Below are positions 1-61,693 of a DNA stretch of 61,693 bases, one piece after another (the stretch's first letter is position 1; each line of letters starts with the position of its first letter). The notes under the pieces are model-generated. The model did not search any database and had not been told where the DNA came from. It was given only the letters and a program-made list of their open reading frames with translations. The position numbers and the translations under genes were made by a program. Source of the DNA: Candidatus Saelkia tenebricola (GTDB lineage: Bacteria > Omnitrophota > Gorgyraeia > Kaelpiales > Kaelpiaceae); assembly GCA_030765145.1 (NCBI GenBank), contig JAVCDA010000060.1:1-61693 (forward strand). The letters run 5' to 3'.

Positions 1-389
1 TGGTTGCTACTGTTCTGCCGAATTTGACAGGCAGGACTCAGCAGGCAAGAATTAGGAGAGCAGAGGCTGAAATCAAAGGTTCTATCGCTACAGCTTTAGA
101 TATGTATGAAATGGATTTTGGAAGATATCCTTCAGTGTTAAGTCAGCTTTGGGATAAAACGCAGGTTTTGGCGGGTTATGATGCAGGGGAGTATGAGATG
201 CAGTGGAATGGCCCCTATCTTAAGAGGGTTAAAGTTAAAGAAGGTTCTATCATCGATCCCTGGGGTAATCTCTATGAATATGAGGTAGTAGATGAAGGCA
301 GAGATTACCAAATGTTATCCAATGGTCCCAGTGTATCTAATCCGGATGATGATATATCATACAATACTGAGGAGGAATTCTTAGAATAG
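1..389 (+). CDS. gspG: Type II secretion major pseudopilin GspG, C-terminal part (5' end outside the window)
   Basis: Frame +3 is open from the window edge. The translation ..VATVLPNLTGRTQQARIRRAEAEIKGSIATALDMYEMDFGRYP..WNGPYLKR..IDPWGNLYEY matches the conserved GspG body (ALDxYxxDxGxYP, DPWGxxYxY). The prepilin leader must lie upstream. Confidence 0.8.
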   Translation, partial: VATVLPNLTGRTQQARIRRAEAEIKGSIATALDMYEMDFGRYPSVLSQLWDKTQVLAGYDAGEYEMQWNGPYLKRVKVKEGSIIDPWGNLYEYEVVDEGRDYQMLSNGPSVSNPDDDISYNTEEEFLE

Positions 390-390
390 T

Positions 391-1788
391 ATGCTGGTAT
401 TAGAAATAGATGATCTGTTCATTAAAATTGCTCAAGGAGAGTTTAAAGGCGGTATAATAAAACTTGAGAAGGGAGCGATTTTTCGCCGCGATGATTTAGA
501 CTTAAATATCTTTAAAAATATTTTCAAAAGTTCGATTCAGAAGAAAGAAAATATTATCTGTGCAATTCCACGGGGTAAAATTTCGATAAGCTACTATACA
601 TTTCCTACCAAAGATCCAAAAGAAATAACGGAAATGACTAAATTTAATGCTTTAAAGCAATTGCCTGATTCTAAAGGCGATATCGTTTTTTCACATAGCA
701 TTTTGAATGTCAATGCTCAGGGGCAAAGTAAAGTGATGTTGGCGGTTGGAAGAAAAAACTTAATAAAGGAGAGATACTTACAGCTGTTAAAAGATGTTAA
801 AATAGAGCCTTACGTTACCATAAATTCTATTCCGTTAGCAAATATATTTACAGCAAAAGGATTGGGGAAAGAATGTTTTCTTGTAATCGATGTAGATTCC
901 AAGGCTACAAATATTTGTGTTGTAGATAAGGAAAAACTTATCTTTTCCCGTGAAGTAGATAAAGGGGCTGGTAAGTTCATCGGAAATGAGGTGGTATTAG
1001 AATTATGGCTAATTGAAATTGAAAGGTCGGTTGCGGCATATCAAAAGGAAAATTTAGGCTCTGATATAAAGAAATGTTATATATCAGGTGTAGAATTACC
1101 GGATAGCGTCAGGAAAATTTTATCAGAGAAATTAAGTTTAGAAGTTGAATATATTCCTCTCAATAAGCTTGTTGATTTCTCTCAGGGTGAAATTAAATCT
1201 TATGCCGAGTCTGTAAAATTGAGTTCAGTTTCATTTACGAAGGTAGCTGGATTGCTCACATTGCAGAAGGCACCGGAAATAAATTTAACGTCTTTAGAAA
1301 CGTTACAAAAAAAAGTTTCGGTTCAAAAATGCAGGACAAATTTAATTATATCAAGTTATCTTTTTATTGCTTTATTTGGATTTATTGGAACAATTGGATG
1401 GGAGTTTTATTATCGCCGTGCTTATATTAATGACCTTGAAAATACTATTGTTAGTATGAAGAAAAAGATAGATATATTGGAACGGAAAAAACGAATAGTT
1501 GATTTGACATTAGATTTAATAAGAAATGAATCTTCTTTTTTGAATGTAATAAAGGACTTGGGTTTAGCTATACCTTCGGATGTAAAATTGCAGACATTGG
1601 ATTATAAGGGAGACAGGATAAGCATTGGAGGCATTTCCTCGACTTTGGATAGCATTTATGATTTCAGCGATAAGTTAAGAAAATCCCCAATTATTATTAA
1701 AGTTGAAGATTTAAAGGTAAGGGAAACTGGCGGTGATAAACGGTCTTTTACGTTGCAAGCAAGTTTAAAAGTTTATGATAAAAAATAA
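391..1788 (+). CDS. GspL-like assembly platform protein (PilM-like actin-fold domain + TM + PilN-like periplasmic domain)
   Basis: The N-terminal half has the PilM/GspL-like pattern (FLVIDVDSKATNICVV..LIFSREVDKGAGKF). One TM segment follows (LIISSYLFIALFGFIGTIGW), then a coiled coil and a small C-terminal domain. It lies between gspG and the secretin. Confidence 0.6.
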   Translation: MLVLEIDDLFIKIAQGEFKGGIIKLEKGAIFRRDDLDLNIFKNIFKSSIQKKENIICAIPRGKISISYYTFPTKDPKEITEMTKFNALKQLPDSKGDIVFSHSILNVNAQGQSKVMLAVGRKNLIKERYLQLLKDVKIEPYVTINSIPLANIFTAKGLGKECFLVIDVDSKATNICVVDKEKLIFSREVDKGAGKFIGNEVVLELWLIEIERSVAAYQKENLGSDIKKCYISGVELPDSVRKILSEKLSLEVEYIPLNKLVDFSQGEIKSYAESVKLSSVSFTKVAGLLTLQKAPEINLTSLETLQKKVSVQKCRTNLIISSYLFIALFGFIGTIGWEFYYRRAYINDLENTIVSMKKKIDILERKKRIVDLTLDLIRNESSFLNVIKDLGLAIPSDVKLQTLDYKGDRISIGGISSTLDSIYDFSDKLRKSPIIIKVEDLKVRETGGDKRSFTLQASLKVYDKK

Positions 1789-2314
1789 GCATTTTCCCCA
1801 GTTACTTAAAAAATACAGGATGTTGATAGGGGTTGTTTGCTTTATATTGTGTTACCGGGTTATATTAAGTCCTTTAATAATTCGTTGGCAGGAACTTAAC
1901 GATAAGATTTTAGTTTTGGAGAGAAAATTTAAAAAAGTAACAAGTTTTTTGAGTGAAGAAAAAGAAATAAATGCGTTTTATCATGATTTATCAAAGGTAA
2001 TAAGTATTCAATCTTTAGAAAGCGACATTACTGAACAGGAGAGGCAAACGCAGACTTTTAGATTTTTAAATGAGAGTGCAAAGAAAACAGGTGTGTATCT
2101 AAAATCTATTACTCCGCATAAACTTAAAATCCAGCAGGAATATAAAATGTTTAGGATAGATGTCAACCTGGAGTCGGATCTGGCAGGGCTTGTAAGATTT
2201 ATCTATTATATTGAAAACTCGCCGCAATTGCTAAAGGTGAAAGATGCACGTGTTTCCTCTTCTAAAGATGGAATGCTGCTTGTAAGATTACAAATAGAAA
2301 AGGTTGTTTTTTAG
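1775..2314 (+). CDS. GspM/PilO-like bitopic inner membrane protein
   Basis: 179 aa with an N-terminal TM (MLIGVVCFILCYRVILSPLII), a coiled coil and a C-terminal alpha/beta domain. It overlaps the upstream gene and sits in the expected position of a secretion cluster. Confidence 0.45.
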   Translation: MIKNKHFPQLLKKYRMLIGVVCFILCYRVILSPLIIRWQELNDKILVLERKFKKVTSFLSEEKEINAFYHDLSKVISIQSLESDITEQERQTQTFRFLNESAKKTGVYLKSITPHKLKIQQEYKMFRIDVNLESDLAGLVRFIYYIENSPQLLKVKDARVSSSKDGMLLVRLQIEKVVF

Positions 2315-2317
2315 GCT

Positions 2318-2782
2318 ATGGAGATTTTAAATTTCTGGTTTCGGCATAAAAAGAAGTTGCAAGTTGCAATGATAGTTTCTATGGTTCTGTTTGTGCTGGA
2401 AGTTGCTATTCGCAGGCCCAAGCAGGTTAATGAATTGCTTGAAGAGTTTTTAAAGTTGAGAAAAAAAAATTTTAAAGTTCAGATTCCCAAGATAATCAAA
2501 TTAGAGCAATACCTTAAAGCTATAGCAGGCAAAGAAATGTTTCTAAGGGAAGAGAGGAAGCCAGAAGATATTAGTAATAGTATTTCAGTTCAATTGTCAG
2601 AATTTGAGTTCAATGGTATTATTCAGTTAGAAAAACCGTATGTAGCTATTTTGAAGAAGAAGACTAGTCAGCAATTGCTTGTACCTGAAGGTGGCACTTT
2701 TGAGGGAATTAAAATAAAGAAAATTAATCCAGAAAGCGTTATAATAGAACATTATGGACAGGAAAAAGTTATTATATTTTAG
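2318..2782 (+). CDS. Small bitopic protein, possible GspC/PilP-like secretin-interacting component
   Basis: 154 aa with an N-terminal TM (LQVAMIVSMVLFVLEVAI) and a beta-rich C-terminus (GIKIKKINPESVIIEHYGQEKVIIF). It lies directly upstream of, and overlaps, the secretin gene. The call rests on position only. Confidence 0.3.
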   Translation: MEILNFWFRHKKKLQVAMIVSMVLFVLEVAIRRPKQVNELLEEFLKLRKKNFKVQIPKIIKLEQYLKAIAGKEMFLREERKPEDISNSISVQLSEFEFNGIIQLEKPYVAILKKKTSQQLLVPEGGTFEGIKIKKINPESVIIEHYGQEKVIIF

Positions 2783-4649
2783 ATTTATAATTGGTTTTTT
2801 AATGTTCATATTTTTATTTTTGCCTGTTTTTAATACAGCGGCAAAGACAGTTGATCTTAAAAGTCCTATTACTCTTGATATAAAAGGAATGGATATATTG
2901 GATGTGTTAAAAATTATTTCTATGCGTTCCGGATTAAGCATAGCTCCTTCTCCTATGGTTAAGGGTAAAATCTCAATATTCTTAAAAAATGTTTCAGTAT
3001 GGGATGCTTTTGAAATAATTGTTGCTTCTAATAGTCTGGCATATGAGAAAAAAGGAGATTTGCTCACTGTTGTTACCGGAAGGGAATATGAAGAAAAGTA
3101 TGGAAAGCCGTTTTATGATATGAGGATTATAAAAACGTTCCATTTTGGGCATGCAAAGGCAGCTTCTGTTTACGAAACTGTTTCGGAATTCAAAAGTAAA
3201 ATCGGTAAAATAGTTGCTGATGATTTTTCTAATACGCTGATAATCCTTGATACTCCGGATGTAGTATATGAGATTGAATCGGTAATAAAAAAGATGGATT
3301 CTCCGTTGGAAACAAAAGTGATTCAATTGAATTATGCAAAGGTGGAAGATATTGAAGAGAAAGTTCAAGATCTGATAACTCAGGATGTTGGAAGTATAAA
3401 ATTTGATGAAACGTCCAACCGTATTGTTGTTACGGATATTCCTAACAAGGTTTCATATATTGAAAAAGTTATCAAAGCATTTGATAAAAGGCCTAAGGAA
3501 GTATTAATAGAAGCCAAGATAATTCAGATAACATTGGATAAAGAACATCAATATGGTGTTGATTGGGAGGCGGTTTTAGGTAAAGAGTTTGGGCTTGGTT
3601 ATGCAGGAGATATTACATTTTCGGATACTGCTACCGGGATAGGTAAAATAGCTATTGGTAAAATTGCATTAGGTGGATCTACAGTATCAAAACATGAATA
3701 CAGAGGTTTATTTAAATTATTCGATAATTTTGGAACAACAGAGGTTCTTGCCAGTCCGAGAATTACAGCTTTAAGTGGACAGGAAGCATACGTTTTATTA
3801 GGCGAGCAGCAGCCTCTTGTATCTATATCTACTTCATATCCTGGAGACAGTTCTACCCCTCAATATACCGAGAGTGTGGAGTATTTAGATTTAGGTGTCA
3901 GACTTTCCGTAACTCCTACAATTTCAGATACAGGGGATATTACAATGAAGATTAAACCCGAGGTAAGTTCTCAAATTGGCGATGCCATTGAGACAGTTAC
4001 CGGTTCTAGGTATATTGTAAAAGGAACAAGTGAAACAGAAACAACGGTAATGATTAAAGATGGCGCCACGATTGTACTTGCAGGGCTTATGAAGGAGGAA
4101 ACTATTAAGAATAAGGAAAAAATTCCCGGGTTGTCTGATATACCGTTAATAGGAAAAATGTTTAAGGGGGAATATAGCAGTAATTATAAGACTGAACTTG
4201 TAATTCTTCTTACGCCTCGTATAGTAACCGGAGAAGGCGTATTTCATGGGAAAAAGAATGCCAAAATAGAATCGGGTAAAAAAGAGCAGTTGGAAATAGC
4301 AGAGCCTTATCAAAAAAAACAGGAATTGTTTTTAGATAAAAACACAGCATCTCTTGATCAGGAAGAGGAGAGGCAGTCATATTCAGAATATTATCTTAAA
4401 GTCACCAACAATATTTATGGTTATTTGAGTAAAAATTATCTGGATATGGGGCTGAATAAGGAAGTCAATGTTGTGTTTTTATTGAATAAAAGAGGTAATT
4501 TAGTAGGAGAGCCTGCTGTTGTGGGAGAAGTAGATCCGTCTATCAGGGATTTAGCGATTGAAGTTGTTAAAAAAGCAGGTCCTTATCCTGTCTTTCCATC
4601 TTCTTTAGATAAAGAAAAAGAAGCTTTCAATATTCTGCTCAGTTTTTAA
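2754..4649 (+). CDS. gspD: Secretin (GspD/PilQ family) with extra C-terminal TonB/TolA-like domain
   Basis: Signal peptide, N0/N1-type repeats (ITLDIKGMDILDVLKIIS.., VIQLNYAKVEDIEEKV), and a secretin core (TEVLASPRITALSGQEA.., IPGLSDIPLIGKMF.., ELVILLTPRIV). A K/E/Q linker and an 89-aa TonB_C-like tail follow. Confidence 0.85.
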   Translation: MDRKKLLYFRFIIGFLMFIFLFLPVFNTAAKTVDLKSPITLDIKGMDILDVLKIISMRSGLSIAPSPMVKGKISIFLKNVSVWDAFEIIVASNSLAYEKKGDLLTVVTGREYEEKYGKPFYDMRIIKTFHFGHAKAASVYETVSEFKSKIGKIVADDFSNTLIILDTPDVVYEIESVIKKMDSPLETKVIQLNYAKVEDIEEKVQDLITQDVGSIKFDETSNRIVVTDIPNKVSYIEKVIKAFDKRPKEVLIEAKIIQITLDKEHQYGVDWEAVLGKEFGLGYAGDITFSDTATGIGKIAIGKIALGGSTVSKHEYRGLFKLFDNFGTTEVLASPRITALSGQEAYVLLGEQQPLVSISTSYPGDSSTPQYTESVEYLDLGVRLSVTPTISDTGDITMKIKPEVSSQIGDAIETVTGSRYIVKGTSETETTVMIKDGATIVLAGLMKEETIKNKEKIPGLSDIPLIGKMFKGEYSSNYKTELVILLTPRIVTGEGVFHGKKNAKIESGKKEQLEIAEPYQKKQELFLDKNTASLDQEEERQSYSEYYLKVTNNIYGYLSKNYLDMGLNKEVNVVFLLNKRGNLVGEPAVVGEVDPSIRDLAIEVVKKAGPYPVFPSSLDKEKEAFNILLSF

Positions 4650-4773
4650 AAATAAATTTTTTAGCAAATCCGACTTTTTTAATAGTATATTCCACAATCC
4701 ATGTTTGGAAGCAATATTGACAGGAGTTTTGTTTGATTGGTATTCAATGCTAAGAAAAAAATAAGACTTCTGG

Positions 4774-5151
4774 TTATTTTGGTGACTTAATTTTTCTTAC
4801 AATCAGTTTTTTGTTCATTCTCTTTGCGGAAAAGAATTTCTTGGTAAAATCAGCTGCTGTTTTAGGATTATAGCTTTTGCAAGAGAAAATGTTAATATGG
4901 GCGGAATTCCAAAGTTCTGAGAAATGGCCTGTTATGGAACTTGTCTCAATAAGCTGGACTAAGGAATAGCCGCTGGTATGAGGTTTCTCATGTCCAAAGT
5001 GAGGGATTAGAGGTTTTCCATAAGGGATCATTTTTATTTTTTTACATAGTTTACTAGAGTATTCTGCGATTGATTTTTTTGATTTTATAATTTCTGAGTC
5101 ACAGTCGTAAAGATCAAGAATTAATTCCCAGCCGAATATTTTTTCTTTCAT
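4774..5151 (-). CDS. AdoMetDC-fold (SpeD/SpeH family) paralog, substrate unknown
   Basis: 125 aa. SGYSLVQLIETSSITGHFSE..AHINIFSCK aligns with the ..ILKESHISVHTWPE..ALDVFVCG core of the canonical SpeH two genes upstream. Its start overlaps the speE stop. Confidence 0.5.
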   Translation of the reverse strand: MKEKIFGWELILDLYDCDSEIIKSKKSIAEYSSKLCKKIKMIPYGKPLIPHFGHEKPHTSGYSLVQLIETSSITGHFSELWNSAHINIFSCKSYNPKTAADFTKKFFSAKRMNKKLIVRKIKSPK

Positions 5152-6011
5152 AATTTTTCTCCTATAATATTTTTAATGTAGTTTGGTAATTTAAAACAGG
5201 CAGTATGTATTTCGGAATTATAATATTTGGTTTTAAGGCTTAATTTAGCAAACCGGTTTTTTAATGTATTTTTATTAAATTTATTGGGGTTAATTGTGTT
5301 AGATGAAAATATCAGACTGAACAATCCACCGATATAAGTCGGAATGCTGGCTGTATAAACGGAAGTATGCTTAAATATCTTAGCTGATTTGTTAAAATTT
5401 TCTTTCAATTCATCCTTTTGTAAGAAACTGGATCCGCTTTGGCGTACCATTATCCCGTTCTTCTTAAGTATGTTAGAAACATTACGGTTAAACTTATCCT
5501 CGAAAAGAACTTTAGCAGGACCTACAGGGTCAGTTGAATCTATGATTGCTACATCATATAAATTGGTTCTATTCTTAATGAATTCTGCACCGTCAGTAAT
5601 AATAAGTTCTAATTTTTTACTCTGGAAAGAATTACTGCATATTTGTTTTAAATACTTTTTAGAGCAATCGATGACTTTTTTTTCTATTTCTACGAGAGTT
5701 ATTTTCTTTATGCCTTTATGTTTTAACACTTCTCGTAAAATTCCTCCATCACCGCCGCCGATTATTAATACCTGTTCGGGATTTGGATGTGAAAACAGAG
5801 GAACATGTGCCATCATTTCATGGTAGATAAACTCATCAGCTGTTGTTGTTTGAATTACCCCGTCAAGTGTAAGGATTTTTCCTAATCTATCAGTTTCTAT
5901 GAATTGTACTTTCTGAGAACTCGAATTTGAACTGTAAAGAGTTTTTTTAACTTTTAATTGTAATTTAATATCCGGATAGAGAGATTCAGAGAACCACTTG
6001 TTTACCATCAA
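5148..6011 (-). CDS. speE: Spermidine synthase (aminopropyltransferase)
   Basis: LTLDGVIQTTTADEFIYHEMMAHVPL, VLIIGGGDGGILREVLKH, AIIDSTDPVGPA are classic SpeE motifs. Confidence 0.93.
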   Translation of the reverse strand: MMVNKWFSESLYPDIKLQLKVKKTLYSSNSSSQKVQFIETDRLGKILTLDGVIQTTTADEFIYHEMMAHVPLFSHPNPEQVLIIGGGDGGILREVLKHKGIKKITLVEIEKKVIDCSKKYLKQICSNSFQSKKLELIITDGAEFIKNRTNLYDVAIIDSTDPVGPAKVLFEDKFNRNVSNILKKNGIMVRQSGSSFLQKDELKENFNKSAKIFKHTSVYTASIPTYIGGLFSLIFSSNTINPNKFNKNTLKNRFAKLSLKTKYYNSEIHTACFKLPNYIKNIIGEKL

Positions 6012-6396
6012 AGATGCCCCTCTTTAATTCCATTATTTGCATCTCTTCTGCATCAAATCCATCTTTAAGAACTGGCAGTGCTTTGTAGGGATCAACATCA
6101 CCGCATACGAATACGTCTAATGCTGCATATTCAAACTCAGGCCATGTGTGAACTGAAATATGAGATTCTTTTAATATTGCAATTCCAGATATGCCTTTAT
6201 AGGGAGAAAAGGTGTGTGCATGGACCTCTAGGAGAGTGGCTCCACATGCAATTACGGCATCTTTTAAAATTTGCTCAGTTGCTGTAGCATCGGAGATATT
6301 TTTTGCTTTCCAAAAGTCAACAAGAAGATGTATTCCTGCATAATCGAACACTTCTCCGTGGCAATAAACAGATTTGTTTTCTTTTACACTTTCCAT
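5986..6396 (-). CDS. speH: S-adenosylmethionine decarboxylase proenzyme, class 1 (pyruvoyl)
   Basis: GIAILKESHISVHTWPEFEYAALDVFVCGD contains the canonical Glu-Ser self-cleavage site and the HTWPE motif. It lies upstream of speE. Confidence 0.9.
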   Translation of the reverse strand: MESVKENKSVYCHGEVFDYAGIHLLVDFWKAKNISDATATEQILKDAVIACGATLLEVHAHTFSPYKGISGIAILKESHISVHTWPEFEYAALDVFVCGDVDPYKALPVLKDGFDAEEMQIMELKRGIFDGKQVVL

Positions 6397-6464
6397 AGTT
6401 TTTCTCCAACAAATAGTATAACATAATAAAAAAAAATCAAATTTAAGTCAATAGTTTATTTTAG

Positions 6465-6504
6465 GACACATAAAGTTATTAATCTTAAAGTTGATTTATG
6501 TGTC
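6465..6504. promoter_or_regulatory. Perfect 10-bp inverted repeat (GACACATAAA-N20-TTTATGTGTC), candidate operator
   Basis: Read directly: arms at 6465-6474 and 6495-6504, in the divergent intergenic region between speH (-) and the receiver gene (+). The right arm overlaps a -35-like hexamer. Confidence 0.3.
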
Positions 6505-6519
6505 GGCAGGTATTATAAT
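6491..6519 (+). promoter_or_regulatory. Sigma70-like promoter candidate for the receiver gene
   Basis: TTGATT (6491-6496), 17-nt spacer, TATAAT (6514-6519), about 77 nt upstream of the ATG at 6596. Such matches occur by chance in AT-rich DNA. Confidence 0.3.
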
Positions 6520-6595
6520 AATCGGTGTAATATTTGTGTTTGATGAGGATAAAGTAGCTGAAATTGTGTTGTGTTTTGTTTAAGGAGGATAGGCT

Positions 6596-6961
6596 ATGAA
6601 AAAGATACTTATTGTGGATGATGAGCCGGATTTAAGGACTGTTGCAAAGATGCGCCTTGAAGTAGAGGGGTATCAAATAATAGTAGGTAGTAATGGTCAA
6701 GAATGTTTGGATTTGGCTCAGAAAGAAATGCCTGATTTAATAATTTTAGATATAATGATGCCGGTAATGGATGGCTATACCGCTTTAAAGCATCTTAAAG
6801 CAGATCAGAGTCTTTCGGAAATTCCGGTAATAATGTTTTCGATAAAAGAAAAGATGAAAATGGAAGGGTTATTTATAACTGATATGGTTGAATGTTATAT
6901 TGAGAAGCCGTTTGAAGCAGAAGAACTTGTTTCTAAAGTTAAAAGTGTTTTAGGAGAATGA
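6596..6961 (+). CDS. Stand-alone response regulator receiver domain (CheY-like)
   Basis: KKILIVDDEPD.. and DLIILDIMMPVMDG (phospho-acceptor Asp), followed by ..PVIMFS.. and a conserved Lys near EKPF. There is no output domain. A strong SD (AAGGAGG) lies upstream. Confidence 0.85.
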   Translation: MKKILIVDDEPDLRTVAKMRLEVEGYQIIVGSNGQECLDLAQKEMPDLIILDIMMPVMDGYTALKHLKADQSLSEIPVIMFSIKEKMKMEGLFITDMVECYIEKPFEAEELVSKVKSVLGE

Positions 6962-7015
6962 TTTGACAATTCTCAGGTCTTATGTACAATAAGCCTTTGT
7001 TATAAGGAGATAAAA

Positions 7016-7888
7016 ATGAGTTTAAAGGTAGGTATTCCAAAAGGCAGTTTACAGGAAAAGACTATTTTGCTTTTCAAAAAAGCAGGTTTTAATATAAGTC
7101 TTGCTCATCGCTCATATTTTCCTTCAGTTGATGATTCAGATATGGAAATGGTAATGCTCAGAGCACAGGAGATGTCATATTATGTAGAAGCAGGTGTTTT
7201 AGATTGCGGTCTTACAGGTGAGGATTGGATTAAAGAAAATAGTTCCAATGTCATTAGAGTAGCAGAACTTATATACGCTAAACAGCAAATGGTTCCTGTA
7301 AAATGGATTTTGGCTGTCCGCGAAGATTCGGGAATAAAAAGTATTAAAGATTTGGAAGGTAAAAGAATAGCTACAGAACTTGTTAATGTGACAAAAGAAT
7401 ATCTCAAAAAAAATGGCATTACAGCGGATGTGGAATTTAGTTGGGGTGCGACAGAGGCAAAAGTGGCAAACGGTATGGTTGATGCCATTGTAGATCTTAC
7501 TGAGACAGGACAGAGTCTTAAGAGGAATAATTTAAGAATTGTTGAAACAATATGCAGTTCTACGACTCAATTCATTGCCAATAAAGATATCTGGGGTGAT
7601 CCTCAGAAGAAATCTAAGATAGAAAGCCTAGTGCTTCTTTTAAAGGGAGCTTTAAATGCAGAATCTAAAGTAGGCCTTAAGATGAATGTTTCTAAGGAAA
7701 ATTTGGATAAAGTGTTTAATCTCTTACCGGCAATGCGTAAACCTACGATTTCGACTCTGACAGAAGATAAATGGTTTGCAATAGAAACAATAGTAGATGA
7801 ACAGAAGGTGAGAGAGTTAATTCCTAAACTTAAACAATTCGGGGCAGAAGGAATTATAGAATATCCTCTTAACAAAGTCATCGCTTAG
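7016..7888 (+). CDS. hisG: ATP phosphoribosyltransferase, long form
   Basis: LKVGIPKGSLQEKTILLFKKAGF at the N-terminus, VDAIVDLTETGQSLKRNNL, and a C-terminal regulatory domain. 290 aa. Confidence 0.85.
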   Translation: MSLKVGIPKGSLQEKTILLFKKAGFNISLAHRSYFPSVDDSDMEMVMLRAQEMSYYVEAGVLDCGLTGEDWIKENSSNVIRVAELIYAKQQMVPVKWILAVREDSGIKSIKDLEGKRIATELVNVTKEYLKKNGITADVEFSWGATEAKVANGMVDAIVDLTETGQSLKRNNLRIVETICSSTTQFIANKDIWGDPQKKSKIESLVLLLKGALNAESKVGLKMNVSKENLDKVFNLLPAMRKPTISTLTEDKWFAIETIVDEQKVRELIPKLKQFGAEGIIEYPLNKVIA

Positions 7889-7938
7889 GTTATATATAAC
7901 TACAATCGTGTTTTTTAGTTTTATCAGGAGGTAAATGT

Positions 7939-8028
7939 ATGCCTTGCGGAAGAAAAAGAAAAAAAAAGAGTATTAAAACTCATCAAAGAAAAAAAAGATT
8001 AAAAAGAGATAGGCATAAGAAGAAATAA
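7939..8028 (+). CDS. Unannotated 29-aa Lys/Arg-rich ORF, possible bS22-like (AURKAIP1/COX24-type) small ribosomal protein
   Basis: AGGAGG at 7926-7931 lies 7 nt before the ATG at 7939. The translation is MPCGRKRKKKSIKTHQRKKRLKRDRHKKK*. It is below the ORF-track size cutoff. Confidence 0.5.
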   Translation: MPCGRKRKKKSIKTHQRKKRLKRDRHKKK

Positions 8029-8043
8029 TAGTTTGCAGCTAAA

Positions 8044-9519
8044 ATGAGAAAACTTTATTTTTTGTTCTGTTTGTTAGTGATTTCAGGATTTTTTTTAACT
8101 GGTAGTCATCCTCTATATGCATCTAATCCTTCCGCCTCTGCTTATGCGCACTTTATGATGGCTTCGATTTATGAAAAAAGAAGCAATTTGGATGATGCAT
8201 TAGTAGAATATCAACGTGCTTTGGAGTATGATCACAAGAACCCTACTTTGTACATAAAACTTGCTTTAATACGTTTAAAGAGAAATGAATCTGATTTGGC
8301 AATAGAAGAGCTTAAAAAGGCAAGTGAGTATGCGCCGGAGGATGTACGGGTTCATTTTGTTTTAGCCCTGGTGTATAGCTCTCTTGGAGAATATGACATT
8401 GCAGCATCTGAATATGAACAAATAGTGAAAATTGCTCCTCATGATATTATGGCTTTGGCATCACTTGCTGATTTATACGTTCTTCAGGAAAAAGTTGATC
8501 AGGCGACGGTAGCTTATGAAAAGCTTTTAGAAGAAAATGTAGAATTGCCGCTTTTACGTTTCAATTTGGCAATACTTTATAGTAAAAGCAATAAAATAGA
8601 TCGAGCGATAGAAGAAATGTTAGAGGTTGTAAAGTTAGATCCCAGTTTTATTCAAGGGTATGTTACTTTAGGAGTTTTTTATGAAATGAAAAAGAATTAT
8701 TCTAAAGCCGTTAGGATATATCAACAGGGATTAAAAATGAAGCCTGGCGATTTAAAAATACTTCAAATTTTAGCACAGGCTTATTACAAAGCGGAAGAGT
8801 TTGAGAAGGCAGAACAAATTTATGAGGAAATATTAAAGGATTTTCCAGATCAGAAGGGACTTTATTTAGAGATTGCATATTTCTATGTCAAAAATAATGA
8901 GATTAAAAAGGCAAAAATAGTATTGAATAAAGCTGAAAATGAGAATGTTAAATTAGATCAGGTTTATTTTCTTAAAGGGTTTGCTTGTTATAGGCTCAAA
9001 GAAAATAAAGAAGCCATGCAGTTTTTTAAAAGATCTCAAGAATTAAATCCTAAGAATGCAGAAGTTTATTTTTTTCTGGGTGCATTATATGAGGATATGG
9101 AAGAATGGGATTTATCAGTCGAGAATCTTAAAAAAGCAATAGATATTTATCCTGAGCATACTGATGCTTTAAACTATTTGGGTTACATGTATGCTGAACA
9201 AGGTGTTAATCTTGAGGAAGCAAAGGGATTAGTTCAGAAAGCTCTTAAAATAAATTCTGAAAATGGTGCTTATCTTGATAGTATGAGCTGGGTGTATTTT
9301 AAACTGGGAAATATTGATAAGGCGTTGGAATATATTGAAAGGGCAATGCAATATGAACCGGAAGATTCTGTTGTGTTAGAGCATGCAGGTGATATTTTTT
9401 ATGAAAAAGGAATGATTCCTGAGGCAGTTATAAAATGGGAAAAAGCGTTAAAAATTAATCCAGTCCAAGACAGTTTGGAAGAAAAAATTAAGGGGGCAAA
9501 GGAGAAAATTGGGCAATAA
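8044..9519 (+). CDS. Secreted/periplasmic TPR repeat protein
   Basis: Signal peptide (LYFLFCLLVISGFFLTGSHPLYA) and about 12 TPR-like 34-aa repeats (..A..Y..AL...P....). Function not inferable. Confidence 0.8.
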   Translation: MRKLYFLFCLLVISGFFLTGSHPLYASNPSASAYAHFMMASIYEKRSNLDDALVEYQRALEYDHKNPTLYIKLALIRLKRNESDLAIEELKKASEYAPEDVRVHFVLALVYSSLGEYDIAASEYEQIVKIAPHDIMALASLADLYVLQEKVDQATVAYEKLLEENVELPLLRFNLAILYSKSNKIDRAIEEMLEVVKLDPSFIQGYVTLGVFYEMKKNYSKAVRIYQQGLKMKPGDLKILQILAQAYYKAEEFEKAEQIYEEILKDFPDQKGLYLEIAYFYVKNNEIKKAKIVLNKAENENVKLDQVYFLKGFACYRLKENKEAMQFFKRSQELNPKNAEVYFFLGALYEDMEEWDLSVENLKKAIDIYPEHTDALNYLGYMYAEQGVNLEEAKGLVQKALKINSENGAYLDSMSWVYFKLGNIDKALEYIERAMQYEPEDSVVLEHAGDIFYEKGMIPEAVIKWEKALKINPVQDSLEEKIKGAKEKIGQ

Positions 9520-10333
9520 AACCGATATAGAATTATTCAAACAAAAAGCATCTCAGATAAGGAAGGATATTCTTACAATGCTCCAAGAAGCAGGATCTGG
9601 ACATACTGGTGGATCTTTATCATTGGTTGAAATACTGATCTCTCTTTATTGCTACAAGTTAAAGCATGATCCTAAAAATCCAGACTGGTCCAAGAGAGAT
9701 AGATTGATTCTTTCTAAAGGTCATGGTTGTCCTGCTCTTTATGCTATTCTTGCGGATTGCGGGTATTTTCCTAAGAATGAGCTTTCAACTCTAAGAAAAT
9801 ATGGTTCACGCCTGCAAGGTCATCCTGAGAAAGGTATTTCAGGTGTTGAAGCTTCGACTGGTTCTTTAGGACAGGGGTTATCAATTGCAATAGGGATGGC
9901 TCTATCTGGAAGGTTAGATAACAGAGATAATAAAGTTTATTGTATTATGGGGGATGGCGAAACAAATGAAGGCCAAATTTGGGAAGCTGCTATGACTGCT
10001 GCACATTATAAGTTGGATAATTTAATAGGCATTATAGATCATAACAAGTTGCAGATAGATGGGCCTGTAAAGGAAGTTAAAAATTTAGAGCCTTATAAGG
10101 AGAAATGGGTTGCATTTGGTTGGAAAGTAACCGAGTGTGATGGTCATGATTTTAATTCTTTAATAAAAGCTTTAGATTGGGCTTATGAAGTGAAAGATTA
10201 TCCTGCTATGATTATTGCTCATACTGTAAAAGGGAAAGGTGTTTCTTTTATGGAAAACGATAATAAATGGCATGGAGTGGCACCGGTAAAAGATGAATTA
10301 GAAAAAGCTTTTAAAGAGTTAGGAGAGAAATGA
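9509..10333 (+). CDS. Transketolase, N-terminal (TPP-binding) subunit
   Basis: GSGHTGGSLS, LSKGHGCPALYA, GDGETNEGQIWEAA. TTG start overlapping the upstream stop. Confidence 0.9.
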   Translation: MGNKTDIELFKQKASQIRKDILTMLQEAGSGHTGGSLSLVEILISLYCYKLKHDPKNPDWSKRDRLILSKGHGCPALYAILADCGYFPKNELSTLRKYGSRLQGHPEKGISGVEASTGSLGQGLSIAIGMALSGRLDNRDNKVYCIMGDGETNEGQIWEAAMTAAHYKLDNLIGIIDHNKLQIDGPVKEVKNLEPYKEKWVAFGWKVTECDGHDFNSLIKALDWAYEVKDYPAMIIAHTVKGKGVSFMENDNKWHGVAPVKDELEKAFKELGEK

Positions 10334-11262
10334 AGTCAACTAGAGGTGGTTTTGGTGATGCATTATTAGAAATAGGTAAGCTCGATGAGAAGGTCGTTGT
10401 TTTATCAGCTGATTTAACTGAATCAGTCAGAGCAGGAGCATTTAAAGCCAGTTTTCCGGACCGATTTTTTAGTTTCGGAGTATCTGAACAAGATATGATT
10501 TCTGCTGCAGCAGGTTTTGCGCTGGAAGGTAAAATTCCTTTTGCCTGTACTTTCGGGGTATTTGCTTCAGGTAGACCCTGGGATCAAATCAGGATATCTG
10601 TTGCATATATGAACCTGAATGTAAATATTGTAGGTACTCATGCCGGTATTACGGTAGGTCCTGATGGGGCTACACATCAGGCGTTAGAGGAAATTACACT
10701 TATGAGAGTTCTTCCTAACATGACAGTCATTGTGCCTTGTGATTATTACGAAGCATACAAGGCAACAAAAGCTGCAGTTAATTATCCCGGGCCGGTGTAT
10801 TTGAGATTAACCAGGAATAACGTACCATTTATTACAAATGAAGATGATGAGTACAAAATAGGTGAAGCTGCTGTATTAAAAGAGGGAGACGATTTAACTA
10901 TTATTGCATGTGGACAAATGACTAGTATTTGTCTGGAAGCTGCTGATATTTTGAAGCAGGAAAGTATCTCAGTGAGAGTGATAAATTTACATACTGTTAA
11001 ACCTCTTGATAGAAATAAAATATTAGAAGCTGCTTTGGAGACAAAAGCTATTCTTACTGTCGAAGAACACCAGGTTTTTGGAGGTATGGGTTCTTCTATA
11101 GCAGAGTTTGTCTGTGAAAATAATCCTGTACCCATGAAGCTTATGGGGATACGGGATCGTTTTGGAAGAAGTGGCGAGTCAGATGTTTTATTGGAAGCTT
11201 TTGGTTTAACTTCTGAGCATGTAGTGAAAGAAGCAAAGATGCTGCTCGAGAAAAAAAGTTGA
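10330..11262 (+). CDS. Transketolase, C-terminal (pyrimidine-binding/C-terminal domain) subunit
   Basis: FGVSEQDMISAAAGFALEGKIPF, GPDGATHQALEEI, EEHQVFGGMGS. Overlaps the N-terminal subunit gene. Confidence 0.9.
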   Translation: MKSTRGGFGDALLEIGKLDEKVVVLSADLTESVRAGAFKASFPDRFFSFGVSEQDMISAAAGFALEGKIPFACTFGVFASGRPWDQIRISVAYMNLNVNIVGTHAGITVGPDGATHQALEEITLMRVLPNMTVIVPCDYYEAYKATKAAVNYPGPVYLRLTRNNVPFITNEDDEYKIGEAAVLKEGDDLTIIACGQMTSICLEAADILKQESISVRVINLHTVKPLDRNKILEAALETKAILTVEEHQVFGGMGSSIAEFVCENNPVPMKLMGIRDRFGRSGESDVLLEAFGLTSEHVVKEAKMLLEKKS

Positions 11263-12104
11263 TAACCTATAAAACTCCAGCCAAGATTAACCTTTTCCTT
11301 GATATTATTTCCAAAAGAGAAGATCAATATCACGATATTTTAAGTTTAATGGTAAAAATTACGCTTTTTGATGATTTGATAGTTGATATTGCAGAGAATG
11401 ATAAAATTGTTTTAGAAGTTAATGGAAATGCCCCTCTGGGAGAAGAGAACATATGTTTTAAAGCTGCTGAGGTTATGAGAAAGAAATATAATATTTCTTC
11501 TGGAATTAGTATTAAACTCAATAAGTTTATTCCCACTGAAGCAGGATTAGGCGGCGGTAGTTCCAATGCTGCATATGTTATTAAAGGTATTGATAAGATT
11601 TTTGATTTGGGGCTAAGTGATGAAGAATTAATTGAAACTGGTGCATCCTTAGGGTCGGATGTACCAGTTTTTATAACAGATGCTCCTTGGATTATAGCCC
11701 AGGGCCGGGGTGAGAAAGTAAGAGGTGTTTATCCTGATTTTAAATTTTCAGCTATTGTTATTTTTCCTGGGTTTGGAATAAAAACAGCTTCTATCTATCA
11801 AAAATGGAAACCTTCCTTGACACATTCTGAGTGCTGGGATAAAATTAAACTTTGCAGCAATAGTGAGGTTAACATGAACTTTTTAAAAAAATACTCTTAC
11901 AATGTCTTTGAAAAAATTGTAGGAGACGAGCGGTTATCCTCTCTTAAAAAAAATCTAATGAATTTTCATGCCCAGGTAGTTGGTATGAGTGGAACTGGCT
12001 CTGCGCTATATGCTGTGTTTTCTGCACAAGATGAGGCGTTACAAGCTAAAGAGAGTCTGATTCCTATGGGGTATCAGGTTTTTGTGGTCGAATCTCTAAA
12101 ATAA
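11259..12104 (+). CDS. ispE: 4-diphosphocytidyl-2-C-methyl-D-erythritol kinase
   Basis: PAKINLFLDI..R.DQYHDI and the GHMP kinase motif PTEAGLGGGSSNAA. Confidence 0.9.
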   Translation: MITYKTPAKINLFLDIISKREDQYHDILSLMVKITLFDDLIVDIAENDKIVLEVNGNAPLGEENICFKAAEVMRKKYNISSGISIKLNKFIPTEAGLGGGSSNAAYVIKGIDKIFDLGLSDEELIETGASLGSDVPVFITDAPWIIAQGRGEKVRGVYPDFKFSAIVIFPGFGIKTASIYQKWKPSLTHSECWDKIKLCSNSEVNMNFLKKYSYNVFEKIVGDERLSSLKKNLMNFHAQVVGMSGTGSALYAVFSAQDEALQAKESLIPMGYQVFVVESLK

Positions 12105-12117
12105 GGAGGTGCTTGCT

Positions 12118-12537
12118 TTGGAGATTACAGAGGTAAAGGTGTTTCCCAGGGTTCAAGGCAACAAGAAATTGCGGGCTTATGTTACGGTTACGTTTGATAA
12201 CTCTTTTGTAGTACGCAACGTCAAGGTTATTGAGGGCAATAAAGGACTTTTTGTTGCCATGCCTTCCAGGAAAGTACAAAGACCTTGTTCTCGTTGTAGA
12301 AGGAGTAATACCATTATAGCCAGATTTTGCAATTACTGTGGAGTTGCTTTGGAGGCTTCTAAGTACGGAGATTCTTATGATAGACAGCAGGAAACAAAAG
12401 ACATGGCGCATCCTATAAACCAGGAATTTCGTACCTACATGGAGCAAAGTGTTCTAGAGGCTTATGAAGAAGAGGTCAAGAACAATCCTCAACAAGAATC
12501 GAGGGTTGATCTTGAATCGTCTGGAGAAGTAATTTAA
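12118..12537 (+). CDS. spoVG: SpoVG family protein with internal zinc-ribbon insertion
   Basis: (M)EITEVKVFPRV..KLRAYVTVTFDNSFVVRNVKVIEGNKGLFVAMPSRK ... DMAHPIN is the SpoVG core. I prefer the TTG at 12118, 7 nt after AAGGAGG, over the track start at 12109. The CSRC..N13..CNYC insertion is described in findings. Confidence 0.8.
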   Translation: MEITEVKVFPRVQGNKKLRAYVTVTFDNSFVVRNVKVIEGNKGLFVAMPSRKVQRPCSRCRRSNTIIARFCNYCGVALEASKYGDSYDRQQETKDMAHPINQEFRTYMEQSVLEAYEEEVKNNPQQESRVDLESSGEVI

Positions 12538-12556
12538 TTAACGTATTATTTTGATT

Positions 12557-12627
12557 TGGGGAATAGTGTAATGGTAGCACAACGGCTTTTGGAGCCGTCT
12601 GTGGAGGTTCGAGCCCTCCTTCCCCAG
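12557..12627 (+). tRNA. tRNA-Gln (anticodon UUG)
   Basis: Hand-folded cloverleaf. Acceptor TGGGGAA/TTCCCCA, D stem GTGT/GCAC, anticodon stem ACGGC/GCCGT with loop TT-TTG-GA, 4-nt variable loop, T arm GGAGG-TTCGAGC-CCTCC, discriminator G. No encoded CCA. Confidence 0.85.
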
Positions 12628-12719
12628 TACCGAATCAGGTATTATATTATAGTTTAGGAATTAATGATAAAAAGAGGAGTGTTGTTTTTAATGCGTATCA
12701 ATAGAGGTAAAGTATTATC

Positions 12720-13976
12720 ATGAAAACGTGTGCTGTAATTTTAGCTGCTGGAGATGGAAAAAGGCTTAAATCTGATATTCCTAAATATCTCCAGAAAGTG
12801 GGGGGGTGGTCTCTTCTAACACATGGTATTGAAAATGCCATAGCATCAGGTGTTGATGAAATCTATCTTGTTATGGGAGAAGGAGATAGAAAGAATATTG
12901 ATACGGGAAGAATATATGTTGTAGAGCAAAAAAAGAAACGAGGTACGGCTGATGCTTTTTATATTGCTTTGAAATCTATACCTGCTAAATACAAGAATAT
13001 TTTGCTTTTTTATGTTGATATTCCCTTGATAAAACCGGAAACACTTAAGAAGCTTATTTTTAACCACGAGAAAAATAATGCAAATATTACGATTTTGACT
13101 ACGAATCTCCTAAAACCTAAAGGCTATGGCAGGATAATAAGAGATAATAAGGGTGGAATATCAGAAATTAAAGAGGATGATTTACTTAATGCCGAAGAGA
13201 AAAAAATAAAAGAGGTTAATTTAGGGGTATATGTTTTTAAGCGTTCACAATTGCTCATGGCTAATTTATCTTGCATAAAGCCCAAGGGTAAAAAAAGAGA
13301 GAAATATCTCACTGAAATAGTTCCGTTTTACTATGGTAAAGGGCTAAAAATCTCATCCTTAAAATTGAAAGATGCTCAAGAAGGACTGGGTATTAATAGT
13401 AGGATGCATTTAGTGGAAGCCAATAGTATTATTTTTAAGAGAAATGCATTGCATCATATCAATAAGATGGTGACTGTAATGGCTCCTGAAAACACTTATA
13501 TTGAGAAAAATGTAAAAATAGGACGCGACAGCATAATATATCCTTTTGTCTATATCGAAGCCGGAGTTAAAATAGGTAAAAATTGTGTCATTGGTCCCAG
13601 TGCGCATATCCGTAGCGGTTCAATTCTTGATGATAACGTTAGTATTGGTAATTTTGTAGAAATATCTAGATCGCATGTAGCAAGCGGGACAAAAATCCGG
13701 CATTTTTCATATATAGGGGACACAACAATTGGTAAAAATGTGAATATAGGCGCAGGATGTGTGACTGCAAATTACGATGGGAAGCATAAGAATAAAATTA
13801 CAATAGAAGATGATGCTTTTATAGGGAGCAATACAACAGTTATTGCTCCTGTTAAAATTGGTAAGAGCGCTATAACTGGGGCTGGATCTGTGGTAACCAA
13901 AAATAACGATATTGATGCATATGAGGTTGTTGTAGGTGTGCCGGCAAAAACTATAAGGAGAAGAAAACATGGATAG
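12720..13976 (+). CDS. glmU: Bifunctional UDP-GlcNAc pyrophosphorylase / GlcN-1-P acetyltransferase
   Basis: An N-terminal nucleotidyltransferase (AVILAAGDGKRLKS, GTADA) is followed by long left-handed beta-helix hexapeptide repeats (IG.N..IG...). It lies upstream of prs, as in many bacteria. Confidence 0.8.
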   Translation: MKTCAVILAAGDGKRLKSDIPKYLQKVGGWSLLTHGIENAIASGVDEIYLVMGEGDRKNIDTGRIYVVEQKKKRGTADAFYIALKSIPAKYKNILLFYVDIPLIKPETLKKLIFNHEKNNANITILTTNLLKPKGYGRIIRDNKGGISEIKEDDLLNAEEKKIKEVNLGVYVFKRSQLLMANLSCIKPKGKKREKYLTEIVPFYYGKGLKISSLKLKDAQEGLGINSRMHLVEANSIIFKRNALHHINKMVTVMAPENTYIEKNVKIGRDSIIYPFVYIEAGVKIGKNCVIGPSAHIRSGSILDDNVSIGNFVEISRSHVASGTKIRHFSYIGDTTIGKNVNIGAGCVTANYDGKHKNKITIEDDAFIGSNTTVIAPVKIGKSAITGAGSVVTKNNDIDAYEVVVGVPAKTIRRRKHG

Positions 13977-14907
13977 ATTGACAGTTTTTACAGGTAATGC
14001 TAATCCTGCGTTAGCTCAAAAAATTTGTGAGTATTTGGGTATTGAATTAGGCAAAGCATTTGTCTCTATATTTAGCGAAGGTGAGATTCAAGTAAAAATT
14101 GAGCAGAACATAAGAGGTAATGAGGTTTTTATAATACAACCTACATGTGCACCACCTAACGATAATTTGATGGAGTTGCTTGTTATGATTGATGCTGTAA
14201 AACGTGCCTCGGCTCGCAGGATTACTGCAGTAGTTCCTTACTTCGGTTACGCTAGGCAGGATAGAAAAGATCAGCCCAGAGTGCCTATTACTGCTAAATT
14301 GGTTGCAAATTTAATTACAGTTGCAGGTGCAGATAGAGTATTGACTATGGATTTACATGCTGGGCAAATCCAGGGGTTTTTTGATATTCCGTTAGATCAT
14401 TTGCTGGCTGTTAAAACTTTTGTAGAACATCTTAAGAAAGTAATGGATATTTCAAATTTAGTTGTCGTTTCCCCTGATGTCGGTGGAATTAAGATGGCTA
14501 GATCGTATGCTAAAAGACTTGGGGTGCCTCTGGCAATAGTTGATAAAAGAAGGATTAGCACAGAACAAGCAGAGGTTATGAATATTTTAGGCGATGTTAA
14601 GGGGCGTGATGTTTGTATTGTTGATGATATAGTTGCCACAGCCGGTTCCATAGTAGAGGCTGTTGAGGCGTTAAAGGCTAGGGGAGCTAAGGATGTTTAT
14701 GCTGCCATTACACATTCTGTTCTTTCTGGGCCAGCAGTTGGACGTTTAAATAAAGCAGCAATTAAAAAATTCTATGTTACAGATACGATTCCTCTTCCAT
14801 CTGAGAAAAAAATTGATAAAATAGAAATTCTCTCTGTGGCTCCGTTGCTGGGAGAGGCGATTAAAAGGATTCACAAGGCAGTGTCTATTAGCGTTTTGTT
14901 TGATTAA
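13969..14907 (+). CDS. prs: Ribose-phosphate pyrophosphokinase
   Basis: VVPYFGYARQDRK, DLHAGQIQGFFDIP, VSPDVGG, DDIVATAGS. Confidence 0.95.
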   Translation: MDRLTVFTGNANPALAQKICEYLGIELGKAFVSIFSEGEIQVKIEQNIRGNEVFIIQPTCAPPNDNLMELLVMIDAVKRASARRITAVVPYFGYARQDRKDQPRVPITAKLVANLITVAGADRVLTMDLHAGQIQGFFDIPLDHLLAVKTFVEHLKKVMDISNLVVVSPDVGGIKMARSYAKRLGVPLAIVDKRRISTEQAEVMNILGDVKGRDVCIVDDIVATAGSIVEAVEALKARGAKDVYAAITHSVLSGPAVGRLNKAAIKKFYVTDTIPLPSEKKIDKIEILSVAPLLGEAIKRIHKAVSISVLFD

Positions 14908-14961
14908 AATTTATCTGCGTGTAAAACGTGGAAAGATATGATCTTTTAAGGAGGTTAAATT

Positions 14962-15660
14962 ATGGAGAAGCTTAAAATTAAGGCTCAAAAGAGAAAAATT
15001 ACCGGTAAAGAGTATGCCGGTAGAATTCGGCGTCAGGGGGTAATTCCTGGTGTGTTGTATAAAAAAGGAAATAGTGTGCCTTTAGAGTTAAAAGAAACTG
15101 ATCTCGTGCATCTATTTCATAAAGCTCATTCTGAGAATATTATTGTGGAAATTGAGCTTATAGATGGCGATGAAAAAGAACTTAAAGTTGCAATGCTTAA
15201 AGATGTTAGTCGTGATGTGATAAAGGGGAGTGTTATTCATGTAGACTTTCAGGAGATTTCTTTGGATGAAATTGTAAAAATAAAAGTTCCTGTTGAAATT
15301 AAAGGTGAAGCAATCGGTGTTAAAAGAGATGGCGGGGTGCTGGATCATTTACTGTGGGAGGTGGAAGTTGAGTGTACAGCAGTTCAAATTCCCGGTAAAA
15401 TTGAAATTAATGTAGATGCTCTTGAAATAGGTGATGCAATTCATATCTCGGATTTAGAAGTGCCCCAAGATGTGAAACTTATGGGTGTTCCAGATAAAGT
15501 TGTATTGCATGTAGTTGCACCTCGAAAAGAAGTTGTAGAAGAGGAAGTATTAGCTGAGTCCGAAGAGACTCAACAAGAGCCTGAGGTCATAAGAGAGAAA
15601 AAGACAGAGCAAGAGACGGAGTCTCAAGACGAAAAAAACAAGGGAGCAGAGACTCAGTAA
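14962..15660 (+). CDS. rplY: 50S ribosomal protein L25 / general stress protein Ctc, long form with acidic tail
   Basis: RRQGVIPGVLY, a ..HVDFQEI.. core, and a C-terminal E/Q-rich extension. Strong SD. Confidence 0.85.
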   Translation: MEKLKIKAQKRKITGKEYAGRIRRQGVIPGVLYKKGNSVPLELKETDLVHLFHKAHSENIIVEIELIDGDEKELKVAMLKDVSRDVIKGSVIHVDFQEISLDEIVKIKVPVEIKGEAIGVKRDGGVLDHLLWEVEVECTAVQIPGKIEINVDALEIGDAIHISDLEVPQDVKLMGVPDKVVLHVVAPRKEVVEEEVLAESEETQQEPEVIREKKTEQETESQDEKNKGAETQ

Positions 15661-15664
15661 TAGC

Positions 15665-16333
15665 ATGATTTTTATATTTGGGCTTGGTAATCCGGGTGAG
15701 CAATACAAGAACACCTTACATAATTTAGGTTTTCAGGTACTGGACAAATTAGCTGCTGAATATAAAACAGGTTTTCGAAAAAGGATATGTAAGGCTAAAA
15801 TTGCCTGTTTTGATTTACCTTGTTATAAAGGTGAAGATTGTAAGAGTAGTGATGTTGAGAAAGATAATTTTTGGATGAAAATTGGGTTGAAAAATCGCAT
15901 AAAGAGAAGAGATGAGACAAATAAAATTCAGCTCATTAAGCCTTATACATATATGAACCTTAGTGGAGTATCTATTGGGTGTATTAGGAATAAATATCAA
16001 TTCCAAAATAAAGATTTACTTGTCATCTGCGATGATTTAAGCTTGGGAAAAGGTTATATTAAAATCAAGTCTGAAGGTGGCTCTGGAGGACATAAAGGTA
16101 TAGCTTCAGTAATAGCTGCTTTAGGCAGCGATAATTTCCCTCGCTTAAGGATTGGGATAGGTCCGCTTGATTCTTATCAAGCAGCTGAAGAGTATGTCTT
16201 AAAGGAATTGTCTCAAAGAGAGATTGAGGATTATAATGATATAGTGGAAAAGGTGACGAAAATAGTAGATTTTTATATTAGAGACGGTATCGATAAGGCG
16301 ATGTCGTTCTATAATCGAAAAAAAATAATTTGA
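15665..16333 (+). CDS. pth: Peptidyl-tRNA hydrolase (with about 35-aa internal insertion)
   Basis: FGLGNPGEQYKNTLHNLG (catalytic His), YMNLSG, GGSGGHKG, PRLRIGIG. Confidence 0.85.
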   Translation: MIFIFGLGNPGEQYKNTLHNLGFQVLDKLAAEYKTGFRKRICKAKIACFDLPCYKGEDCKSSDVEKDNFWMKIGLKNRIKRRDETNKIQLIKPYTYMNLSGVSIGCIRNKYQFQNKDLLVICDDLSLGKGYIKIKSEGGSGGHKGIASVIAALGSDNFPRLRIGIGPLDSYQAAEEYVLKELSQREIEDYNDIVEKVTKIVDFYIRDGIDKAMSFYNRKKII

Positions 16334-16391
16334 TGTTGCCTCATATGTACTTCTATGCTAACATTGTCCGATTAAAAGGGGTGATAATATA

Positions 16392-16679
16392 ATGAAAAAA
16401 TATGAAGTCATGTTTATTTTGAATCCTGATCTAAATGATGCAGAGGTTAATTCAGAGATGGAGAAGATTAAAAGTTCAGTTACTAAAAGAGATGGACGAG
16501 TACACGAATTGAACATTTGGGGAAGGAGGCAGCTTGCTTATTCGATTAAGAAATTCCAAGAGGGAGTTTATCTTCTGGGGTATTTTGATCTTTCTGCAAA
16601 ATCGCCTCGAGAACTTTCTGGAGAATGGGAATTGAATGCCAATATTTTGAGATCGTTTATTTTAAAAAAGGAGAAATAA
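16392..16679 (+). CDS. rpsF: 30S ribosomal protein S6
   Basis: KKYEVMFILNPDL.., WGRRQLAYSIKK. First gene of the rpsF-ssb-rpsR-rplI order. Confidence 0.9.
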   Translation: MKKYEVMFILNPDLNDAEVNSEMEKIKSSVTKRDGRVHELNIWGRRQLAYSIKKFQEGVYLLGYFDLSAKSPRELSGEWELNANILRSFILKKEK

Positions 16680-17123
16680 ATGCCTAGTTTAAATAGAGTT
16701 TTTTTAATTGGTAATTTAACCAGAGATCCGGAACTACGCTATACGCCGGCTGGAGTAGCTGTTGTAAGTTTTGGTATTGCTGTGAATCGTGTTTTTAAAA
16801 CTCAAACCGGAGATAAAAAAGAGGAAACCTGTTTTGTAAGAATTGTAACATTCGGTAAGCAAGCTGAATCTTGCAACCAGTTTCTTGCCAAGGGTAGGCT
16901 GGTATTTATAGAAGGTAGACTACAATATAGAACATGGGAATATGAGGGCAAGAAATATAGCGCTATGGATGTAATTGCTGATAGGGTGCAGTTTTTAACC
17001 CGGGGTAAAGAAGATGCGTCTGTTGTCGCGGAACCGGATATAGAAGAAGAGATGTTGCCAGGTCAAAATATTAAAGAAGTAGGTTTAGATTCTGAGGGAG
17101 AAGGAAATGAGGTGCCATTTTGA
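16680..17123 (+). CDS. ssb: Single-stranded DNA-binding protein
   Basis: LNRVFLIGNLTRDPELRYTPAG.. OB fold, and an acidic C-terminal tip ending ..NEVPF. Confidence 0.9.
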   Translation: MPSLNRVFLIGNLTRDPELRYTPAGVAVVSFGIAVNRVFKTQTGDKKEETCFVRIVTFGKQAESCNQFLAKGRLVFIEGRLQYRTWEYEGKKYSAMDVIADRVQFLTRGKEDASVVAEPDIEEEMLPGQNIKEVGLDSEGEGNEVPF

Positions 17124-17383
17124 AAGATTTTAGAAATAAAAAAAGAGATAAAAAGAAGCAGGATGACAAGTTTTTAAAAAAAAGAAAGAAGTACTGCAGG
17201 TTTTGTGTTAAAGAAGTGGATATCAATTACAAGGATTTGGAATTATTGCAAAACTTTACTACTGATAAAGGTAGGATTAGAACCAGGAATTCCAGCGGAA
17301 ACTGTGCAAAACATCAGAGAAGGCTTATTGCCGAGATAAAAAATGCTAGGAATATGGCGCTTTTACCGTTTGTCACCGAATAA
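17120..17383 (+). CDS. rpsR: 30S ribosomal protein S18
   Basis: KKYCRFC..INYKD..LLQNF.TDKGRI..R..SG.CAKHQR.L...IK.AR..ALLPF. Confidence 0.9.
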   Translation: MKDFRNKKRDKKKQDDKFLKKRKKYCRFCVKEVDINYKDLELLQNFTTDKGRIRTRNSSGNCAKHQRRLIAEIKNARNMALLPFVTE

Positions 17384-17826
17384 TGAAGATAATACTATTA
17401 CAAGACTATAAAAATTTAGGTTCCAAAGGACAAATCAGGAATGTTAAGAAGGGGTATGCCAGGAATTTTTTAATACCGCAGGGTTTTGCTCAAGAAGCGA
17501 CAACTCAGGTTTTGAATGATTTAGAACGGAGAAATCTTATTGAAGATAAGAAAAAACAGAAAAAACTCAGCAATTTAGAAGATTTAAAGAAAAGTCTTTC
17601 CAAAGTTTCTATAACTATAGGTGTCAAAGCGGGAGAAGAGAAAAAGATGTATGGTGCAGTCACCAACATAGATATTGCCAAGGCTCTTAAGGATGAAGGG
17701 TTTGATATAGATAGACATGCGATAATGCTTGATGAGCCTATAAAGGAACTTGGGGTGTATCAGGTTCCGATTTGTCTTCATTCTGACATTAAGACTCAGG
17801 TTAAAATTTGGGTCGTCAAGGAATAA
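17383..17826 (+). CDS. rplI: 50S ribosomal protein L9
   Basis: MKIILLQDYKNLGSKGQIRNVKKGYARNFLIPQGFA is a canonical L9 N-terminus. Confidence 0.9.
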   Translation: MKIILLQDYKNLGSKGQIRNVKKGYARNFLIPQGFAQEATTQVLNDLERRNLIEDKKKQKKLSNLEDLKKSLSKVSITIGVKAGEEKKMYGAVTNIDIAKALKDEGFDIDRHAIMLDEPIKELGVYQVPICLHSDIKTQVKIWVVKE

Positions 17827-19194
17827 TTGATAATGAAATCTTCAGACAATTTAGGTCTGCCGACGGAGCAGATTCCGCCTCAGAATATTGAAGCTGAGAT
17901 TGCAGTGTTAGGCTCGATGCTTCAATCTGAAGATGCAATTGCTCAGGCAATTGAAATCTTGGATGAAAGCTATTTTTATAAAAATACACATCAGAAAATA
18001 TTTACAACTGTAGTTGAGCTTTATGATAAAAATTCTCCTGTAGATTTACTAACGCTTTCAGAAGAACTCCAAAAGAGATCTTTTTTAGATGATGTTGGAG
18101 GTCCGGCGTATTTAGCTACTATTGCCAATGCTGTTCCTTCCGCTGCCAATATTTCTCACTATGCCAGGATTGTTAAAGAAAAATACATTTTACGTGCTTT
18201 AGTCAATAATTCGACTAAAATTATTAAGAAGTGCCACGAGCCCGTAGAAAATATTGATTCTTTATTGGATGAGTCGGAACAGGCTATCTTTGAAATAGTT
18301 GGTCATAAGATGGAAGGGAAAATTATTTCAATGAAGGATCTTATCAAGTCTAGCATTACCACCATTGATAATCTTTATCAAAGACAGAGTCAGATTACAG
18401 GTGTCCCGACCAGTTTTACTGAATTTGATTCGCTTACAGCCGGATTACAAAATTCCGATTTAATAATAGCTGCTGGAAGGCCTTCTATGGGTAAATCTGC
18501 TTTTGTCTGTTGTATTGCTGAACATGTGGCATTAGAAGAAAATTTAGGAGTTGCCATATTTAGTCTTGAAATGTCAAAAGAACAATTGGTCCATAGGATA
18601 CTTTGTTCTCATGCTCATGTCAATGCTCATAAAGTAAGGCGTGGATTTTTAACTCCGGAAGACTGGCCTAAACTTACAAGTGCTGCTGGCAAACTTGCAG
18701 ATGCGCCGATTTATATCGATGATACTGCAGGAACCAGCATTTTGGAATTGCGGGCAAAAGCAAGGAGGCTTAAGGCTCATCATGATATTAAACTTATAAT
18801 TGTGGATTATATGCAGTTAATGAGGTCTTCACGCAGATTTGAGAATAGACAGCAGGAAATTTCGGAAATTTCACGCAGTTTAAAGGATTTAGCTAGAGAA
18901 CTAAAAGTTCCTCTTGTTGCTGTTAGTCAGCTTTCCCGCGCTGCTGAAATGAGACAGGATCACAGACCACAGTTGTCGGATTTAAGAGAATCAGGTGCTA
19001 TAGAGCAGGATGCCGATGTTGTAGTGCTGTTATATAGAGAGGAATATTATCATCCTACCGAAGAGAATGCAGGGGTATCTGAAGTGATAATTGCTAAACA
19101 GAGAAACGGCCCTGTAGATACTATTAAGCTTGCCTTTATAAAGGAGTATACAAGATTTGAAAATCTTTATAAAATGGAGGTTAATTTAAGTTGA
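17827..19194 (+). CDS. dnaB: Replicative DNA helicase
   Basis: PPQNIEAEIAVLGSML, Walker A GRPSMGKSAF, IVDYMQLM, SQLSRAAE.R.DHRPQLSDLRESGAIEQDADVV. The start is TTG 17827 or ATG 17833. Confidence 0.95.
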   Translation: MIMKSSDNLGLPTEQIPPQNIEAEIAVLGSMLQSEDAIAQAIEILDESYFYKNTHQKIFTTVVELYDKNSPVDLLTLSEELQKRSFLDDVGGPAYLATIANAVPSAANISHYARIVKEKYILRALVNNSTKIIKKCHEPVENIDSLLDESEQAIFEIVGHKMEGKIISMKDLIKSSITTIDNLYQRQSQITGVPTSFTEFDSLTAGLQNSDLIIAAGRPSMGKSAFVCCIAEHVALEENLGVAIFSLEMSKEQLVHRILCSHAHVNAHKVRRGFLTPEDWPKLTSAAGKLADAPIYIDDTAGTSILELRAKARRLKAHHDIKLIIVDYMQLMRSSRRFENRQQEISEISRSLKDLARELKVPLVAVSQLSRAAEMRQDHRPQLSDLRESGAIEQDADVVVLLYREEYYHPTEENAGVSEVIIAKQRNGPVDTIKLAFIKEYTRFENLYKMEVNLS

Positions 19195-21476
19195 AAGTAA
19201 AAATAATATTTTTTATTCTGGGGTTATTTTTTGTCGTAGCATTTTCCTGTAGTTTTGCTCAAGAGAACCCGACTATCTTAGATGTTAAAGTAGTCGGCAA
19301 TACTAATGTCAGTGAATCTGCTATTATTGCGAAAATTAAAGTAAGGCCTGGACAGTTTTTCTCACAACAACTGATAGATGAAGATATCAAGCGTCTTTAT
19401 GCTACAGGATTTTTTGTCGATGTAGCAGTAGACGTCAGAGAGAAAGCAGATGGTATTATTGTGCTTTTGCATGTCCAAGAAGCTCCCTATGTTAGTGAGG
19501 TAATAATTAATGGAAGCCGGGTTTTTAGAGAAGAAAAACTTCAACAATGGATTAAAACTAAATCAGGACAGTTTTTAGATAAATGGCAGTTAAAAACAGA
19601 TTTGGAAGAAATAAAGATAAGGTATCTGGAAAAAGGTTATGCCGAAGTTGTTTTAGATTATGAATTAGAAATTGAGAAGGAGACTAATAAGGCTAAGGTT
19701 AAAATATTGGTAAATGAAGGGGGCAGGACTAAGATACGAAAGATTAATATCTCGGGTGTTGAGGCTTTTAAGAAAAAAAGGCTATCTAAACTCCTAAAGA
19801 CTAGAACCAAAACTTGGTTTCGCTCAGGTGCGTATAAGGAGGATGTATTAAAGGAAGATCTGGAGAAGATTGTTGATTTTTACAAAAGGAATGGTTATTT
19901 AGATGTCGATGTGGATTCAGATTTCCAACATGATGAAAAGGGAAGGTTGCTATTATCCATTAATATAAATGAAGGCAAGCAATATAAAGTTGGCGATGTG
20001 GAAATTGAAGGAATTAAAGCTTTTCCTAAAGAGGAATTAAGAGGGGTATTGAAGCTAAGTAGAGATGATATTTTTAGTTATCAAGCTCTGAAAATAGATA
20101 CTCAATCTTTGCAGGATTTTTATTTTGACAGAGGTTATATCAAAGCTTATATCGAGACAGTGCCAACAGTTAATCCTGATACGGGATTGGTAGATATAAC
20201 GTATCAGCTGGATGAAAAAGATATTCATTATGTTAACAAGATAGAGATTAAAGGGAATGTCAAAACAAAAGATATGGTTATAAGGCGGGAATTAAAGCTG
20301 CATCCCGGTGATAAATTTGATGGTAACAAAATTAAAAGATCTCGTCAGAGATTAGAAAATCTTGGATATTTTGAAGAGATTGATTTCGATGTTTTAACTA
20401 CGGGGGAGGAGAACAAGGAAGATTTATTGGTCAGGGTAAAAGAGTCTAAGACCGGTGAATTTAGCTTTGGGGCTGGATATAGCTCTGTGGATGAATTTGT
20501 TGGTTTCATAGAGCTTTCACAGAGAAACTTTGACATAGCCAATCCGCCTACATTTACAGGCGCAGGCCAGAAAATTGCTTTACGTACAGAAATGGGAACT
20601 ACCAGGAATGATTATGAGCTGAGTTTTACAGAGCCTTGGATTTTTGGATATCCATATCTGTTTGGATGTGATCTTTATCAATATAGTAGGGAGAGAGAAA
20701 GAGATGTTGGTTATGCCTGGGATGAAGAAAAGAGAGGGTTTGCTTTTAGGTTTGGTAAGGAACTTACAGAGTATAACAGTCTGTATCTAAGAACGAGATT
20801 TGACAAAATAAAAATATCCAATGTTGCTGATGATGTTTCTCAAGCTTTGCAAGATGAAGCTGGTTCAAAGAGTTTGCATGCAATGAAGTTAACTTTTGCC
20901 AGGGATAAAAGAGATAATATATTTGATACTACGCAAGGATACTATTTCAATGTTAGCATAGAAAACGTTGGTGGTTTGACAGGAGGAGATGTTGATTTTA
21001 TCCGCCAAACAAATCAATTTAGTCAGTATTATTCATTGCGTGAAAATTGGGTTTTAAATTTTAGGATTAGATCTGGTATAATAGACGTTTATGATGATAC
21101 TAGTGTTATACCATTGTATGAAAGATTTTTTGTAGGAGGTGCATATAGCGTTAGAGGTTATGATGAAAGGTCAATTGGTCCTAAAGATTCGGTTAAAACA
21201 ACTGATCCTGTTGGTGGAGAAGCTATGCTGGTTGGAAATATAGAGCTTAATTTTCCTGTGTATGAAAATATTACAGGAGCTGTTTTTTATGATGTAGGTA
21301 ATGTTTGGGCAAAGAAGAGTGATTTTGCTTCCAGTGGGTACAAATCTAGTGTAGGGGTTGGTGTGCGATTAAAAACCCCCATAGGACCTATTAAGCTTGA
21401 TTATGGGTATGGTTTAGATACTGATCCTAGCGATCCAAGTGGTAAGCTACATTTTAGTATGGGACATAAATTTTAA
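19191..21476 (+). CDS. bamA: Outer membrane protein assembly factor BamA
   Basis: Signal peptide, five POTRA-like repeats (I..I.V.GN....), and a C-terminal Omp85 barrel (RFFVGGAYSVRGY, ending ..HFSMGHKF). Confidence 0.9.
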   Translation: MKVKIIFFILGLFFVVAFSCSFAQENPTILDVKVVGNTNVSESAIIAKIKVRPGQFFSQQLIDEDIKRLYATGFFVDVAVDVREKADGIIVLLHVQEAPYVSEVIINGSRVFREEKLQQWIKTKSGQFLDKWQLKTDLEEIKIRYLEKGYAEVVLDYELEIEKETNKAKVKILVNEGGRTKIRKINISGVEAFKKKRLSKLLKTRTKTWFRSGAYKEDVLKEDLEKIVDFYKRNGYLDVDVDSDFQHDEKGRLLLSININEGKQYKVGDVEIEGIKAFPKEELRGVLKLSRDDIFSYQALKIDTQSLQDFYFDRGYIKAYIETVPTVNPDTGLVDITYQLDEKDIHYVNKIEIKGNVKTKDMVIRRELKLHPGDKFDGNKIKRSRQRLENLGYFEEIDFDVLTTGEENKEDLLVRVKESKTGEFSFGAGYSSVDEFVGFIELSQRNFDIANPPTFTGAGQKIALRTEMGTTRNDYELSFTEPWIFGYPYLFGCDLYQYSRERERDVGYAWDEEKRGFAFRFGKELTEYNSLYLRTRFDKIKISNVADDVSQALQDEAGSKSLHAMKLTFARDKRDNIFDTTQGYYFNVSIENVGGLTGGDVDFIRQTNQFSQYYSLRENWVLNFRIRSGIIDVYDDTSVIPLYERFFVGGAYSVRGYDERSIGPKDSVKTTDPVGGEAMLVGNIELNFPVYENITGAVFYDVGNVWAKKSDFASSGYKSSVGVGVRLKTPIGPIKLDYGYGLDTDPSDPSGKLHFSMGHKF

Positions 21477-21488
21477 AAGGAGGAAGAA

Positions 21489-22004
21489 ATGAGGAAGCAT
21501 ATTTTGGTGATAATGTCTTTAATGTTAATGGGTTTTGTAGCAAATAATTGCCAGGCTGCGGAAAAAAATGCTTGCATAAATCTAGAGATGGTTTTTAATG
21601 AATATCAGAAGACTAAAGATGAAGAGGCAAAGCTTACTCAGATTGGTGAAGAGAAACAAAAAGAGATAGATGTTAAGCTTAAAGAGATTGACCAGATGGA
21701 AGAAGATATGGATTTGATGAATGATAGTGAAAAAGAAAAGATGAAAGTAAAATTGGATAAAAAAATGGAAGAACTTAGGCAGTTTGATCGTCAAATAAGA
21801 GCGGATTTAATGCGTCAAAGAAATGAAATTATAAAAGGTATTTTGGATGAGATAGATAATACGGTTCAAGAATATGGTAAATCAAAGGGATATAATATTA
21901 TTTTTAACAGTAGGACGGCGATTTTATATCAAAATAAAAATTTAGATATTACGCAAACAATGATAGAATATTTAAATAAAAGTTATAAAAAGAGGAAAAA
22001 GTGA
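21489..22004 (+). CDS. skp: Periplasmic chaperone Skp/OmpH
   Basis: 171 aa with a signal peptide and long K/E-rich coiled arms, positioned between bamA and lpxD. Confidence 0.7.
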   Translation: MRKHILVIMSLMLMGFVANNCQAAEKNACINLEMVFNEYQKTKDEEAKLTQIGEEKQKEIDVKLKEIDQMEEDMDLMNDSEKEKMKVKLDKKMEELRQFDRQIRADLMRQRNEIIKGILDEIDNTVQEYGKSKGYNIIFNSRTAILYQNKNLDITQTMIEYLNKSYKKRKK

Positions 22005-23098
22005 GTTCAAAGTCTATTTATGATGAAAATGGGTTTCGTCCTTCTATCAATATGTCTTTAACTCGTATTGCGGAGTTGATAGATGCCGAAATCGTAGGAG
22101 ATGGGAATGTTCTTATTACAGGTATATCTGGGATAAAAGAAGCTCAGAAAGGGGATATCACTTTTGTAGCAAACCCCAAGTATGTTTCTTTAATAAGTAC
22201 AACACATGCTTCAGCAATTATTACATCGCGTGATGTTGAAAAAGCGGAGAAGCCCATAATAAGAACAGATGATCCTTCGATTGCTTTTTCTAAATTGGTT
22301 TCTATTTTTTCTCCTGATGAGAAAAAAGTGGCTCCAGGTGTTCATCCGACTGCAGTAATCGGTAAAGATGTTATACTTGGAAAAAATATATCTATACAGC
22401 CTTATGTTGTAATATCCGATGGAGTAGTTATTGGAGATAATACTGTTTTACATGCTAGTGTTTATGTCGGGCATCACAGTAGAATAGGTTCTAATTGTCT
22501 TATTCATCCTCATGTTACCATTAGGGAAAGAGTTACTATTAAAAATCGAATTATTATTCATTCAGGTACTGTAATCGGTAGTGATGGGTTTGGATATGCA
22601 ACAGTTAAGGATGTTCATTATAAAATTTCTCAAATCGGGACTGTTTATATTGATGATGATGTTGAAATCGGTGCTAATGTTACAATTGACAGAGCTCGTT
22701 TTGGCAGAACTCATATTAAGAGGGGAACGAAGATAGACAATCTTGTTCAAATTGCACATAATGTAGAAATTGGAGAAAATTCTATAATTGTAGCTCAATC
22801 CGGTATTTCAGGAAGTACGTTGATTGGTAAGGGTGTAATTTTAGCGGGACAATCCGGTGTTGTGGGGCATATTTCAATCGGGGACAATGCCAGAGTTGCA
22901 GCTCAGGCTGGCGTTACAAAATCTGTCCCTTCTGGTGAAGTTGTTTCAGGATATCCTGCCAGGCCTCATGGTACGGCTAAGAGGATAAATGCCTGTGTCC
23001 AAAAATTGCCTGATTTTTATAAATGTGTGAAGAGTTTACAAGAGAAAGTTAAGAAGTTAGAAGAGGAGCTTAAAAGTCTACAAGTAAAGGCATCTTAA
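22001..23098 (+). CDS. lpxD: UDP-3-O-acylglucosamine N-acyltransferase
   Basis: N-terminal ..LTRIAELIDAEIVGDGN..ITGISGIKEAQKGDITFVANPKY, followed by hexapeptide repeats. GTG 22001 is preceded by AGAGGA. ATG 22052 is an alternative start. Confidence 0.9.
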   Translation: MSSKSIYDENGFRPSINMSLTRIAELIDAEIVGDGNVLITGISGIKEAQKGDITFVANPKYVSLISTTHASAIITSRDVEKAEKPIIRTDDPSIAFSKLVSIFSPDEKKVAPGVHPTAVIGKDVILGKNISIQPYVVISDGVVIGDNTVLHASVYVGHHSRIGSNCLIHPHVTIRERVTIKNRIIIHSGTVIGSDGFGYATVKDVHYKISQIGTVYIDDDVEIGANVTIDRARFGRTHIKRGTKIDNLVQIAHNVEIGENSIIVAQSGISGSTLIGKGVILAGQSGVVGHISIGDNARVAAQAGVTKSVPSGEVVSGYPARPHGTAKRINACVQKLPDFYKCVKSLQEKVKKLEEELKSLQVKAS

Positions 23099-24415
23099 AT
23101 GGATCATCAACATACTATTTCCAAAGAAGTTGCTATTTCAGGCGTGGGTTTACACACCAATGAAAAAGTTTCATTGAATATTAAACCTGCTTTAGCTAAT
23201 CAGGGTATATGTTTCAGAAGAGTAGATATTAAAGGTTTGCCTCTCATACCTGCGCATATTTCTTATGTTTTGGATTTGACTCGAAGTTTGAGGCGTACAT
23301 CGATTGGTATAAATGATGTTGAGGTGCATACTATCGAACATCTTATGGCATCATTTGCGGCATTGAAGATTGACAATGTTTTAGTCGAGATAGATGGCAT
23401 TGAAGTTCCGGGTTTAGATGGTAGTGCAGCTCCTTTTATTGAAATTCTTAAATCCGCAGGATTAGTGGAACAACCTGATATACGTCGGGTTTATCAGATT
23501 AAAGAGCCTGTTTGGGTCGAAGACGGAGAAGCATCTTTAATGGCATTGCCAGGGAAGGAGCTTAAAGTTTCGTACCTTCTTAATTATGATCATCCTCAAC
23601 TGCAATCTCAATATGTAACTTATGTTGTTGAAAACAGTACTTTCGGGAAAGAAATAGCTCCTAGCAGAACGTTTTGTTTGGAAGAAGAAGCTGAAAAATT
23701 GACACAATTGGGGCTAGGAAAGGGTGCGGATTATAACAATACTCTTGTAGTTAGCAAAACAGGTGTTATTAATAATACATTTAGGCTGGATGATGAGCCG
23801 GCAAGACATAAAGTTTTGGATTTGATAGGAGATTTATACCTTATGGGGTGTACATTAGAGGCAAATATTATTGGAATTAAGAGTGGACACCCATTAAATA
23901 TAAGATTATTACGTCGAATTGAAGAGCAAAGCAAGAGGTTCTCGCAAGCAGGTATTCATACAGGTACGCTTGAAGATTTTAATTTGCCTCTTGAAGTTGA
24001 AGATATCAAACAAATACTTCCTCATAGGGAGCCATTTCTTTTTGTAGATAGAGTAATAGAACTAGAAGAAGGCAAGCGTTCTGTAGGTATCAAAAAATTA
24101 ACCCTCCATGATTATTTCTTTAAAGGTCATTTCCCAGGGCGTCCTGTTATGCCTGGAGTGATTATTGTAGAAGCATTAGCTCAGGTTTCGGGTATACTTA
24201 TGTTAAGTCAGAAAGAACATAGGGGTAAACTAGCGTTTTTTATGGGGATAGATAGAGTAAGGTTTAGAAAGCCGGTATTACCAGGAGATGAATTGAGATT
24301 AGAAGTTGAAATTGGAAGGTTGAGAACCAAGACAGGGGAAATGCATACGCGAGCATTGGTGGAAGGTAAAGTTGTAGCTGAGGCGACACTTTTATTTGCA
24401 TTAGTCGAAAGGTAA
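23099..24415 (+). CDS. lpxC/fabZ: Bifunctional UDP-3-O-acyl-GlcNAc deacetylase / 3-hydroxyacyl-ACP dehydratase
   Basis: The LpxC half has GVGLHTNEKV, HTIEHLMA, HKVLDLIGDL. The FabZ half has LPHREPFLFVDRV, HFPGRPVMPGVIIVEALAQ. Confidence 0.9.
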   Translation: MDHQHTISKEVAISGVGLHTNEKVSLNIKPALANQGICFRRVDIKGLPLIPAHISYVLDLTRSLRRTSIGINDVEVHTIEHLMASFAALKIDNVLVEIDGIEVPGLDGSAAPFIEILKSAGLVEQPDIRRVYQIKEPVWVEDGEASLMALPGKELKVSYLLNYDHPQLQSQYVTYVVENSTFGKEIAPSRTFCLEEEAEKLTQLGLGKGADYNNTLVVSKTGVINNTFRLDDEPARHKVLDLIGDLYLMGCTLEANIIGIKSGHPLNIRLLRRIEEQSKRFSQAGIHTGTLEDFNLPLEVEDIKQILPHREPFLFVDRVIELEEGKRSVGIKKLTLHDYFFKGHFPGRPVMPGVIIVEALAQVSGILMLSQKEHRGKLAFFMGIDRVRFRKPVLPGDELRLEVEIGRLRTKTGEMHTRALVEGKVVAEATLLFALVER

Positions 24416-24417
24416 AA

Positions 24418-25188
24418 ATGATTCATCCTACCGTAATTATTAGTAAGAAAGCAAAAATATCTTCAAAAGTTGAAATAGGTCCATATGTTGTTATTGGAGA
24501 TAATGTTGAGATAGGGGCTGGCACAAAAATAGATTCTTTTTGTACTTTAACGGGCCATACTGTTATAGGTAAAAATAATCATATATTTTCTAATGCTGTA
24601 TTAGGTAGTATCCCTCAAGATTTGAAATATAAAGGTGAAGAAAGTCATCTTTTTATTGGAGATAACAATAAAATCAGGGAATTTGTTACGATTAATGTTG
24701 GAACTTCTAATGGTGGTGGCAAGACAATTATAGGGAATAATAATCTTATTATGGCTTATGCTCATATTGCACACGATTGTATTATTAATAACCATACTAT
24801 TATTGCAAATGCAGGTACGCTTGCAGGACATGTAGATGTTGAAGATAATGCTGTAATTGGAGGTTTGACGGGTATACATCAATTTGTAAAAATCGGCAGG
24901 TTTTCTATTATTGGAGGGTGTTCGAAAGTTGTCCAAGATATACCTCCTTATTCAACTTGTGATGGTCATCCTGCTAAGATACGGGGAGTAAATATTGTAG
25001 GTCTTAGAAGATCAGGTTTTGACAGTAATAGCAGGAGTGTTTTAAAAGAGGCTTTTAAAATACTTTTTTCATCAGGCCATCCAATAACCGAAGGGATAGA
25101 TATTTTAAAAAATGAACTTTCTGAAACTGAGGAAATAAAGTATTTAGTGGAATTTATTCAAAATTCTAAGAGAGGGATATGTATTTAA
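24418..25188 (+). CDS. lpxA: Acyl-ACP--UDP-GlcNAc O-acyltransferase
   Basis: IHPTVIIS..A.I...V.IGPY..IG, hexapeptide repeats, ..GLRRSGF... Confidence 0.9.
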   Translation: MIHPTVIISKKAKISSKVEIGPYVVIGDNVEIGAGTKIDSFCTLTGHTVIGKNNHIFSNAVLGSIPQDLKYKGEESHLFIGDNNKIREFVTINVGTSNGGGKTIIGNNNLIMAYAHIAHDCIINNHTIIANAGTLAGHVDVEDNAVIGGLTGIHQFVKIGRFSIIGGCSKVVQDIPPYSTCDGHPAKIRGVNIVGLRRSGFDSNSRSVLKEAFKILFSSGHPITEGIDILKNELSETEEIKYLVEFIQNSKRGICI

Positions 25189-26000
25189 CTCCCGATTTTC
25201 CCAAAAGAATAGGTTTAATAGCAGGGGGCACGAATTATCCGGTTCTTTTATCCAAAGAGGCGAAGAAAAAGAATGTAGATGTTTATGCTGTGGGGATCAA
25301 GGGGTTAACTTCCAAAACTGTAGAGGAGCATGTTAAAGAGATTATCTGGATTGAATTTGGAGAATTGGTACCTTTGATAAAATTTTTTAAAAAGAATAAG
25401 ATTAAATATGCAATTATGGCTGGAAATGTAAAAAAAGCAGATCTTTTTAAAGATATAAAGTTAGATGTTTTAACTCATCAGATTCTCAATGATACAAATG
25501 ATAAATCAGATATGAATCTTTTAGCTGTTGCAGCTAATATACTTAAAAAAAGTCATGTTGAACTTATAGATGCCAGGACATTTTTAGAAGAATATATTCC
25601 TAAAAAAGGGTGTTTAACTAAAAACGCTCCAAATTCACATGAATGGGAAGATATTATGTTCGGCTGGAAGTTAGCAAAATCGATCTCAGCTTTTGATGTT
25701 GGATTAACAGTAGCTGTTAAAGATAAAGTTGTTTTATCTATTGAGGCAATTGAAGGGACAAATGAGGCTCTTAAACGAGCTGTGAAGTATGGAGGGGATA
25801 GTTTTGTAGTAGTTAAAGTAGCTCGTCCTAATCAAGATATGAGGTTTGAGTTGCCTGTTGTAGGCCTTGAGACAATAAAACTCCTAAAACAAGTGAAAGC
25901 AAAAGTCATGGCAATTGAGGCAGAGAAGACACTTTTTTTTGATATTAAAGAAGCAATTAAAGTAGCTGATAAAAATAAAATTTCTATAATAGCTGTATAG
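25179..26000 (+). CDS. lpxI: UDP-2,3-diacylglucosamine pyrophosphatase LpxI (DUF1009)
   Basis: RIGLIAGGTNYPVLL.., ..DVGLTVAVKDKVVLSIEAIEGTNEALKR.., immediately after lpxA. Confidence 0.7.
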   Translation: MYLTPDFPKRIGLIAGGTNYPVLLSKEAKKKNVDVYAVGIKGLTSKTVEEHVKEIIWIEFGELVPLIKFFKKNKIKYAIMAGNVKKADLFKDIKLDVLTHQILNDTNDKSDMNLLAVAANILKKSHVELIDARTFLEEYIPKKGCLTKNAPNSHEWEDIMFGWKLAKSISAFDVGLTVAVKDKVVLSIEAIEGTNEALKRAVKYGGDSFVVVKVARPNQDMRFELPVVGLETIKLLKQVKAKVMAIEAEKTLFFDIKEAIKVADKNKISIIAV

Positions 26001-26077
26001 GGTAATCTAATAGCTCTTTTTTCTGGGAGCATATTTTAATAGAAAAACAGTTTCTTTTTTATTATAGTAATATCACT

Positions 26078-27925
26078 ATGTTAACCTACGAAAAACAATA
26101 CGATATCATTGTTGTTGGAGCTGGGCATGCTGGGTGTGAAGCAGCTTTAGCAGCTGCGCGTATGGGGTGTGCGACACTTCTTTTAACGATGAATTTGGAT
26201 TTTATCGGGCAGATGTCATGTAATCCTGCAATAGGTGGGGTTGGTAAAGGTCAGCTTGTAAAAGAGATAGATGCTTTGGGTGGTGAGATGGCACGAGCTA
26301 TTGATGCTACGGGTATACAATTTAAGATTTTAAATTCATCTAAAGGAGCTGCTGTTCGTTCAACTCGAGCTCAAGCAGATAAATCGTTATACAGGTTATA
26401 TATGAAGCAAGTGGTTGAAGCAGAGGAGAATCTGGATGCTAAACAGTTTAAAATAGATGATTTAATTGTTAAGAATAAAACAGTAAAAGGTGTAGTTACA
26501 AAAGAAGGTATTATTTTTAAAAGCAAATGTGTAATTATTACCCCGGGAACATTTTTAGGCGGTTTGATTCATATAGGACTGGATAACTATCCTGCCGGGC
26601 GCTTGGGGGAGGAATCTAGTATAGGATTATCCAAGGCTTTAAGTAGATTAGGTTTTAAATCAGGCAGGTTTAAAACGGGAACGCCTCCGCGGCTTGATAA
26701 AAGAACTATTAATTTTTCCGAACTGAATGCTCAGCATGGAGATGAACCGGTTCCGTTTTTTTCTTTCTGGACTGAAGGAAAAGAGGTGGAACAAATTCCG
26801 TGTTATATGACTTATACTAATAAAAAAACTCATAAAATTATTAAAGATAATTTGGATCGTTCACCGCTTTATACAGGTAAAATTAAGGCGACAGGAGTAA
26901 GGTATTGCCCTTCAATTGAGGATAAAGTTGTTAAATTTCCGAAGCGCGAGAGGCATTTAGTGTTTTTAGAACCTGAGGGGCGCAATACTAGTGAATATTA
27001 TCCTAATGGAATTTCGACCTCGTTACCTTTAGATGTGCAAATTAAAATGTTGAGGACTATTCCGGGGTTAGAGAGAGCAGATTTTACAAGGCCTGGGTAT
27101 GGTATTGAACATGATTTCATAGACCCCAGGCAGCTTTATCCGACGTTGGAAACAAAATTAATTAAGAACCTATATTTGTCTGGTCAGATTAACGGAACAA
27201 CGGGTTATGAAGAAGCGGCAGCTCAAGGACTGATTGCAGGTATTAATGCGGTTTTAAATATTAAGGAGAAGGCGAGGTTTGTATTAGATAGGTCTCAAGC
27301 CTATATTGGTGTTTTAATAGATGAATTAACAACTAAGGGGACGGATGAGCCGTTTAGAATGATGACTTCCCGGGTTGAATTCAGGCTTCTTTTGCGTGAA
27401 GATAATTCTGTTTTAAGATTAAGTGGGGCAGGATATAAGATTGGGCTATTAGCGGAGGAAAAATATAAGCAGACGGAAGAATTTAGAAAATCGATAAAAA
27501 AAGCTTCTGTTTATTTTTCAGATAAGAAGTTAAAACCTCACGATGCATACAATAAATTTGGAAGCAAACAGGCTTTAAGCTTCTATGACATTCTTAAGAG
27601 ACCGGAAATCAATTTAACACATATCAAGATAATAGATAATAATCTGGATGAATTTTCAGAGAGGGTTTTAAATCAAGTGCAGATAGATGTAAAATATGAG
27701 GGTTATATTGAAAGGCAGTTGAAGGAGATATCTGAGTTCAGAAAGATAGAGCGTATAAAATTACCCAGAGAACTTGATTATGAACAAGTACCATGTCTTT
27801 CACTAGAAGTAGTGGAGAAACTGAACAAAATTAAGCCCATTAATTTAGGTCAGGCATCAAGAATTTCTGGGATCACACCTTCAGCGATTGCGCATTTAAT
27901 GGTCTGGTTGAAAAGAAAGTCATGA
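26078..27925 (+). CDS. mnmG: tRNA uridine 5-carboxymethylaminomethyl modification enzyme MnmG
   Basis: [60 protein letters not shown]. Confidence 0.95.
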
Positions 27926-28590
27926 AGGAAGATTTTATTGATAATTTTAAACTTGAAGTGCTAAATGCAGGAGCATCTGTTTTTGGTACGACTTGTATTA
28001 AAAACATTAAAGATAAATTCAATATTTCTAAAGATGAGATTAAAGATTTAAACTATGCAATTTCAATTGGTTTTAGGCTTTCAAGTAAAATTTTGGATTC
28101 TATTAAAGATCATCCCACGAAAATTTATTTTCATCATTACAAGATGGTTAACATGTTTTTAGACCAGTTGGCGCTTAAAATTACAGCTATTTTGCAAAAT
28201 GAAAATAATCTTGCATTTCCGATTCCTGCATCTCAGATAGTTGAATGGAAGAGTCAGACTGCACATTTATCACATAAAGAAGTGGCTTATTTAGCCGGTT
28301 TGGGCTGGATTGGGAGAAATAATTTATTAGTTACTCCGGAATATGGAGCTCAGGTGAGGTTTGTTACGATTCTTACTGATTTAAAGTTACCCCAAGGGGA
28401 AACTATGGATTTTAATTGTGGAGATTGTTTCGATTGTATTGAAACCTGTCCGGCTCAAGCAATAAAAGAATTACCTTCTGAGTTTGATCACATCTCCTGT
28501 TATAATAAGTTAGATGAGTTCAAGAAGAAAAATTTTGTAGGGCAACATATTTGCGGAATTTGTGTGAGATCATGCAGGAAAAAGGTATAA
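27922..28590 (+). CDS. Short QueG-related 2x[4Fe-4S] protein (epoxyqueuosine reductase / reductive dehalogenase superfamily)
   Basis: [35 protein letters not shown] matches the QueG core, followed by [12 protein letters not shown] and CGICVRSC. At 222 aa it is much shorter than canonical QueG. Confidence 0.45.
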
Positions 28591-29531
28591 AACAAAGAGT
28601 AAAAATATTAAAGATTTTAACCAAAGGCAATTTTGTGTCAGGTCAATATATTGCCGATGCGTGCAACATTAGCAGAATTGCTGTTTGGAAACATATAAAT
28701 CACCTTATTTCTAAGGGAGTGAAAATAAAAACTCATCCTAATAAAGGTTATGAATTTATAAGTTTCGGGAATAGGCTTATCCCGGAAATAATAAGGTTGT
28801 ATTTAGGCCCAGAAAAGTTTGTTAAAGAAATTGTATATTTTGATGAAGTTGATTCTACTAATAATGTTGCCAAGAAGATCTTAAAAGAGGGAAGTTTAAT
28901 CGTTGCTGAACAGCAGAAAAAAGGTAAAGGGCGATCTGGAAAAATATGGAAGTCTGAAAAGTATAAAGATATATTATTTTCTTTAATCATTTCCCCGTAT
29001 TTACCGTATTATTATTTGCCAATTTTTAATATTATAGGCGCACTTTCTGTAGCTCTTGCTTTAAATAAATCGTTTAAAGGTGTTAAGGCGAAAGTTAAAT
29101 GGCCTAACGATGTCTTGATCAATGGCAAAAAGATTTCGGGGGTGCTTGTCGAGTTGTTCGCAGAGGTTGATTTAATTGAAAAGTTGATTATTGGAATAGG
29201 GGTTGATATAAATTCTAAGCCTAAATTATCAAACGCAACTTCTTTAATCACGATACTTAAGGATGAAAAATTAGATAGGGCAAAACTTCTTGTACAGATA
29301 ATTTCTGAGTTGAATAAATTATATGAAATGGCTAAAAGGAATAATTTAAAACAGATTCAAAAAATATGGAATAAAAATTCTTTGGATTATAAACGTAAGG
29401 TTAAAATTGTCCAAAATGGTAATATTATAACAGGTCTGTCTCAGGGGATAGATAATTGTGGAAATTTGATTATTAGAAAGGGCAGGAAGGAAATCTCGGT
29501 TTATCCTACGAGCTCTCTTAAGATTATTTAA
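28572..29531 (+). CDS. birA: Bifunctional biotin-[acetyl-CoA-carboxylase] ligase / biotin operon repressor
   Basis: N-terminal wHTH (ILKILTKGNFVSGQYIADACNISRIAVWKHINHL), the biotin motif KGKGRSGKIW, and KWPNDVLINGKKISGVLVE. I chose the ATG at 28572 rather than the TTG extension at 28551. Confidence 0.85.
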   Translation: MQEKGIKQRVKILKILTKGNFVSGQYIADACNISRIAVWKHINHLISKGVKIKTHPNKGYEFISFGNRLIPEIIRLYLGPEKFVKEIVYFDEVDSTNNVAKKILKEGSLIVAEQQKKGKGRSGKIWKSEKYKDILFSLIISPYLPYYYLPIFNIIGALSVALALNKSFKGVKAKVKWPNDVLINGKKISGVLVELFAEVDLIEKLIIGIGVDINSKPKLSNATSLITILKDEKLDRAKLLVQIISELNKLYEMAKRNNLKQIQKIWNKNSLDYKRKVKIVQNGNIITGLSQGIDNCGNLIIRKGRKEISVYPTSSLKII

Positions 29532-30797
29532 TTAAGGATGTTTTTGACAGTCAGTTTCAGTGCATTCTTGAGGTTCGTAATATATATCGACACATCTATT
29601 AATCAGTTTCATAATATCAAGCATATTGTTAGAACCTACCTTTAAATCCAGATTGTTCCAGCGTATGTCTACCATATCGTTTCTGGTTTCTGAATCAGGG
29701 AATTCAGTATATAATCCCGGATTGTCTACTAAAGGCTGAATATCAGTTATAAAATTATATTTTAAATGCAGCCAGACAAGATTCGTAAGGTTTTTAAGAG
29801 GAGTGATATTGTTTATTAAGTTTACGTTAAGATTAAGGTCTGTTAAATCTGCAAGGTTCTCTATGGGTGTAATGTCTCTTATTTTGTTATGACATAGATT
29901 TAGATCAACCAGATTGAATAGCTTCTCCAGAGGTTTTATATTAGATATTAAATTGTCGCTGAGATTAAGTTCGACCAAATTGGTAAGGTTTGCCAGGGGC
30001 AAGATATCAGATATCTGGTTTGAAGAAGCCTTTAAATAGGTAAGGTTAGAAAGATTCTGCAATGGGTGTAAGCTTTTTATTTTTTCCGCATCTTCTTCAA
30101 CTCCGCAGTAATTTCGATGGTCAGAAGGTATTTTCGGTAAGCGGGGAAATTTATTATCGCTGATATCCAGTTCAATCAAGTTATTAAAAATAGGTTTGCT
30201 TGATTCTGTAACTACTCCTAAAGGTGTTATATCCGTTATCATATTGCCATTAAGGTATAATTCGGTTAAATTGCTAAGGTTGGAATCAGCAAGCGCTGTT
30301 ATATCTTTTATCAAATTATAGGATGCACGGAGTATTGTTAAATTGGGCAGGTTTGCAATTACTCTGATATCTCTTATCTGATTATAGCTTATATTGACTT
30401 CGTTTAAATTAATAAGGTTTCCAAGAGGTGTTATATCTGTTATTTGGTTGTTGGTAAGATCTAAATTTCTAAGATTGGTTGCATATTCTAAACCTGTTAT
30501 ATCATGAATGCCACAAGAGGAGAGGTCTAATTCTGTCAATTGTTGCATATCGGAATAAGTGATAAACTCACCCTTTTCTTTCCCTAGTTTAGCTCTTATA
30601 GAATCTTGTAATCTTTGATCAGGAATATAGGTAGAGCTATTGTAGTTAGAATTAAGGTTGGCTATAGCAATTGGCCCTGAAGATGTTGTTCCAACTGGGG
30701 CTTCAGCTTCACCAAAATCTGTAGGTGATCCAAATCCGTATGCATTAGAAATAATTAATATTATCGCAAAAGTTAAATTTACTATAAAAATTTTCAT
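29532..30797 (-). CDS. Secreted leucine-rich repeat protein (internalin-like 22-residue LRRs)
   Basis: Signal peptide, then about 12 repeats of LxxLxxLxLxxNxIxDIxPLxxLxN (for example LTNLVELNLSDNLISNIKPLEKLFNLVDLNLCHNKIRDITPIENL). The C-terminus is Cys-containing. Its stop codon directly abuts the birA stop. Confidence 0.8.
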   Translation of the reverse strand: MKIFIVNLTFAIILIISNAYGFGSPTDFGEAEAPVGTTSSGPIAIANLNSNYNSSTYIPDQRLQDSIRAKLGKEKGEFITYSDMQQLTELDLSSCGIHDITGLEYATNLRNLDLTNNQITDITPLGNLINLNEVNISYNQIRDIRVIANLPNLTILRASYNLIKDITALADSNLSNLTELYLNGNMITDITPLGVVTESSKPIFNNLIELDISDNKFPRLPKIPSDHRNYCGVEEDAEKIKSLHPLQNLSNLTYLKASSNQISDILPLANLTNLVELNLSDNLISNIKPLEKLFNLVDLNLCHNKIRDITPIENLADLTDLNLNVNLINNITPLKNLTNLVWLHLKYNFITDIQPLVDNPGLYTEFPDSETRNDMVDIRWNNLDLKVGSNNMLDIMKLINRCVDIYYEPQECTETDCQKHP

Positions 30798-30978
30798 TTT
30801 TTCTCCGGATTATACCTTCTTTCCTTGTATATACCACATACAGTAGGATATGGCAAATCGGGGAAAATTTTTTAAAAAATGGTACATTAGGTAAATATTT
30901 AACTTTATCGATTAAATATGGTATATTTACAATATAAGCGGGGGATGGAGGCATTATCAGTTATATAAAAATTTTAAA

Positions 30979-31848
30979 ATGAAAAAATATATCGGTTTAT
31001 TGATGATTTTCCAATTTCTGGTTTCAATTCCTGTTTTTGATAGTTTTTTTATTTATAGAAGAACACATTCAGTGATAGATCCCAGACTCCAGAAAGTAAA
31101 GAGCTTAATCAGCAGTTACGTACCTTCTATGCCTAATGCCCATATGGTGTTAATTGAGGTGAGGAAATTAATGACTGAAATAGGAATGGATAGGGATGGA
31201 GATGATTTACGCAAAGAAACTATTTTCTTTTTTGTAGATAGGATAAAAAATGAAAGCTATGGTTATAAACGAAATATCTGTATAGATGCATTAAGGATTC
31301 TTTTTCACCACCTTAGTTCTGATGAGAGATATGCTGTTATAGCTTATTTGGATGGTAATGAGCCTGCTTTGGGAGTGATTGTGCCCAGACTCAATAGAAT
31401 TGAAATAACTGCTATAGAGCAAGCCATATTAAGTCAGGCTGCTTTATTTCTTGCTCAATCTATTAAGTTTTCTGAAATAGAAGACTTAGGGAAAATATTG
31501 GTCAATCTTAAACCTGAAATTCAGGCTCAAGCTATCACAGAAGTGATGCATAATTTAGTTGATTATGAGGAAAGCGTAATTGATGTTTTAGGAGTATTTA
31601 CAGAAATTGACCAGCGAAGCAAAGAAGAACTGGCTGATACGATTAAAAATTGTATTATATCTAATCTTGAGAACTTACATCCGGAATCAAAGGATGCGCT
31701 TTATGATATTGTCAATAATATGCTTATGAATACAGATGAGCTTATACGTAGTGTTGGAATTGAAGTTGGCAATTTATTGATTTATTATCTTAATGATTCA
31801 GTTAAGCAGAAGCAATTAAGGTTGACCATCAGCCTGGTGGAACAATAA
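30979..31848 (+). CDS. Hypothetical alpha-helical protein with N-terminal signal/anchor
   Basis: 289-aa ORF with coherent codon usage, no competing frame and no motif I recognise. Confidence 0.5.
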   Translation: MKKYIGLLMIFQFLVSIPVFDSFFIYRRTHSVIDPRLQKVKSLISSYVPSMPNAHMVLIEVRKLMTEIGMDRDGDDLRKETIFFFVDRIKNESYGYKRNICIDALRILFHHLSSDERYAVIAYLDGNEPALGVIVPRLNRIEITAIEQAILSQAALFLAQSIKFSEIEDLGKILVNLKPEIQAQAITEVMHNLVDYEESVIDVLGVFTEIDQRSKEELADTIKNCIISNLENLHPESKDALYDIVNNMLMNTDELIRSVGIEVGNLLIYYLNDSVKQKQLRLTISLVEQ

Positions 31849-31935
31849 TCCTAAGCATATAGTGTCAGTATTTGTATCTCCCTTTTATTTTTTTCACTTG
31901 TTTTTGTTTACCATTTAAATATAATAGTTAACACT

Positions 31936-33270
31936 ATGTTTATTTCGTTTTTTTGCTTCTTTGTACTGTTTGTTTTTATTGTTTTACAAAAGAAAAGTGT
32001 ACAAAAAGAGGATATTTTTTATCTGGCAGGAGGGAATACTTCTTCCCTCCTGCTTTCAATGACGCTTTTAGCTACTATTCTTGGAGCATCATCAACTATC
32101 GGTCTTATAGGTTTAGCATATCGAGTTGGGTTGCCGGGGAGCTTATGGCTTATTATAGGCTCAATTGGGCTTTTTATGCTGGCACTGATATATCAAAAGT
32201 ATGTTTTTCCTATAAAGATTTTTACCCTACCTGAGTTTTTTGGTGCAACCTATGGTAGAAATGTAAAAAAAATTACAAGTATTATCATAGTTATAGCTTG
32301 GACAGGCGTTATTTCAGCACAGATTTTGGCAATGGGTAAAATTTTTGAGATCTTTTTCCCTTCCTATGCGTCTACTGAGATATTACTTTTTTCGACTTTT
32401 ATTTTGATTCTCTATACAGCAGCAGGAGGCCAAAGTGCTGTAATTTTCACTGATTCTTTGCAACTTATCTTTCTTCTTATAGGTATTGTAGGTATAAATT
32501 TCACATTGTTTCTTAATCCCGGTTTTGTTGTTTCTTCTATCAACCCTGAATACCTGCGATTTCCCTTAAATGATTATTTTTCTCTTACAGATTTAATCTA
32601 TTTTTTGATAGTTTTAGGTTCGGCTTACTTAATTGGTCCTGATATTCATTCCAGATTATTCTGTGCATCTAGCCTAAAGATAAGAAAAAAGGCGCTTAGG
32701 ATTTCGGCTTTTTTATTAATACCGATAGGGTTTTTAATCTCTTTAATAGGTGTACTTTCACACCATAGGTTTGGATCTATTATGCCTGATCAAGTGTTAC
32801 CGTTACTCATTAATGAGGCTGTTAATTTCAAGCCCTTGAAATATTTATTTTTGCTTGCTCTGGTTTCGGCTCTTTTCTCTTCGGCTGATACTTGCCTTTT
32901 AACTTCTTCTACAATATTGATTCGGGATATATTTAATTTAAGAAAGAAAAAAGCCATACTATTTACTCGTTGGAGTATATTTTTTATCGGATTCTTGGCA
33001 TATTTTTTAAGTATTTATTTCAACCAGATAATTAAAGTGTTACTGGCCTCATATTCTATTTATGCAAGCGGACTTCTTTTGCCCTTTCTTTTAATACCGT
33101 TTAAAGAAAAGCTAAAGATAGCAAATGAAGCAGTATTTTTTGGTATCCTAATGGCAGGGGGAACAGCTTTAGTTTCCAATATATTTGAATTTAGACTTGG
33201 AATATATTTATCTTATCTGCTGAGTGTAGGGGGGATTTTTTTAATTTCTTACTTAAAAAGAAGCAAGTGA
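31936..33270 (+). CDS. Sodium:solute symporter family (SSF) transporter
   Basis: About 12-13 TM segments. YLAGGNTSSLLLSMTLLATILGASSTIGLIGLAYRVG and TLPEFFGATYG match the SSF N-terminal signature. Confidence 0.65.
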   Translation: MFISFFCFFVLFVFIVLQKKSVQKEDIFYLAGGNTSSLLLSMTLLATILGASSTIGLIGLAYRVGLPGSLWLIIGSIGLFMLALIYQKYVFPIKIFTLPEFFGATYGRNVKKITSIIIVIAWTGVISAQILAMGKIFEIFFPSYASTEILLFSTFILILYTAAGGQSAVIFTDSLQLIFLLIGIVGINFTLFLNPGFVVSSINPEYLRFPLNDYFSLTDLIYFLIVLGSAYLIGPDIHSRLFCASSLKIRKKALRISAFLLIPIGFLISLIGVLSHHRFGSIMPDQVLPLLINEAVNFKPLKYLFLLALVSALFSSADTCLLTSSTILIRDIFNLRKKKAILFTRWSIFFIGFLAYFLSIYFNQIIKVLLASYSIYASGLLLPFLLIPFKEKLKIANEAVFFGILMAGGTALVSNIFEFRLGIYLSYLLSVGGIFLISYLKRSK

Positions 33271-35045
33271 AGATTAGAATTATACTTTTTCTGATTTTAT
33301 TAAGCGCCCAGGTTTCTATAGCAGAAGAAGTTGTAGATTTGGGAGAAATCCGGCTTAATGAGAGTTTTGAGTATCTTGAGGGAATGGGGTTCGGCAATAT
33401 CGAGGTTATAGATAAAAATGATTTAGATGCCAAGGGATTTTTGTTCCCAACTGAGATAATAGGAGAAGTTGCCGGAGTTGATTTGAAAATGAGGGGGAGA
33501 TTTGGTATTCAGCAGGATTTACATATTAGAGGAATGGGGTTTGAGCAAAATGTTGTAATGGTAGATGGGGTAAGTTTAAATGATCCTCAGGCGGGACATT
33601 TTAATTTAGATTTACCGCTCGCTGTTAGCGATTTAGATAAGGTTGAAATAATGCGCGGGGGAAGTTCCTCCTTATACGGATCCAATGCTATGGGCGGGAC
33701 AGTGAATTTTATAACAGCCAGTCCTGTAAAAGATGTTTTTAAATTCAAAACCCTGTATGGACAGAAGCAGCTGCATTTAATAAATCTCTCAATGGATAAA
33801 ATAAATGATCTTTTAAGTTTTCATGTCGGGTTCGAAAAGTCTTCTGCCAGCTCCTATAGGCCTGAGACTGATTTTAAAACAAAGAGTTTTTTCTCCAAAT
33901 GGATTTTTAACGAATTACATGGTTTCCCTGAAATAATGATTGCCCAAAATAAAAAAGATTTTGGGGCTAGTTCTTTTTATTCATCCAATTATTCTCGCCA
34001 GGAGGAACATACCAAAACAAGGTTGTATATGCTGAATTTTGAATTTCAGGACGGAAATAGAAGCTTTTCACCAAAATTCTATTACCGCAGGCACTGGGAT
34101 AAATTTATTCTGGATAGAGCAAGGCCTGATTGGTTTAAAAACATCCATATCAATCATCTAATGGGTTTTAAACTTCCTTTTGGAGTAAATATAGGCAGAG
34201 CAAGACTAAATTTAGGAGCGGAATATTCTTATCAGGATATTAAGAGTACAAATTTAGGCAATCATTCTCGGGATAACATAGCTTTATTTTGCTCTTTAGC
34301 AGGTCCTTACCTCGAGCGGTTTAATTATGATTTAAGTTTAAGAGTAGATGATTATAGTGATTATAATCCGGAAATCAGTCCGGGTTTGTTTTTGGGGTAT
34401 AGCATAAGCAATAAAGAAAACATTTTTTTATCAGTTCAGAGGAATTATCGGGTACCCAGTTTTACGGAACTCTATTACTTAAGTCCGGCGAATGTGGGAA
34501 ATTCTGATTTGATGACTGAAGAATGTCTGAATTTTGAGGTGGGTTATAAAAAAGAGAACAAGGTGTGTTCTTATGGGGTTTCTGTTTTCAAGATGTTTGG
34601 ATACGATCTAATTGACTGGGTAAAAGACTCAGTGCCTGATGCCTGGAATGCTAATAATGTCTCTTATTCTAAAACCGATGGATTAGAGGTCTGGTTTGAA
34701 TGGAAAGGGGGGAAACTGACCTATGGTTATTTGGACAAGAATTATAAAAGCAATGCGGAGTTTAGTAAGTATATAGCAAACTATCAGGAACATGAATTTG
34801 TTTTTTCTCGAAGCATTGATTTTAAAAAGGTAATGTTAAATTTTAATGCAAGCTATCAGGAATCACCTAAAAGAAGCGGTTTCTTTAATATCGATTTATA
34901 TCTTGAGAAAAACTGGAGTATTAAGGATTATTCTATGGATTTGTTTTTGGGAGTATCTAATTTGACTAATTCCAATCAAGCGGATATCGAAGGAGTAAAA
35001 CTCCCCGGCCGTTGGATTTATTCAGGAATAGAAGTTGCGTTTTAA
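33267..35045 (+). CDS. TonB-dependent outer membrane receptor (short, BtuB-sized)
   Basis: Signal peptide, plug domain (IRGMGFEQNVVMVDGVSLNDPQ.., VEIMRGGSSSLYGSNAMGGTVNFIT), and a beta-barrel ending ..YSGIEVAF. The GTG start overlaps the symporter stop. Confidence 0.85.
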   Translation: MKIRIILFLILLSAQVSIAEEVVDLGEIRLNESFEYLEGMGFGNIEVIDKNDLDAKGFLFPTEIIGEVAGVDLKMRGRFGIQQDLHIRGMGFEQNVVMVDGVSLNDPQAGHFNLDLPLAVSDLDKVEIMRGGSSSLYGSNAMGGTVNFITASPVKDVFKFKTLYGQKQLHLINLSMDKINDLLSFHVGFEKSSASSYRPETDFKTKSFFSKWIFNELHGFPEIMIAQNKKDFGASSFYSSNYSRQEEHTKTRLYMLNFEFQDGNRSFSPKFYYRRHWDKFILDRARPDWFKNIHINHLMGFKLPFGVNIGRARLNLGAEYSYQDIKSTNLGNHSRDNIALFCSLAGPYLERFNYDLSLRVDDYSDYNPEISPGLFLGYSISNKENIFLSVQRNYRVPSFTELYYLSPANVGNSDLMTEECLNFEVGYKKENKVCSYGVSVFKMFGYDLIDWVKDSVPDAWNANNVSYSKTDGLEVWFEWKGGKLTYGYLDKNYKSNAEFSKYIANYQEHEFVFSRSIDFKKVMLNFNASYQESPKRSGFFNIDLYLEKNWSIKDYSMDLFLGVSNLTNSNQADIEGVKLPGRWIYSGIEVAF

Positions 35046-35226
35046 CCTGCTTATTTCATAAGATATACAAAATAGCAACAATGCGGGTTACCCCAATCCC
35101 AAAATTAAACCGTGTAACGATTTAATTTATCGGTCTTTCAGGCGAATATTCCATACTGTATATGAAATATTCGGGTTAAGATATTTAGTACTCTTAACTG
35201 GATTGAAATTGAAGTATAATAACTAA

Positions 35227-36210
35227 ATGGCTTGGGATGATTTTTTAGGACAGGATAAAGCGAGTACTTTACTGCAGGCATTCATTAATTCAGGAAGAAT
35301 TCCTACTGCACTAATATTTTCGGGTGTAAACGGGGTTGGGAAGTTCTCTTTAGCCAAAGAATTTGCCAAATCTTGTAACTGTATAGAGGCTAAATCAGCT
35401 CCTTGTGATAAGTGTGTGAATTGTCTTGGAATAGATAAAGAAACTCATCCGGATTTGTTTATCATCAGGCCTTTAGGTAAAGCAAATGAGATTACAATTG
35501 ATATGATTAGAGAGTTGCAGAGATTCTTAAACCTTTCGCCTCAAATAGCGGACAGGAAATTCTTTATCATAGATAGTGCTGATAGAATGAATATTGAATC
35601 AAGCAATGCTTTTCTTAAGAGTCTCGAAGAGCCTCCGTTGGATTCTGTTGTAATCTTAGTTTCATCTAACTCAAATAGTCTGCTTCCTACGATTAAATCC
35701 CGCTGTCAAATGGTGAAGTTTCATCCGCTAAGAAAAGATGTTATTAAGACTATATTGGAGGAAAAATTAAACTTAGAGAGCATAAGAGCAGATTATTTAG
35801 CAGGAATATCTCAAGGCAGTATGGCTATTGCATTGAAATTTAAGGATTTAGATGCTTCAAAAATAGTTAATACAATGTCTTCTTTTTTGCGTCCTGCTGA
35901 ATTTTTAAAATCAAAAGGTATGGAGTTGTATGAGCAGAGAGGGGTTTTGAAGGAAAAGATAGAATATCTGATATTTTTTCTTAGAGATATTTTGTATTTG
36001 AATGCAGATGCCCCAGAACTTGTTATGTTAGCCAAAAATAATGGTATATCTACAGATAGATCGAAAAATACGAAAGATATTATTGCAAAAATTGAAAAAC
36101 TGGAGTATCTTTACAATGCATTGGATTCCAATGTCAGTTCTGAGTTGGTATATAAAATTATCAGAACAATATGGCAGGAGGTAAGTGTTTATAATGAAGT
36201 ATTCAGTTAA
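35227..36210 (+). CDS. holB: DNA polymerase III delta' subunit
   Basis: GRIPTALIFSGVNGVGKFSLAKEFAK, a Cys-rich zinc module (C..C..C..C), FIIDSADRMN, SNAFLKSLEEPP, TIKSRCQ. Confidence 0.8.
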   Translation: MAWDDFLGQDKASTLLQAFINSGRIPTALIFSGVNGVGKFSLAKEFAKSCNCIEAKSAPCDKCVNCLGIDKETHPDLFIIRPLGKANEITIDMIRELQRFLNLSPQIADRKFFIIDSADRMNIESSNAFLKSLEEPPLDSVVILVSSNSNSLLPTIKSRCQMVKFHPLRKDVIKTILEEKLNLESIRADYLAGISQGSMAIALKFKDLDASKIVNTMSSFLRPAEFLKSKGMELYEQRGVLKEKIEYLIFFLRDILYLNADAPELVMLAKNNGISTDRSKNTKDIIAKIEKLEYLYNALDSNVSSELVYKIIRTIWQEVSVYNEVFS

Positions 36211-36994
36211 TGTTAAACTGCGGGAATCAGGCAATGTTATGCCGGCTTTCTTGGAAGATTTGTTGCTACAGGCAGGTGATATAGTTATTTTAGAGGTTGA
36301 TAGGGGGTATGATTATGGTGAGATTATTTCTGATTCTCAGGAAGTAAAAGAAGAAGATCTTAAAGGGGTTTTTAAAATAATAAGAGAAGCAACGAAAGAA
36401 GATTTCTTGCAGATAAAGAGGAATGAGAGAAAAGCTCGCGGTGCTGTAAGGATATTCGAGAGAAGAGTTAAACAGCATAAATTAGACATGAAACTTGTGG
36501 ATGCTGAGTATTCTTTTGACCGCACGAAAATAACTTTTTATTTTACTGCTGAAGAGAGAATAGATTTTAGGTCTTTAGTTCGTGATTTAGCCAAAGTTTT
36601 TAAAACCCGTATCGAATTAAGACAGATTGGTGTAAGAGATGAAGCAAAGATTTTAGGTGGTTATGGGATTTGCGGCAGGCCTTTATGCTGCGCTACATTT
36701 TTAAAAACTTTTAACCCAGTAACAGTTAAATTTGCCAAGGAACAGAATCTTCCCATGAATCCAAGTAAGATATCGGGAGTTTGCAGCAGGCTTATGTGCT
36801 GCTTGGGTTATGAGAAAAAATTCTATGATACAATGCTTAAAATTATGCCTAAAGTTGGAGATAAAATAGATCTAGAAGACGGAAAGGCAAAGATCGTTGA
36901 TGTAAACTTTTTAACCAAAATTGTCAGAGTTGAATATGAGGATGGAAGGATTAAGAAAATAGATTATAATGATAAAGTAAAAAGTGGTAAGTAA
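36194..36994 (+). CDS. ricT: PSP1 domain protein (RicT/YaaT-like)
   Basis: DRGYDYGEI.., KITFYFTAEERIDFRSLVRDLAKVFKTRIELRQIG.RDEAK, GICGRPLCC..F. It follows holB, as is typical. The start is ATG 36194 or GTG 36185. Confidence 0.8.
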   Translation: MKYSVNVKLRESGNVMPAFLEDLLLQAGDIVILEVDRGYDYGEIISDSQEVKEEDLKGVFKIIREATKEDFLQIKRNERKARGAVRIFERRVKQHKLDMKLVDAEYSFDRTKITFYFTAEERIDFRSLVRDLAKVFKTRIELRQIGVRDEAKILGGYGICGRPLCCATFLKTFNPVTVKFAKEQNLPMNPSKISGVCSRLMCCLGYEKKFYDTMLKIMPKVGDKIDLEDGKAKIVDVNFLTKIVRVEYEDGRIKKIDYNDKVKSGK

Positions 36995-38537
36995 AAGATT
37001 TTATATTACAACACCTTTATATTATGTTAATGGTTCACCGCACATAGGGCATTCGTATACCAATATCGCGGCTGATGTTCTTGCGCGTTATAGGAAAATG
37101 TGCGGGGATGATGTGTATTTTCTGACTGGGACAGATGAGCATGGTCAAAAGATTGAAAAAGCAGCAGCTGCTACAGGACATAGCGATGTTAAAAAATTTT
37201 GCGATTTTGTAGTTGATCAATTTGTTCAATTATGGAAGATGTTGAATATCTCCCACGACGATTTTATCCGTACAACAGATTCCAGGCATAAAGAAGCTGT
37301 AAAGAATATTCTTTCTATACTTTATGATAAGGGTGAAATTTATGAATCTAATTATGAAGGGTGGTATTGTACGCCTTGTGAGACATTTTGGATAGAATCA
37401 CAATTGGAAGAAAAATTGTGTCCTGATTGCCAAAGACCAGTAGAACATATAAGTGAGAAGAACTATTTTCTAAAAGTTTCAAAATACAGGGATTGGCTAA
37501 GAGATTACATTAAAAAAAATCCTGGATTTATTTTACCTCGGACACGTTTTAATGAAATAAGTTCTTTCTTAGAAACTCCTTTGAATGATTTATGTATTTC
37601 AAGGCCCAGTGCGCGAGTTTCCTGGGGGATACCTATTCCGTTTGATCAAAATTATGTAACATATGTTTGGTTTGAAGCATTACTTAATTACATAACTGCT
37701 CCCGGATTTTCAGAAGATAAAGATAAGTTTAATACGATATGGCCTGCTGATGTGCATTTTATGGCCAAAGATATTTTGCGTTATCATGCCGTGTATTGGC
37801 CGATTATGTTGCATATGCTGGGATTGGAACTTCCTAAAATAGTATTTTCTCACGGTTGGTGGCTTCTTGAGAAATCCGAAGGCTCTTTGGATAAAATGTC
37901 GAAGTCGAAGGGGAATGTTATTGATCCACGAGTTATAGCTGAACAGTATTCTGTAGATGCCTTAAGATATTTTTTGCTTAGAGAAGTTTCTTTTGGCTCA
38001 GACGGTTGTTTTTCAGAGCCGGCATTTATAAAAAGGATTAATTCAGATTTAGCTAATGATTTTGGTAATCTTATTTACAGAACTTTAAATATGCTCATAA
38101 AGTATTATCAAGGTAATATACCCTCAAGCGAGAGAGCTCGTGAAAATTGTGATGAAGTATTTAAAAAAAATGTTCAAGAATTAGATGAAAAAGTTGCTAG
38201 AGCTTTTGGTGTTTTAGATTATCAAACGGTGCTGATTGAGATCTGGGAATTAATTAAAAGTGCTAATAAATATATCGAAAATAAAGCTCCCTGGAAGCTG
38301 CAGAATGAAAATAAAGAAGAGCTTGATTTTGTAATGTATAATTTATCAGAAGTTTTAAGGATTATACTTCTTGCTCTTGCTCCTTTTATCCCGGATTCTG
38401 CTCAGAAAGCCTGGAGGTTGTTAGGATATAAAGACCAAATCCAGTCTCATAGCTACAAAGAAGTATCTCATTGGGGGGGTGTATCTTTTAATCAAAAGGT
38501 TGATAAGGGGGAGCCTCTCTTCCCAAGGATTGAGTAG
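36984..38537 (+). CDS. metG: Methionyl-tRNA synthetase
   Basis: HIGH motif (GSPHIGHSYT), zinc knuckle (CTPCE..CPDC), KMSKS motif (DKMSKSKGN). Confidence 0.95.
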   Translation: MVSKRFYITTPLYYVNGSPHIGHSYTNIAADVLARYRKMCGDDVYFLTGTDEHGQKIEKAAAATGHSDVKKFCDFVVDQFVQLWKMLNISHDDFIRTTDSRHKEAVKNILSILYDKGEIYESNYEGWYCTPCETFWIESQLEEKLCPDCQRPVEHISEKNYFLKVSKYRDWLRDYIKKNPGFILPRTRFNEISSFLETPLNDLCISRPSARVSWGIPIPFDQNYVTYVWFEALLNYITAPGFSEDKDKFNTIWPADVHFMAKDILRYHAVYWPIMLHMLGLELPKIVFSHGWWLLEKSEGSLDKMSKSKGNVIDPRVIAEQYSVDALRYFLLREVSFGSDGCFSEPAFIKRINSDLANDFGNLIYRTLNMLIKYYQGNIPSSERARENCDEVFKKNVQELDEKVARAFGVLDYQTVLIEIWELIKSANKYIENKAPWKLQNENKEELDFVMYNLSEVLRIILLALAPFIPDSAQKAWRLLGYKDQIQSHSYKEVSHWGGVSFNQKVDKGEPLFPRIE

Positions 38538-38538
38538 A

Positions 38539-39915
38539 ATGTATCTTATTGATACTCATTGTCATCTCTGGCATCCGGAATTTCATTCCGACTTAAAAAA
38601 TGTTCTTAAAAGTTCACGGAATTCAGGTGTTGATTATTTTATAAATATTGGAGTTGATGTTAAAACATCTAAAGAAGCGGTTAAGATGGCTAAGAAAAAT
38701 AAAGGTATTTTTGCCGGAGTTGGGTATCATCCTCATTATGCAAAGGATTTTAGAGAATCTGATGGTAGTCAGTTAAAGAAGCTATTGAGTGCCAGAAGAG
38801 TAGTTGCTTTTGGTGAAGTGGGGTTAGATTTTTATCGTCAAATATCCAACAAGAAGACTCAAATCATGGTTTTGGATGAGTTGTTATCTATTTGGTGTAA
38901 TACTAAATTGCCGATTGTAGTTCATAATAGAGATGCTCATAATGAAATTCTTTCTGTTTTAAATAATATTAGGAAATTTAATCCTAAAATAGTAATGCAC
39001 TGTTTTTCAGGAGACAAAAATTTTTTAAGAGAGTGCCTTAACAGAGGTTACTATATTTCTTATGCAACAAATCTCACTTTCAATAAAGAACTTAAAGAAC
39101 TTATTAAATATACGCCTCTTGAGAAATTGCTGTTAGAGACAGATTCGCCTTATCTTTCACCTCAAACAAAAAGAGGAATTCGTAATGAGCCCTTAAATAT
39201 TAAAGAGTCTATAGCTGTTGCGGTAGCTATAAAAGGCGTAGGGGAGGAAGATATTGTTCGTTCTCTGGCTTTGAATGCAAAGGTAGTGTTTAATGTAGGG
39301 CATGTTTCTATTAATCCGAGGATAGTTTATAAATATAAGGGAGGGCTTTATATTAATTTAACAAATGAATGCAGCAATGAATGTGTGTTTTGTACAATCG
39401 GTAAAGGAGATTATTTTGCCGGGTATAATTTAAGATTAAATGCTTCTGCGAGCATAAGAGAGGTATTGAAGGCAGTGAGCAAAGAAAAAGGGTATCAAGA
39501 AGTGAGTTTTTGCGGTTTTGGGGAACCGTTTTGCAGATTTAAAGAAATGACTAAAATTGCGCGTATTTTGAAAATGAGGGGGTATGAAATTAGAGTAGTT
39601 ACTAATGGGTGTGGAAATTTAATTCAAGGTAAGAATGTTTTACCCCTGCTTAAAGGGATAGTGGATAAAATATCTGTCAGTTTGAATGTAGTAGAAAAAG
39701 ATAAGTACAATGTAATATGTAAGCCTAAGTTAGAAGGAGATGTTTTTTCTGAGATTTTGAACTTTATACGGGAGGCGAAGAAATATATACCTCAGGTAGA
39801 AATCACATTTTTAAATTTTTCTGATTTAGATCTTCAAAAATGCAAAGAAATTGCTCAAAGTCTGGAAGTTGATTATAAAATAAGAGAATACAACATAACA
39901 AAAAATACAGATTAA
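38539..39915 (+). CDS. TatD-family metal-dependent hydrolase fused to a C-terminal radical SAM domain
   Basis: The TatD half has LIDTHCHL, GEVGLDF, VVHNRDAH, HCFSG, ETDSPYL. The C-terminal half has NLTNECSNECVFC (CX3CX2C) and FCGFGEP. I chose the ATG at 38539, right after the metG stop, over the track start at 38479. Confidence 0.85.
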   Translation: MYLIDTHCHLWHPEFHSDLKNVLKSSRNSGVDYFINIGVDVKTSKEAVKMAKKNKGIFAGVGYHPHYAKDFRESDGSQLKKLLSARRVVAFGEVGLDFYRQISNKKTQIMVLDELLSIWCNTKLPIVVHNRDAHNEILSVLNNIRKFNPKIVMHCFSGDKNFLRECLNRGYYISYATNLTFNKELKELIKYTPLEKLLLETDSPYLSPQTKRGIRNEPLNIKESIAVAVAIKGVGEEDIVRSLALNAKVVFNVGHVSINPRIVYKYKGGLYINLTNECSNECVFCTIGKGDYFAGYNLRLNASASIREVLKAVSKEKGYQEVSFCGFGEPFCRFKEMTKIARILKMRGYEIRVVTNGCGNLIQGKNVLPLLKGIVDKISVSLNVVEKDKYNVICKPKLEGDVFSEILNFIREAKKYIPQVEITFLNFSDLDLQKCKEIAQSLEVDYKIREYNITKNTD

Positions 39916-40974
39916 ATGAATTTCGCCAATAATACAAAAAAATTCGTAGAAGAATTTGGTTTTTATATATTTATATTGTTTTCCACATTTCTTATTTCAA
40001 TATTTGAGTCTATTTTTCCAAAACATGAGTCTTTAGAGGGTTTGTATGCCCGGGCATTGGTTTTGGAGAAAACAATAGAAGAGAAACTAAGTACTTTATC
40101 TAAAGGTGGAGATATATATTCCGGTAATATATATATTGCATTGGCCAGTTTTATTTTGTTTTTTATAATAACTGGTTCTTTAATCCTTTTTTTATTCCGC
40201 TTTTTTAAAATTTTGAAGTCCAAAAAACCGCTTATTAAAAGCAGTAATTTTTCTCCTTATCCTTTATGGGGCTTAAAGGATTTCTTTAAAATAGTTATCT
40301 GGATTTTATTCTGGGCCCAGGTTTTAGGGCTTTCTGATGAATTCTTCAGGCGGTTTTACAGAATGTATACAGAAAGAGAATATATTGTTATAGCTTTGTT
40401 GAGTTCATTATTTTTAGATATTATTATCATAGCAATGCTTGTTTACTGGTTAAAGAAGCATTGCAGACAAAATTTACAAGCGGTTGGAATTCATAAAGAA
40501 AATCTTTTTAAAAAATTTAATTTTGCAGCATTCAATTATTTTTCATTTTTGCCGATAATTTTTATTGCAGTTTTTATAAGTGCTGTTTATTTGCAGAAAT
40601 ACCAAGCTGTATCTTCACCTCAAACGATAATTTATTTTTTGCTTTTTGAGAAGAATCCCTGGATAGTTATGCTCACTGTTCTTTTTATAGTTGTCATAGG
40701 TCCTTTTATGGAAGAGCTGCTTTTTAGAGGATTATTATACAATAGTCTTAAAAAATCAATTGGTTACATGCAGGCAATGATTGCAGCATCTCTTTTGTTT
40801 TCTCTTTTACACATGAATGTTATTGGTTTTTTACCGATTTTAATTTTAGCTCTGCTATTTACATATTTATATGAAAAGACAGGTTCGCTTATGGTTTCTG
40901 TTTTTGTCCATATGCTGCATAATGGGTTTTTGATATTTATAATTTTTATATTGCGTGTCTATTTAAGAATATGA
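39916..40974 (+). CDS. CPBP family intramembrane glutamic endopeptidase (CAAX protease-like)
   Basis: Polytopic, with the motifs GPFMEELLFRG, ..FSLLH.. and VHMLHN. Confidence 0.8.
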   Translation: MNFANNTKKFVEEFGFYIFILFSTFLISIFESIFPKHESLEGLYARALVLEKTIEEKLSTLSKGGDIYSGNIYIALASFILFFIITGSLILFLFRFFKILKSKKPLIKSSNFSPYPLWGLKDFFKIVIWILFWAQVLGLSDEFFRRFYRMYTEREYIVIALLSSLFLDIIIIAMLVYWLKKHCRQNLQAVGIHKENLFKKFNFAAFNYFSFLPIIFIAVFISAVYLQKYQAVSSPQTIIYFLLFEKNPWIVMLTVLFIVVIGPFMEELLFRGLLYNSLKKSIGYMQAMIAASLLFSLLHMNVIGFLPILILALLFTYLYEKTGSLMVSVFVHMLHNGFLIFIIFILRVYLRI

Positions 40975-42080
40975 GCCAGGTTGTAGTTTTAAAAGCCGAA
41001 AAATATGATCTTCAGTTAATAAAAGATAATATTGGCTATATTTTTAAAAGTTTAGGTGGTTTGGATAAGATAATTCCCCAAAACATAAAAGTTCTTTTAA
41101 AACCTAACTTGCTTTCAGCTCGCGTGCCTGATGAATGTGTGGATACTCATCCTATATTTGTCAAAGCAGTTATTGAGGTTTTAAAAACCAGAACATCTTG
41201 GATCCAAATCGGAGATTCTCCGGGCGGATATGTTGATTATCAGGAAGTTTTAGATAAATCAGGTATTGGGCAAGTTGCGCGTGAAACAGGGATAGAAGTA
41301 GTCAAATTTGAGAAGTCAAGAATAGTTGATGGTTTACCGATAGCAGAGGAGGTATTTGATGCGGATATCGTTATTTCTTTACCCAAATTTAAGACGCATT
41401 GTTTAACAGTTATTACTGCAGGTGTAAAAAATTGTTTTGGCTGTGTTCCGGGACTGTTTAAAACAGAGTGCCATAAAAGTAATCCTAAAGGCATTGAAAT
41501 GGCCCAAGTTGTTTTGAATGTATATGATATTGTAAGGCCTGCCCTCACAATTCTTGATGCTATATATTCACTGGAAGGTGAAGGTCCTGCTGCGGGGCAT
41601 CCTAGGCGTACAGGATTGATTTTAGCAGGATTTGATGCTGTAAGTGTAGATGCTGTAATTACCCATCTGATTGGTTTAAAGCCTGAGCAGGTTCCTACTA
41701 CTAAGCTCGCACATTTAAAAAATATCGGTGAGAGTAATTTATTCAATATTGAGATTTTAGGAGAGAGCAACTTAGATGTTGTTAAAATAAATGATTTCAA
41801 GCTTTCAAAAACTGCTCTTTTAGAAAAATTGCCTAGTTGGTTAACAAAATTTTTAGGGGCATTTATTAAATTTTATCCGGAAGTTATTCCTCAAGGTTGT
41901 ATTAAGTGCGGGATATGTGTTAAAAGCTGTCCTGTTAATGCGATAGATTTGATTGAAAATACAGCTCGTATTAATCATAAAAAATGTATTCTTTGTCTCT
42001 GTTGTCATGAGATGTGTCCTGAGAATACAATCAAGATGAAAAGAAATTTTTTAGCCAGAATAATACAAAGTATAAAATGA
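40971..42080 (+). CDS. DUF362 domain protein with C-terminal 2x[4Fe-4S] ferredoxin domain
   Basis: VLLKPNLLSA.. is a DUF362-type core. The C-terminus has CIKCGICVKSCP and CILCLCCHEMCP. Confidence 0.7.
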   Translation: MSQVVVLKAEKYDLQLIKDNIGYIFKSLGGLDKIIPQNIKVLLKPNLLSARVPDECVDTHPIFVKAVIEVLKTRTSWIQIGDSPGGYVDYQEVLDKSGIGQVARETGIEVVKFEKSRIVDGLPIAEEVFDADIVISLPKFKTHCLTVITAGVKNCFGCVPGLFKTECHKSNPKGIEMAQVVLNVYDIVRPALTILDAIYSLEGEGPAAGHPRRTGLILAGFDAVSVDAVITHLIGLKPEQVPTTKLAHLKNIGESNLFNIEILGESNLDVVKINDFKLSKTALLEKLPSWLTKFLGAFIKFYPEVIPQGCIKCGICVKSCPVNAIDLIENTARINHKKCILCLCCHEMCPENTIKMKRNFLARIIQSIK

Positions 42081-43120
42081 TTATTAAGCATATCAAGTGG
42101 AACGGGTGCGTTTTATCTGTTTTGGACCAGAAGATGCTGCCTTTAGAGATGAGATGGATTAAATGCCGCGATTTAAATAAAATATTTCTTATAATAAGAG
42201 ATATGAATATTAGGGGAGCCCCCTTGATAGGGATAGTTGCTGCTTTTGGGGTGGTCTTGCATATAAAAAAAGGAAGAATTAAGGATATATTTACGTTTGA
42301 TAAAAGAATTAATGAGGCGGTAGAGGTTCTTTCTAAATCCCGTCCTACAGCTATTAATTTATATTGGGCACTGGATAGAATGAAAAAAGTTTTTGATAAT
42401 AATAGGGATAAAACATTAAATGAGATAGTTTGTATTTTGGAAGAAGAGGCTTTAAGCATATGGCAGGAAGATATCGATATGTCGCATAAAATGGCTGGGT
42501 TTGGAGCCGATTTTATAAATGATGGTGATGGGGTATTGACACATTGTAACGCAGGAGGTTTAGCTACCGGAGGTTACGGAACAGCATTGGGGGTATTTTT
42601 TAAGGCCAAGGAAAATGGGGTTAACTTTCTTGTCTACGTAGATGAGACAAGGCCGGTGTTGCAGGGTGCCAGGCTTACTGCCTGGGAATTAAAGCAGGCT
42701 GGCATCAAGTATCGTTTGATTACGGATAATATGAGTGGGTTTTTAATGAAGCAGGGTAGGATTAATAAAGTTTTTGTGGGTGCGGATAGGATTGTTAAAA
42801 ACGGAGGTTTTGCAAATAAGATAGGTACTTACTCAGTTGCTCAACTTGCTAAAATTCACAACATCCCGTTTTATGTTGTTGCTCCCTCAACCAGCTTTGA
42901 TTTGACTCTTTCTTCAGAAGGAGAAATACCTATAGAAGAAAGGGATTCCAAAGAAATAATATTCTTTAATAACATTTCTATTGCTCCAGTAGATAGTAAT
43001 GTGGAGAATCCAGCTTTTGATATTACTCCTCCTTCGCTTATTACGGTGATTATTACAGAAAAAGGGGTGATTAATTCTCCGTTTCAAGAAAATATTGCTA
43101 AAATTTTTAAACTAAAATGA
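42077..43120 (+). CDS. mtnA: S-methyl-5-thioribose-1-phosphate isomerase (eIF-2B family)
   Basis: IRGAPLIGIVAAFG, SRPTAINL, THCNAGGLAT, ETRP.LQGARLTAWEL, VGADRI..NG..ANKIGTY. Confidence 0.85.
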   Translation: MIIKHIKWNGCVLSVLDQKMLPLEMRWIKCRDLNKIFLIIRDMNIRGAPLIGIVAAFGVVLHIKKGRIKDIFTFDKRINEAVEVLSKSRPTAINLYWALDRMKKVFDNNRDKTLNEIVCILEEEALSIWQEDIDMSHKMAGFGADFINDGDGVLTHCNAGGLATGGYGTALGVFFKAKENGVNFLVYVDETRPVLQGARLTAWELKQAGIKYRLITDNMSGFLMKQGRINKVFVGADRIVKNGGFANKIGTYSVAQLAKIHNIPFYVVAPSTSFDLTLSSEGEIPIEERDSKEIIFFNNISIAPVDSNVENPAFDITPPSLITVIITEKGVINSPFQENIAKIFKLK

Positions 43121-44004
43121 AAGAAGATAAAATAATAGATTTTTTAAAAAAGAAATTTTATTACAAAAGTATTCCTTTAGGGATAGGTGACGATGCTGCA
43201 GTTTTAAGTTATTCAGAAAATAAATATTTACTTTTTACAACGGATACAATAGTAGATGGAGTGCATTTTAAAGTTAAAGATATTAATCTCGGATATATAG
43301 GTAGAAAGGCTATCAATGTAAATATTTCTGATATTGCAGCTATGGGGGGAGAGCCTTTGTATGCAGTTATAAATTTTGGCTTACCGAAATACGATAAAAA
43401 ACTGATTTCTAAAATTTTTAACGGTATTTATTATAGTGCCAAGAAATATAATGTCAAAATAGTCGGAGGGGATACGGTGAGAAGCAAGTGTCTTTTTTTA
43501 GCTGTTTCAATGATTGGAATAGTGAATAAAAAATACTTTACTAGCCGTTCTAATGCTAAAGAAGGTGATATTATATGTATTACAGGTAATATTGGGGGAG
43601 CAGTACTTTCGGGAAAACATTTGAGTTTTACTCCCAGGCTTAAAGAGGCGCAATGGATTGTTAAAAATTTAATGCCAACGTCTATGATTGATGTAAGTGA
43701 TGGATTATTTGTTGATTTGGGCAGACTTTGTGTTTTAAGTAAAAAAGGGGCAGTATTGTTTAAAGAAAATATTCCGATTTCTGATAAAGCGACTGATTTT
43801 AAATCTGCTCTTCAAGACGGGGAGGATTTTGAACTGCTTTTTACTTTGAAAAGCGGTACTAAATTGCCCAAAAAAGTACTCGATACGAATACAAAAATCT
43901 CAACTATAGGCAGGATAATACCGGATAAAGGAATTTATCTGGAAGATAAAGGAAAAGTAAGTAATGTCAAAATAAAAGGTTACGATCATTTTAAACAGGA
44001 TTGA
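43117..44004 (+). CDS. thiL: Thiamine-monophosphate kinase
   Basis: GIGDDAAVL, TTDTIVDGVHF, NISDIAAMGGEP, GGDT. Confidence 0.85.
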   Translation: MKEDKIIDFLKKKFYYKSIPLGIGDDAAVLSYSENKYLLFTTDTIVDGVHFKVKDINLGYIGRKAINVNISDIAAMGGEPLYAVINFGLPKYDKKLISKIFNGIYYSAKKYNVKIVGGDTVRSKCLFLAVSMIGIVNKKYFTSRSNAKEGDIICITGNIGGAVLSGKHLSFTPRLKEAQWIVKNLMPTSMIDVSDGLFVDLGRLCVLSKKGAVLFKENIPISDKATDFKSALQDGEDFELLFTLKSGTKLPKKVLDTNTKISTIGRIIPDKGIYLEDKGKVSNVKIKGYDHFKQD

Positions 44005-44007
44005 GTT

Positions 44008-44433
44008 TTGATAAGAGAAATTATATCGCATTCAGAAGAGGAAACTTTTGAGATAGGTAATAATTTATCCAAAATATTATCACCTGGTGATGTGGTTGGA
44101 TTTAAGGGGGGTTTAGGTGCCGGAAAAACTATTTTAATCAAAGGTATTCTTGAAGGTTTGGGATATGATTCCAGAAATGTTGTAAGCGCTTCTTTTGTTA
44201 TTGCCCAAGAGTACAAGGTGAAATATCCGGTTGTGCATATAGACCTTTATAGATTTGAAAATAATGAAGAGATACATTATATAGACTGGGATTCTTATGT
44301 TTCTTTAGACAAATTGGTTCTTATAGAATGGTCTGAAAAAGTTAAAGATTTTTTAAATTTTTCTTTAAAGATTGATATTAACTTTATTTCTCAAAATGAA
44401 AGAGAAATAAAATTTGATACAAAAATTATTTAA
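44008..44433 (+). CDS. tsaE: tRNA t6A37 biosynthesis ATPase TsaE
   Basis: SEEETFEIGNNLSKIL.PGDVVGFKGGLGAGKTILIKGI and HIDLYR. Confidence 0.85.
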   Translation: MIREIISHSEEETFEIGNNLSKILSPGDVVGFKGGLGAGKTILIKGILEGLGYDSRNVVSASFVIAQEYKVKYPVVHIDLYRFENNEEIHYIDWDSYVSLDKLVLIEWSEKVKDFLNFSLKIDINFISQNEREIKFDTKII

Positions 44434-44569
44434 TTATGAATGTTGATAAAAGATTAGAGAGTTATATGATGAAAGCAAAGAAAATATGAATTATTTGTTA
44501 TTTTGGTTTAAGCAAAGTAAAACCAAAGACAATGCTTGGTTATAATACAATTTTTATATAATAGCGATA

Positions 44570-46183
44570 GTGAAAATTTCTAAATACCATTTTGTTTTAT
44601 TTTTATTAGTTTTATTATATGGAGTTGTCAATTGGACCGTTCTTAAACAGGATAATGTTCCTTTCTGCTATGATGAGGGTGGAATATATGAAATGAGTAG
44701 GATATATTATCACCATTTAATAGAAAACTTTACATGGGATTTCAAGGATTTTTTTCATCGTTATTGGTCGACTTCTAATTTTTATCCGCCTGTGTATATG
44801 TTATCTCATTTACCGTTGTTTTTATTATTTGGGAAAAGTCAGGATATATCAACTATGACCAATATAATTTTCTTAGCCATTTTGCTTTTCTCAATATATG
44901 GTATTGGAAAGAAGATTAAAGATGAACAAACTGGTTTTTTTGCTGCTGTTTTTGTTTCTACATTTCCAGCTATATTTGGATTTTCCCGGACAGATTTCCC
45001 TATACTTGCTTTAACTTCATTAGTTGTTCTAAGTCTTTATTTTCTTTTAAAAACAGAGTGTTTTACCGACAAAAAATATATAATTTTGTTTGGTATAAGT
45101 ATGGGATTAGGTGAACTTATCAAGCTTACATATTTTATGTATATACTTGTTCCATTAATAGTATATCTGGTTATATATAAAAGTAATTTAACAAAAGAGA
45201 AGATTGTTAAATTATTTTTTTCATTAAGCATATGTTTGCTTATTGTGTCTAGTTGGTTTGTGCCGAATCTAATTTCAAATACTTTTATAGCAGAAAAACA
45301 CAGACTTATAGGGCCTAAGATTGGTGCGATTGCGGAAGAATTTACTTTAAGTTATTTAAATTTAATTTATAAAATGGTGCATCCAGTTTATTTTTTTTTA
45401 TTAAGCATATGCATTCTATTAATCATATTTTTAAAAGTTAGATATAAATATTTCTTATTTTTAGGTTTTGTTTTTCCGCTGTTGGTTTTTTCGTTTTTCT
45501 ATTCTATAGAATCTCGATATGTATTTCCGATATTACCATTTGGAGGGCTTATTATTGCATCTGTTATAGGGAGTCTAAGATTATTGAGGATGAGAAGGAT
45601 TATTTATTATACTATTTTGGTTTTTGGTTTAATTGAATTTTTAATTTTGACATTTAAAACAGATATCCATGACAAATTTACGCAGGAACAATATATTCAA
45701 AGAAGAGAAGTAGGAGTACTTTTTAGCTCCCAAGTTAATTGGCCAATAGAAGAAGTTTTAGATCTTTTGAATGATTATAAATTGGTTTACAAGGAGAGAA
45801 ACAAGCTTGCAGAAATAATTGTTTTAGGTGAAGGACCTTTTCTTTCTGCTCTTTCTTACAAAGCACGTTTACCTGCTAAAATTGGTAAAATTGAAAAAGC
45901 ACCGTATAGTTTTATTTTATCTTTGATGTATCCTTTTAGGATGGTTAGGACAGACATAAAAAATTCTGAATATATAATGGTAGAAAAGGAAGCAATTGAA
46001 CATATTCCAAGAGGTTGCTTAGGAACTTTCAAGCGTTTACAGGAGCAGTTTAATAAGAAGAAAAGTATTTATGATATATTAGGAACAGTTTATTTTAATA
46101 ATAAAAATTTCGTAATATATATCAATAAAAATTTATATAAAATTATCCAAGAGAATAAAAGAGTTAAAAATATTGTAAAGTAG
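44570..46183 (+). CDS. Polytopic membrane glycosyltransferase-like protein (GT39/ArnT/PMT_2-like)
   Basis: About 11 TM segments with an acidic first loop (YDEGGIYE) and a large C-terminal soluble domain. GTG start. The call rests on topology and pattern only. Confidence 0.4.
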   Translation: MKISKYHFVLFLLVLLYGVVNWTVLKQDNVPFCYDEGGIYEMSRIYYHHLIENFTWDFKDFFHRYWSTSNFYPPVYMLSHLPLFLLFGKSQDISTMTNIIFLAILLFSIYGIGKKIKDEQTGFFAAVFVSTFPAIFGFSRTDFPILALTSLVVLSLYFLLKTECFTDKKYIILFGISMGLGELIKLTYFMYILVPLIVYLVIYKSNLTKEKIVKLFFSLSICLLIVSSWFVPNLISNTFIAEKHRLIGPKIGAIAEEFTLSYLNLIYKMVHPVYFFLLSICILLIIFLKVRYKYFLFLGFVFPLLVFSFFYSIESRYVFPILPFGGLIIASVIGSLRLLRMRRIIYYTILVFGLIEFLILTFKTDIHDKFTQEQYIQRREVGVLFSSQVNWPIEEVLDLLNDYKLVYKERNKLAEIIVLGEGPFLSALSYKARLPAKIGKIEKAPYSFILSLMYPFRMVRTDIKNSEYIMVEKEAIEHIPRGCLGTFKRLQEQFNKKKSIYDILGTVYFNNKNFVIYINKNLYKIIQENKRVKNIVK

Positions 46184-46311
46184 ATTTAAATATTTTTAAA
46201 TGAGATAATAATGGAACTTTTATTATTATAGTTATTTAAGATTAACATTTATCAGATTAAAGCAGGAAATAATCAAAGATATGGGGTTCATTATTTGAAG
46301 ATAGAGTTGTT

Positions 46312-46968
46312 ATGACGATTTTAATTAAGATTGGTGGAAGCCTATTTAAGAAAAGCCCTACTGTTTTATCAAAATTATGCAAAATTATCTATAAATTATC
46401 CAAAGAGTATAAAATCATTGTAATACCAGGGGGGGGAGGATTAGCTGACCATATTAGAATATTGCAACGAAAATTTGAATTTTCTGATAATAAATCTCAC
46501 TGGATGGCAATTATGGCTATGGATATTAATGGAATGCTAATTAGCGAAGAGAATAAGAATTTTGAATTAGTTAGAACAATCCCAGAGTGTAAAAGGAGCT
46601 TAAACAAAAAAAATATTCCAATATTTTTACCATATAATTTTCTTAAAAAAATAAATTCTCTTCCTGAAAATTGGGAGGTAACTTCGGATTCAATTGCATT
46701 AGTTATATCCCATTTTCTGGATACTGATTATATAATTCTTTTAAAAGATGTGAATGGGATTTATGGAAGCCTTACTAAAAAAAAGATCATTAAGGAGGTT
46801 TCTCTTTCAAAAATTAAGCATTTAAAGTCTACTTGCATAGATAGTTATCTACCAAGTTTAGTTAAAAAATATAAAAGGGAAGTTTATATTGTTTCTGGTC
46901 TATATCCTGAAAGAATTAAAAAAATATTAAAAGGTGAAAAGACCTTGTATACTAAAGTTATTTCGTGA
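46312..46968 (+). CDS. Amino-acid-kinase-fold small kinase (MfnE-like / archaeal COG2054-type)
   Basis: ILIKIGGSLF.., IIVIPGGGGLADHIR, HWMAIMAMDINGML, VTSDSIALVIS, LLKDVNGIY. It is first in a four-gene overlapping block ending with mfnB. Confidence 0.55.
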   Translation: MTILIKIGGSLFKKSPTVLSKLCKIIYKLSKEYKIIVIPGGGGLADHIRILQRKFEFSDNKSHWMAIMAMDINGMLISEENKNFELVRTIPECKRSLNKKNIPIFLPYNFLKKINSLPENWEVTSDSIALVISHFLDTDYIILLKDVNGIYGSLTKKKIIKEVSLSKIKHLKSTCIDSYLPSLVKKYKREVYIVSGLYPERIKKILKGEKTLYTKVIS

Positions 46969-47804
46969 AGTTCAATTTATTTAAATTTTATAGACTTGAT
47001 TTTTGTTTGCGTAATTTAGGATTGGGAATTATTGGAATAGTTAGTGCAGATAATTTTTTAAATTTTAAACTTTCTTTTTTAGCATTATTAAATATATTGC
47101 TTATTCAAATGCATTCCTTTTCTATGAATAATTATTTTGATTTTAAAGTATGGGGTGAGGAAAATTATATTGGAAAGTTAATAAATAAGGGGGTTAATTC
47201 ATGTTTTTGTTTATTTCTAACAATTTTTCCGCTCGTTATTTTAATGATTATAATTACAAAATATAATTTTGCTGTATTTTTACTTTTTTTATATATTATT
47301 CTTTTTTATTTATATCAAGCCCCCTCTTTAAGATTAAAGAATCATTATTTATATTCTATTATCATTAATTCCATATGTTTAGGTTCTGTTCTGTATCTGT
47401 ACCCTCATGTTTTTTTAACTCGTAAATGTGGCTTTATTGCGACATATTTTACACTGATATTTTTCTTTTATTTGGGATTCCATGAATTAGTTCATCAAAT
47501 TGCCCATTTTGGGAAAGATAAGATATATTCTTTACCTCATAAGATAGGAATGGATAGAACTGTAATAGTTGTAAAAATCTTTTTGATTATTCCTATTCTA
47601 ATTGGAATTGGAAGTTTGATTTTAAATCCTCTTAAGTATTTAATTTTTGTCTTCACAATTTTATTTTCAATGTTTAGATTGTTCAGGCTTTCAAAAATGG
47701 TACCTACTCAGAAAAACTTTCTTATACTCAGGAATACCTGGCACAAATTTTATAGCTTTCACGAAGGGGTTTTGTATATAATGGCGTTACTCTTATGGAG
47801 ATAA
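46965..47804 (+). CDS. UbiA-superfamily-like polytopic membrane protein with degenerate Asp-rich motifs
   Basis: About 8-9 TM segments. LYQAPSLRLKN matches the conserved Y-x-x-P-L-R-L-K segment of UbiA prenyltransferases. Motif 1 reads NNYFDFKVWGEEN and motif 2 reads HELVHQIAHFGKDKIYSLPHKIG. Confidence 0.45.
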   Translation: MKFNLFKFYRLDFCLRNLGLGIIGIVSADNFLNFKLSFLALLNILLIQMHSFSMNNYFDFKVWGEENYIGKLINKGVNSCFCLFLTIFPLVILMIIITKYNFAVFLLFLYIILFYLYQAPSLRLKNHYLYSIIINSICLGSVLYLYPHVFLTRKCGFIATYFTLIFFFYLGFHELVHQIAHFGKDKIYSLPHKIGMDRTVIVVKIFLIIPILIGIGSLILNPLKYLIFVFTILFSMFRLFRLSKMVPTQKNFLILRNTWHKFYSFHEGVLYIMALLLWR

Positions 47805-48529
47805 TTCCTGTTGTAGATATTAAAGGAGGAGATGTTGTTCAGGCTATAAGAGGTCAAAGAGACAAGTATCTGCCTGTGCAGAATTCAAAATTAGTGAAAT
47901 CCAGCGATCCTTTAAAAGTTGCGGAAGCGTTTATTCAGAAATTTAATTTCAAAAAATTTTATATAGCTGATCTTGATTCTATCGAAAATAAAGGGAATAA
48001 TTTTAGCGTAATAGAAAAGTTGAAAAGGGAATTGGGAATAAAAATGATGGTTGATATTGGTATAAAAGATAAAGATGATTTAGATAAAAATGTGATAAAG
48101 CATATAGATTGGTTGATATTAGGTACAGAGACATTAAGTTCCTTGGATACAGTTGATTATGTTATGAAACTGAAAAATAGCAGTAGAATAACAGCGAGTA
48201 TAGACTTAAAAGGTAGGGAATTGCAAGCTAAGTATAGAAATTTTGCAAATCCTAGGCAAGCAATTAATAAATTAAACGGATTAGGAGTTGAAAATTTTAT
48301 TATTTTAGATCTTTCATGGATTGGTACTTTGAAAGGTCCTTCTATAGCATTAAAGGAATTAATAGAAAATTTTAAAGACAAAAATTTAGTGATATTTACT
48401 GGTGGAGGTATCTCATCTGTAGATGAAGTCAAAAAGTTAAAAGAAATAGGAGTAAGCGGGGCATTAATAGGTACTGCATTCCATAGGGGGTTGATAAAAA
48501 AGGATGATATTTTTATAATAAACAGGTAA
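47795..48529 (+). CDS. HisA/HisF-like TIM barrel (MfnF-like / COG1411-type)
   Basis: IIPVVDIKGGDVVQAIRG, FYIADLDSIENKG, ILDLSWIGTLKG, FTGGGISSVDEV..L...GVSGALIGTAFH follows the HisA-type phosphate-binding pattern. Confidence 0.55.
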   Translation: MEIIPVVDIKGGDVVQAIRGQRDKYLPVQNSKLVKSSDPLKVAEAFIQKFNFKKFYIADLDSIENKGNNFSVIEKLKRELGIKMMVDIGIKDKDDLDKNVIKHIDWLILGTETLSSLDTVDYVMKLKNSSRITASIDLKGRELQAKYRNFANPRQAINKLNGLGVENFIILDLSWIGTLKGPSIALKELIENFKDKNLVIFTGGGISSVDEVKKLKEIGVSGALIGTAFHRGLIKKDDIFIINR

Positions 48530-48537
48530 AAAAGCAA

Positions 48538-49251
48538 ATGAAAGCGTTAATTACAGTTATTAACCAAGAGGAAGCAAGGTGCGTTGTAAAAGAGGGTTGT
48601 GATATTTTAGATATTAAAAATCCAGTCGAAGGTTCTTTAGGTGCAAATTATCCATGGGTTATAAAAGAAATAGTGGAAATTGTCCCTCAAGAAATAGAGA
48701 TAAGTATTGCAATCGGAGATGTGCCTAATCTACCGGGGACTGTTTCTATGGCGGTGCTAGGAGCATTGCAGTTTAAACCCGACTATATTAAAGTAGGGTT
48801 GAAAGGTACTAAAACAAAAAGTGAAGCTGTTGAATTGATGAAAAAAGTAGTGCGGACAAATAGATTATCAGGAGTAGGAGCTAAAATAGTTGCTGCTTGT
48901 TATGCAGATTATCATAAGTCTGGTTCTGTAAATCTATCGTATCTTCCAGAAATAGTTTCAGAATCCGGAGCTAATATTGCAATGATTGATACTTTGACAA
49001 AGAGAGATAAAAATCTGTTAGATTTTATTTCAAAAGATGAATTAAAAAAAGTTGTAAAAATATGTCATGAGAAAGGATTAAAAATTGCTCTAGCAGGCTC
49101 CTTGAATGAAGAACATTTAGAGATGATATATCATATGGGTGTTGATATATTTGGGGTGCGAGGTGCTGTATGTTCAGGAGGGGATAGAAAATCCGAGATG
49201 AAAGTTGAACTTGTAAGGGAATTATATAGCAATATCAGACAATTAGATTAA
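48538..49251 (+). CDS. mfnB: (5-formylfuran-3-yl)methyl phosphate synthase-like (MfnB / DUF556)
   Basis: CDILDIKNPVEGSLGANYPWVIKE, PDYIKVGL, IAMIDT, ALAGSL, DIFGVRGAVC. Positions 25/27/85/151 are D/K/K/D, the residues I recall as essential in M. jannaschii MfnB. Confidence 0.75.
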   Translation: MKALITVINQEEARCVVKEGCDILDIKNPVEGSLGANYPWVIKEIVEIVPQEIEISIAIGDVPNLPGTVSMAVLGALQFKPDYIKVGLKGTKTKSEAVELMKKVVRTNRLSGVGAKIVAACYADYHKSGSVNLSYLPEIVSESGANIAMIDTLTKRDKNLLDFISKDELKKVVKICHEKGLKIALAGSLNEEHLEMIYHMGVDIFGVRGAVCSGGDRKSEMKVELVRELYSNIRQLD

Positions 49252-49348
49252 CCCCCCGATTTTTTATTTATGTAAAGATGTTTTTGTTGAAATTAAAGTA
49301 ATATAACAAAACTTAAATATAATGTAGTTTTACATATGGTGAGATAAT

Positions 49349-51145
49349 ATGGCTGGAATTGCAGGGGTAGTTTCCAAGAATACAATAAAGGAACCAGCAA
49401 TAGTTGAATCAATGCTAAGTATCCTGAAACATAGGGGGGCTTGTTGTAAGGGTGCTTTTATTAATGATAAAGTTTGTATTGGTTCCCAATCGATTGAGAG
49501 AAACGTGTTTTATAATAAAGGTAGAACGATATGCCTTTTTGTTGATGGAATAATATACAATAGCGTTGAATTAAAAAAGATGATTCCTGTCCAAAGTCTT
49601 TACTCAGACTGCGAAGAAGCGATATTAATTAATTTATATGAAAAATATGGAGTAAAAGGTTTTGAGCTTATTAACGGGGATTTTGTTTTAGTTATCTGGG
49701 ATTCTATTAAGAAGAAGCTGGTGATGGCAAAATATCTCAGTATCGATAAAAATATTTATTATTATTTAAGTAAAGATAGTTTAATTTTTTCCTCAGAAAT
49801 AAAAGCCTTATTAATTCATCCTGAAGTTAAAAAAGACCTAGATATTGAGTCCATAAATAATTTTCTTACTTTTAGACATATACCTTCGCCGTATACTATA
49901 TTCAAAAATATTGAAAGGTTGAATCCAGCCTCTGCAATCATTTATGATAATAATCAATTGCAAAAAGAGAAACTTTGTTATTTTAAAATAAAACCAATTT
50001 ATAATAAATCGGAAGATTATTTACTTAAAGAGTTGTTTATCAATTTAGAAGATGCAGTATTAAAGAGGTTGAATAAAGTAAAAGAGGCTGGTCTTTTTCT
50101 TTCGGGAGGGTTAGATTCTTCAACGTTACTTTATTTTCTCAGCCAAAATTTTAAAGATCCTGTAAAAACATATACTATATCGTTATTGAGAGACGGAATT
50201 TTTGCAAAAGGAGTTTCAGAATATTTTAATTCTCAGCATATAGAACGTGAAGTTTCTGCAAAAGATTTGATAAGTATTCTTCCAAAAGCATTATGGCATT
50301 TCGAGTATCCTGTTAATGGGCCTGATTCTTTCTTATATTATTTACCTAAGATTTCAAAAGGTCAGAAACATATTTTTTGGGGACGGGGAGCAGAAGAAGT
50401 GTTCTATGGTCGAGATGATTACGTAGCTTTAAATGTAATTATGAAATTTAGACAAGTTATTCCTCGAAAATTATGGGAGTTATTCTCACGGTTTTCTCCG
50501 CAAGTCCCAAACAAAAACAAATTGTATAAATTTTTTAATATAATTTCGGCTAAGGATGCTTATGATATTTATATTGCTTTTAGGGAAGTTTTAACGGAAA
50601 TTGAAAAAAAAGAACTTTTAAATAAAGAGATATTTAAATTTAATCCTAAATCAAGATTGATACCTTATAAAAAATTCGCTAGAGATATTCTTCAACAATA
50701 TAGCTACCTGGTTCTCGTAAATGGTTTTTGGAGCGATACATTTTTGAATATGGGCCAGGAAGTTCTGGATCCTTTTATGGATAAAGATTTTATCAGTTAT
50801 TGTTATAGCATTCCTTCTGAATTAAAAGTTCGTAATGGTCAACCAAGATATTTGTTAAAAAAAATGATGCGTAATAAACTCCCCGAGTTTATTTTAAAGA
50901 GGAAGAAAGATAATTGGCATGCACAAACTGAGTTTGAGATTAATAAAGAAAAAGACAAATATTATCATATTATAAATAGGCTCAGAAAAAGAGGTATTTT
51001 AAAGTTCGATATATCTAATTTTTTACAGAAAAATAAATTTAAATCAGATGAAAAATTCTGGGCATTATTAAGTTTAGAAATTTTATTAGAAATATTTTTG
51101 GATCAAAACGGAGCTGAAGAACCTCCTGCCATTGATAAATTCTAG
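49349..51145 (+). CDS. Asparagine synthetase B-like adenylating enzyme lacking the glutaminase nucleophile
   Basis: The N-terminus is MAGIAG (canonical MCGI), HRGACC replaces HRGPD, and VDGIIYN replaces NGEIYN. The PP-loop LSGGLDSS is intact at 50102-50122. Confidence 0.7.
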   Translation: MAGIAGVVSKNTIKEPAIVESMLSILKHRGACCKGAFINDKVCIGSQSIERNVFYNKGRTICLFVDGIIYNSVELKKMIPVQSLYSDCEEAILINLYEKYGVKGFELINGDFVLVIWDSIKKKLVMAKYLSIDKNIYYYLSKDSLIFSSEIKALLIHPEVKKDLDIESINNFLTFRHIPSPYTIFKNIERLNPASAIIYDNNQLQKEKLCYFKIKPIYNKSEDYLLKELFINLEDAVLKRLNKVKEAGLFLSGGLDSSTLLYFLSQNFKDPVKTYTISLLRDGIFAKGVSEYFNSQHIEREVSAKDLISILPKALWHFEYPVNGPDSFLYYLPKISKGQKHIFWGRGAEEVFYGRDDYVALNVIMKFRQVIPRKLWELFSRFSPQVPNKNKLYKFFNIISAKDAYDIYIAFREVLTEIEKKELLNKEIFKFNPKSRLIPYKKFARDILQQYSYLVLVNGFWSDTFLNMGQEVLDPFMDKDFISYCYSIPSELKVRNGQPRYLLKKMMRNKLPEFILKRKKDNWHAQTEFEINKEKDKYYHIINRLRKRGILKFDISNFLQKNKFKSDEKFWALLSLEILLEIFLDQNGAEEPPAIDKF

Positions 51146-51185
51146 ATGTTTACTTTTTAATCTTACTGGATTTAAATAAAAAATT

Positions 51186-52523
51186 TTATATACAGTTAAA
51201 AATAAATTTATTTTGATTCATATTGTCTTTTTGTTTGATTATTCCTATACTATGTGTCCAAAAAGGAAGATAGTTCAAATCCGTGGTTATTTGATATAGA
51301 GATATATAAATCAAATTTTTATCTAAGTTTTTATAATAGAATTTTGTTGAATTTAAAAAAAATCTCAAGAAGTCCATTGTAAAGTAAGTATATTTTAAAA
51401 GATTCCAGATGTTGCCGTTTTCAAGTGCAGAATTTATTTTTTTGAGGGTTTTTAGGTCGATTACTTCTTTAATTAATTTATCTTCTATTTTAAACGGAAC
51501 GGTGATAATTTGAGATCCGGTTGATATGTTTTTTCTGAATTTGATTAGAAATTTATGCAGATTTATTTTTAACTTTTCGAACTCAAAAAAATAACCTTCT
51601 TTGCAGGTTGTGTTTTTAGATTCGACTATCTTTTTTATTATATCGGAATAAGTAAAATATCTTTTTTGAGGTATTTCTAGTCTTCCAAATGGGCTTAAAG
51701 GAACCAAAAACAGTCCTTTTATAAAATCATTATTTGTTATTAAAAATGGTATCATTTTTTCAATCTCATTTTCATTTATATTGTCCATTAATACAAACGC
51801 TAAAAAAGTAAATAGTTTATTATTTTTTAGATTTTGTAAAGCTTTTGTTTTGAGGTTGTAACTATTCTCGCTTTCAAGCTTTTGATATGTGTGTTGAAAG
51901 CCGTTGAAAGATAGGAATACTTCTTTTAATCCTGCGGTTTTTAGTCTTTTAGTATATTCTGAGTCAGCTAATTTTAGACCATTTGTAAATAGTGTAGGTA
52001 TATTTCCGGAATCCTTTACTAGTTTAATCATTTCAGGTAGATCATTTCTTACGGTAGGTTCTAATCCAAAAAACATAATTTTTTTGTTTTTACCTGCTTT
52101 GGAAATTATGTATTTAATATCATCCATATTCATCTCTTCTGGTTTAAGAGTGTCTTGAGCAAAACATACTTTGCATTGAGCATTGCATTTATTTGTTGTC
52201 ATTACATAAATCATATTGCTGTAAGTTTTTATAAATTTCCAGTCACTTTCTTTAGGTTCGAAAGCTCTACTAAAAGTAGAAAAAGCTGTTTTTTTTCGCG
52301 TTAGCATCATTTTTTTAAAAAAATGATGACTGTTTTCGAACAGTGTTTCATACCAGATGCCATCGATTTTTTTTCTTATAAAAATTTTATTTTTATTTTC
52401 TATTATTTTTATCTCGGTTTTTTTAAGCCAGGAGAATATGTGGGTTATATCAGACCCGGATATTCTATCTGTTTTAAAGGATATTGGTGATTCTTTAAGA
52501 GGTATGATTTTTTGATCCTGCAT
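51186..52523 (-). CDS. Radical SAM protein, paralog of the 58238/59788 family but without N-terminal zinc ribbon
   Basis: TTNKCNAQCKVCF (CX3CX2C), FFGLEPTVRNDLPEMIKLVKDSGNIPTLFTNGLKLAD, FLSFNGF. The same block order is seen in 58238..59632. Its start overlaps the upstream rSAM stop by 29 nt. Confidence 0.8.
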   Translation of the reverse strand: MQDQKIIPLKESPISFKTDRISGSDITHIFSWLKKTEIKIIENKNKIFIRKKIDGIWYETLFENSHHFFKKMMLTRKKTAFSTFSRAFEPKESDWKFIKTYSNMIYVMTTNKCNAQCKVCFAQDTLKPEEMNMDDIKYIISKAGKNKKIMFFGLEPTVRNDLPEMIKLVKDSGNIPTLFTNGLKLADSEYTKRLKTAGLKEVFLSFNGFQHTYQKLESENSYNLKTKALQNLKNNKLFTFLAFVLMDNINENEIEKMIPFLITNNDFIKGLFLVPLSPFGRLEIPQKRYFTYSDIIKKIVESKNTTCKEGYFFEFEKLKINLHKFLIKFRKNISTGSQIITVPFKIEDKLIKEVIDLKTLKKINSALENGNIWNLLKYTYFTMDFLRFFLNSTKFYYKNLDKNLIYISLYQITTDLNYLPFWTHSIGIIKQKDNMNQNKFIFNCI

Positions 52524-53634
52524 TGTAATTTTGTTTTAAAATATTTTTAGTGAATGCCATACGAAATCTTGATAGATTTGAAAAGATGTTTTCATTAGAA
52601 AGATAACCTTCACCCATCATGCAGTTCTTTTTGCAATACTTTCTGCTAAATCTGGATTCAACATAAGGAGGTGATTCCCATATATCTCTTGGAGTATTTA
52701 GCTTTAGGTTGCCCAAGCTATGGGGGTATATGTCGTTGGCTAGAAAACAAGGTAGAATTTCTCCATTTGCAGATATGCATAATTGATCATATGGGATATT
52801 ACAATATATGTTTTTAAAATCCAGTTCTGAAGATAAAAAGTATTTTCTAATTAACTCTAAGTTTTGCAGAGAGTTTAAAATAGGATAACCTTGTTTTTTT
52901 AGGTTAACAAGTTCGTTGATTATATTGTCAATTGTGTCTTTTTCTTTTGGCCATACCTCATCTTTTATTTTTTCATTTTTTATGAATTCTGTTCTTACTT
53001 CTACAAATCTTATCCCATTGAGCCTGTTTTCATGGGTGAATTTGACTAGTTCAGGTAATTCTTTTAAATTGTAACTATTTATTACTGTATTTAAAGTGAT
53101 GTTTATATTTTTATTTTTTAGTGATTTGACTGCAAACATTACTCTCTCAAATTGTCCTTTTTGCCTTAATGTATCATGGGTTTCTTGCTGTATACCCTCT
53201 AATGATAAGATGATTTTTGATAAGCGAGAATCAATGATATTTTTAATTTTTATTTCGTCAAGCAGCGAACAATTGGTTGTGATATCAGTAATTATGTCAA
53301 TATTATTTGCGAATTTAATTATTTCAAAGATATCATCTCTTAAAAATGGTTCACCTCCACATAAATTTAAATAAAAGATACCTAGCCATTTTTTAAGTTC
53401 GAGAATTATTTTTTTTAGCTCTTTTGTGGTAAGTTCATCGAATGTTTTTTCATGGGTAAGGCTGCAGTATTTACAATTTGAATTGCAGGCATTTGTTAGA
53501 TAAAGTAGTACAATTATTGGTTTGCAAAAATTAGTATCAAAACGTTTATCTATATTTCTAAACAAGCAATGGATGAGACCGTTTAGTGAAAATTTGATAT
53601 ATTTAGTATCCATGGTTGATTTTTGTTGAAGCAA
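52495..53634 (-). CDS. Radical SAM protein with C-terminal SPASM/twitch-like Cys motif
   Basis: LTNACNSNCKYCS (CX3CX2C), LCGGEPFLRDD, and C-terminal CNIPYDQLCISANGEILPC (CX12GX4C) plus CKKNC. Confidence 0.8.
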   Translation of the reverse strand: MLQQKSTMDTKYIKFSLNGLIHCLFRNIDKRFDTNFCKPIIVLLYLTNACNSNCKYCSLTHEKTFDELTTKELKKIILELKKWLGIFYLNLCGGEPFLRDDIFEIIKFANNIDIITDITTNCSLLDEIKIKNIIDSRLSKIILSLEGIQQETHDTLRQKGQFERVMFAVKSLKNKNINITLNTVINSYNLKELPELVKFTHENRLNGIRFVEVRTEFIKNEKIKDEVWPKEKDTIDNIINELVNLKKQGYPILNSLQNLELIRKYFLSSELDFKNIYCNIPYDQLCISANGEILPCFLANDIYPHSLGNLKLNTPRDIWESPPYVESRFSRKYCKKNCMMGEGYLSNENIFSNLSRFRMAFTKNILKQNYNAGSKNHTS

Positions 53635-53767
53635 GTAATATTATAAGGTCGAAAGTTTAATTAATAAACTAAAATATGTAGAATTCTATAGGTTTGGGGA
53701 GATTATCGATACATCAATAGAATGAATGTAATTATAATGACTAAGAAAAAATATTGTTTTCAAAGTT

Positions 53768-54466
53768 ATGATTTTACTTGGAATTGACACTTCATCAGAT
53801 TGGCTGCATGTTGTAGCAGGGGAGGATGATAAGGTTATAAACTCTATCTCTATATGTAGGCCGAAACAGCATGTTTCTATATTGCATAGTAGTATAGATG
53901 AGGTTTTAAAAAAAACAGGTTTTAATATTAAGGATGTTGATGTTTTTGTCGTTGTAAAAGGACCTGGTTCTTTTACGGGGATTAGGATTGCAGTTACAAC
54001 TGTTAAGGGATTTGCATATGCTTTGGATAAAAGAGTTGTTTCTCTATCCAGTTTAGATTTATTGGCTCAAAATGCTTTGGACTCTGAAGAACGGTTGATT
54101 GTGCCTTTAATAGATGCCAAGAGGGGACAGGTATATGCTGCTTATTACACCAATGATAATAATATAGCCATAGGTGTTAAAGATAGTATGCTTGTTAAAA
54201 TAGGAGATGTTTTAGATGCAATTGATGAGCCTGTAGTTCTATTAGGAGATGGAGTGGAAGCTTATAAAAGAGAGATTGAAGAGATTAGAGTTCATAAAAA
54301 AATATCTATTTTAAATGAGGATTATTGGATATTAAGGAATGAAAATATTATAAAGTTGGGATATAGGAAATATCAGGATAAAGGTGGTGAGAATATATTT
54401 GATTTGAAGCCACTTTACCTTTATCCTAAAGAGTGCACCATTAGAAAAAACTTACCTCAGAGATAA
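53768..54466 (+). CDS. tsaB: tRNA t6A37 biosynthesis protein TsaB
   Basis: ILLGIDTSSD.., VVVKGPGSFTGIRIAVTTVKGFA, DAKRGQVY. Confidence 0.85.
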   Translation: MILLGIDTSSDWLHVVAGEDDKVINSISICRPKQHVSILHSSIDEVLKKTGFNIKDVDVFVVVKGPGSFTGIRIAVTTVKGFAYALDKRVVSLSSLDLLAQNALDSEERLIVPLIDAKRGQVYAAYYTNDNNIAIGVKDSMLVKIGDVLDAIDEPVVLLGDGVEAYKREIEEIRVHKKISILNEDYWILRNENIIKLGYRKYQDKGGENIFDLKPLYLYPKECTIRKNLPQR

Positions 54467-54467
54467 T

Positions 54468-55625
54468 ATGGAAATAGAGATTAGTAATAAGATATCTTCT
54501 CGCTGTTGGATTGAAGTTGATCTTGATGTAATAAGAGAAAATGCGTTAAGTCTTAGAAGTTTTCTAAAATCTGATACAGGTATTATTGCAGTAGTAAAAA
54601 GCAATGCCTATGAGCACGGTATAAATGAAGTTGGAGCTATTTTATCCGATATTGTAGATATGTTTGCGGTCTCGAGTCTTCAGGAAGCTGTTGTTTTAAG
54701 AGAAGCAGGAGTTGAAAATCCAGTTCTGTTTTTTTCTAACCCATTGAATGAAGATGATTTAGATTTGATATTCCAATATGATATTTTACCGGTTATAAAT
54801 GATATAAGTTTTTTGGAAATTTTTGAAAATAAAGCCAGGCAGTTAGGGGTAAGAAAAGCTGTTGATATAAAAATTGATACTGGTATGTCTAGATTAGGTA
54901 TAGCTTGGGATGAAAAATCTAATCTACTGAATTGTCTTAATAAAATTGAATATTTAGACATTCATGGTTGTTTTACACATTTTGCCCATGCTGAAGATAT
55001 TCAATTTACAAGATTACAGAGCGAAAGATTCCAAGACATAACAAATTTGCTAAAAGATAATGGATATGATTTTAAATGCCATGCTGCCAATAGTTCTACT
55101 ACCTTAAGGATGCCTTCAGTCTGGTTTGATTATGTCCGGCCTGGGCTTATACTTTATGGGATTTATCCCGACTTAGGGGTAAAAAATAGAATTAGTCTCA
55201 AGCAGGCATTTTCTTTTAAAACACGTCTTATGCAAGTAAAAGATGTAAAAAAAGGAAGTTTCATAGGTTATTGCTGTACTTATAAAGCTCCATCTGATAT
55301 GAAGATAGGAATTATTCCAGTCGGATATAATCAGGGTATTCCTTGGAGTTTTTCTAATAAGGGATTGGTTCTTTTAAGAGGAAAGCGTGTGCCGATTTTG
55401 GGTCGGGTTTCTATGGATCAGATAATAATAAATCTCAGAGAAATTGAAAGTCCTAAAATAGCGGAAGAGGTTGTAATTACTGGGATTCAAGGTACTGAAG
55501 AGATAAAAATAGAAGAGTTGGCAGAGTTATCTAATACAATTCCTTATGAAATCATATGTGGTTTGGGAAAGGTTCAGAATAAAATTTATTTAAAAAAAGA
55601 TAATTTGTTATCTCAAGGAGGATAA
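54468..55625 (+). CDS. alr: Alanine racemase
   Basis: [11 protein letters not shown] (PLP Lys), [32 protein letters not shown]. Confidence 0.9.
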
Positions 55626-55626
55626 T

Positions 55627-57279
55627 ATGAGAAGTGATAAAGTGAAAAAGGGAGTTGAGCGGGCTCCGCACAGGGCGTTGCTTTATGCAACAGGAATTTC
55701 TAAAACAGATTGGAATAAACCGTTTATAGGTTTTGTATCAAGCTTTACAGATCTTATTCCTGGTCATGTGAATATGAGGGTTCTTGAAAGAGCGGTGGAA
55801 CAGGGTATATTTGCTGGGGGTGGGGTAGGTTTTTACTTTAGTGTTCCCGGTATTTGTGATGGCATAGCTATGGGGCATAGCGGAATGAGTTATTCATTGC
55901 CTTCAAGAGAATTGATAGCTGATATGATTGAAACAGTTGTGAATGCGCATCAGCTTGATGGATTAGTTTGCCTTACGGATTGTGATAAGATAACTCCAGG
56001 TATGCTTATGGCCTGTAGCCGTCTTAATGTTCCATCAATTGTTGTTACAGCAGGGCCTATGCTGGCAGGAAATTATAAAGGTAAGAAACTTTCTTTAGTT
56101 CGCGATACATTTGAGGCAGTGGGGCAGTATAAGGCAGGAAAAATCACTAAGAGTGAGCTGGATGAACTTGAATGTCGTGCCTGTCCCGGTGCAGGGTCTT
56201 GTCAGGGAATGTATACGGCTAATACAATGGCATGTCTAACTGAAACATTAGGTATCTCTCTTTCTGGTTGTGCCACAGCTCCTGCTGTATCGGCAGATAA
56301 GGTGCGTATTGCAAGAGAAAGTGGTAAGCGTATTGTTACGCTTGTAAAAAATAATATCAAGCCGCGAGATATTCTTAACAAAAATGCATTTAAGAACGCA
56401 ATTGCGGTTGACATGGCACTGGGCGGTTCAACTAATACAGTGCTGCATTTAAAAGCTATAGCACATGAGGCAAAAGTAGATTTGCCACTTGATCTCTTTG
56501 ATCGGATTAGTAAAAAAACACCGAATATTTGCAAATTAAGGCCTGCTGGGGATTATATGATGGAAGATTTAGATAAGGCGGGTGGAATTCCAGCCGTTTT
56601 AAAGAGGTTAAGGCCTTTATTGGTGAATAACAATACTGTATCAGGTATGAAAATATACGATATAGCAAAGAATGCCAATATTTATGATCAAGATGTTATT
56701 AGATCTTTGAATAAATCTTATTTTAAAGAAGGTGGTATTGCAATTCTTTATGGTAATCTTGCAATGGAGGGAGCTGTTGTAAAACAAAGTGCAGTATCTA
56801 AAAAGACACTCAAATTTAAAGGCAAGGCATGTGTATTTAATAGTGAAGAGGAATCAATCAAAGCTATTTTAGGAGGCAAAATTAAAAAGAATTCTGTAAT
56901 AGTTATTCGATATGAGGGGCCTAAAGGCGGTCCTGGTATGCGTGAGATGTTAGCACCGACTTCTGCAGTTGCTGGTATGGGGCTTATTGAAGACGTAGCG
57001 CTTATAACAGATGGTAGGTTTTCAGGCGGAACCCGTGGTCCTTGTATAGGGCATGTTTCTCCTGAAGCTCAAGAAGGCGGGCTTATTGGGTACGTTAGTA
57101 ACGGAGATATTATTGAGATAGATATTCCTAAACGTAAATTACATTTGGTCATAGATAAAAAAACTTTAGAAAAAAGAAAAGCATCGTATAAACACCCTAA
57201 ATCTAAAGTAAAAGAAGGTTGGCTTTTAAGGTATTCTAAACTTGTAACCTCAGCTAGTACTGGAGCAGTATTTAAGTGA
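55627..57279 (+). CDS. ilvD: Dihydroxy-acid dehydratase
   Basis: [68 protein letters not shown]. Confidence 0.95.
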
Positions 57280-58236
57280 ATGATTGAAGAAATCACAAAG
57301 ATAATCTATTCTTATCCGTATAATCCTTATCGCAAATATAGAATAATTCCCAAAGAGCAAAGGCAAAGATTATTGTCGAAAAAAATAGAAGGATTAAGAA
57401 ACAAAAAAAATGTTTGGTTTATAGAGGAAAAAAGGAAAAACCAAATTATAGGTTTAATATCACTGGAGAAATTAAATTGGGATACAAAGCATTTTGGAAT
57501 TCCGATGGGGAGCATAGAATATCTTTTAACAAAAATGGATTTAGATTACAAGGAGGATTTAGAAGCAAAAGATAAACTGGTAAAGGAAGTTTTAAGGTTA
57601 ACAAAAAAACATAGAATTAAACATCTTACTTGTAGGATAGATTGTGCTGACCATGCCGCCATATGTGCTTTACAGCAAAATGGGTTTTATCTAATGGATA
57701 CGATACTAACACATATATTTACTCAGAAACATAATATTCCACAAACAAAAGACTTATATAAGGTAAGAGAAGCAAAAAAAGAAGATTTGCCGATATTGAT
57801 GGATATAGCCAGAAGTAGTTTTAGGAATTCCAGGTTTCATCATGAACCTTATTTATCATTAACAAGATCAGATGAAGTTTATGCCGAGTGGATAAAAAAT
57901 GCACTTTATAAAAAGGTGGCAGGACTTGTTTTAGTAGCAGAAAAATCTAAATATCCGATAGGTTTTTTTGCTTGTAAAGAAGATGAAGAAATGTTCTCAT
58001 ACATAGGTGTGAGATGTTTAAGCCGTGGGTTAGCTGCATGCCTACAAGAGGAAAAGGGAGCATATATAAGTTTACTAAAAAATGCAATATGTATTGGAAA
58101 GAAAGTTATGGAAGTGGATATGGGGGAATTTATGACTCAAATTTACAATTATTCGGTAATAAGGACTTATCAGAAATTTGGTATGGATTTGGTAAAAATC
58201 AGGCATGTATTTCATAAAATAATCAAGGAGATATAG
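57280..58236 (+). CDS. GNAT-like acyltransferase (WecD-like two-lobed architecture), substrate unknown
   Basis: 318 aa. LNWDTKHFGIPMG resembles the N-terminal lobe of WecD-type acetyltransferases. The C-terminal half (FRNSRFHHEPY..VAE....IGFFACK) has GNAT-like spacing. The ATG abuts the ilvD TGA, and its own stop is 1 nt from the next gene. Confidence 0.4.
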   Translation: MIEEITKIIYSYPYNPYRKYRIIPKEQRQRLLSKKIEGLRNKKNVWFIEEKRKNQIIGLISLEKLNWDTKHFGIPMGSIEYLLTKMDLDYKEDLEAKDKLVKEVLRLTKKHRIKHLTCRIDCADHAAICALQQNGFYLMDTILTHIFTQKHNIPQTKDLYKVREAKKEDLPILMDIARSSFRNSRFHHEPYLSLTRSDEVYAEWIKNALYKKVAGLVLVAEKSKYPIGFFACKEDEEMFSYIGVRCLSRGLAACLQEEKGAYISLLKNAICIGKKVMEVDMGEFMTQIYNYSVIRTYQKFGMDLVKIRHVFHKIIKEI

Positions 58237-58728
58237 AATGGATAAACTATTAATGTTTGAAGTTGAAAATGTAATGGAAACGTTAGTAAAGACCGGAATT
58301 TCATTCTGCCCGGTGTGTGAAAGAACAATTTCTGCTCAGTTAATTAACCGGCAAGGCTATGTATATGAACAGAAGGAATGCTCCTGGTGTAATGAAATGT
58401 TTGAGTTGTTGTTAAAGAAAGCTTCTTTTACCCATCGTTGTGGGTTCGACAAAATGCCTAATAATTGGCCGCAACTTAATGTTCAAATTGGAGATATTCC
58501 TGGTGAAGAAAGTGATATAAAAAACTTCTCAGAGGTTTTATATGTTCTGTTAAATTTGACTCAAAGATGCAATTCTTTTTGCCGGTTTTGTTTCGAAGCT
58601 AATGAAGGTCCTCGGCCGGATATGGATATAGAGTTCATCAAAACTACTTTAAAGAAATTCAGAAATAAAATAATAGTTCTCTTTGGCGGTGAGCCGACAA
58701 TGAGGGAAGATTTGCCAGAGATCATCCA
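58225..58728 (+). repeat. Direct repeat copy 1 (RBS + first 491 nt of rSAM copy A)
   Basis: Hand alignment to 61190..61693: no indels and about 39 mismatches in the 491 coding nt, including the shared AAGGAGATATA RBS. Confidence 0.85.
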
Positions 58729-59632
58729 GATGGTCTTAAAATCTAAGAACATTCCACTTTTATATACTAATGGAGTAAGATTAGCAGATAGAAGTTATTT
58801 AAGGTTGCTTAAACAATCAGGTGTAAGAGTGGTATGTTTATCATTGGATGCAGTTGATTTTGAAGTCTATAAAAATATAAGAAGAACTTCAGAAGAAGTA
58901 ATTAAAGCAAAATTTAAGGCATTAGAAAATTTAAGAAAAGAAAAAACCCAGGTTGTTCTACAAACAACGATTATTAAAGGAGTTAATGATTTTCATATCC
59001 AAGAAATTGTAGAATATATGAAAATAAATCCCTATATTTATGGATTATGGCTAAGGCCTCTATACCTATTGGGGAAAGAACCTTATGCAGATTTTGACAG
59101 AACACATCTCATGTCGCGTGATGAAGTAGCAGATTTAGTAGAAGAAAATTTAAGATTGGATAAAGGTTATTTTGATTTATGGAATGATTTAAAAAGAAAT
59201 TTATTGAATTATATTTTGAAGTTAATGCCAAACATAAAGATATCTGCAATCGAATTGGATAAAATTTATATGCTAAGAGAAAATGGGCGATTTATTCCTT
59301 TACTAGATAAAAAAGAGTTAGAATATATCAATCATGCTCTTGTTTCTAACCGGTTTTGGGCTTTGCTTAAGCCATCTTTAATGGTTAAAATTTTACCTTA
59401 TATTATACGAGGAATTGTTGGTTTAAGTGGTATACGTTTCAATTTTATAGAAAAGTATATGTATAAAAAAGGTATCTGTAAATTTTCTATTCGAATGTTG
59501 GATGGGGTTATGAGATATCCGTACTCATTTTTTCCTGCCTCCATGGATGGTCCGGTGTATATAGAGGTATTGCCAACTGAGGATGAGAATAACCCCTATA
59601 AAATAATTGCAAAACGTAAAGAATCCACATAG
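58238..59632 (+). CDS. Radical SAM protein with N-terminal 4-Cys zinc-ribbon/rubredoxin-like knuckle (MJ0619/Tes-like family, copy A)
   Basis: C24-x2-C27 ... C48-x2-C51 (FCPVCERTISAQLINRQGYVYEQKECSWC). CX3CX2C at C111/C115/C118 (RCNSFCRFC). LFGGEPTMREDLPEII, LYTNGVRLAD, LSLDAVD, GVNDFHIQEIVEY. Confidence 0.8.
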   Translation: MDKLLMFEVENVMETLVKTGISFCPVCERTISAQLINRQGYVYEQKECSWCNEMFELLLKKASFTHRCGFDKMPNNWPQLNVQIGDIPGEESDIKNFSEVLYVLLNLTQRCNSFCRFCFEANEGPRPDMDIEFIKTTLKKFRNKIIVLFGGEPTMREDLPEIIQMVLKSKNIPLLYTNGVRLADRSYLRLLKQSGVRVVCLSLDAVDFEVYKNIRRTSEEVIKAKFKALENLRKEKTQVVLQTTIIKGVNDFHIQEIVEYMKINPYIYGLWLRPLYLLGKEPYADFDRTHLMSRDEVADLVEENLRLDKGYFDLWNDLKRNLLNYILKLMPNIKISAIELDKIYMLRENGRFIPLLDKKELEYINHALVSNRFWALLKPSLMVKILPYIIRGIVGLSGIRFNFIEKYMYKKGICKFSIRMLDGVMRYPYSFFPASMDGPVYIEVLPTEDENNPYKIIAKRKEST

Positions 59633-59787
59633 AGCTATGAGAAGTCGAGGGCTGGTTTTTTCTATAGTAAAAGATATATCAAAGATTTGGTATGAATTTG
59701 GTCAGAATGGAACATATATTCCATAAATGGGTTAATTAATTAAAGTTGTGTTACATTTATATAGATATATAATAAAAGGAGGAATAT

Positions 59788-61164
59788 ATGAAAGAATCAA
59801 ATTTAGTAGAGCTTAATTCTGAAATCATATCTATGCCAGAAACTGTATCGGTAGAAGAGCTGGTGGTAGAAGAAGGTTTATCTCCTTGTCCATCTTGTGA
59901 AAAACTTGTGCCCGCAAAAACAGTTGTAAGGGATGGGTATACATACATAGTTAAACATTGTGTATTTGAAAGAAAATTTTTCAATGTTTTCTTAGGAAAA
60001 GGCTGGTATGACAAAAGCTATAAAGATATTTCACTTCCCAATAGTTGGCCGCGTTGCGAGGTTCACATTGGTCAAAAAGAAATGAGTGAGAAAAATGTTC
60101 TGAATATAGGAGAGGTTAGTTTTGTTTTACTGACTATTACCAAAAAGTGTAATATACATTGTAAAATTTGTTACGACAAACTTCTCGCTGATAGAATTGA
60201 TATGAGTTTATCGCATATTGAAGATAAGCTTAGATTTTTTAAAAATAGAACAGTTATTTTATTCGGCGGGGAACCTACAGTTAGGGAAGATTTACCAGAA
60301 ATTATTAAATTGGTAAAGTTATCAAATAATTATCCTGTGCTTTTTACAAATGGTATTAAGCTTACAAGTAGAGATTACCTAAACTGTTTAATAAAAAATG
60401 GGTTATGGGGTGTATGTTTATCCTTTGATGGTTTTGACGCTCATATTTATGCGGAGCTTCGCGGTTTAGACGAAAAAGTTTATCAGCAGAAATTAGAAGC
60501 ACTTGAAAATTTGAAAAAAACAAATATTCCTGTAGTTATTCATTCTACAATCGTTAAAGAGGTTAATGAACATGAAGTTGCAAAGATTTTAGACTACGCA
60601 GCCCAAAATGATTTTGTGTCAGCAGTGTGGTTTAGAACACTTTATCTGTCCGGTGAAGAAAAATTGTCAAATTTTGATAAAACTAATTTAATTTCTGAAA
60701 AAGAAATGGTAAATATGATATGCAGTCATTTAGACATTGATAAAGAATATTTCTATCTTTGGGATGAGGTAAAGCGTGGTCTTGTTAAATGGATTACAAA
60801 GCGATTCCCGAAATTTAAAATTTCTGTGTTTAGGCTAGGTAGAATTTATTTAATTAGGAAAAAGGGCAAATTCCATCCTGTTTTAACGATTCGACAGTTA
60901 AAAGATATTAAAGTTGCGTTAGAAACCAATAGGTATTTTATTTTATTGAGTCCTTGTTTACTGAAGTGGTTTGTTAGATTGGCTGTCAATGGTTTTAGTA
61001 TTGCAAGGATTGAGAGAACCTTCTATAAGGAAGCAATGGTATTTAAAATTTGCCTGGAACAGCTTGGTCCTTATCCTAATATTATGTTTTCGAATCAACA
61101 TCCTATTACTTTGGTGGAATATAATCGTGGCAGGTTTTTTGCAGCTCAGAGCTACATAGATTAA
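59788..61164 (+). CDS. Radical SAM protein, divergent paralog of copy A (3-Cys N-terminal knuckle)
   Basis: CPSCEKLVPAKTVVRDGYTYIVKHC, KKCNIHCKIC, LFGGEPTVREDLPEIIKLV, LFTNGIKLTS, LSFDGFD. SD AAAGGAGG upstream. Confidence 0.8.
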   Translation: MKESNLVELNSEIISMPETVSVEELVVEEGLSPCPSCEKLVPAKTVVRDGYTYIVKHCVFERKFFNVFLGKGWYDKSYKDISLPNSWPRCEVHIGQKEMSEKNVLNIGEVSFVLLTITKKCNIHCKICYDKLLADRIDMSLSHIEDKLRFFKNRTVILFGGEPTVREDLPEIIKLVKLSNNYPVLFTNGIKLTSRDYLNCLIKNGLWGVCLSFDGFDAHIYAELRGLDEKVYQQKLEALENLKKTNIPVVIHSTIVKEVNEHEVAKILDYAAQNDFVSAVWFRTLYLSGEEKLSNFDKTNLISEKEMVNMICSHLDIDKEYFYLWDEVKRGLVKWITKRFPKFKISVFRLGRIYLIRKKGKFHPVLTIRQLKDIKVALETNRYFILLSPCLLKWFVRLAVNGFSIARIERTFYKEAMVFKICLEQLGPYPNIMFSNQHPITLVEYNRGRFFAAQSYID

Positions 61165-61189
61165 TATAATAGTTGCCAAATATTAATTT

Positions 61190-61693
61190 AAGGAGATATA
61201 AAATGGATAAATCATTAATGTTTGAAGTTGAAAATGTAATGGAAACGTTAGTAAAGACCGGGATTTCATTCTGTCCGGTATGCGAAAGGACAATTGCTGC
61301 TCAATTAGTTAACCGGAAAGGATACATATATGAACAGAAGGAATGTTCCTGGTGTAATGAAAGATTCGAGTTATTGTTGGCGAAAGCTTCTCTTACTTAT
61401 CGTCGTGGGTTTGACAAAATTCCTAATAATTGGCCGCAACTTAATGTTAAAATTGGAGATATTCCTGGTGAAGAAAGTGATATAAAAAACTTCTCAGAGG
61501 TTTTATATGTTCTGTTAAATTTGACTCAAAGATGCAATTCTTTTTGCCGGTTTTGCTTTGAAGCTAATGAAGGTCCTCGGCCAGATATGGATATAGAGTT
61601 CATAAAAACTACTTTAAAGAAATTCAGAAATAAAATAATAGTTCTCTTTGGCGGTGAGCCGACGATGAGAGAAGATTTACCAGAAATAATACA
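61190..61693 (+). repeat. Direct repeat copy 2 (RBS + first 491 nt of rSAM duplicate), offset 2965 nt from copy 1
   Basis: Same alignment as above. It contains a 106-nt perfectly identical stretch spanning the radical SAM Cys motif. Confidence 0.85.
61203..61693 (+). CDS. Radical SAM protein, near-identical duplicate of copy A (3' end outside the window)
   Basis: The frame is open to the window edge. The translation MDKSLMFEVENVMETLVKTGISFCPVCERTIAAQLVNRKGYIYEQKECSWCNERF...RCNSFCRFCFE...LFGGEPTMREDLPEII has 12 aa differences from copy A over 163 aa. It is not in the ORF track because no stop is reached. Confidence 0.8.
   Translation, partial: MDKSLMFEVENVMETLVKTGISFCPVCERTIAAQLVNRKGYIYEQKECSWCNERFELLLAKASLTYRRGFDKIPNNWPQLNVKIGDIPGEESDIKNFSEVLYVLLNLTQRCNSFCRFCFEANEGPRPDMDIEFIKTTLKKFRNKIIVLFGGEPTMREDLPEII

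Follow-up and report, generated by a model that had tools for sequence, protein, structure and literature searches.

We found that four genes at positions 46312-49251 of a 61,693-nucleotide stretch of Omnitrophota DNA, here called the window, form one operon. We take it for a copy of a four-gene cassette that is conserved and has spread horizontally. On balance, we favor the reading that this cassette makes a furan-methyl diphosphate, which a UbiA-like membrane protein replacing MfnF would transfer, giving a membrane- or surface-bound furan compound and not a soluble C1 carrier. The operon and its surroundings comprise the following genes.

44008..44433, + strand: tsaE, left boundary of the island (from its translation; the syntenic gene of the related locus L042 is annotated PF02367 TsaE)
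44570..46183, + strand: GT-C glycosyltransferase (PMT_2/ArnT-like; Pfam PMT_2), directly upstream of the operon, associated, non-core
46312..46968, + strand: MfnE-type kinase, amino-acid-kinase fold (Pfam AA_kinase, NCBIfam NF040622)
46965..47804, + strand: predicted divergent UbiA-superfamily integral membrane transferase (AF2 model, Foldseek, sub-cut-off Pfam UbiA)
47795..48529, + strand: HisA/HisF-related TIM barrel, MJ0703/M. extorquens Orf17 family (Pfam His_biosynth, TIGR00734)
48538..49251, + strand: MfnB, (5-formylfuran-3-yl)methyl phosphate (4-HFC-P) synthase (Pfam PF04476, 4rc1 match)
49349..51145, + strand: AsnB-like ATP-dependent amide synthetase, recurrent accessory gene (Pfam Asn_synthase, GATase_7)
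51186..52523, - strand: Tes/GDGT-MAS- and TrsS-like radical SAM enzyme, accessory (Pfam Radical_SAM; NCBIfam TrsS, Tes)
52495..53634, - strand: radical SAM/SPASM enzyme, accessory, overlapping the preceding gene (Pfam Radical_SAM, SPASM)
53768..54466, + strand: presumably tsaB-like, right boundary of the island (translation read by eye)

The sequence-only reading had described four overlapping or tightly spaced genes on the + strand, and the ORF coordinates confirmed this: the kinase stop codon overlaps the start of the UbiA-like gene by 4 nt, the second and third genes overlap by 10 nt, and 8 nt separate the third from the fourth. The operon lies within an island of about 9.3 kb bracketed by tsaE and by the gene that we take, from our own reading of its translation, to be tsaB-like. 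In profile scans, the window otherwise carried diderm housekeeping genes, e.g., Lpx, BamA and a secretin, with LpxA, C, D and I present for lipid A.

By its sequence, the last gene is an MfnB family member, as had been proposed (MfnB/DUF556). It scored 247.5 bits against Pfam PF04476 (4HFCP_synth), well above the threshold of 22.4, matched the MJ1099 structure 4rc1 strongly over its full length (212.8 bits) and contains the motifs DILDIKNPVEGSLGA, YIKVGL and GVRGA. The residues expected from the first inspection, D25, K27, K85 and D151, were all in place together with K155, and the five are invariant across 14 cassette MfnBs. D25, K85 and D151 are reportedly catalytic positions (Wang et al. 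2015). The Schiff base forms on K27 (PMC6604932), and K155 also takes part in catalysis (PMC11365854). The NCBIfam scores were below the equivalog cut-offs (268.9 bits for NF002573, cut-off 341; 250 bits for NF002575, cut-off 304), and so were those of the MfnB from the methanofuran cluster of Bathyarchaeota BA2 (298 and 279 bits, respectively), to which the window protein is 44% identical. Strong family membership and intact catalytic residues suggest that this enzyme would convert two molecules of glyceraldehyde-3-phosphate into (5-formylfuran-3-yl)methyl phosphate. On Streptomyces plasmids, MfnB adjoins an aldehyde dehydrogenase, an alcohol dehydrogenase and a methyltransferase.

The first gene had been read as an MfnE-like protein of the amino-acid-kinase fold, in good agreement with our scans. 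It scored 75.6 bits against Pfam AA_kinase, and its best NCBIfam family was MfnE NF040622 (177.5 bits over positions 3-211 of 211; cut-off 300, not reached), followed by UMP kinase with 49 bits. The kinase found inside the mfnD-mfnF-mfnE cluster of BA2 reached only 181 bits against the same model, so this cut-off excludes genuine non-methanococcal members. The two kinases are 38% identical over their full length, and the window protein matched PDB 7qrh with 120 bits.

The third gene is a HisA-like TIM barrel, as first noted (Pfam His_biosynth, PF00977, 129 bits), but its assignment to MfnF, the F1-PP condensing enzyme, was wrong as to the family. In a genuine archaeal methanofuran cluster, the protein hit by the NCBIfam MfnF model NF040623 is of the Hydantoinase_A type, and MfnF (Orf9) and the PF00977 protein (Orf17) are kept as separate proteins in PMC8141765. 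The barrel scored best against TIGR00734 hisAF_rel (146 bits, compared to 113 for HisA and 22 for HisF) and is not of the MfnF family. The TIGR00734 cut-off of 179.85 was not reached by this protein, nor by its BA2 homologue (170 bits). Beyond the cassette, its nearest homologues are "HisA/HisF family" proteins of Bathyarchaeota, Asgard archaea, methanogens and the methylotroph Methylovirgula, and in a rough NJ tree it fell among archaeal members of the MJ0703/Orf17 family. Conserved residues are D8, D59, D87, D137, D172 and a GGG phosphate loop. By sequence, it is an MJ0703/Orf17-type barrel, closer to TIGR00734 than to HisA or HisF. MfnF itself (NF040623/TIGR03123) had no match in the 10 proteins around the operon, and PF01968 (Hydantoinase_A) had none anywhere in the window.

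The second gene, which had been listed as a mere neighbor, turned out to belong to the operon and to be its most diagnostic member. From the initial interpretation we kept the ORFs, MfnB, the MfnE-type kinase, the PF00977 barrel and a nonclassical product, but neither the barrel as condensing enzyme nor the UbiA-like protein as context. The product of the second gene scored 28.6 bits against Pfam UbiA, under the gathering cut-off of 34.2, while most of its homologues have a precomputed PF01040 match. No PDB match was found by sequence. Its AF2 model (pLDDT 91.7) shows the all-helical membrane fold of UbiA prenyltransferases, and Foldseek aligned it with DGGGP synthase 7bpu and AfUbiA 4tq5 and 4tq3 at TM 0.77-0.78, the membrane PRTase 8j8j being also among the matches. 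The active site is strongly altered. The first canonical motif, NxxxDxxxD, is reduced to N55xxxD59xxxW63 and the second, DxxDxxxD, is replaced by Q178xxH181xxxD185, so that N55, D59 and D185 alone remain of the two Asp-rich motifs for Mg2+-diphosphate. The RLK motif (R123, K125) is kept, and E65, N67, E174 and H177 are additional invariant residues. This altered signature is strictly conserved across a very small family: a database of 5.8 billion clusters contains only 30 homologues, and one of 1.84 billion has 41 representatives at E<1e-30. The protein is a divergent member of the UbiA superfamily, and as an enzyme placed to use a diphosphate we propose it as the coupling enzyme that replaces MfnF.

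To describe the linkage of these genes, the window and 27 related loci were compared by tblastn and clustered, which gave 21 nonredundant locus groups besides the window. Counting the window, 22 groups have the UbiA-like gene, 20 the kinase, 16 the barrel and 15 MfnB; where a gene is missing, the contig is nearly always short. The UbiA-like gene almost always adjoins the other three (21 independent loci). By ORF call, the kinase lies directly upstream of it on the same strand, often overlapping, in 13 of 19 locus groups, or in 15 of 19 once L012 is corrected for a frameshift and L021 for an ORF that was called as starting late. The hosts are Omnitrophota, other bacterial MAGs and DPANN archaea. 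Among the latter, L021 (contig NAR1_11) belongs to "Ca. Nanohaloarchaeum antarcticus", which is grown in co-culture and lives as a fermentative symbiont. It lacks lipid and cofactor biosynthesis and the mevalonate pathway (PMC6642349, PMC11291902), which makes a prenyl-diphosphate donor unlikely in this organism.

The neighborhood of the cassette is enriched in radical SAM, AsnB-like, GT2, Wzx and GT-C genes, not in C1 enzymes; Radical_SAM was the commonest family among 123 neighbors of the related loci (13 members). In the window, the two radical SAM proteins scored 61 bits (51186..52523) and 82 bits (52495..53634) against Pfam Radical_SAM. The former also matched NCBIfam TrsS (129 bits) and Tes (114 bits), both far under the cut-offs, and has counterparts in L022 (62% identical) and L019 (38% identical). 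The latter matched SPASM with 38.6 bits and has homologues at 6 locus groups, the L022 copy being 65% identical. AsnB-like homologues also occur at 6 locus groups. The window AsnB-like protein (Asn_synthase 138.7 bits, GATase_7 57 bits) has an alanine in place of the nucleophile cysteine (MAGIAGV), a residue kept in L014, L022 and L001. Of the 16 locus groups with flanks, 8 have GT-C-like genes close to the cassette. The one upstream of our operon scored 45.6 bits against PMT_2 (cut-off 26.1), and its AF2 model was of low confidence (pLDDT 59.7, TM 0.44), with all top Foldseek matches being GT-C proteins, ArnT 5ezm first. In the syntenic, cassette-less relative L042, this gene is kept after tsaE while glycan-synthesis genes (GT2/GT4) occupy the exact position of the cassette, so that in this genome the GT-C gene may be linked to the cassette by position alone.

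Based on the assignments and the linkage described above, we infer the chemistry that would follow MfnB. The MfnE-type kinase would add a second phosphate to the furan-methyl phosphate, yielding a furan-methyl diphosphate, either F1-PP or its formyl precursor; the aminotransferase MfnC is not conserved in the cassette, and thus the kinase substrate could be the aldehyde or the amine. Methylofuran synthesis depends on Orf17 for one of its early steps (PMC8141765), and the MJ0703/Orf17-type barrel may provide that same early step, needed in canonical methanofuran and methylofuran synthesis alike. Since the barrel travels with MfnB and MfnE whatever the coupling enzyme, it should act before coupling, and its role probably lies upstream of that step. 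A furan-methyl diphosphate would be chemically akin to an allylic or benzylic diphosphate, and the translationally coupled UbiA-like enzyme, standing in for MfnF, might ionize it and transfer the furan-methyl group to a membrane-held nucleophile. In UbiA enzymes, Mg2+-diphosphate is normally bound by the second Asp-rich motif; as this motif is mostly Gln/His here, ionization is not guaranteed. By analogy with decaprenyl-phosphate phosphoribosyltransferase, the acceptor would most likely be a polyprenyl phosphate, or alternatively a lipid hydroxyl, as in DGGGP synthase. The variable companions (radical SAM enzymes, AsnB-like amide synthetase, PaaK/CapK-like ligases and methyltransferases) may tailor the furan group, and GT-C transferases, Wzx flippases and GT2 enzymes may place it on the cell envelope. 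A membrane-held acceptor together with envelope-gene companions would make the product membrane or surface bound, and we consider that it probably modifies the envelope and does not serve as a C1 cofactor. More tentatively, and with a good deal less confidence, one can picture a UbiA-fold "furan-methyl transferase" with a His/Gln-substituted metal site that loads an aminomethyl- or formyl-furan-methyl group onto polyprenyl phosphate or a membrane lipid, with GT-C enzymes then using the loaded lipid as donor for envelope decoration in Omnitrophota and DPANN archaea, some of whose cells are very small or attached to a host. In this picture, a membrane enzyme would have taken over from MfnF/MfnD in the archaeal methanofuran pathway, and the resulting system would later have crossed between domains.

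A different reading of the UbiA-like protein, as a conventional aromatic prenyltransferase, would make the MfnB furan the acceptor of a polyprenyl diphosphate and the product a prenylated furan, a lipid or quinone-like carrier, with the kinase serving otherwise. The closest folds, DGGGPS and AfUbiA, do use prenyl diphosphates, the central RLK motif is retained, and some loci also carry Tes-like radical SAM enzymes, a group acting on lipid tails. Nevertheless, we hold this to be unlikely, in the sense that four of the five compared canonical acidic motif positions are lost or replaced and that kinase-UbiA translational coupling in most loci fits the kinase product as the substrate. Moreover, the cassette occurs in Nanohaloarchaeota that lack the mevalonate pathway and so make no prenyl diphosphates (PMC6642349). 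A soluble or secreted furan metabolite, with the UbiA-like protein acting as a membrane cyclase or hydrolase on the furan diphosphate or alkylating a small soluble nucleophile at the membrane face, seems to us distinctly unlikely. Some UbiA-superfamily members are indeed cyclases rather than transferases, the active-site motifs are strongly altered here, and MfnB serves small non-C1 furans elsewhere (Streptomyces plasmids), but this would leave the repeated GT-C, Wzx and GT2 neighborhood unexplained.

Ordinary methanofuran or methylofuran synthesis, with mfnC, mfnD, mfnF, fwd/fhc and H4MPT genes elsewhere in the genome, would account for an MfnB, an MfnE and an MJ0703/Orf17 barrel, all pathway components or genetically required (PMC8141765), and pathway genes are often dispersed in methanogens. 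However, in agreement with the sequence-only reading, which had seen no mfnA/C/D, formylmethanofuran dehydrogenase or H4MPT genes, profile scans detected no MfnA/C/D/F, Fwd, Ftr, Mch, Mtd or Fae family in the rest of the 61.7-kb window, and BA2 MfnF and MfnD used as tblastn queries had no match in the window or at any cassette locus. The cassette is consistently accompanied by a rare UbiA-like gene and by envelope genes, and its hosts include DPANN archaea with a reduced, fermentative and host-dependent metabolism (PMC6642349). We therefore regard this explanation as improbable and a classical methanofuran or methylofuran as an unlikely product; the recurrence at 21 independent loci without MfnF or MfnD supports the earlier suggestion of a different one. 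Finally, an MfnB-like enzyme that makes no furan, within a cassette building an unrelated phosphorylated compound, would fit NCBIfam equivalog scores that are all under their cut-offs. Proteins from genuine clusters score below them as well, meaning that the cut-offs are simply strict, and the identity to the MfnB of such a cluster (44%), the full-length MJ1099 match (212.8 bits) and five invariant catalytic residues leave this reading with a very slight probability.

Until now, the furan chemistry of MfnB has been linked to two C1 carriers, methanofuran and methylofuran. If transfer by the UbiA-like enzyme is correct, the cassette would represent a second biological use of the furan, probably to modify the envelope or lipids of little-known lineages, including one that grows in co-culture, and the UbiA superfamily would gain both a type of reaction and an active-site variant that are new to it. 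The function of the MJ0703/Orf17 barrel would be narrowed to the making of the furan diphosphate and would become a testable question.

Compared to known systems, the cassette shares three of its four genes, MfnB, MfnE-type kinase and MJ0703/Orf17 barrel, with the methanofuran/methylofuran core, at identities of 38-46% to the BA2 cluster. In Bathyarchaeota BA2, the homologues of these three cluster with MfnF and MfnD, the barrel gene abutting MfnD-MfnF-MfnE near MfnB, and the proteins are 33-52% identical to those of the cassette loci, about the similarity that the cassette proteins of different loci show to each other. Unlike that core, the cassette has a UbiA-fold membrane enzyme instead of MfnF (Hydantoinase_A-like) and MfnD (ATP-grasp), its hosts are not methanogens or methylotrophs, and its neighbors are envelope and radical SAM genes. 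DGGGP synthase and AfUbiA are the best structural matches over the whole UbiA-like protein and agree in size, helix count and RLK motif, but they are only 13-16% identical to it and differ in both Asp-rich motifs. The ArnT/undecaprenyl-phosphate-L-Ara4N modification of lipid A offers another parallel: ArnT is the best fold match of the upstream PMT_2 GT-C, the host makes lipid A, and the furan, if aminomethyl bearing, would be a cationic substituent like Ara4N. However, there is no Arn pathway here, the GT-C model is of low confidence, and the same GT-C occurs in the cassette-less relative. Rv3806c, the decaprenyl-phosphate 5-phosphoribosyltransferase, keeps canonical Asp-rich motifs, and its structural similarity to the UbiA-like model (8j8j) is lower than that of DGGGPS; the cassette donor would be a furan-methyl diphosphate and not a sugar. 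Nevertheless, it provides a UbiA-fold precedent for a small hydrophilic diphosphate donor (PRPP) and a polyprenyl phosphate acceptor, and its lipid-linked product feeds GT-C arabinosyltransferases, just as GT-C genes are frequent neighbors of the cassette.

The cassette comprises four genes on the plus strand, with overlaps of 4 nt and 10 nt between the first three ORFs and a final gap of 8 nt:

46312-46968, +, gene 1, MfnE-type kinase with an amino-acid-kinase fold (NCBIfam MfnE, 177.5 bits)
46965-47804, +, gene 2, UbiA-like membrane protein (Pfam UbiA, 28.6 bits, sub-threshold)
47795-48529, +, gene 3, HisA/HisF barrel (PF00977)
48538-49251, +, gene 4, MfnB (Pfam 4HFCP_synth, 247.5 bits)

Judged by their family scores, the soluble proteins are members of known families. 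Gene 4 had been taken for MfnB from its sequence, and this is confirmed by the Pfam score of 247.5 bits, by a score of 212.8 bits against the structure of Methanocaldococcus jannaschii MJ1099, by the presence of the motifs noted before and by the intact residues D25, K27, K85, D151 and K155. Of these, K27 forms the Schiff base (PMC6604932), and K155 has been termed catalytic (PMC11365854). The MfnE-like nature of gene 1 holds as well, the NCBIfam MfnE family scoring 177.5 bits compared to 49 bits for the runner-up. The fact that cassette proteins score below the NCBIfam cut-offs does not indicate divergence, since the proteins of the genuine methanofuran cluster of Bathyarchaeota BA2 (L029) fall below the same cut-offs (MfnE, 181 bits; barrel, 170 bits; MfnB, 298 bits). 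The four-gene block described by the sequence-only reading thus stands, except for one family assignment, that of the barrel as MfnF.

This assignment does not hold because the PF00977 protein and MfnF are separate proteins in Methylorubrum extorquens, and the BA2 cluster agrees. The M. extorquens homologs of MfnB, MfnE and MfnF are Orf22, Orf21 and Orf9, respectively, and the PF00977 protein is the product of another gene, orf17, with MJ0703 as its homolog in M. jannaschii (PMC8141765). Orf17 is needed for methylofuran; no detectable intermediate accumulates in the orf17 mutant, and the authors assigned the protein to an early step of unknown nature (PMC8141765). In BA2, the barrel homolog adjoins three genes named MfnD, MfnF and MfnE by NCBIfam, with MfnB a few kilobases away, and MfnF is NF040623 (277.6 bits), with the Pfam name Hydantoinase_A. 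A DUF447 identity for MfnF was rejected as well, since its NCBIfam family is the Hydantoinase_A-like NF040623. This compact cluster (LIHK01000023.1) has the order MfnB ... MfnE-MfnF-MfnD, with the MJ0703-type barrel next to it in divergent orientation and an unannotated protein of 387 aa, without any family match, between MfnB and MfnE.

The window barrel itself is best matched by TIGR00734 (hisAF_rel, 146 bits versus 113 for HisA), and its closest relatives outside the cassettes are "HisA/HisF family" proteins of Bathyarchaeota, Asgard archaea and methanogens, together with those of the methylotroph Methylovirgula. The MJ0703/Orf17-type barrel accompanies MfnB and MfnE with either coupling gene, MfnF or UbiA-like, and therefore it should act in forming the furan diphosphate rather than in building the tyramine/glutamate portion of the cofactor. 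Such a placement before coupling is in agreement with the early-step phenotype of orf17 (PMC8141765). Among the related loci, the barrel is split into two ORFs in two related contigs (L005, 1524-2271; L016, 828-1575), which could reflect faulty assembly, a frameshift or a stop codon inside the gene. The barrel of the Deltaproteobacteria-type version (L024, 711-2075), the most divergent one, is 454 aa long, with about 220 additional C-terminal residues that match no family.

The 27 loci gathered via the UbiA-like family fell into 21 independent locus groups, not counting the window. Counting by tblastn and clustering, with the window included, we found the UbiA-like gene in 22 groups, the MfnE-type kinase in 20, the barrel in 16 and MfnB in 15; nearly all cases of a missing core gene were on contigs only a few kilobases long. 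The kinase gene immediately precedes the UbiA-like gene on the same strand, mostly overlapping it, in 13 of 19 groups if ORFs are taken as called and in 15 of 19 when a frameshifted kinase (L012) and a late ORF start (L021) are allowed for. The identities of the cassette genes and their linkage are directly observed. The hosts are bacteria (Omnitrophota and metagenome-assembled genomes of Spirochaetia, Sumerlaeota and Deltaproteobacteria) and DPANN archaea (Aenigmatarchaeota and Nanoanaerosalina), and the cassette is also present on the 676 kb scaffold NAR1_11, whose prefix matches the locus tags of Ca. Nanohaloarchaeum antarcticus R1 (PMC6642349). The window genes mark a diderm (LpxA/C/D/I, BamA, secretin), and the MnmG/GidA of the window is nearest to its homolog in an Omnitrophota single-cell genome (60% identity). 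This similarity and the host names of the closest homologs suggest Omnitrophota, while an exact 44-mer of the window had no match among GTDB species genomes.

With the BA2 proteins as queries, neither the window nor any cassette locus had a match to MfnF or MfnD. MfnE, the barrel and MfnB matched nearly all cassette loci, with identities (32-52%) that span the range seen among cassette members themselves. Additionally, Pfam scans of every plausible ORF of the window found no PLP decarboxylase, aminotransferase, ATP-grasp or Hydantoinase_A protein, and no formylmethanofuran dehydrogenase or H4MPT-linked enzyme. The earlier conclusion is upheld in part, for the furan module and the non-classical product but not for MfnF. 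Non-cofactor uses of the MfnB furan are not unique to the cassette, since MfnB also occurs outside C1 metabolism. A homolog with 46% identity is the first gene of an operon on a Streptomyces zaomyceticus plasmid (L044; NZ_CP108274.1, 110363-114625), together with aldehyde dehydrogenase, alcohol dehydrogenase and SAM methyltransferase genes, and comparable matches were found on 11 Streptomyces and 2 Streptantibioticus plasmids. Here MfnB has a further use outside C1 metabolism, presumably in making a small furan carboxylate.

The UbiA-like gene, which the sequence-only reading had treated as context, is a key member of the cassette: it is gene 2, coupled to the kinase, and it is the candidate for the coupling step. 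Its product scores only 28.6 bits against Pfam UbiA (cut-off, 34.2) and is rare, with just 30 homologs among 5.8 billion clusters and, in a profile search of 1.84 billion representatives, 41 hits at E<1e-30 and 99 at E<1e-10; no sequence match was found in the PDB or on plasmids. An AlphaFold model built with 19 sequences (pLDDT 91.7) superposes on DGGGP synthase and AfUbiA (TM 0.77) and also fits, but more weakly, the mycobacterial membrane phosphoribosyltransferase 8j8j. We aligned the family to canonical UbiA sequences taken from the tail of the profile search. The canonical NxxxDxxxD motif is replaced by N55xxxD59xxxW63 and the DxxDxxxD motif by Q178xxH181xxxD185, E65, N67, E174 and H177 are also invariant, and the central RLK motif (R123, K125) is kept. 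These active-site changes are strictly conserved across the family. As modeled, the protein is a UbiA-fold enzyme and, given its conserved altered active site, would not be an ordinary prenyltransferase.

The cassette lies within a block of about 9.3 kb bounded by tsaE and tsaB, which also contains a GT-C gene, an AsnB-like gene and two overlapping radical SAM genes. All eight gene types of this block are present in the related locus L022. Its radical SAM pair (4475-8058; window, 51186-53634) is 62-65% identical to that of the window, against only 37-50% for the four core genes, so the accessory genes share a separate history that is more recent. In a family scan of 123 non-core neighbors from 15 related loci, the most frequent families were Radical_SAM (13 members), AsnB-type amidotransferase/synthetase (6-7), GT2 (4), and Wzx-type Polysacc_synt, PMT_2 and B12-binding radical SAM (3 each). 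With weaker thresholds or BLASTP, GT-C-like proteins were found near the cassette in 8 of the 16 groups with usable flanks; a custom HMM, for which six GT-C sequences served as seeds, added no more GT-C genes, and BLASTP ties large archaeal neighbors to the PMT_2 protein of L022. The structure model of the window GT-C protein is poor (pLDDT 59.7) and serves to name the fold class only. PaaK/CapK-like AMP-binding proteins occur near the cassette in L024, L001 and L012.

The AsnB-like protein of the window (49349-51145) begins with MAGIAGV, in which Ala replaces the glutaminase nucleophile Cys, as also in L013, and those of L014, L022 and L001 begin with MxGICGI or MSAICGI. The Cys of these three is not at position 2, and N-terminal processing would be required.

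A cassette-less relative, L042 (JGI Ga0366834_1000016), is syntenic with the window from 33 to 46 kb, from a TonB receptor through tsaE and the PMT_2 gene, with ten upstream genes in common. At the cassette position it carries GT2, GT4 and epimerase glycan genes instead, so the cassette occupies a variable envelope-glycan island. Since L042 also has the GT-C gene, the window copy may be a resident gene that is not dedicated to the cassette. The GC content of the island is 0.282, compared to 0.34 in the flanks, but GC3 is equal (about 0.22), so composition shows no sign of recent transfer; promoter and terminator scans did no better than on shuffled sequence.

Elsewhere in the window, two tandem radical SAM proteins (58238-59632 and 59788-61164, +) share a Zn_ribbon_HMPTM domain with the Tes/GDGT-MAS (MJ0619) family. 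Beside the cassette is a third, Tes/TrsS-like copy (51186-52523, -), so that this bacterium has three genes of the kind within 10 kb, which may bear on membrane-spanning lipid synthesis. An ORF of 478 aa (38479-39915) fuses TatD-type hydrolase and radical SAM domains, as in L042, and a spermidine synthase gene is flanked by two AdoMet decarboxylase paralogs (4774-6396, -).

In a rough neighbor-joining tree of the barrel, computed without support values, the bacterial cassette copies form one group and the nanohaloarchaeal copies another, and the Aenigmatarchaeota and L022 copies lie beside canonical Bathyarchaeota proteins. Because all cassette copies are closer to archaeal than to methylotroph members, this tree tentatively suggests that the origin was archaeal and that transfer between domains took place.

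The literature searched contained no description of this gene combination, its host range or its envelope context; the joining of a divergent UbiA-fold enzyme to furan genes is not described there.

In the cofactor pathway, MfnF joins furan-methyl diphosphate to glutamyl-tyramine. We propose that MfnB, the barrel and the kinase would likewise lead to furan-methyl diphosphate, the kinase acting on either the aldehyde or the amine, and that the UbiA-fold enzyme, whose gene is translationally coupled to that of the kinase, would use this diphosphate in place of MfnF and move the furan-methyl group onto a nucleophile held in the membrane. Any parts played by the barrel, by the radical SAM enzymes and by the AsnB-like protein are likewise putative. 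UbiA enzymes ionize a diphosphate to a stabilized carbocation, and furan-methyl diphosphate is chemically suited to ionization of this type. Both the mevalonate pathway and lipid synthesis are absent from Ca. Nha. antarcticus (PMC6642349, PMC11291902), which argues against a prenyl diphosphate as the donor there and favors a host-derived lipid as the putative acceptor. A precedent within the UbiA fold is the mycobacterial PRPP:decaprenyl-phosphate transferase, which combines a small hydrophilic diphosphate donor with a polyprenyl-phosphate acceptor and whose product feeds GT-C enzymes; its likeness to the UbiA-like protein lies in the fold match of 8j8j to our model.

Follow-up and report, generated by a model that had tools for sequence, protein, structure and literature searches.

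A putative furan-forming gene island with UbiA-like and radical SAM enzymes, and a second module of Tes-like radical SAM genes, in an Omnitrophota genome

In a 61,693-nucleotide stretch of DNA from Candidatus Saelkia tenebricola (the window), genes of methanofuran type lie together with UbiA-like, AsnB-like and radical SAM (rSAM) genes in two groups divided by three core genes, which raises the question of whether they encode one pathway or two, and how they came to lie there. The host, a diderm PVC-group bacterium of low GC, has two accessory modules in this locus. The explanation favoured here, an acquired furan-UbiA-rSAM island beside a separate Tes-fold module, is as a whole about evenly likely to be right or wrong. 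Every gene listed in the initial annotation was found in its place, and the features are given below together with the island.

38479-39915: TatD-rSAM fusion (TIGR04038)
44434-53767: inserted island of 9.3 kb, from PMT_2 to the SPASM rSAM (synteny and GC)
44570-46183, plus strand: PMT_2/GT39-like GT-C polytopic membrane protein (Pfam PF13231)
46312-46968, plus strand: MfnE-like kinase with amino-acid kinase fold (NCBIfam NF040622, Pfam AA_kinase)
46965-47804, plus strand: divergent UbiA-superfamily membrane enzyme (sub-threshold Pfam UbiA, AF2 model, Foldseek)
47795-48529, plus strand: HisA/HisF-related TIM-barrel protein of TIGR00734 type (TIGR00734, PF00977)
48538-49251, plus strand: MfnB homolog, (5-formylfuran-3-yl)methyl phosphate (4-HFC-P) synthase (PF04476)
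49349-51145, plus strand: AsnB-like ATP-dependent amide ligase, N-terminal nucleophile Cys missing (Asn_synthase, GATase_7)
51186-52523, minus strand: TesA, Tes/MJ0619-like rSAM (CX3CX2C; best NCBIfam matches TrsS and Tes)
52495-53634, minus strand: SPASM-domain rSAM enzyme (Radical_SAM and SPASM)
53768-54466, plus strand: tsaB, core gene (Pfam)
54468-55625, plus strand: alr, core gene (Pfam)
55627-57279, plus strand: ilvD, core gene (Pfam)
57280-58236, plus strand: GNAT/WecD-like (dTDP-fucosamine acetyltransferase-like) acyltransferase (NF008212, Acetyltransf_3)
58238-59632, plus strand: TesB, Tes/MJ0619-like rSAM (PF23545 and PF04055)
59788-61164, plus strand: TesC, Tes/MJ0619-like rSAM (ribbon motif, AF2 model and Foldseek)
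61203-61693 (contig end), plus strand: TesD, partial copy of TesB (identity to TesB)

The first module is a horizontally acquired, low-GC insertion between tsaE and tsaB. Collinearity with the window extends in two syntenic relatives (L126 and L127) from about 33 kb (TonB receptor) to alr/ilvD, where their contigs stop, so that the comparison covers the flanks of module 1; in both, tsaE is followed directly by tsaB with a gap of 5 nt, and the segment 44434-53767 is thus an insertion. Deletion in both relatives is formally an alternative, but it is argued against by the low GC of the island, 0.283, whereas the part of the window before 44434 has 0.346 and its genes average 0.347 (sd 0.024). The initial annotation had taken the locus to be vertically embedded and not recently acquired, which fails for this half, although it correctly saw no integrase or tRNA boundary: neither these nor flanking direct repeats were found near the locus. 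Related clusters in L016 and L125 adjoin a resolvase or large serine recombinase. The genes tsaB, alr and ilvD are native neighbours of tsaE and lie outside the accessory system. The TatD-rSAM fusion, which had been counted with the locus, matches the TatD-associated rSAM family TIGR04038 above cutoff, lies in the core genome and is conserved in the syntenic relatives; it is an unrelated, known conserved pair and should therefore not be included.

Module 1 has counterparts elsewhere, with which it forms a small, conserved cluster family. Its core, composed of the MfnE-like kinase, the divergent UbiA-fold protein, the HisA/F-like protein and MfnB, recurs in about 25 distinct loci of Omnitrophota, DPANN archaea and a few other hosts, including Omnitrophota (L008, L016), an archaeon with S19e, L37ae and eIF2a genes (L009/L024), Nanoanaerosalina (L012/L017) and Aenigmarchaeota (L124), with further loci in L011, L019, L025-L031 and L125. 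A lack of co-occurrence of mfnB-like, Cys-less asnB-like and rSAM genes across genomes had been named by the initial annotation as a result that would refute its proposal, and co-occurrence was found: among 19 distinct UbiA-like loci, each of at least 9 kb, the MfnE-like, HisA/F-like and MfnB genes were each present in 16, the Cys-less AsnB-like gene in about half (~10/19), and rSAM genes in most. These last two, together with a PMT-type GT-C membrane protein, are the usual neighbours of the core. Since the PMT-like protein (11/19) is missing from 8 of the 19 loci and the types of rSAM differ by locus, the tailoring, and perhaps the final product, varies. PMT/PMT_2-type proteins beside the core were recognized with Pfam in L008, L030, L124 and L125 and with phmmer in L026. 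The locus L030 even repeats the order AsnB-like, SPASM (545 bits) and TesA (605 bits), adjoining the core, a PMT_2 gene and a HAD gene, and GT2, GT4, Wzx-like, epimerase and heptose genes surround the cluster in L009, L012, L014, L030 and L124. The literature searched for the furan, UbiA-like, rSAM and AsnB-like combination gave no paper describing it, in line with the earlier statement that no characterised pathway combines these elements, and an uncharacterised pathway assembled from known enzyme families is our best reading of the cluster.

Three core proteins resemble early methanofuran enzymes, all of them scoring under the NCBIfam equivalog cutoffs. The MfnB homolog matches PF04476 with 247.5 bits and the MJ1099 structure 4RC1 with 212.8 bits, and its nearest relatives are an Omnitrophota/DPANN-type group (53-65% identity), then methanogens (47-51%). 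The Schiff-base residue of MfnB is Lys27, and the enzyme has two Lys and two Asp that are essential (PMC6604932). Alignment with 4RC1 (chain numbering offset 7) showed that D25, K27, K85 and D151 of the query are conserved, thus the catalytic set is present in the MfnB homolog. The MfnE-like protein matches NF040622 (MfnE) over its full length with 177.5 bits (cutoff 300), Pfam AA_kinase at E = 6.5e-21 and PDB 7QRH at E = 9e-34. The HisA/F-like protein scores 146 bits with TIGR00734 (cutoff 179.85) and 129 bits with PF00977, matches HisA/PriA structures only at E ~1e-17, and has a homolog in two archaeal loci, L004 and L007, where it adjoins mfnB and mfnE. Its gene had been proposed as MfnF, an assignment that we rejected: MfnF is Orf9 of M. 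extorquens, and the PF00977 HisA/F-like member there is Orf17 (archaeal homolog MJ0703), which is essential for methylofuran synthesis at an unknown biochemical step (PMC8141765). The window gene groups with the Orf17/MJ0703-type genes. Genes for MfnF, MfnC, MfnA and MfnD are absent from the island, which holds neither an aminotransferase (MfnC) nor an oxidoreductase.

Between these Mfn-type genes, and overlapping them, lies the UbiA-like gene. Its product scores 28.6 bits with Pfam UbiA, under the gathering cutoff of 34.2, and the UbiA fold was confirmed in the predicted AF2 model (pLDDT 93.8), which Foldseek aligned with AfUbiA (4TQ3/4TQ4) and DGGGP synthase (6M31/7BPU) at TM 0.70-0.78 and with the membrane PRTase 8J8J at TM 0.68. 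The protein thus shares the all-helical membrane fold of the UbiA superfamily (UbiA/MenA, DGGGP synthase, decaprenyl-phosphate phosphoribosyltransferase type 8J8J; TM 0.68-0.78). The diphosphate-binding motifs are altered yet partly kept: the first motif (N[ND]xxD) and the last Asp of the second are retained, whereas the second reads ExxHQxxHxxxD in place of ExxKxxxDxxxD. As the first Asp of this second Asp-rich motif is lost, the substrate or metal bound by the protein may be a different one. With just 41 representatives at E<=1e-30 among 1.84e9 proteins, this is a tiny family, and its profile gave no match against PDB sequences. The DPPR-synthase branch of the superfamily uses a non-prenyl diphosphate donor and polyprenyl phosphate, and its product feeds GT-C transferases. 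The UbiA family includes an enzyme with a non-prenyl diphosphate donor in the membrane PRTase 8J8J, at TM 0.68 to the window protein.

The AsnB-like protein (Asn_synthase 138.7 bits, GATase_7 57 bits) begins with MAGIAG, in which Ala replaces the nucleophile Cys, and keeps the PP-loop as SGGLDS; orthologs in L011, L019 and L030 likewise start with M[AS]GI and keep SGGxDS. It shares the two-domain AsnB architecture, the intact ATP-pyrophosphatase PP-loop and the missing or altered N-terminal nucleophile with Cys-less ligases such as beta-lactam synthetase, lasso cyclase and the TsnB9 hydroxyamidotransferase 7YLZ, its best PDB match, but it meets no such family cutoff, and its partners are the furan/UbiA core and not a beta-lactam, lasso or hydroxamate pathway. 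The SPASM rSAM (Radical_SAM 82.3 bits, SPASM 38.6 bits) overlaps the start of TesA by 29 nt and reached the cutoff of no NCBIfam family. The PMT_2 protein matches PF13231 with 45.6 bits (gathering cutoff 26.1).

Module 1 thus pairs furan-forming early methanofuran enzymes with UbiA-type and rSAM enzymes, and its product is probably envelope-bound. We propose a route of which the first step is read from sequence and steps two to six from family chemistry and gene neighbourhood. The MfnB homolog would condense two molecules of glyceraldehyde-3-phosphate to the furan 4-HFC-P, the HisA/F-like (Orf17/MJ0703-like) protein may perform an early step required by furan cofactors, and the MfnE-like kinase would convert the furan-methyl phosphate to furan-methyl diphosphate, a putatively carbocation-prone donor and hence prenyl diphosphate-like. 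In the fourth step the divergent UbiA-fold membrane enzyme would replace the absent MfnF, the soluble enzyme that does the coupling in methanofuran synthesis, by ionising the diphosphate and coupling the furan to a membrane acceptor, e.g. polyprenyl phosphate or a lipid; alternatively, it might prenylate the furan. The Cys-less AsnB-like ligase would then form an amide with nitrogen from a donor that is not glutamine, and unactivated C-H positions of the hydrophobic part may be altered by the SPASM and Tes-like rSAMs. Finally, the PMT_2 GT-C protein might use the lipid-linked product, on the outer side of the membrane, to decorate an envelope acceptor.

The second module (57280 to the contig end) holds a WecD-like acyltransferase and a recently duplicated Tes-fold rSAM array; it is probably a module of its own, related in kind, for envelope glycolipids or lipid tailoring. 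The acyltransferase scores 62 bits with NF008212 (cutoff 219) and 25.5 bits with Acetyltransf_3, and matches PDB 2FS5 at E = 1e-4. All four paralogous rSAMs of the initial annotation are present, but the fourth, TesD, is a recent tandem copy of TesB (92.6% protein and 91.5% DNA identity, including 25 nt upstream) with a repeat period of 2965 nt, and is cut by the contig end, which falls within the repeat; the window spans the entire contig. The closest homolog of TesC (43% identity) is from an Omnitrophota MAG. That both halves form one pathway, in which the furan-lipid from the first would be the substrate of GNAT and TesB/C/D, seems rather unlikely to us, although it deserves more weight than the other alternatives. 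In its favour, the island's TesA is paralogous to TesB/C/D (33-35% identity to TesB and TesC), and L030 has a TesA ortholog close to the core; more distantly related MJ0619-family rSAMs are found close to the furan core in L024 and to the UbiA-like gene in L040, PMT_2-type proteins accompany both modules in relatives, and only three core genes separate the halves. However, those three belong to the native tsaE-tsaB-alr-ilvD block, thus the adjacency follows from where the island landed. The second half had also been described as welded to ilvD; the junction is indeed tight, the ilvD stop TGA abutting the ATG of the GNAT gene, but tsaB/alr and alr/ilvD are likewise tight with gaps of 1 nt each, which makes such a junction the norm for this compact genome. 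The MJ0619-like subfamily stands beside the furan core in only 4 of the 19 loci, and a GNAT homolog in none of 24 other UbiA-like loci. A GNAT homolog (164 bits) is instead found without furan genes in L002, followed by an rSAM, an ABC transporter, a TesC-like rSAM, PMT_2 and GT2; L135 and L136 hold Tes-like genes with PMT_2 and SPASM or B12 rSAMs, and within 15-20 kb of the TesC-like genes of these three loci there is no furan gene. The Altiarchaeales loci L052 and L054 also combine a PMT-like gene with Tes-like paralogs, three or four in number. The link that had been assumed between the halves is thus weak.

We think it improbable that the first half is an ordinary pathway of methanofuran/methylofuran type, making a soluble C1 carrier for formyl transfer with the UbiA-like, AsnB-like, rSAM and PMT_2 genes as unrelated neighbours. 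The MfnB homolog with its catalytic Asp/Lys set (47-51% identity to methanogen MfnB), the MfnE-like kinase and the Orf17-like HisA/F protein do resemble that set, but MfnF, MfnA, MfnC, MfnD, formylmethanofuran dehydrogenase and Fhc are found neither in the island nor among the annotated ORFs of the 61.7-kb window, and no formyl-transfer enzymes lie nearby. The UbiA-like membrane protein gene is moreover interleaved and overlapping with the Mfn-type genes, with which it co-occurs in 16 of 19 loci, and envelope and glycan genes surround the clusters. While methanofuran and methylofuran belong to methanogens and methylotrophs, the clusters are hosted by Omnitrophota and DPANN archaea (Nanoanaerosalina, Aenigmarchaeota), and no methanofuran-dependent C1 metabolism is known from such DPANN archaea.

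An equally small chance is given to the four MJ0619-like rSAMs being bacterial tetraether (membrane-spanning lipid) synthases, equivalents of Tes/GDGT-MAS that join lipid tails tail-to-tail. GDGT-MAS is by far the best structural match over the full length: the TesC model (pLDDT 82.8) has 7TOM/7TOL as top Foldseek matches over ~450 columns (TM 0.62/0.58, E = 2e-22). TrsS and Tes are the best named NCBIfam matches (for TesA, 129 bits against a cutoff of 490 and 114 bits against 450), and bacterial Tes homologs have been proposed as brGDGT candidates (PMC11868695). With Tes/GDGT-MAS (MJ0619) and TrsS, the window proteins share an N-terminal rubredoxin-like ribbon (PF23545), the radical SAM core and a helical C-terminal domain; the ribbon reads CX2CX20CX2C in TesB, which matches both PF23545 and PF04055, and CX2CX20CX2E in TesC, and TesA has CX3CX2C and a ribbon without its Cys. 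However, they are 40-60 residues shorter, with 22-23% identity and Tes model scores of 113-116 bits, far under the cutoff of 450, and the alignment of TesB with 7TOL (E = 1.8e-23) is confined to the ribbon and RS core. GDGT-MAS requires two auxiliary [4Fe-4S] clusters, of which the C-terminal one participates in catalysis (PMC9433317), whereas the paralogs lack ligands for either: their [4Fe4S]N positions C73/C77/C80 hold no Cys, and their last 180 residues contain just 1 to 3. The lipid-binding GDGT-MAS fold is shared by the paralogs, and the missing auxiliary-cluster sites led us to reject the assignment as tetraether synthases. The Tes-like genes also form paralog arrays beside GT-C proteins, and in relatives they stand among PMT_2, glycosyltransferases, carbamoyltransferases and ABC transporters, not lipid synthesis genes.

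Lasso cyclases also lack the N-terminal Cys, and this likeness of the AsnB-like protein, with 142.7 bits for the lasso-cyclase model NF033535 and 90-100 bits of the SPASM rSAM for several peptide-maturase models, might point to a lasso-like or sactipeptide-like RiPP maturation system formed by the AsnB-like, SPASM and Tes-like proteins apart from the furan genes, but this is very improbable, as these scores are far under the cutoffs of 525 to 650, no lasso B-protein, protease or conserved small ORF was found, the intergenic gaps of the island (40-135 nt) leave no room for a precursor gene, and from locus to locus the AsnB-like gene goes with the furan/UbiA core.

All the genes named in the initial annotation were recovered by an ORF map and family scans of the window, and those of the two halves of the locus (the first, or island, at 44434-53767; the second from 57280 to the contig end) are arranged as follows.

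44570-46183, PMT_2/GT39-like membrane protein
46312-46968, MfnE-like kinase
46965-47804, UbiA-like protein
47795-48529, HisA/F-related protein
48538-49251, MfnB
49349-51145, AsnB-like protein
51186-52523, minus strand, TesA, a MJ0619/Tes-like radical SAM enzyme (rSAM)
52495-53634, minus strand, SPASM rSAM
53768-57279, tsaB, alr and ilvD
57280-58236, WecD/GNAT-like gene
58238-59632, TesB, MJ0619-family rSAM
59788-61164, TesC, MJ0619-family rSAM
61203 to contig end, TesD, MJ0619-family rSAM

A scan with Alr led to two MAG contigs labelled Planctomycetia (L126 and L127; Alr identity 67-68%), which are collinear with the window through the TonB receptor, MetRS, TatD-rSAM, CAAX protease, MtnA, ThiL, TsaE, TsaB and Alr, with the start of IlvD also reached in L126, and both of which end at alr/ilvD. 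In both relatives tsaE and tsaB lie 5 nt apart, where the window holds 9.3 kb (44434-53767). This segment has a GC content of 28.3%, lower than the 34.6% of the window sequence upstream of 44434, where genes have a mean GC of 0.347 (sd 0.024). By its absence from syntenic relatives and its deviant composition, the first half of the locus is a horizontally acquired island, and the earlier view that the locus is vertically embedded is not supported for this half, because tsaE and tsaB are adjacent in the relatives and the GC of the island is low. The nearest homologs of the island genes bear Omnitrophota labels. As previously noted, no integrase or tRNA-flanked island boundary is visible near the locus; neither were a tRNA or flanking direct repeats found there, nor any recombinase in the window, and the sole tRNA on the contig is a tRNA-Gln at 12556-12628. 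Elsewhere, a resolvase (8405-9145 of the Omnitrophota locus L016) and a large serine recombinase (54-1691 of L125) lie directly upstream of the furan/UbiA cluster, which hints at how the cluster moves. A DUF362 and 4Fe-4S ferredoxin-domain gene (40971-42080) has no counterpart in the otherwise collinear L126 and L127, which makes a second insertion or deletion difference, this one of a single gene.

The TatD-rSAM fusion had been counted as a sixth rSAM in the last 23 kb. It scores 206.2 bits against TIGR04038 (TatD-associated radical SAM; cutoff 129.7) and is kept in the syntenic relatives, and was therefore rejected as a member of the locus and assigned, as a known TIGR04038 pair, to the core genome. 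From its listed GTG start, the ORF shares 59 nt with the end of MetRS (38479-38537); since the gene begins straight after MetRS in the relatives, the true start is probably an internal Met near 38540. The stop codon of ilvD directly abuts the ATG of the GNAT gene, the contact described as a translational weld, but neighbouring core-gene junctions are also just 1 nt and this junction is thus not special, and it was rejected as evidence of a functional link. Promoter and terminator scans gave counts no higher than chance. The host is a diderm, with GspD/PilQ-type secretin and BamA genes at 2754-4649 and 19191-21476 and a TonB-dependent receptor.

Related loci were surveyed by context look-ups of MfnB and UbiA-like relatives, two collection scans and local phmmer screens, and collapsing near-identical copies left 25 distinct loci, of which the 19 of at least 9 kb were used for counting. 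The same four-gene core of MfnE-like, UbiA-like, HisA/F-like and MfnB genes recurs in Omnitrophota (L008, L016), Nanoanaerosalina (L012/L017), Aenigmarchaeota (L124), an archaeon carrying S19e, L37ae and eIF2-alpha genes (L009/L024) and many unbinned contigs; the cluster is mobile across Omnitrophota and DPANN archaea. MfnE-like, HisA/F-like and MfnB genes were each found in 16 of the 19 loci, a PMT/PMT_2-like GT-C protein in 11, and SPASM-type and B12-type rSAMs in 8 each. The association of mfnB, the AsnB-like gene and MJ0619-like rSAMs implied by the initial annotation holds for the first two (16/19 and about 10/19), but hardly for MJ0619-type rSAMs, present in just 4/19. The rSAM set varies by locus (HAD with a 335-residue rSAM, B12-type, SPASM, or Tes-like), so tailoring appears to be variable, and the clusters are surrounded by glycan genes including GT2, GT4, Wzx-like, epimerase and heptose genes. 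The arrangement of AsnB-like, SPASM (545 bits) and TesA (605 bits) genes is repeated on a 690-kb contig (L030), where it adjoins the core, a PMT_2 protein and a HAD phosphatase. UbiA-like, MfnB and MfnE-like proteins score just 148-225 bits between the window and L030, and the TesA and SPASM pair (L030 5558-8058; window 51186-53634) may have been exchanged apart from the furan core.

In the second half, TesB and TesD share 92.6% protein and 91.5% DNA identity, with similarity reaching 25 nt upstream, and the repeated segments (58225-58728 and 61190-61693) are spaced by a period of 2965 nt, which indicates that the TesB-TesC unit was tandemly duplicated and that the contig ends in the second copy. 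As the window is the whole contig, the assembly probably broke inside this duplication; an exact-protein look-up of TesC returned no further contig. The TesB/C subfamily is very rare, with one close relative among species genomes, in an Omnitrophota MAG at 43% identity.

It has been proposed that the two halves form one pathway, which now seems rather doubtful. The island's TesA is paralogous to TesB, TesC and TesD, four loci (the window, L024, L030 and L040) have MJ0619-type rSAMs together with the UbiA-like gene, three of them with furan genes as well, and GT-C proteins accompany both modules. However, the three genes between the halves, correctly counted before, are the native tsaB-alr-ilvD block beside which the island landed. 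A GNAT homolog (164 bits) occurs at L002 together with an rSAM, an ABC transporter, a TesC-like rSAM (285 bits), PMT_2 and GT2, and no furan gene lies within 15 kb of it; GNAT is absent from every other UbiA-like locus. TesC-like genes stand beside PMT_2 and SPASM or B12 rSAMs at L135 and L136, and loci in Altiarchaeales hold three or four Tes-like paralogs beside a PMT-like protein. The second half is probably a related yet separate envelope-lipid tailoring module.

To date, MfnB-type furan synthesis has been linked with the C1 cofactors of methanogens and methylotrophs. Another MfnB homolog outside C1 metabolism is a (5-formylfuran-3-yl)methyl phosphate synthase that PMC9088363 notes in a Burkholderiaceae genomic island associated with insects. 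The MfnB of the window scores 247.5 bits against PF04476 and 212.8 bits against the MJ1099 structure 4RC1, and 269 bits against the NCBIfam equivalog, under its cutoff of 341. Positions Asp25, Lys27, Lys85 and Asp151 are aligned and conserved with 4RC1. The Schiff base forms at Lys27, and the enzyme requires two Lys and two Asp residues (PMC6604932). The MfnE-like kinase matches NF040622 over its full length at 177.5 bits (cutoff 300), and the top match of the HisA/F-like protein is TIGR00734 (146 bits, below cutoff). An identity as MfnF was considered for the HisA/F-like gene. In M. extorquens, Orf22, Orf21 and Orf9 are MfnB, MfnE and MfnF, and the PF00977 protein is Orf17, a homolog of M. 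jannaschii MJ0703 that is essential for methylofuran synthesis (PMC8141765); assignment as MfnF was thus rejected in favour of the Orf17/MJ0703 type. We also rejected a WbuX/Y/Z-type sugar amidation pair formed by the HisA/F-like and AsnB-like proteins, as WbuZ/AglZ scored about 35 bits against 146 for TIGR00734.

An ordinary methanofuran pathway is unlikely here. No MfnF, MfnA, MfnC or MfnD family assignment was obtained in 44-61.7 kb or among the Pfam-annotated related loci, the cluster has Omnitrophota and DPANN hosts, and linkage of the UbiA-like gene to the core is tight. MfnB loci of Bathyarchaeia/Nitrososphaeria have MfnE-like and HisA/F-like genes, and the UbiA-like gene is absent from them.

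The AF2 model of the UbiA-like protein (pLDDT 93.8), used to examine its fold because its family profile matched no PDB sequence, aligned in Foldseek with AfUbiA (4TQ3/4TQ4) and DGGGP synthase (6M31/7BPU) at TM 0.70-0.78, and with a membrane phosphoribosyltransferase of the same superfamily at TM 0.68, so a nine-helix UbiA membrane fold is predicted. Its PF01040 score is 28.6 bits, under the gathering cutoff of 34.2, and the Asp-rich motifs NDxxDxxxD and DxxxD are not retained: motif 1 is cut down to N[ND]xxD and motif 2 reads ExxHQxxHxxxD, the corresponding motif in more canonical relatives being ExxKxxxDxxxD. A scan of GTDB genomes with the single protein gave no match, and an alignment-based scan found the subfamily at 4 loci among 185,579 species genomes. 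The subfamily is tiny, with 30 clusters in a 5.8-billion-sequence collection and 41 representatives at E<=1e-30 out of 1.84 billion. Enzymes of the UbiA type ionise a diphosphate at a carbon able to stabilise a cation, and one branch pairs a non-prenyl donor, PRPP, with polyprenyl phosphate to give a product that feeds GT-C transferases.

The AsnB-like protein keeps the SGGLDS PP-loop and begins with MAGIAG, the N-terminal nucleophile Cys being missing, and it scores 222 bits against TIGR01536 (cutoff 267), so it is not a glutamine-dependent asparagine synthetase B by either measure. Orthologs in L011, L019 and L030 all begin with M[AS]GI, and loss of the nucleophile is thus a property of the orthogroup.

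The four Tes-like paralogs resemble GDGT-MAS in fold and radical SAM motif. The TesC model (pLDDT 82.8) aligned with 7TOM/7TOL over about 450 columns (Foldseek E = 2e-22), far ahead of MoaA; CX3CX2C is present in all four, and the N-terminal rubredoxin-like ribbon is CX2CX20CX2C in TesB and TesD, CX2CX20CX2E in TesC and lacking in TesA. At the sequence level the match to GDGT-MAS is confined to the ribbon and the radical SAM core. Beside the rubredoxin site, GDGT-MAS has two further clusters: an auxiliary one in the N-terminal part (C73, C77, C80 and a His) and a C-terminal one, [4Fe-4S]C, which is catalytic (PMC9433317). Unlike GDGT-MAS, the window paralogs have no Cys aligned to C73, C77 or C80, and their C-terminal domains contain just 1 to 3 Cys. 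They score 113-116 bits against NF045702 (Tes; cutoff 450) and 129-139 bits against NF045646 (TrsS; cutoff 490). While the shared fold makes these paralogs relatives of GDGT-MAS, the lack of auxiliary-cluster ligands makes bacterial tetraether synthesis unlikely, and short "Tes homologs" of this kind, devoid of auxiliary clusters, should not be tallied as brGDGT synthase candidates in metagenome surveys. Two arrays in Altiarchaeales MAGs (L052 7222-12708 and L054 4886-11317) each hold three or four MJ0619-family paralogs, accompanied by B12-type rSAMs and a large PMT-like membrane protein; C-terminal Cys are many in these paralogs, unlike those of the window. A RiPP system is likewise unlikely, as peptide-maturase scores are all far under cutoff, the lasso family NF033535 included (142.7 bits against 525), and no protease, precursor, space for one or small conserved ORF was found in the island.

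All parts of the cluster belong to known superfamilies. What appears new, judged from the sequences, is the re-use of early methanofuran enzymes with a new UbiA subfamily, in an island crossing the boundary between bacteria and archaea, where these enzymes are joined to a membrane UbiA-fold enzyme, a GT-C transferase and rSAM tailoring enzymes. Literature searches found no characterised pathway with this gene combination, as the initial annotation had stated, and the available literature yielded no account of an MfnB/MfnE/HisA-F/UbiA-like cluster and no function for TIGR00734/MJ0703, TrsS or PDB entry 7QRH. We tentatively propose, as one possible reading, that the island, exchanged between bacteria and archaea, encodes a new class of membrane lipid or lipid-linked envelope decoration that carries furan, in which the UbiA-fold protein is a "furfuryl transferase" using a non-isoprenoid furan-methyl diphosphate from recruited methanofuran enzymes. 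The MfnB step draws support from sequence, and the later ones follow family chemistry and gene neighbourhood. In the proposed scheme, MfnB would make 4-HFC-P, and the HisA/F-like protein and MfnE-like kinase would complete the activated furan-methyl diphosphate. The kinase step of methanofuran synthesis yields the diphosphate F1-PP, which MfnF couples to the acceptor (PMC8141765). The cluster lacks MfnF and always includes a UbiA-fold membrane enzyme, whose gene often overlaps Mfn-type genes. This enzyme may act on the furan-methyl diphosphate where MfnF is missing. The lipid-linked furan unit would then be delivered to an envelope acceptor, which is consistent with the recurrent PMT/PMT_2 GT-C protein and the glycan-rich surroundings. 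The Cys-less AsnB-like ligase would take its nitrogen for amide formation from a donor other than glutamine, and the rSAM enzymes might act at hydrophobic C-H positions, TesC having the modelled lipid-tunnel fold of GDGT-MAS.

If this chemistry is true, the envelope would have a new component that contains furan, and the UbiA superfamily a new donor type. The furfuryl-transferase reading would in that case also point to a role for orphan HisA/F-like proteins of the Orf17/MJ0703 type, and the cluster would offer a tractable setting for their role in furan-cofactor synthesis. The Aenigmarchaeota locus (L124) has a triose-phosphate isomerase and an FMN-dependent dehydrogenase/IMPDH-like gene within the cluster (6112-8155), as well as two AsnB-like genes, a decarboxylase and a PLP enzyme; the isomerase could supply glyceraldehyde-3-phosphate, and the FMN-dependent dehydrogenase/IMPDH-like enzyme could oxidise the furan aldehyde.
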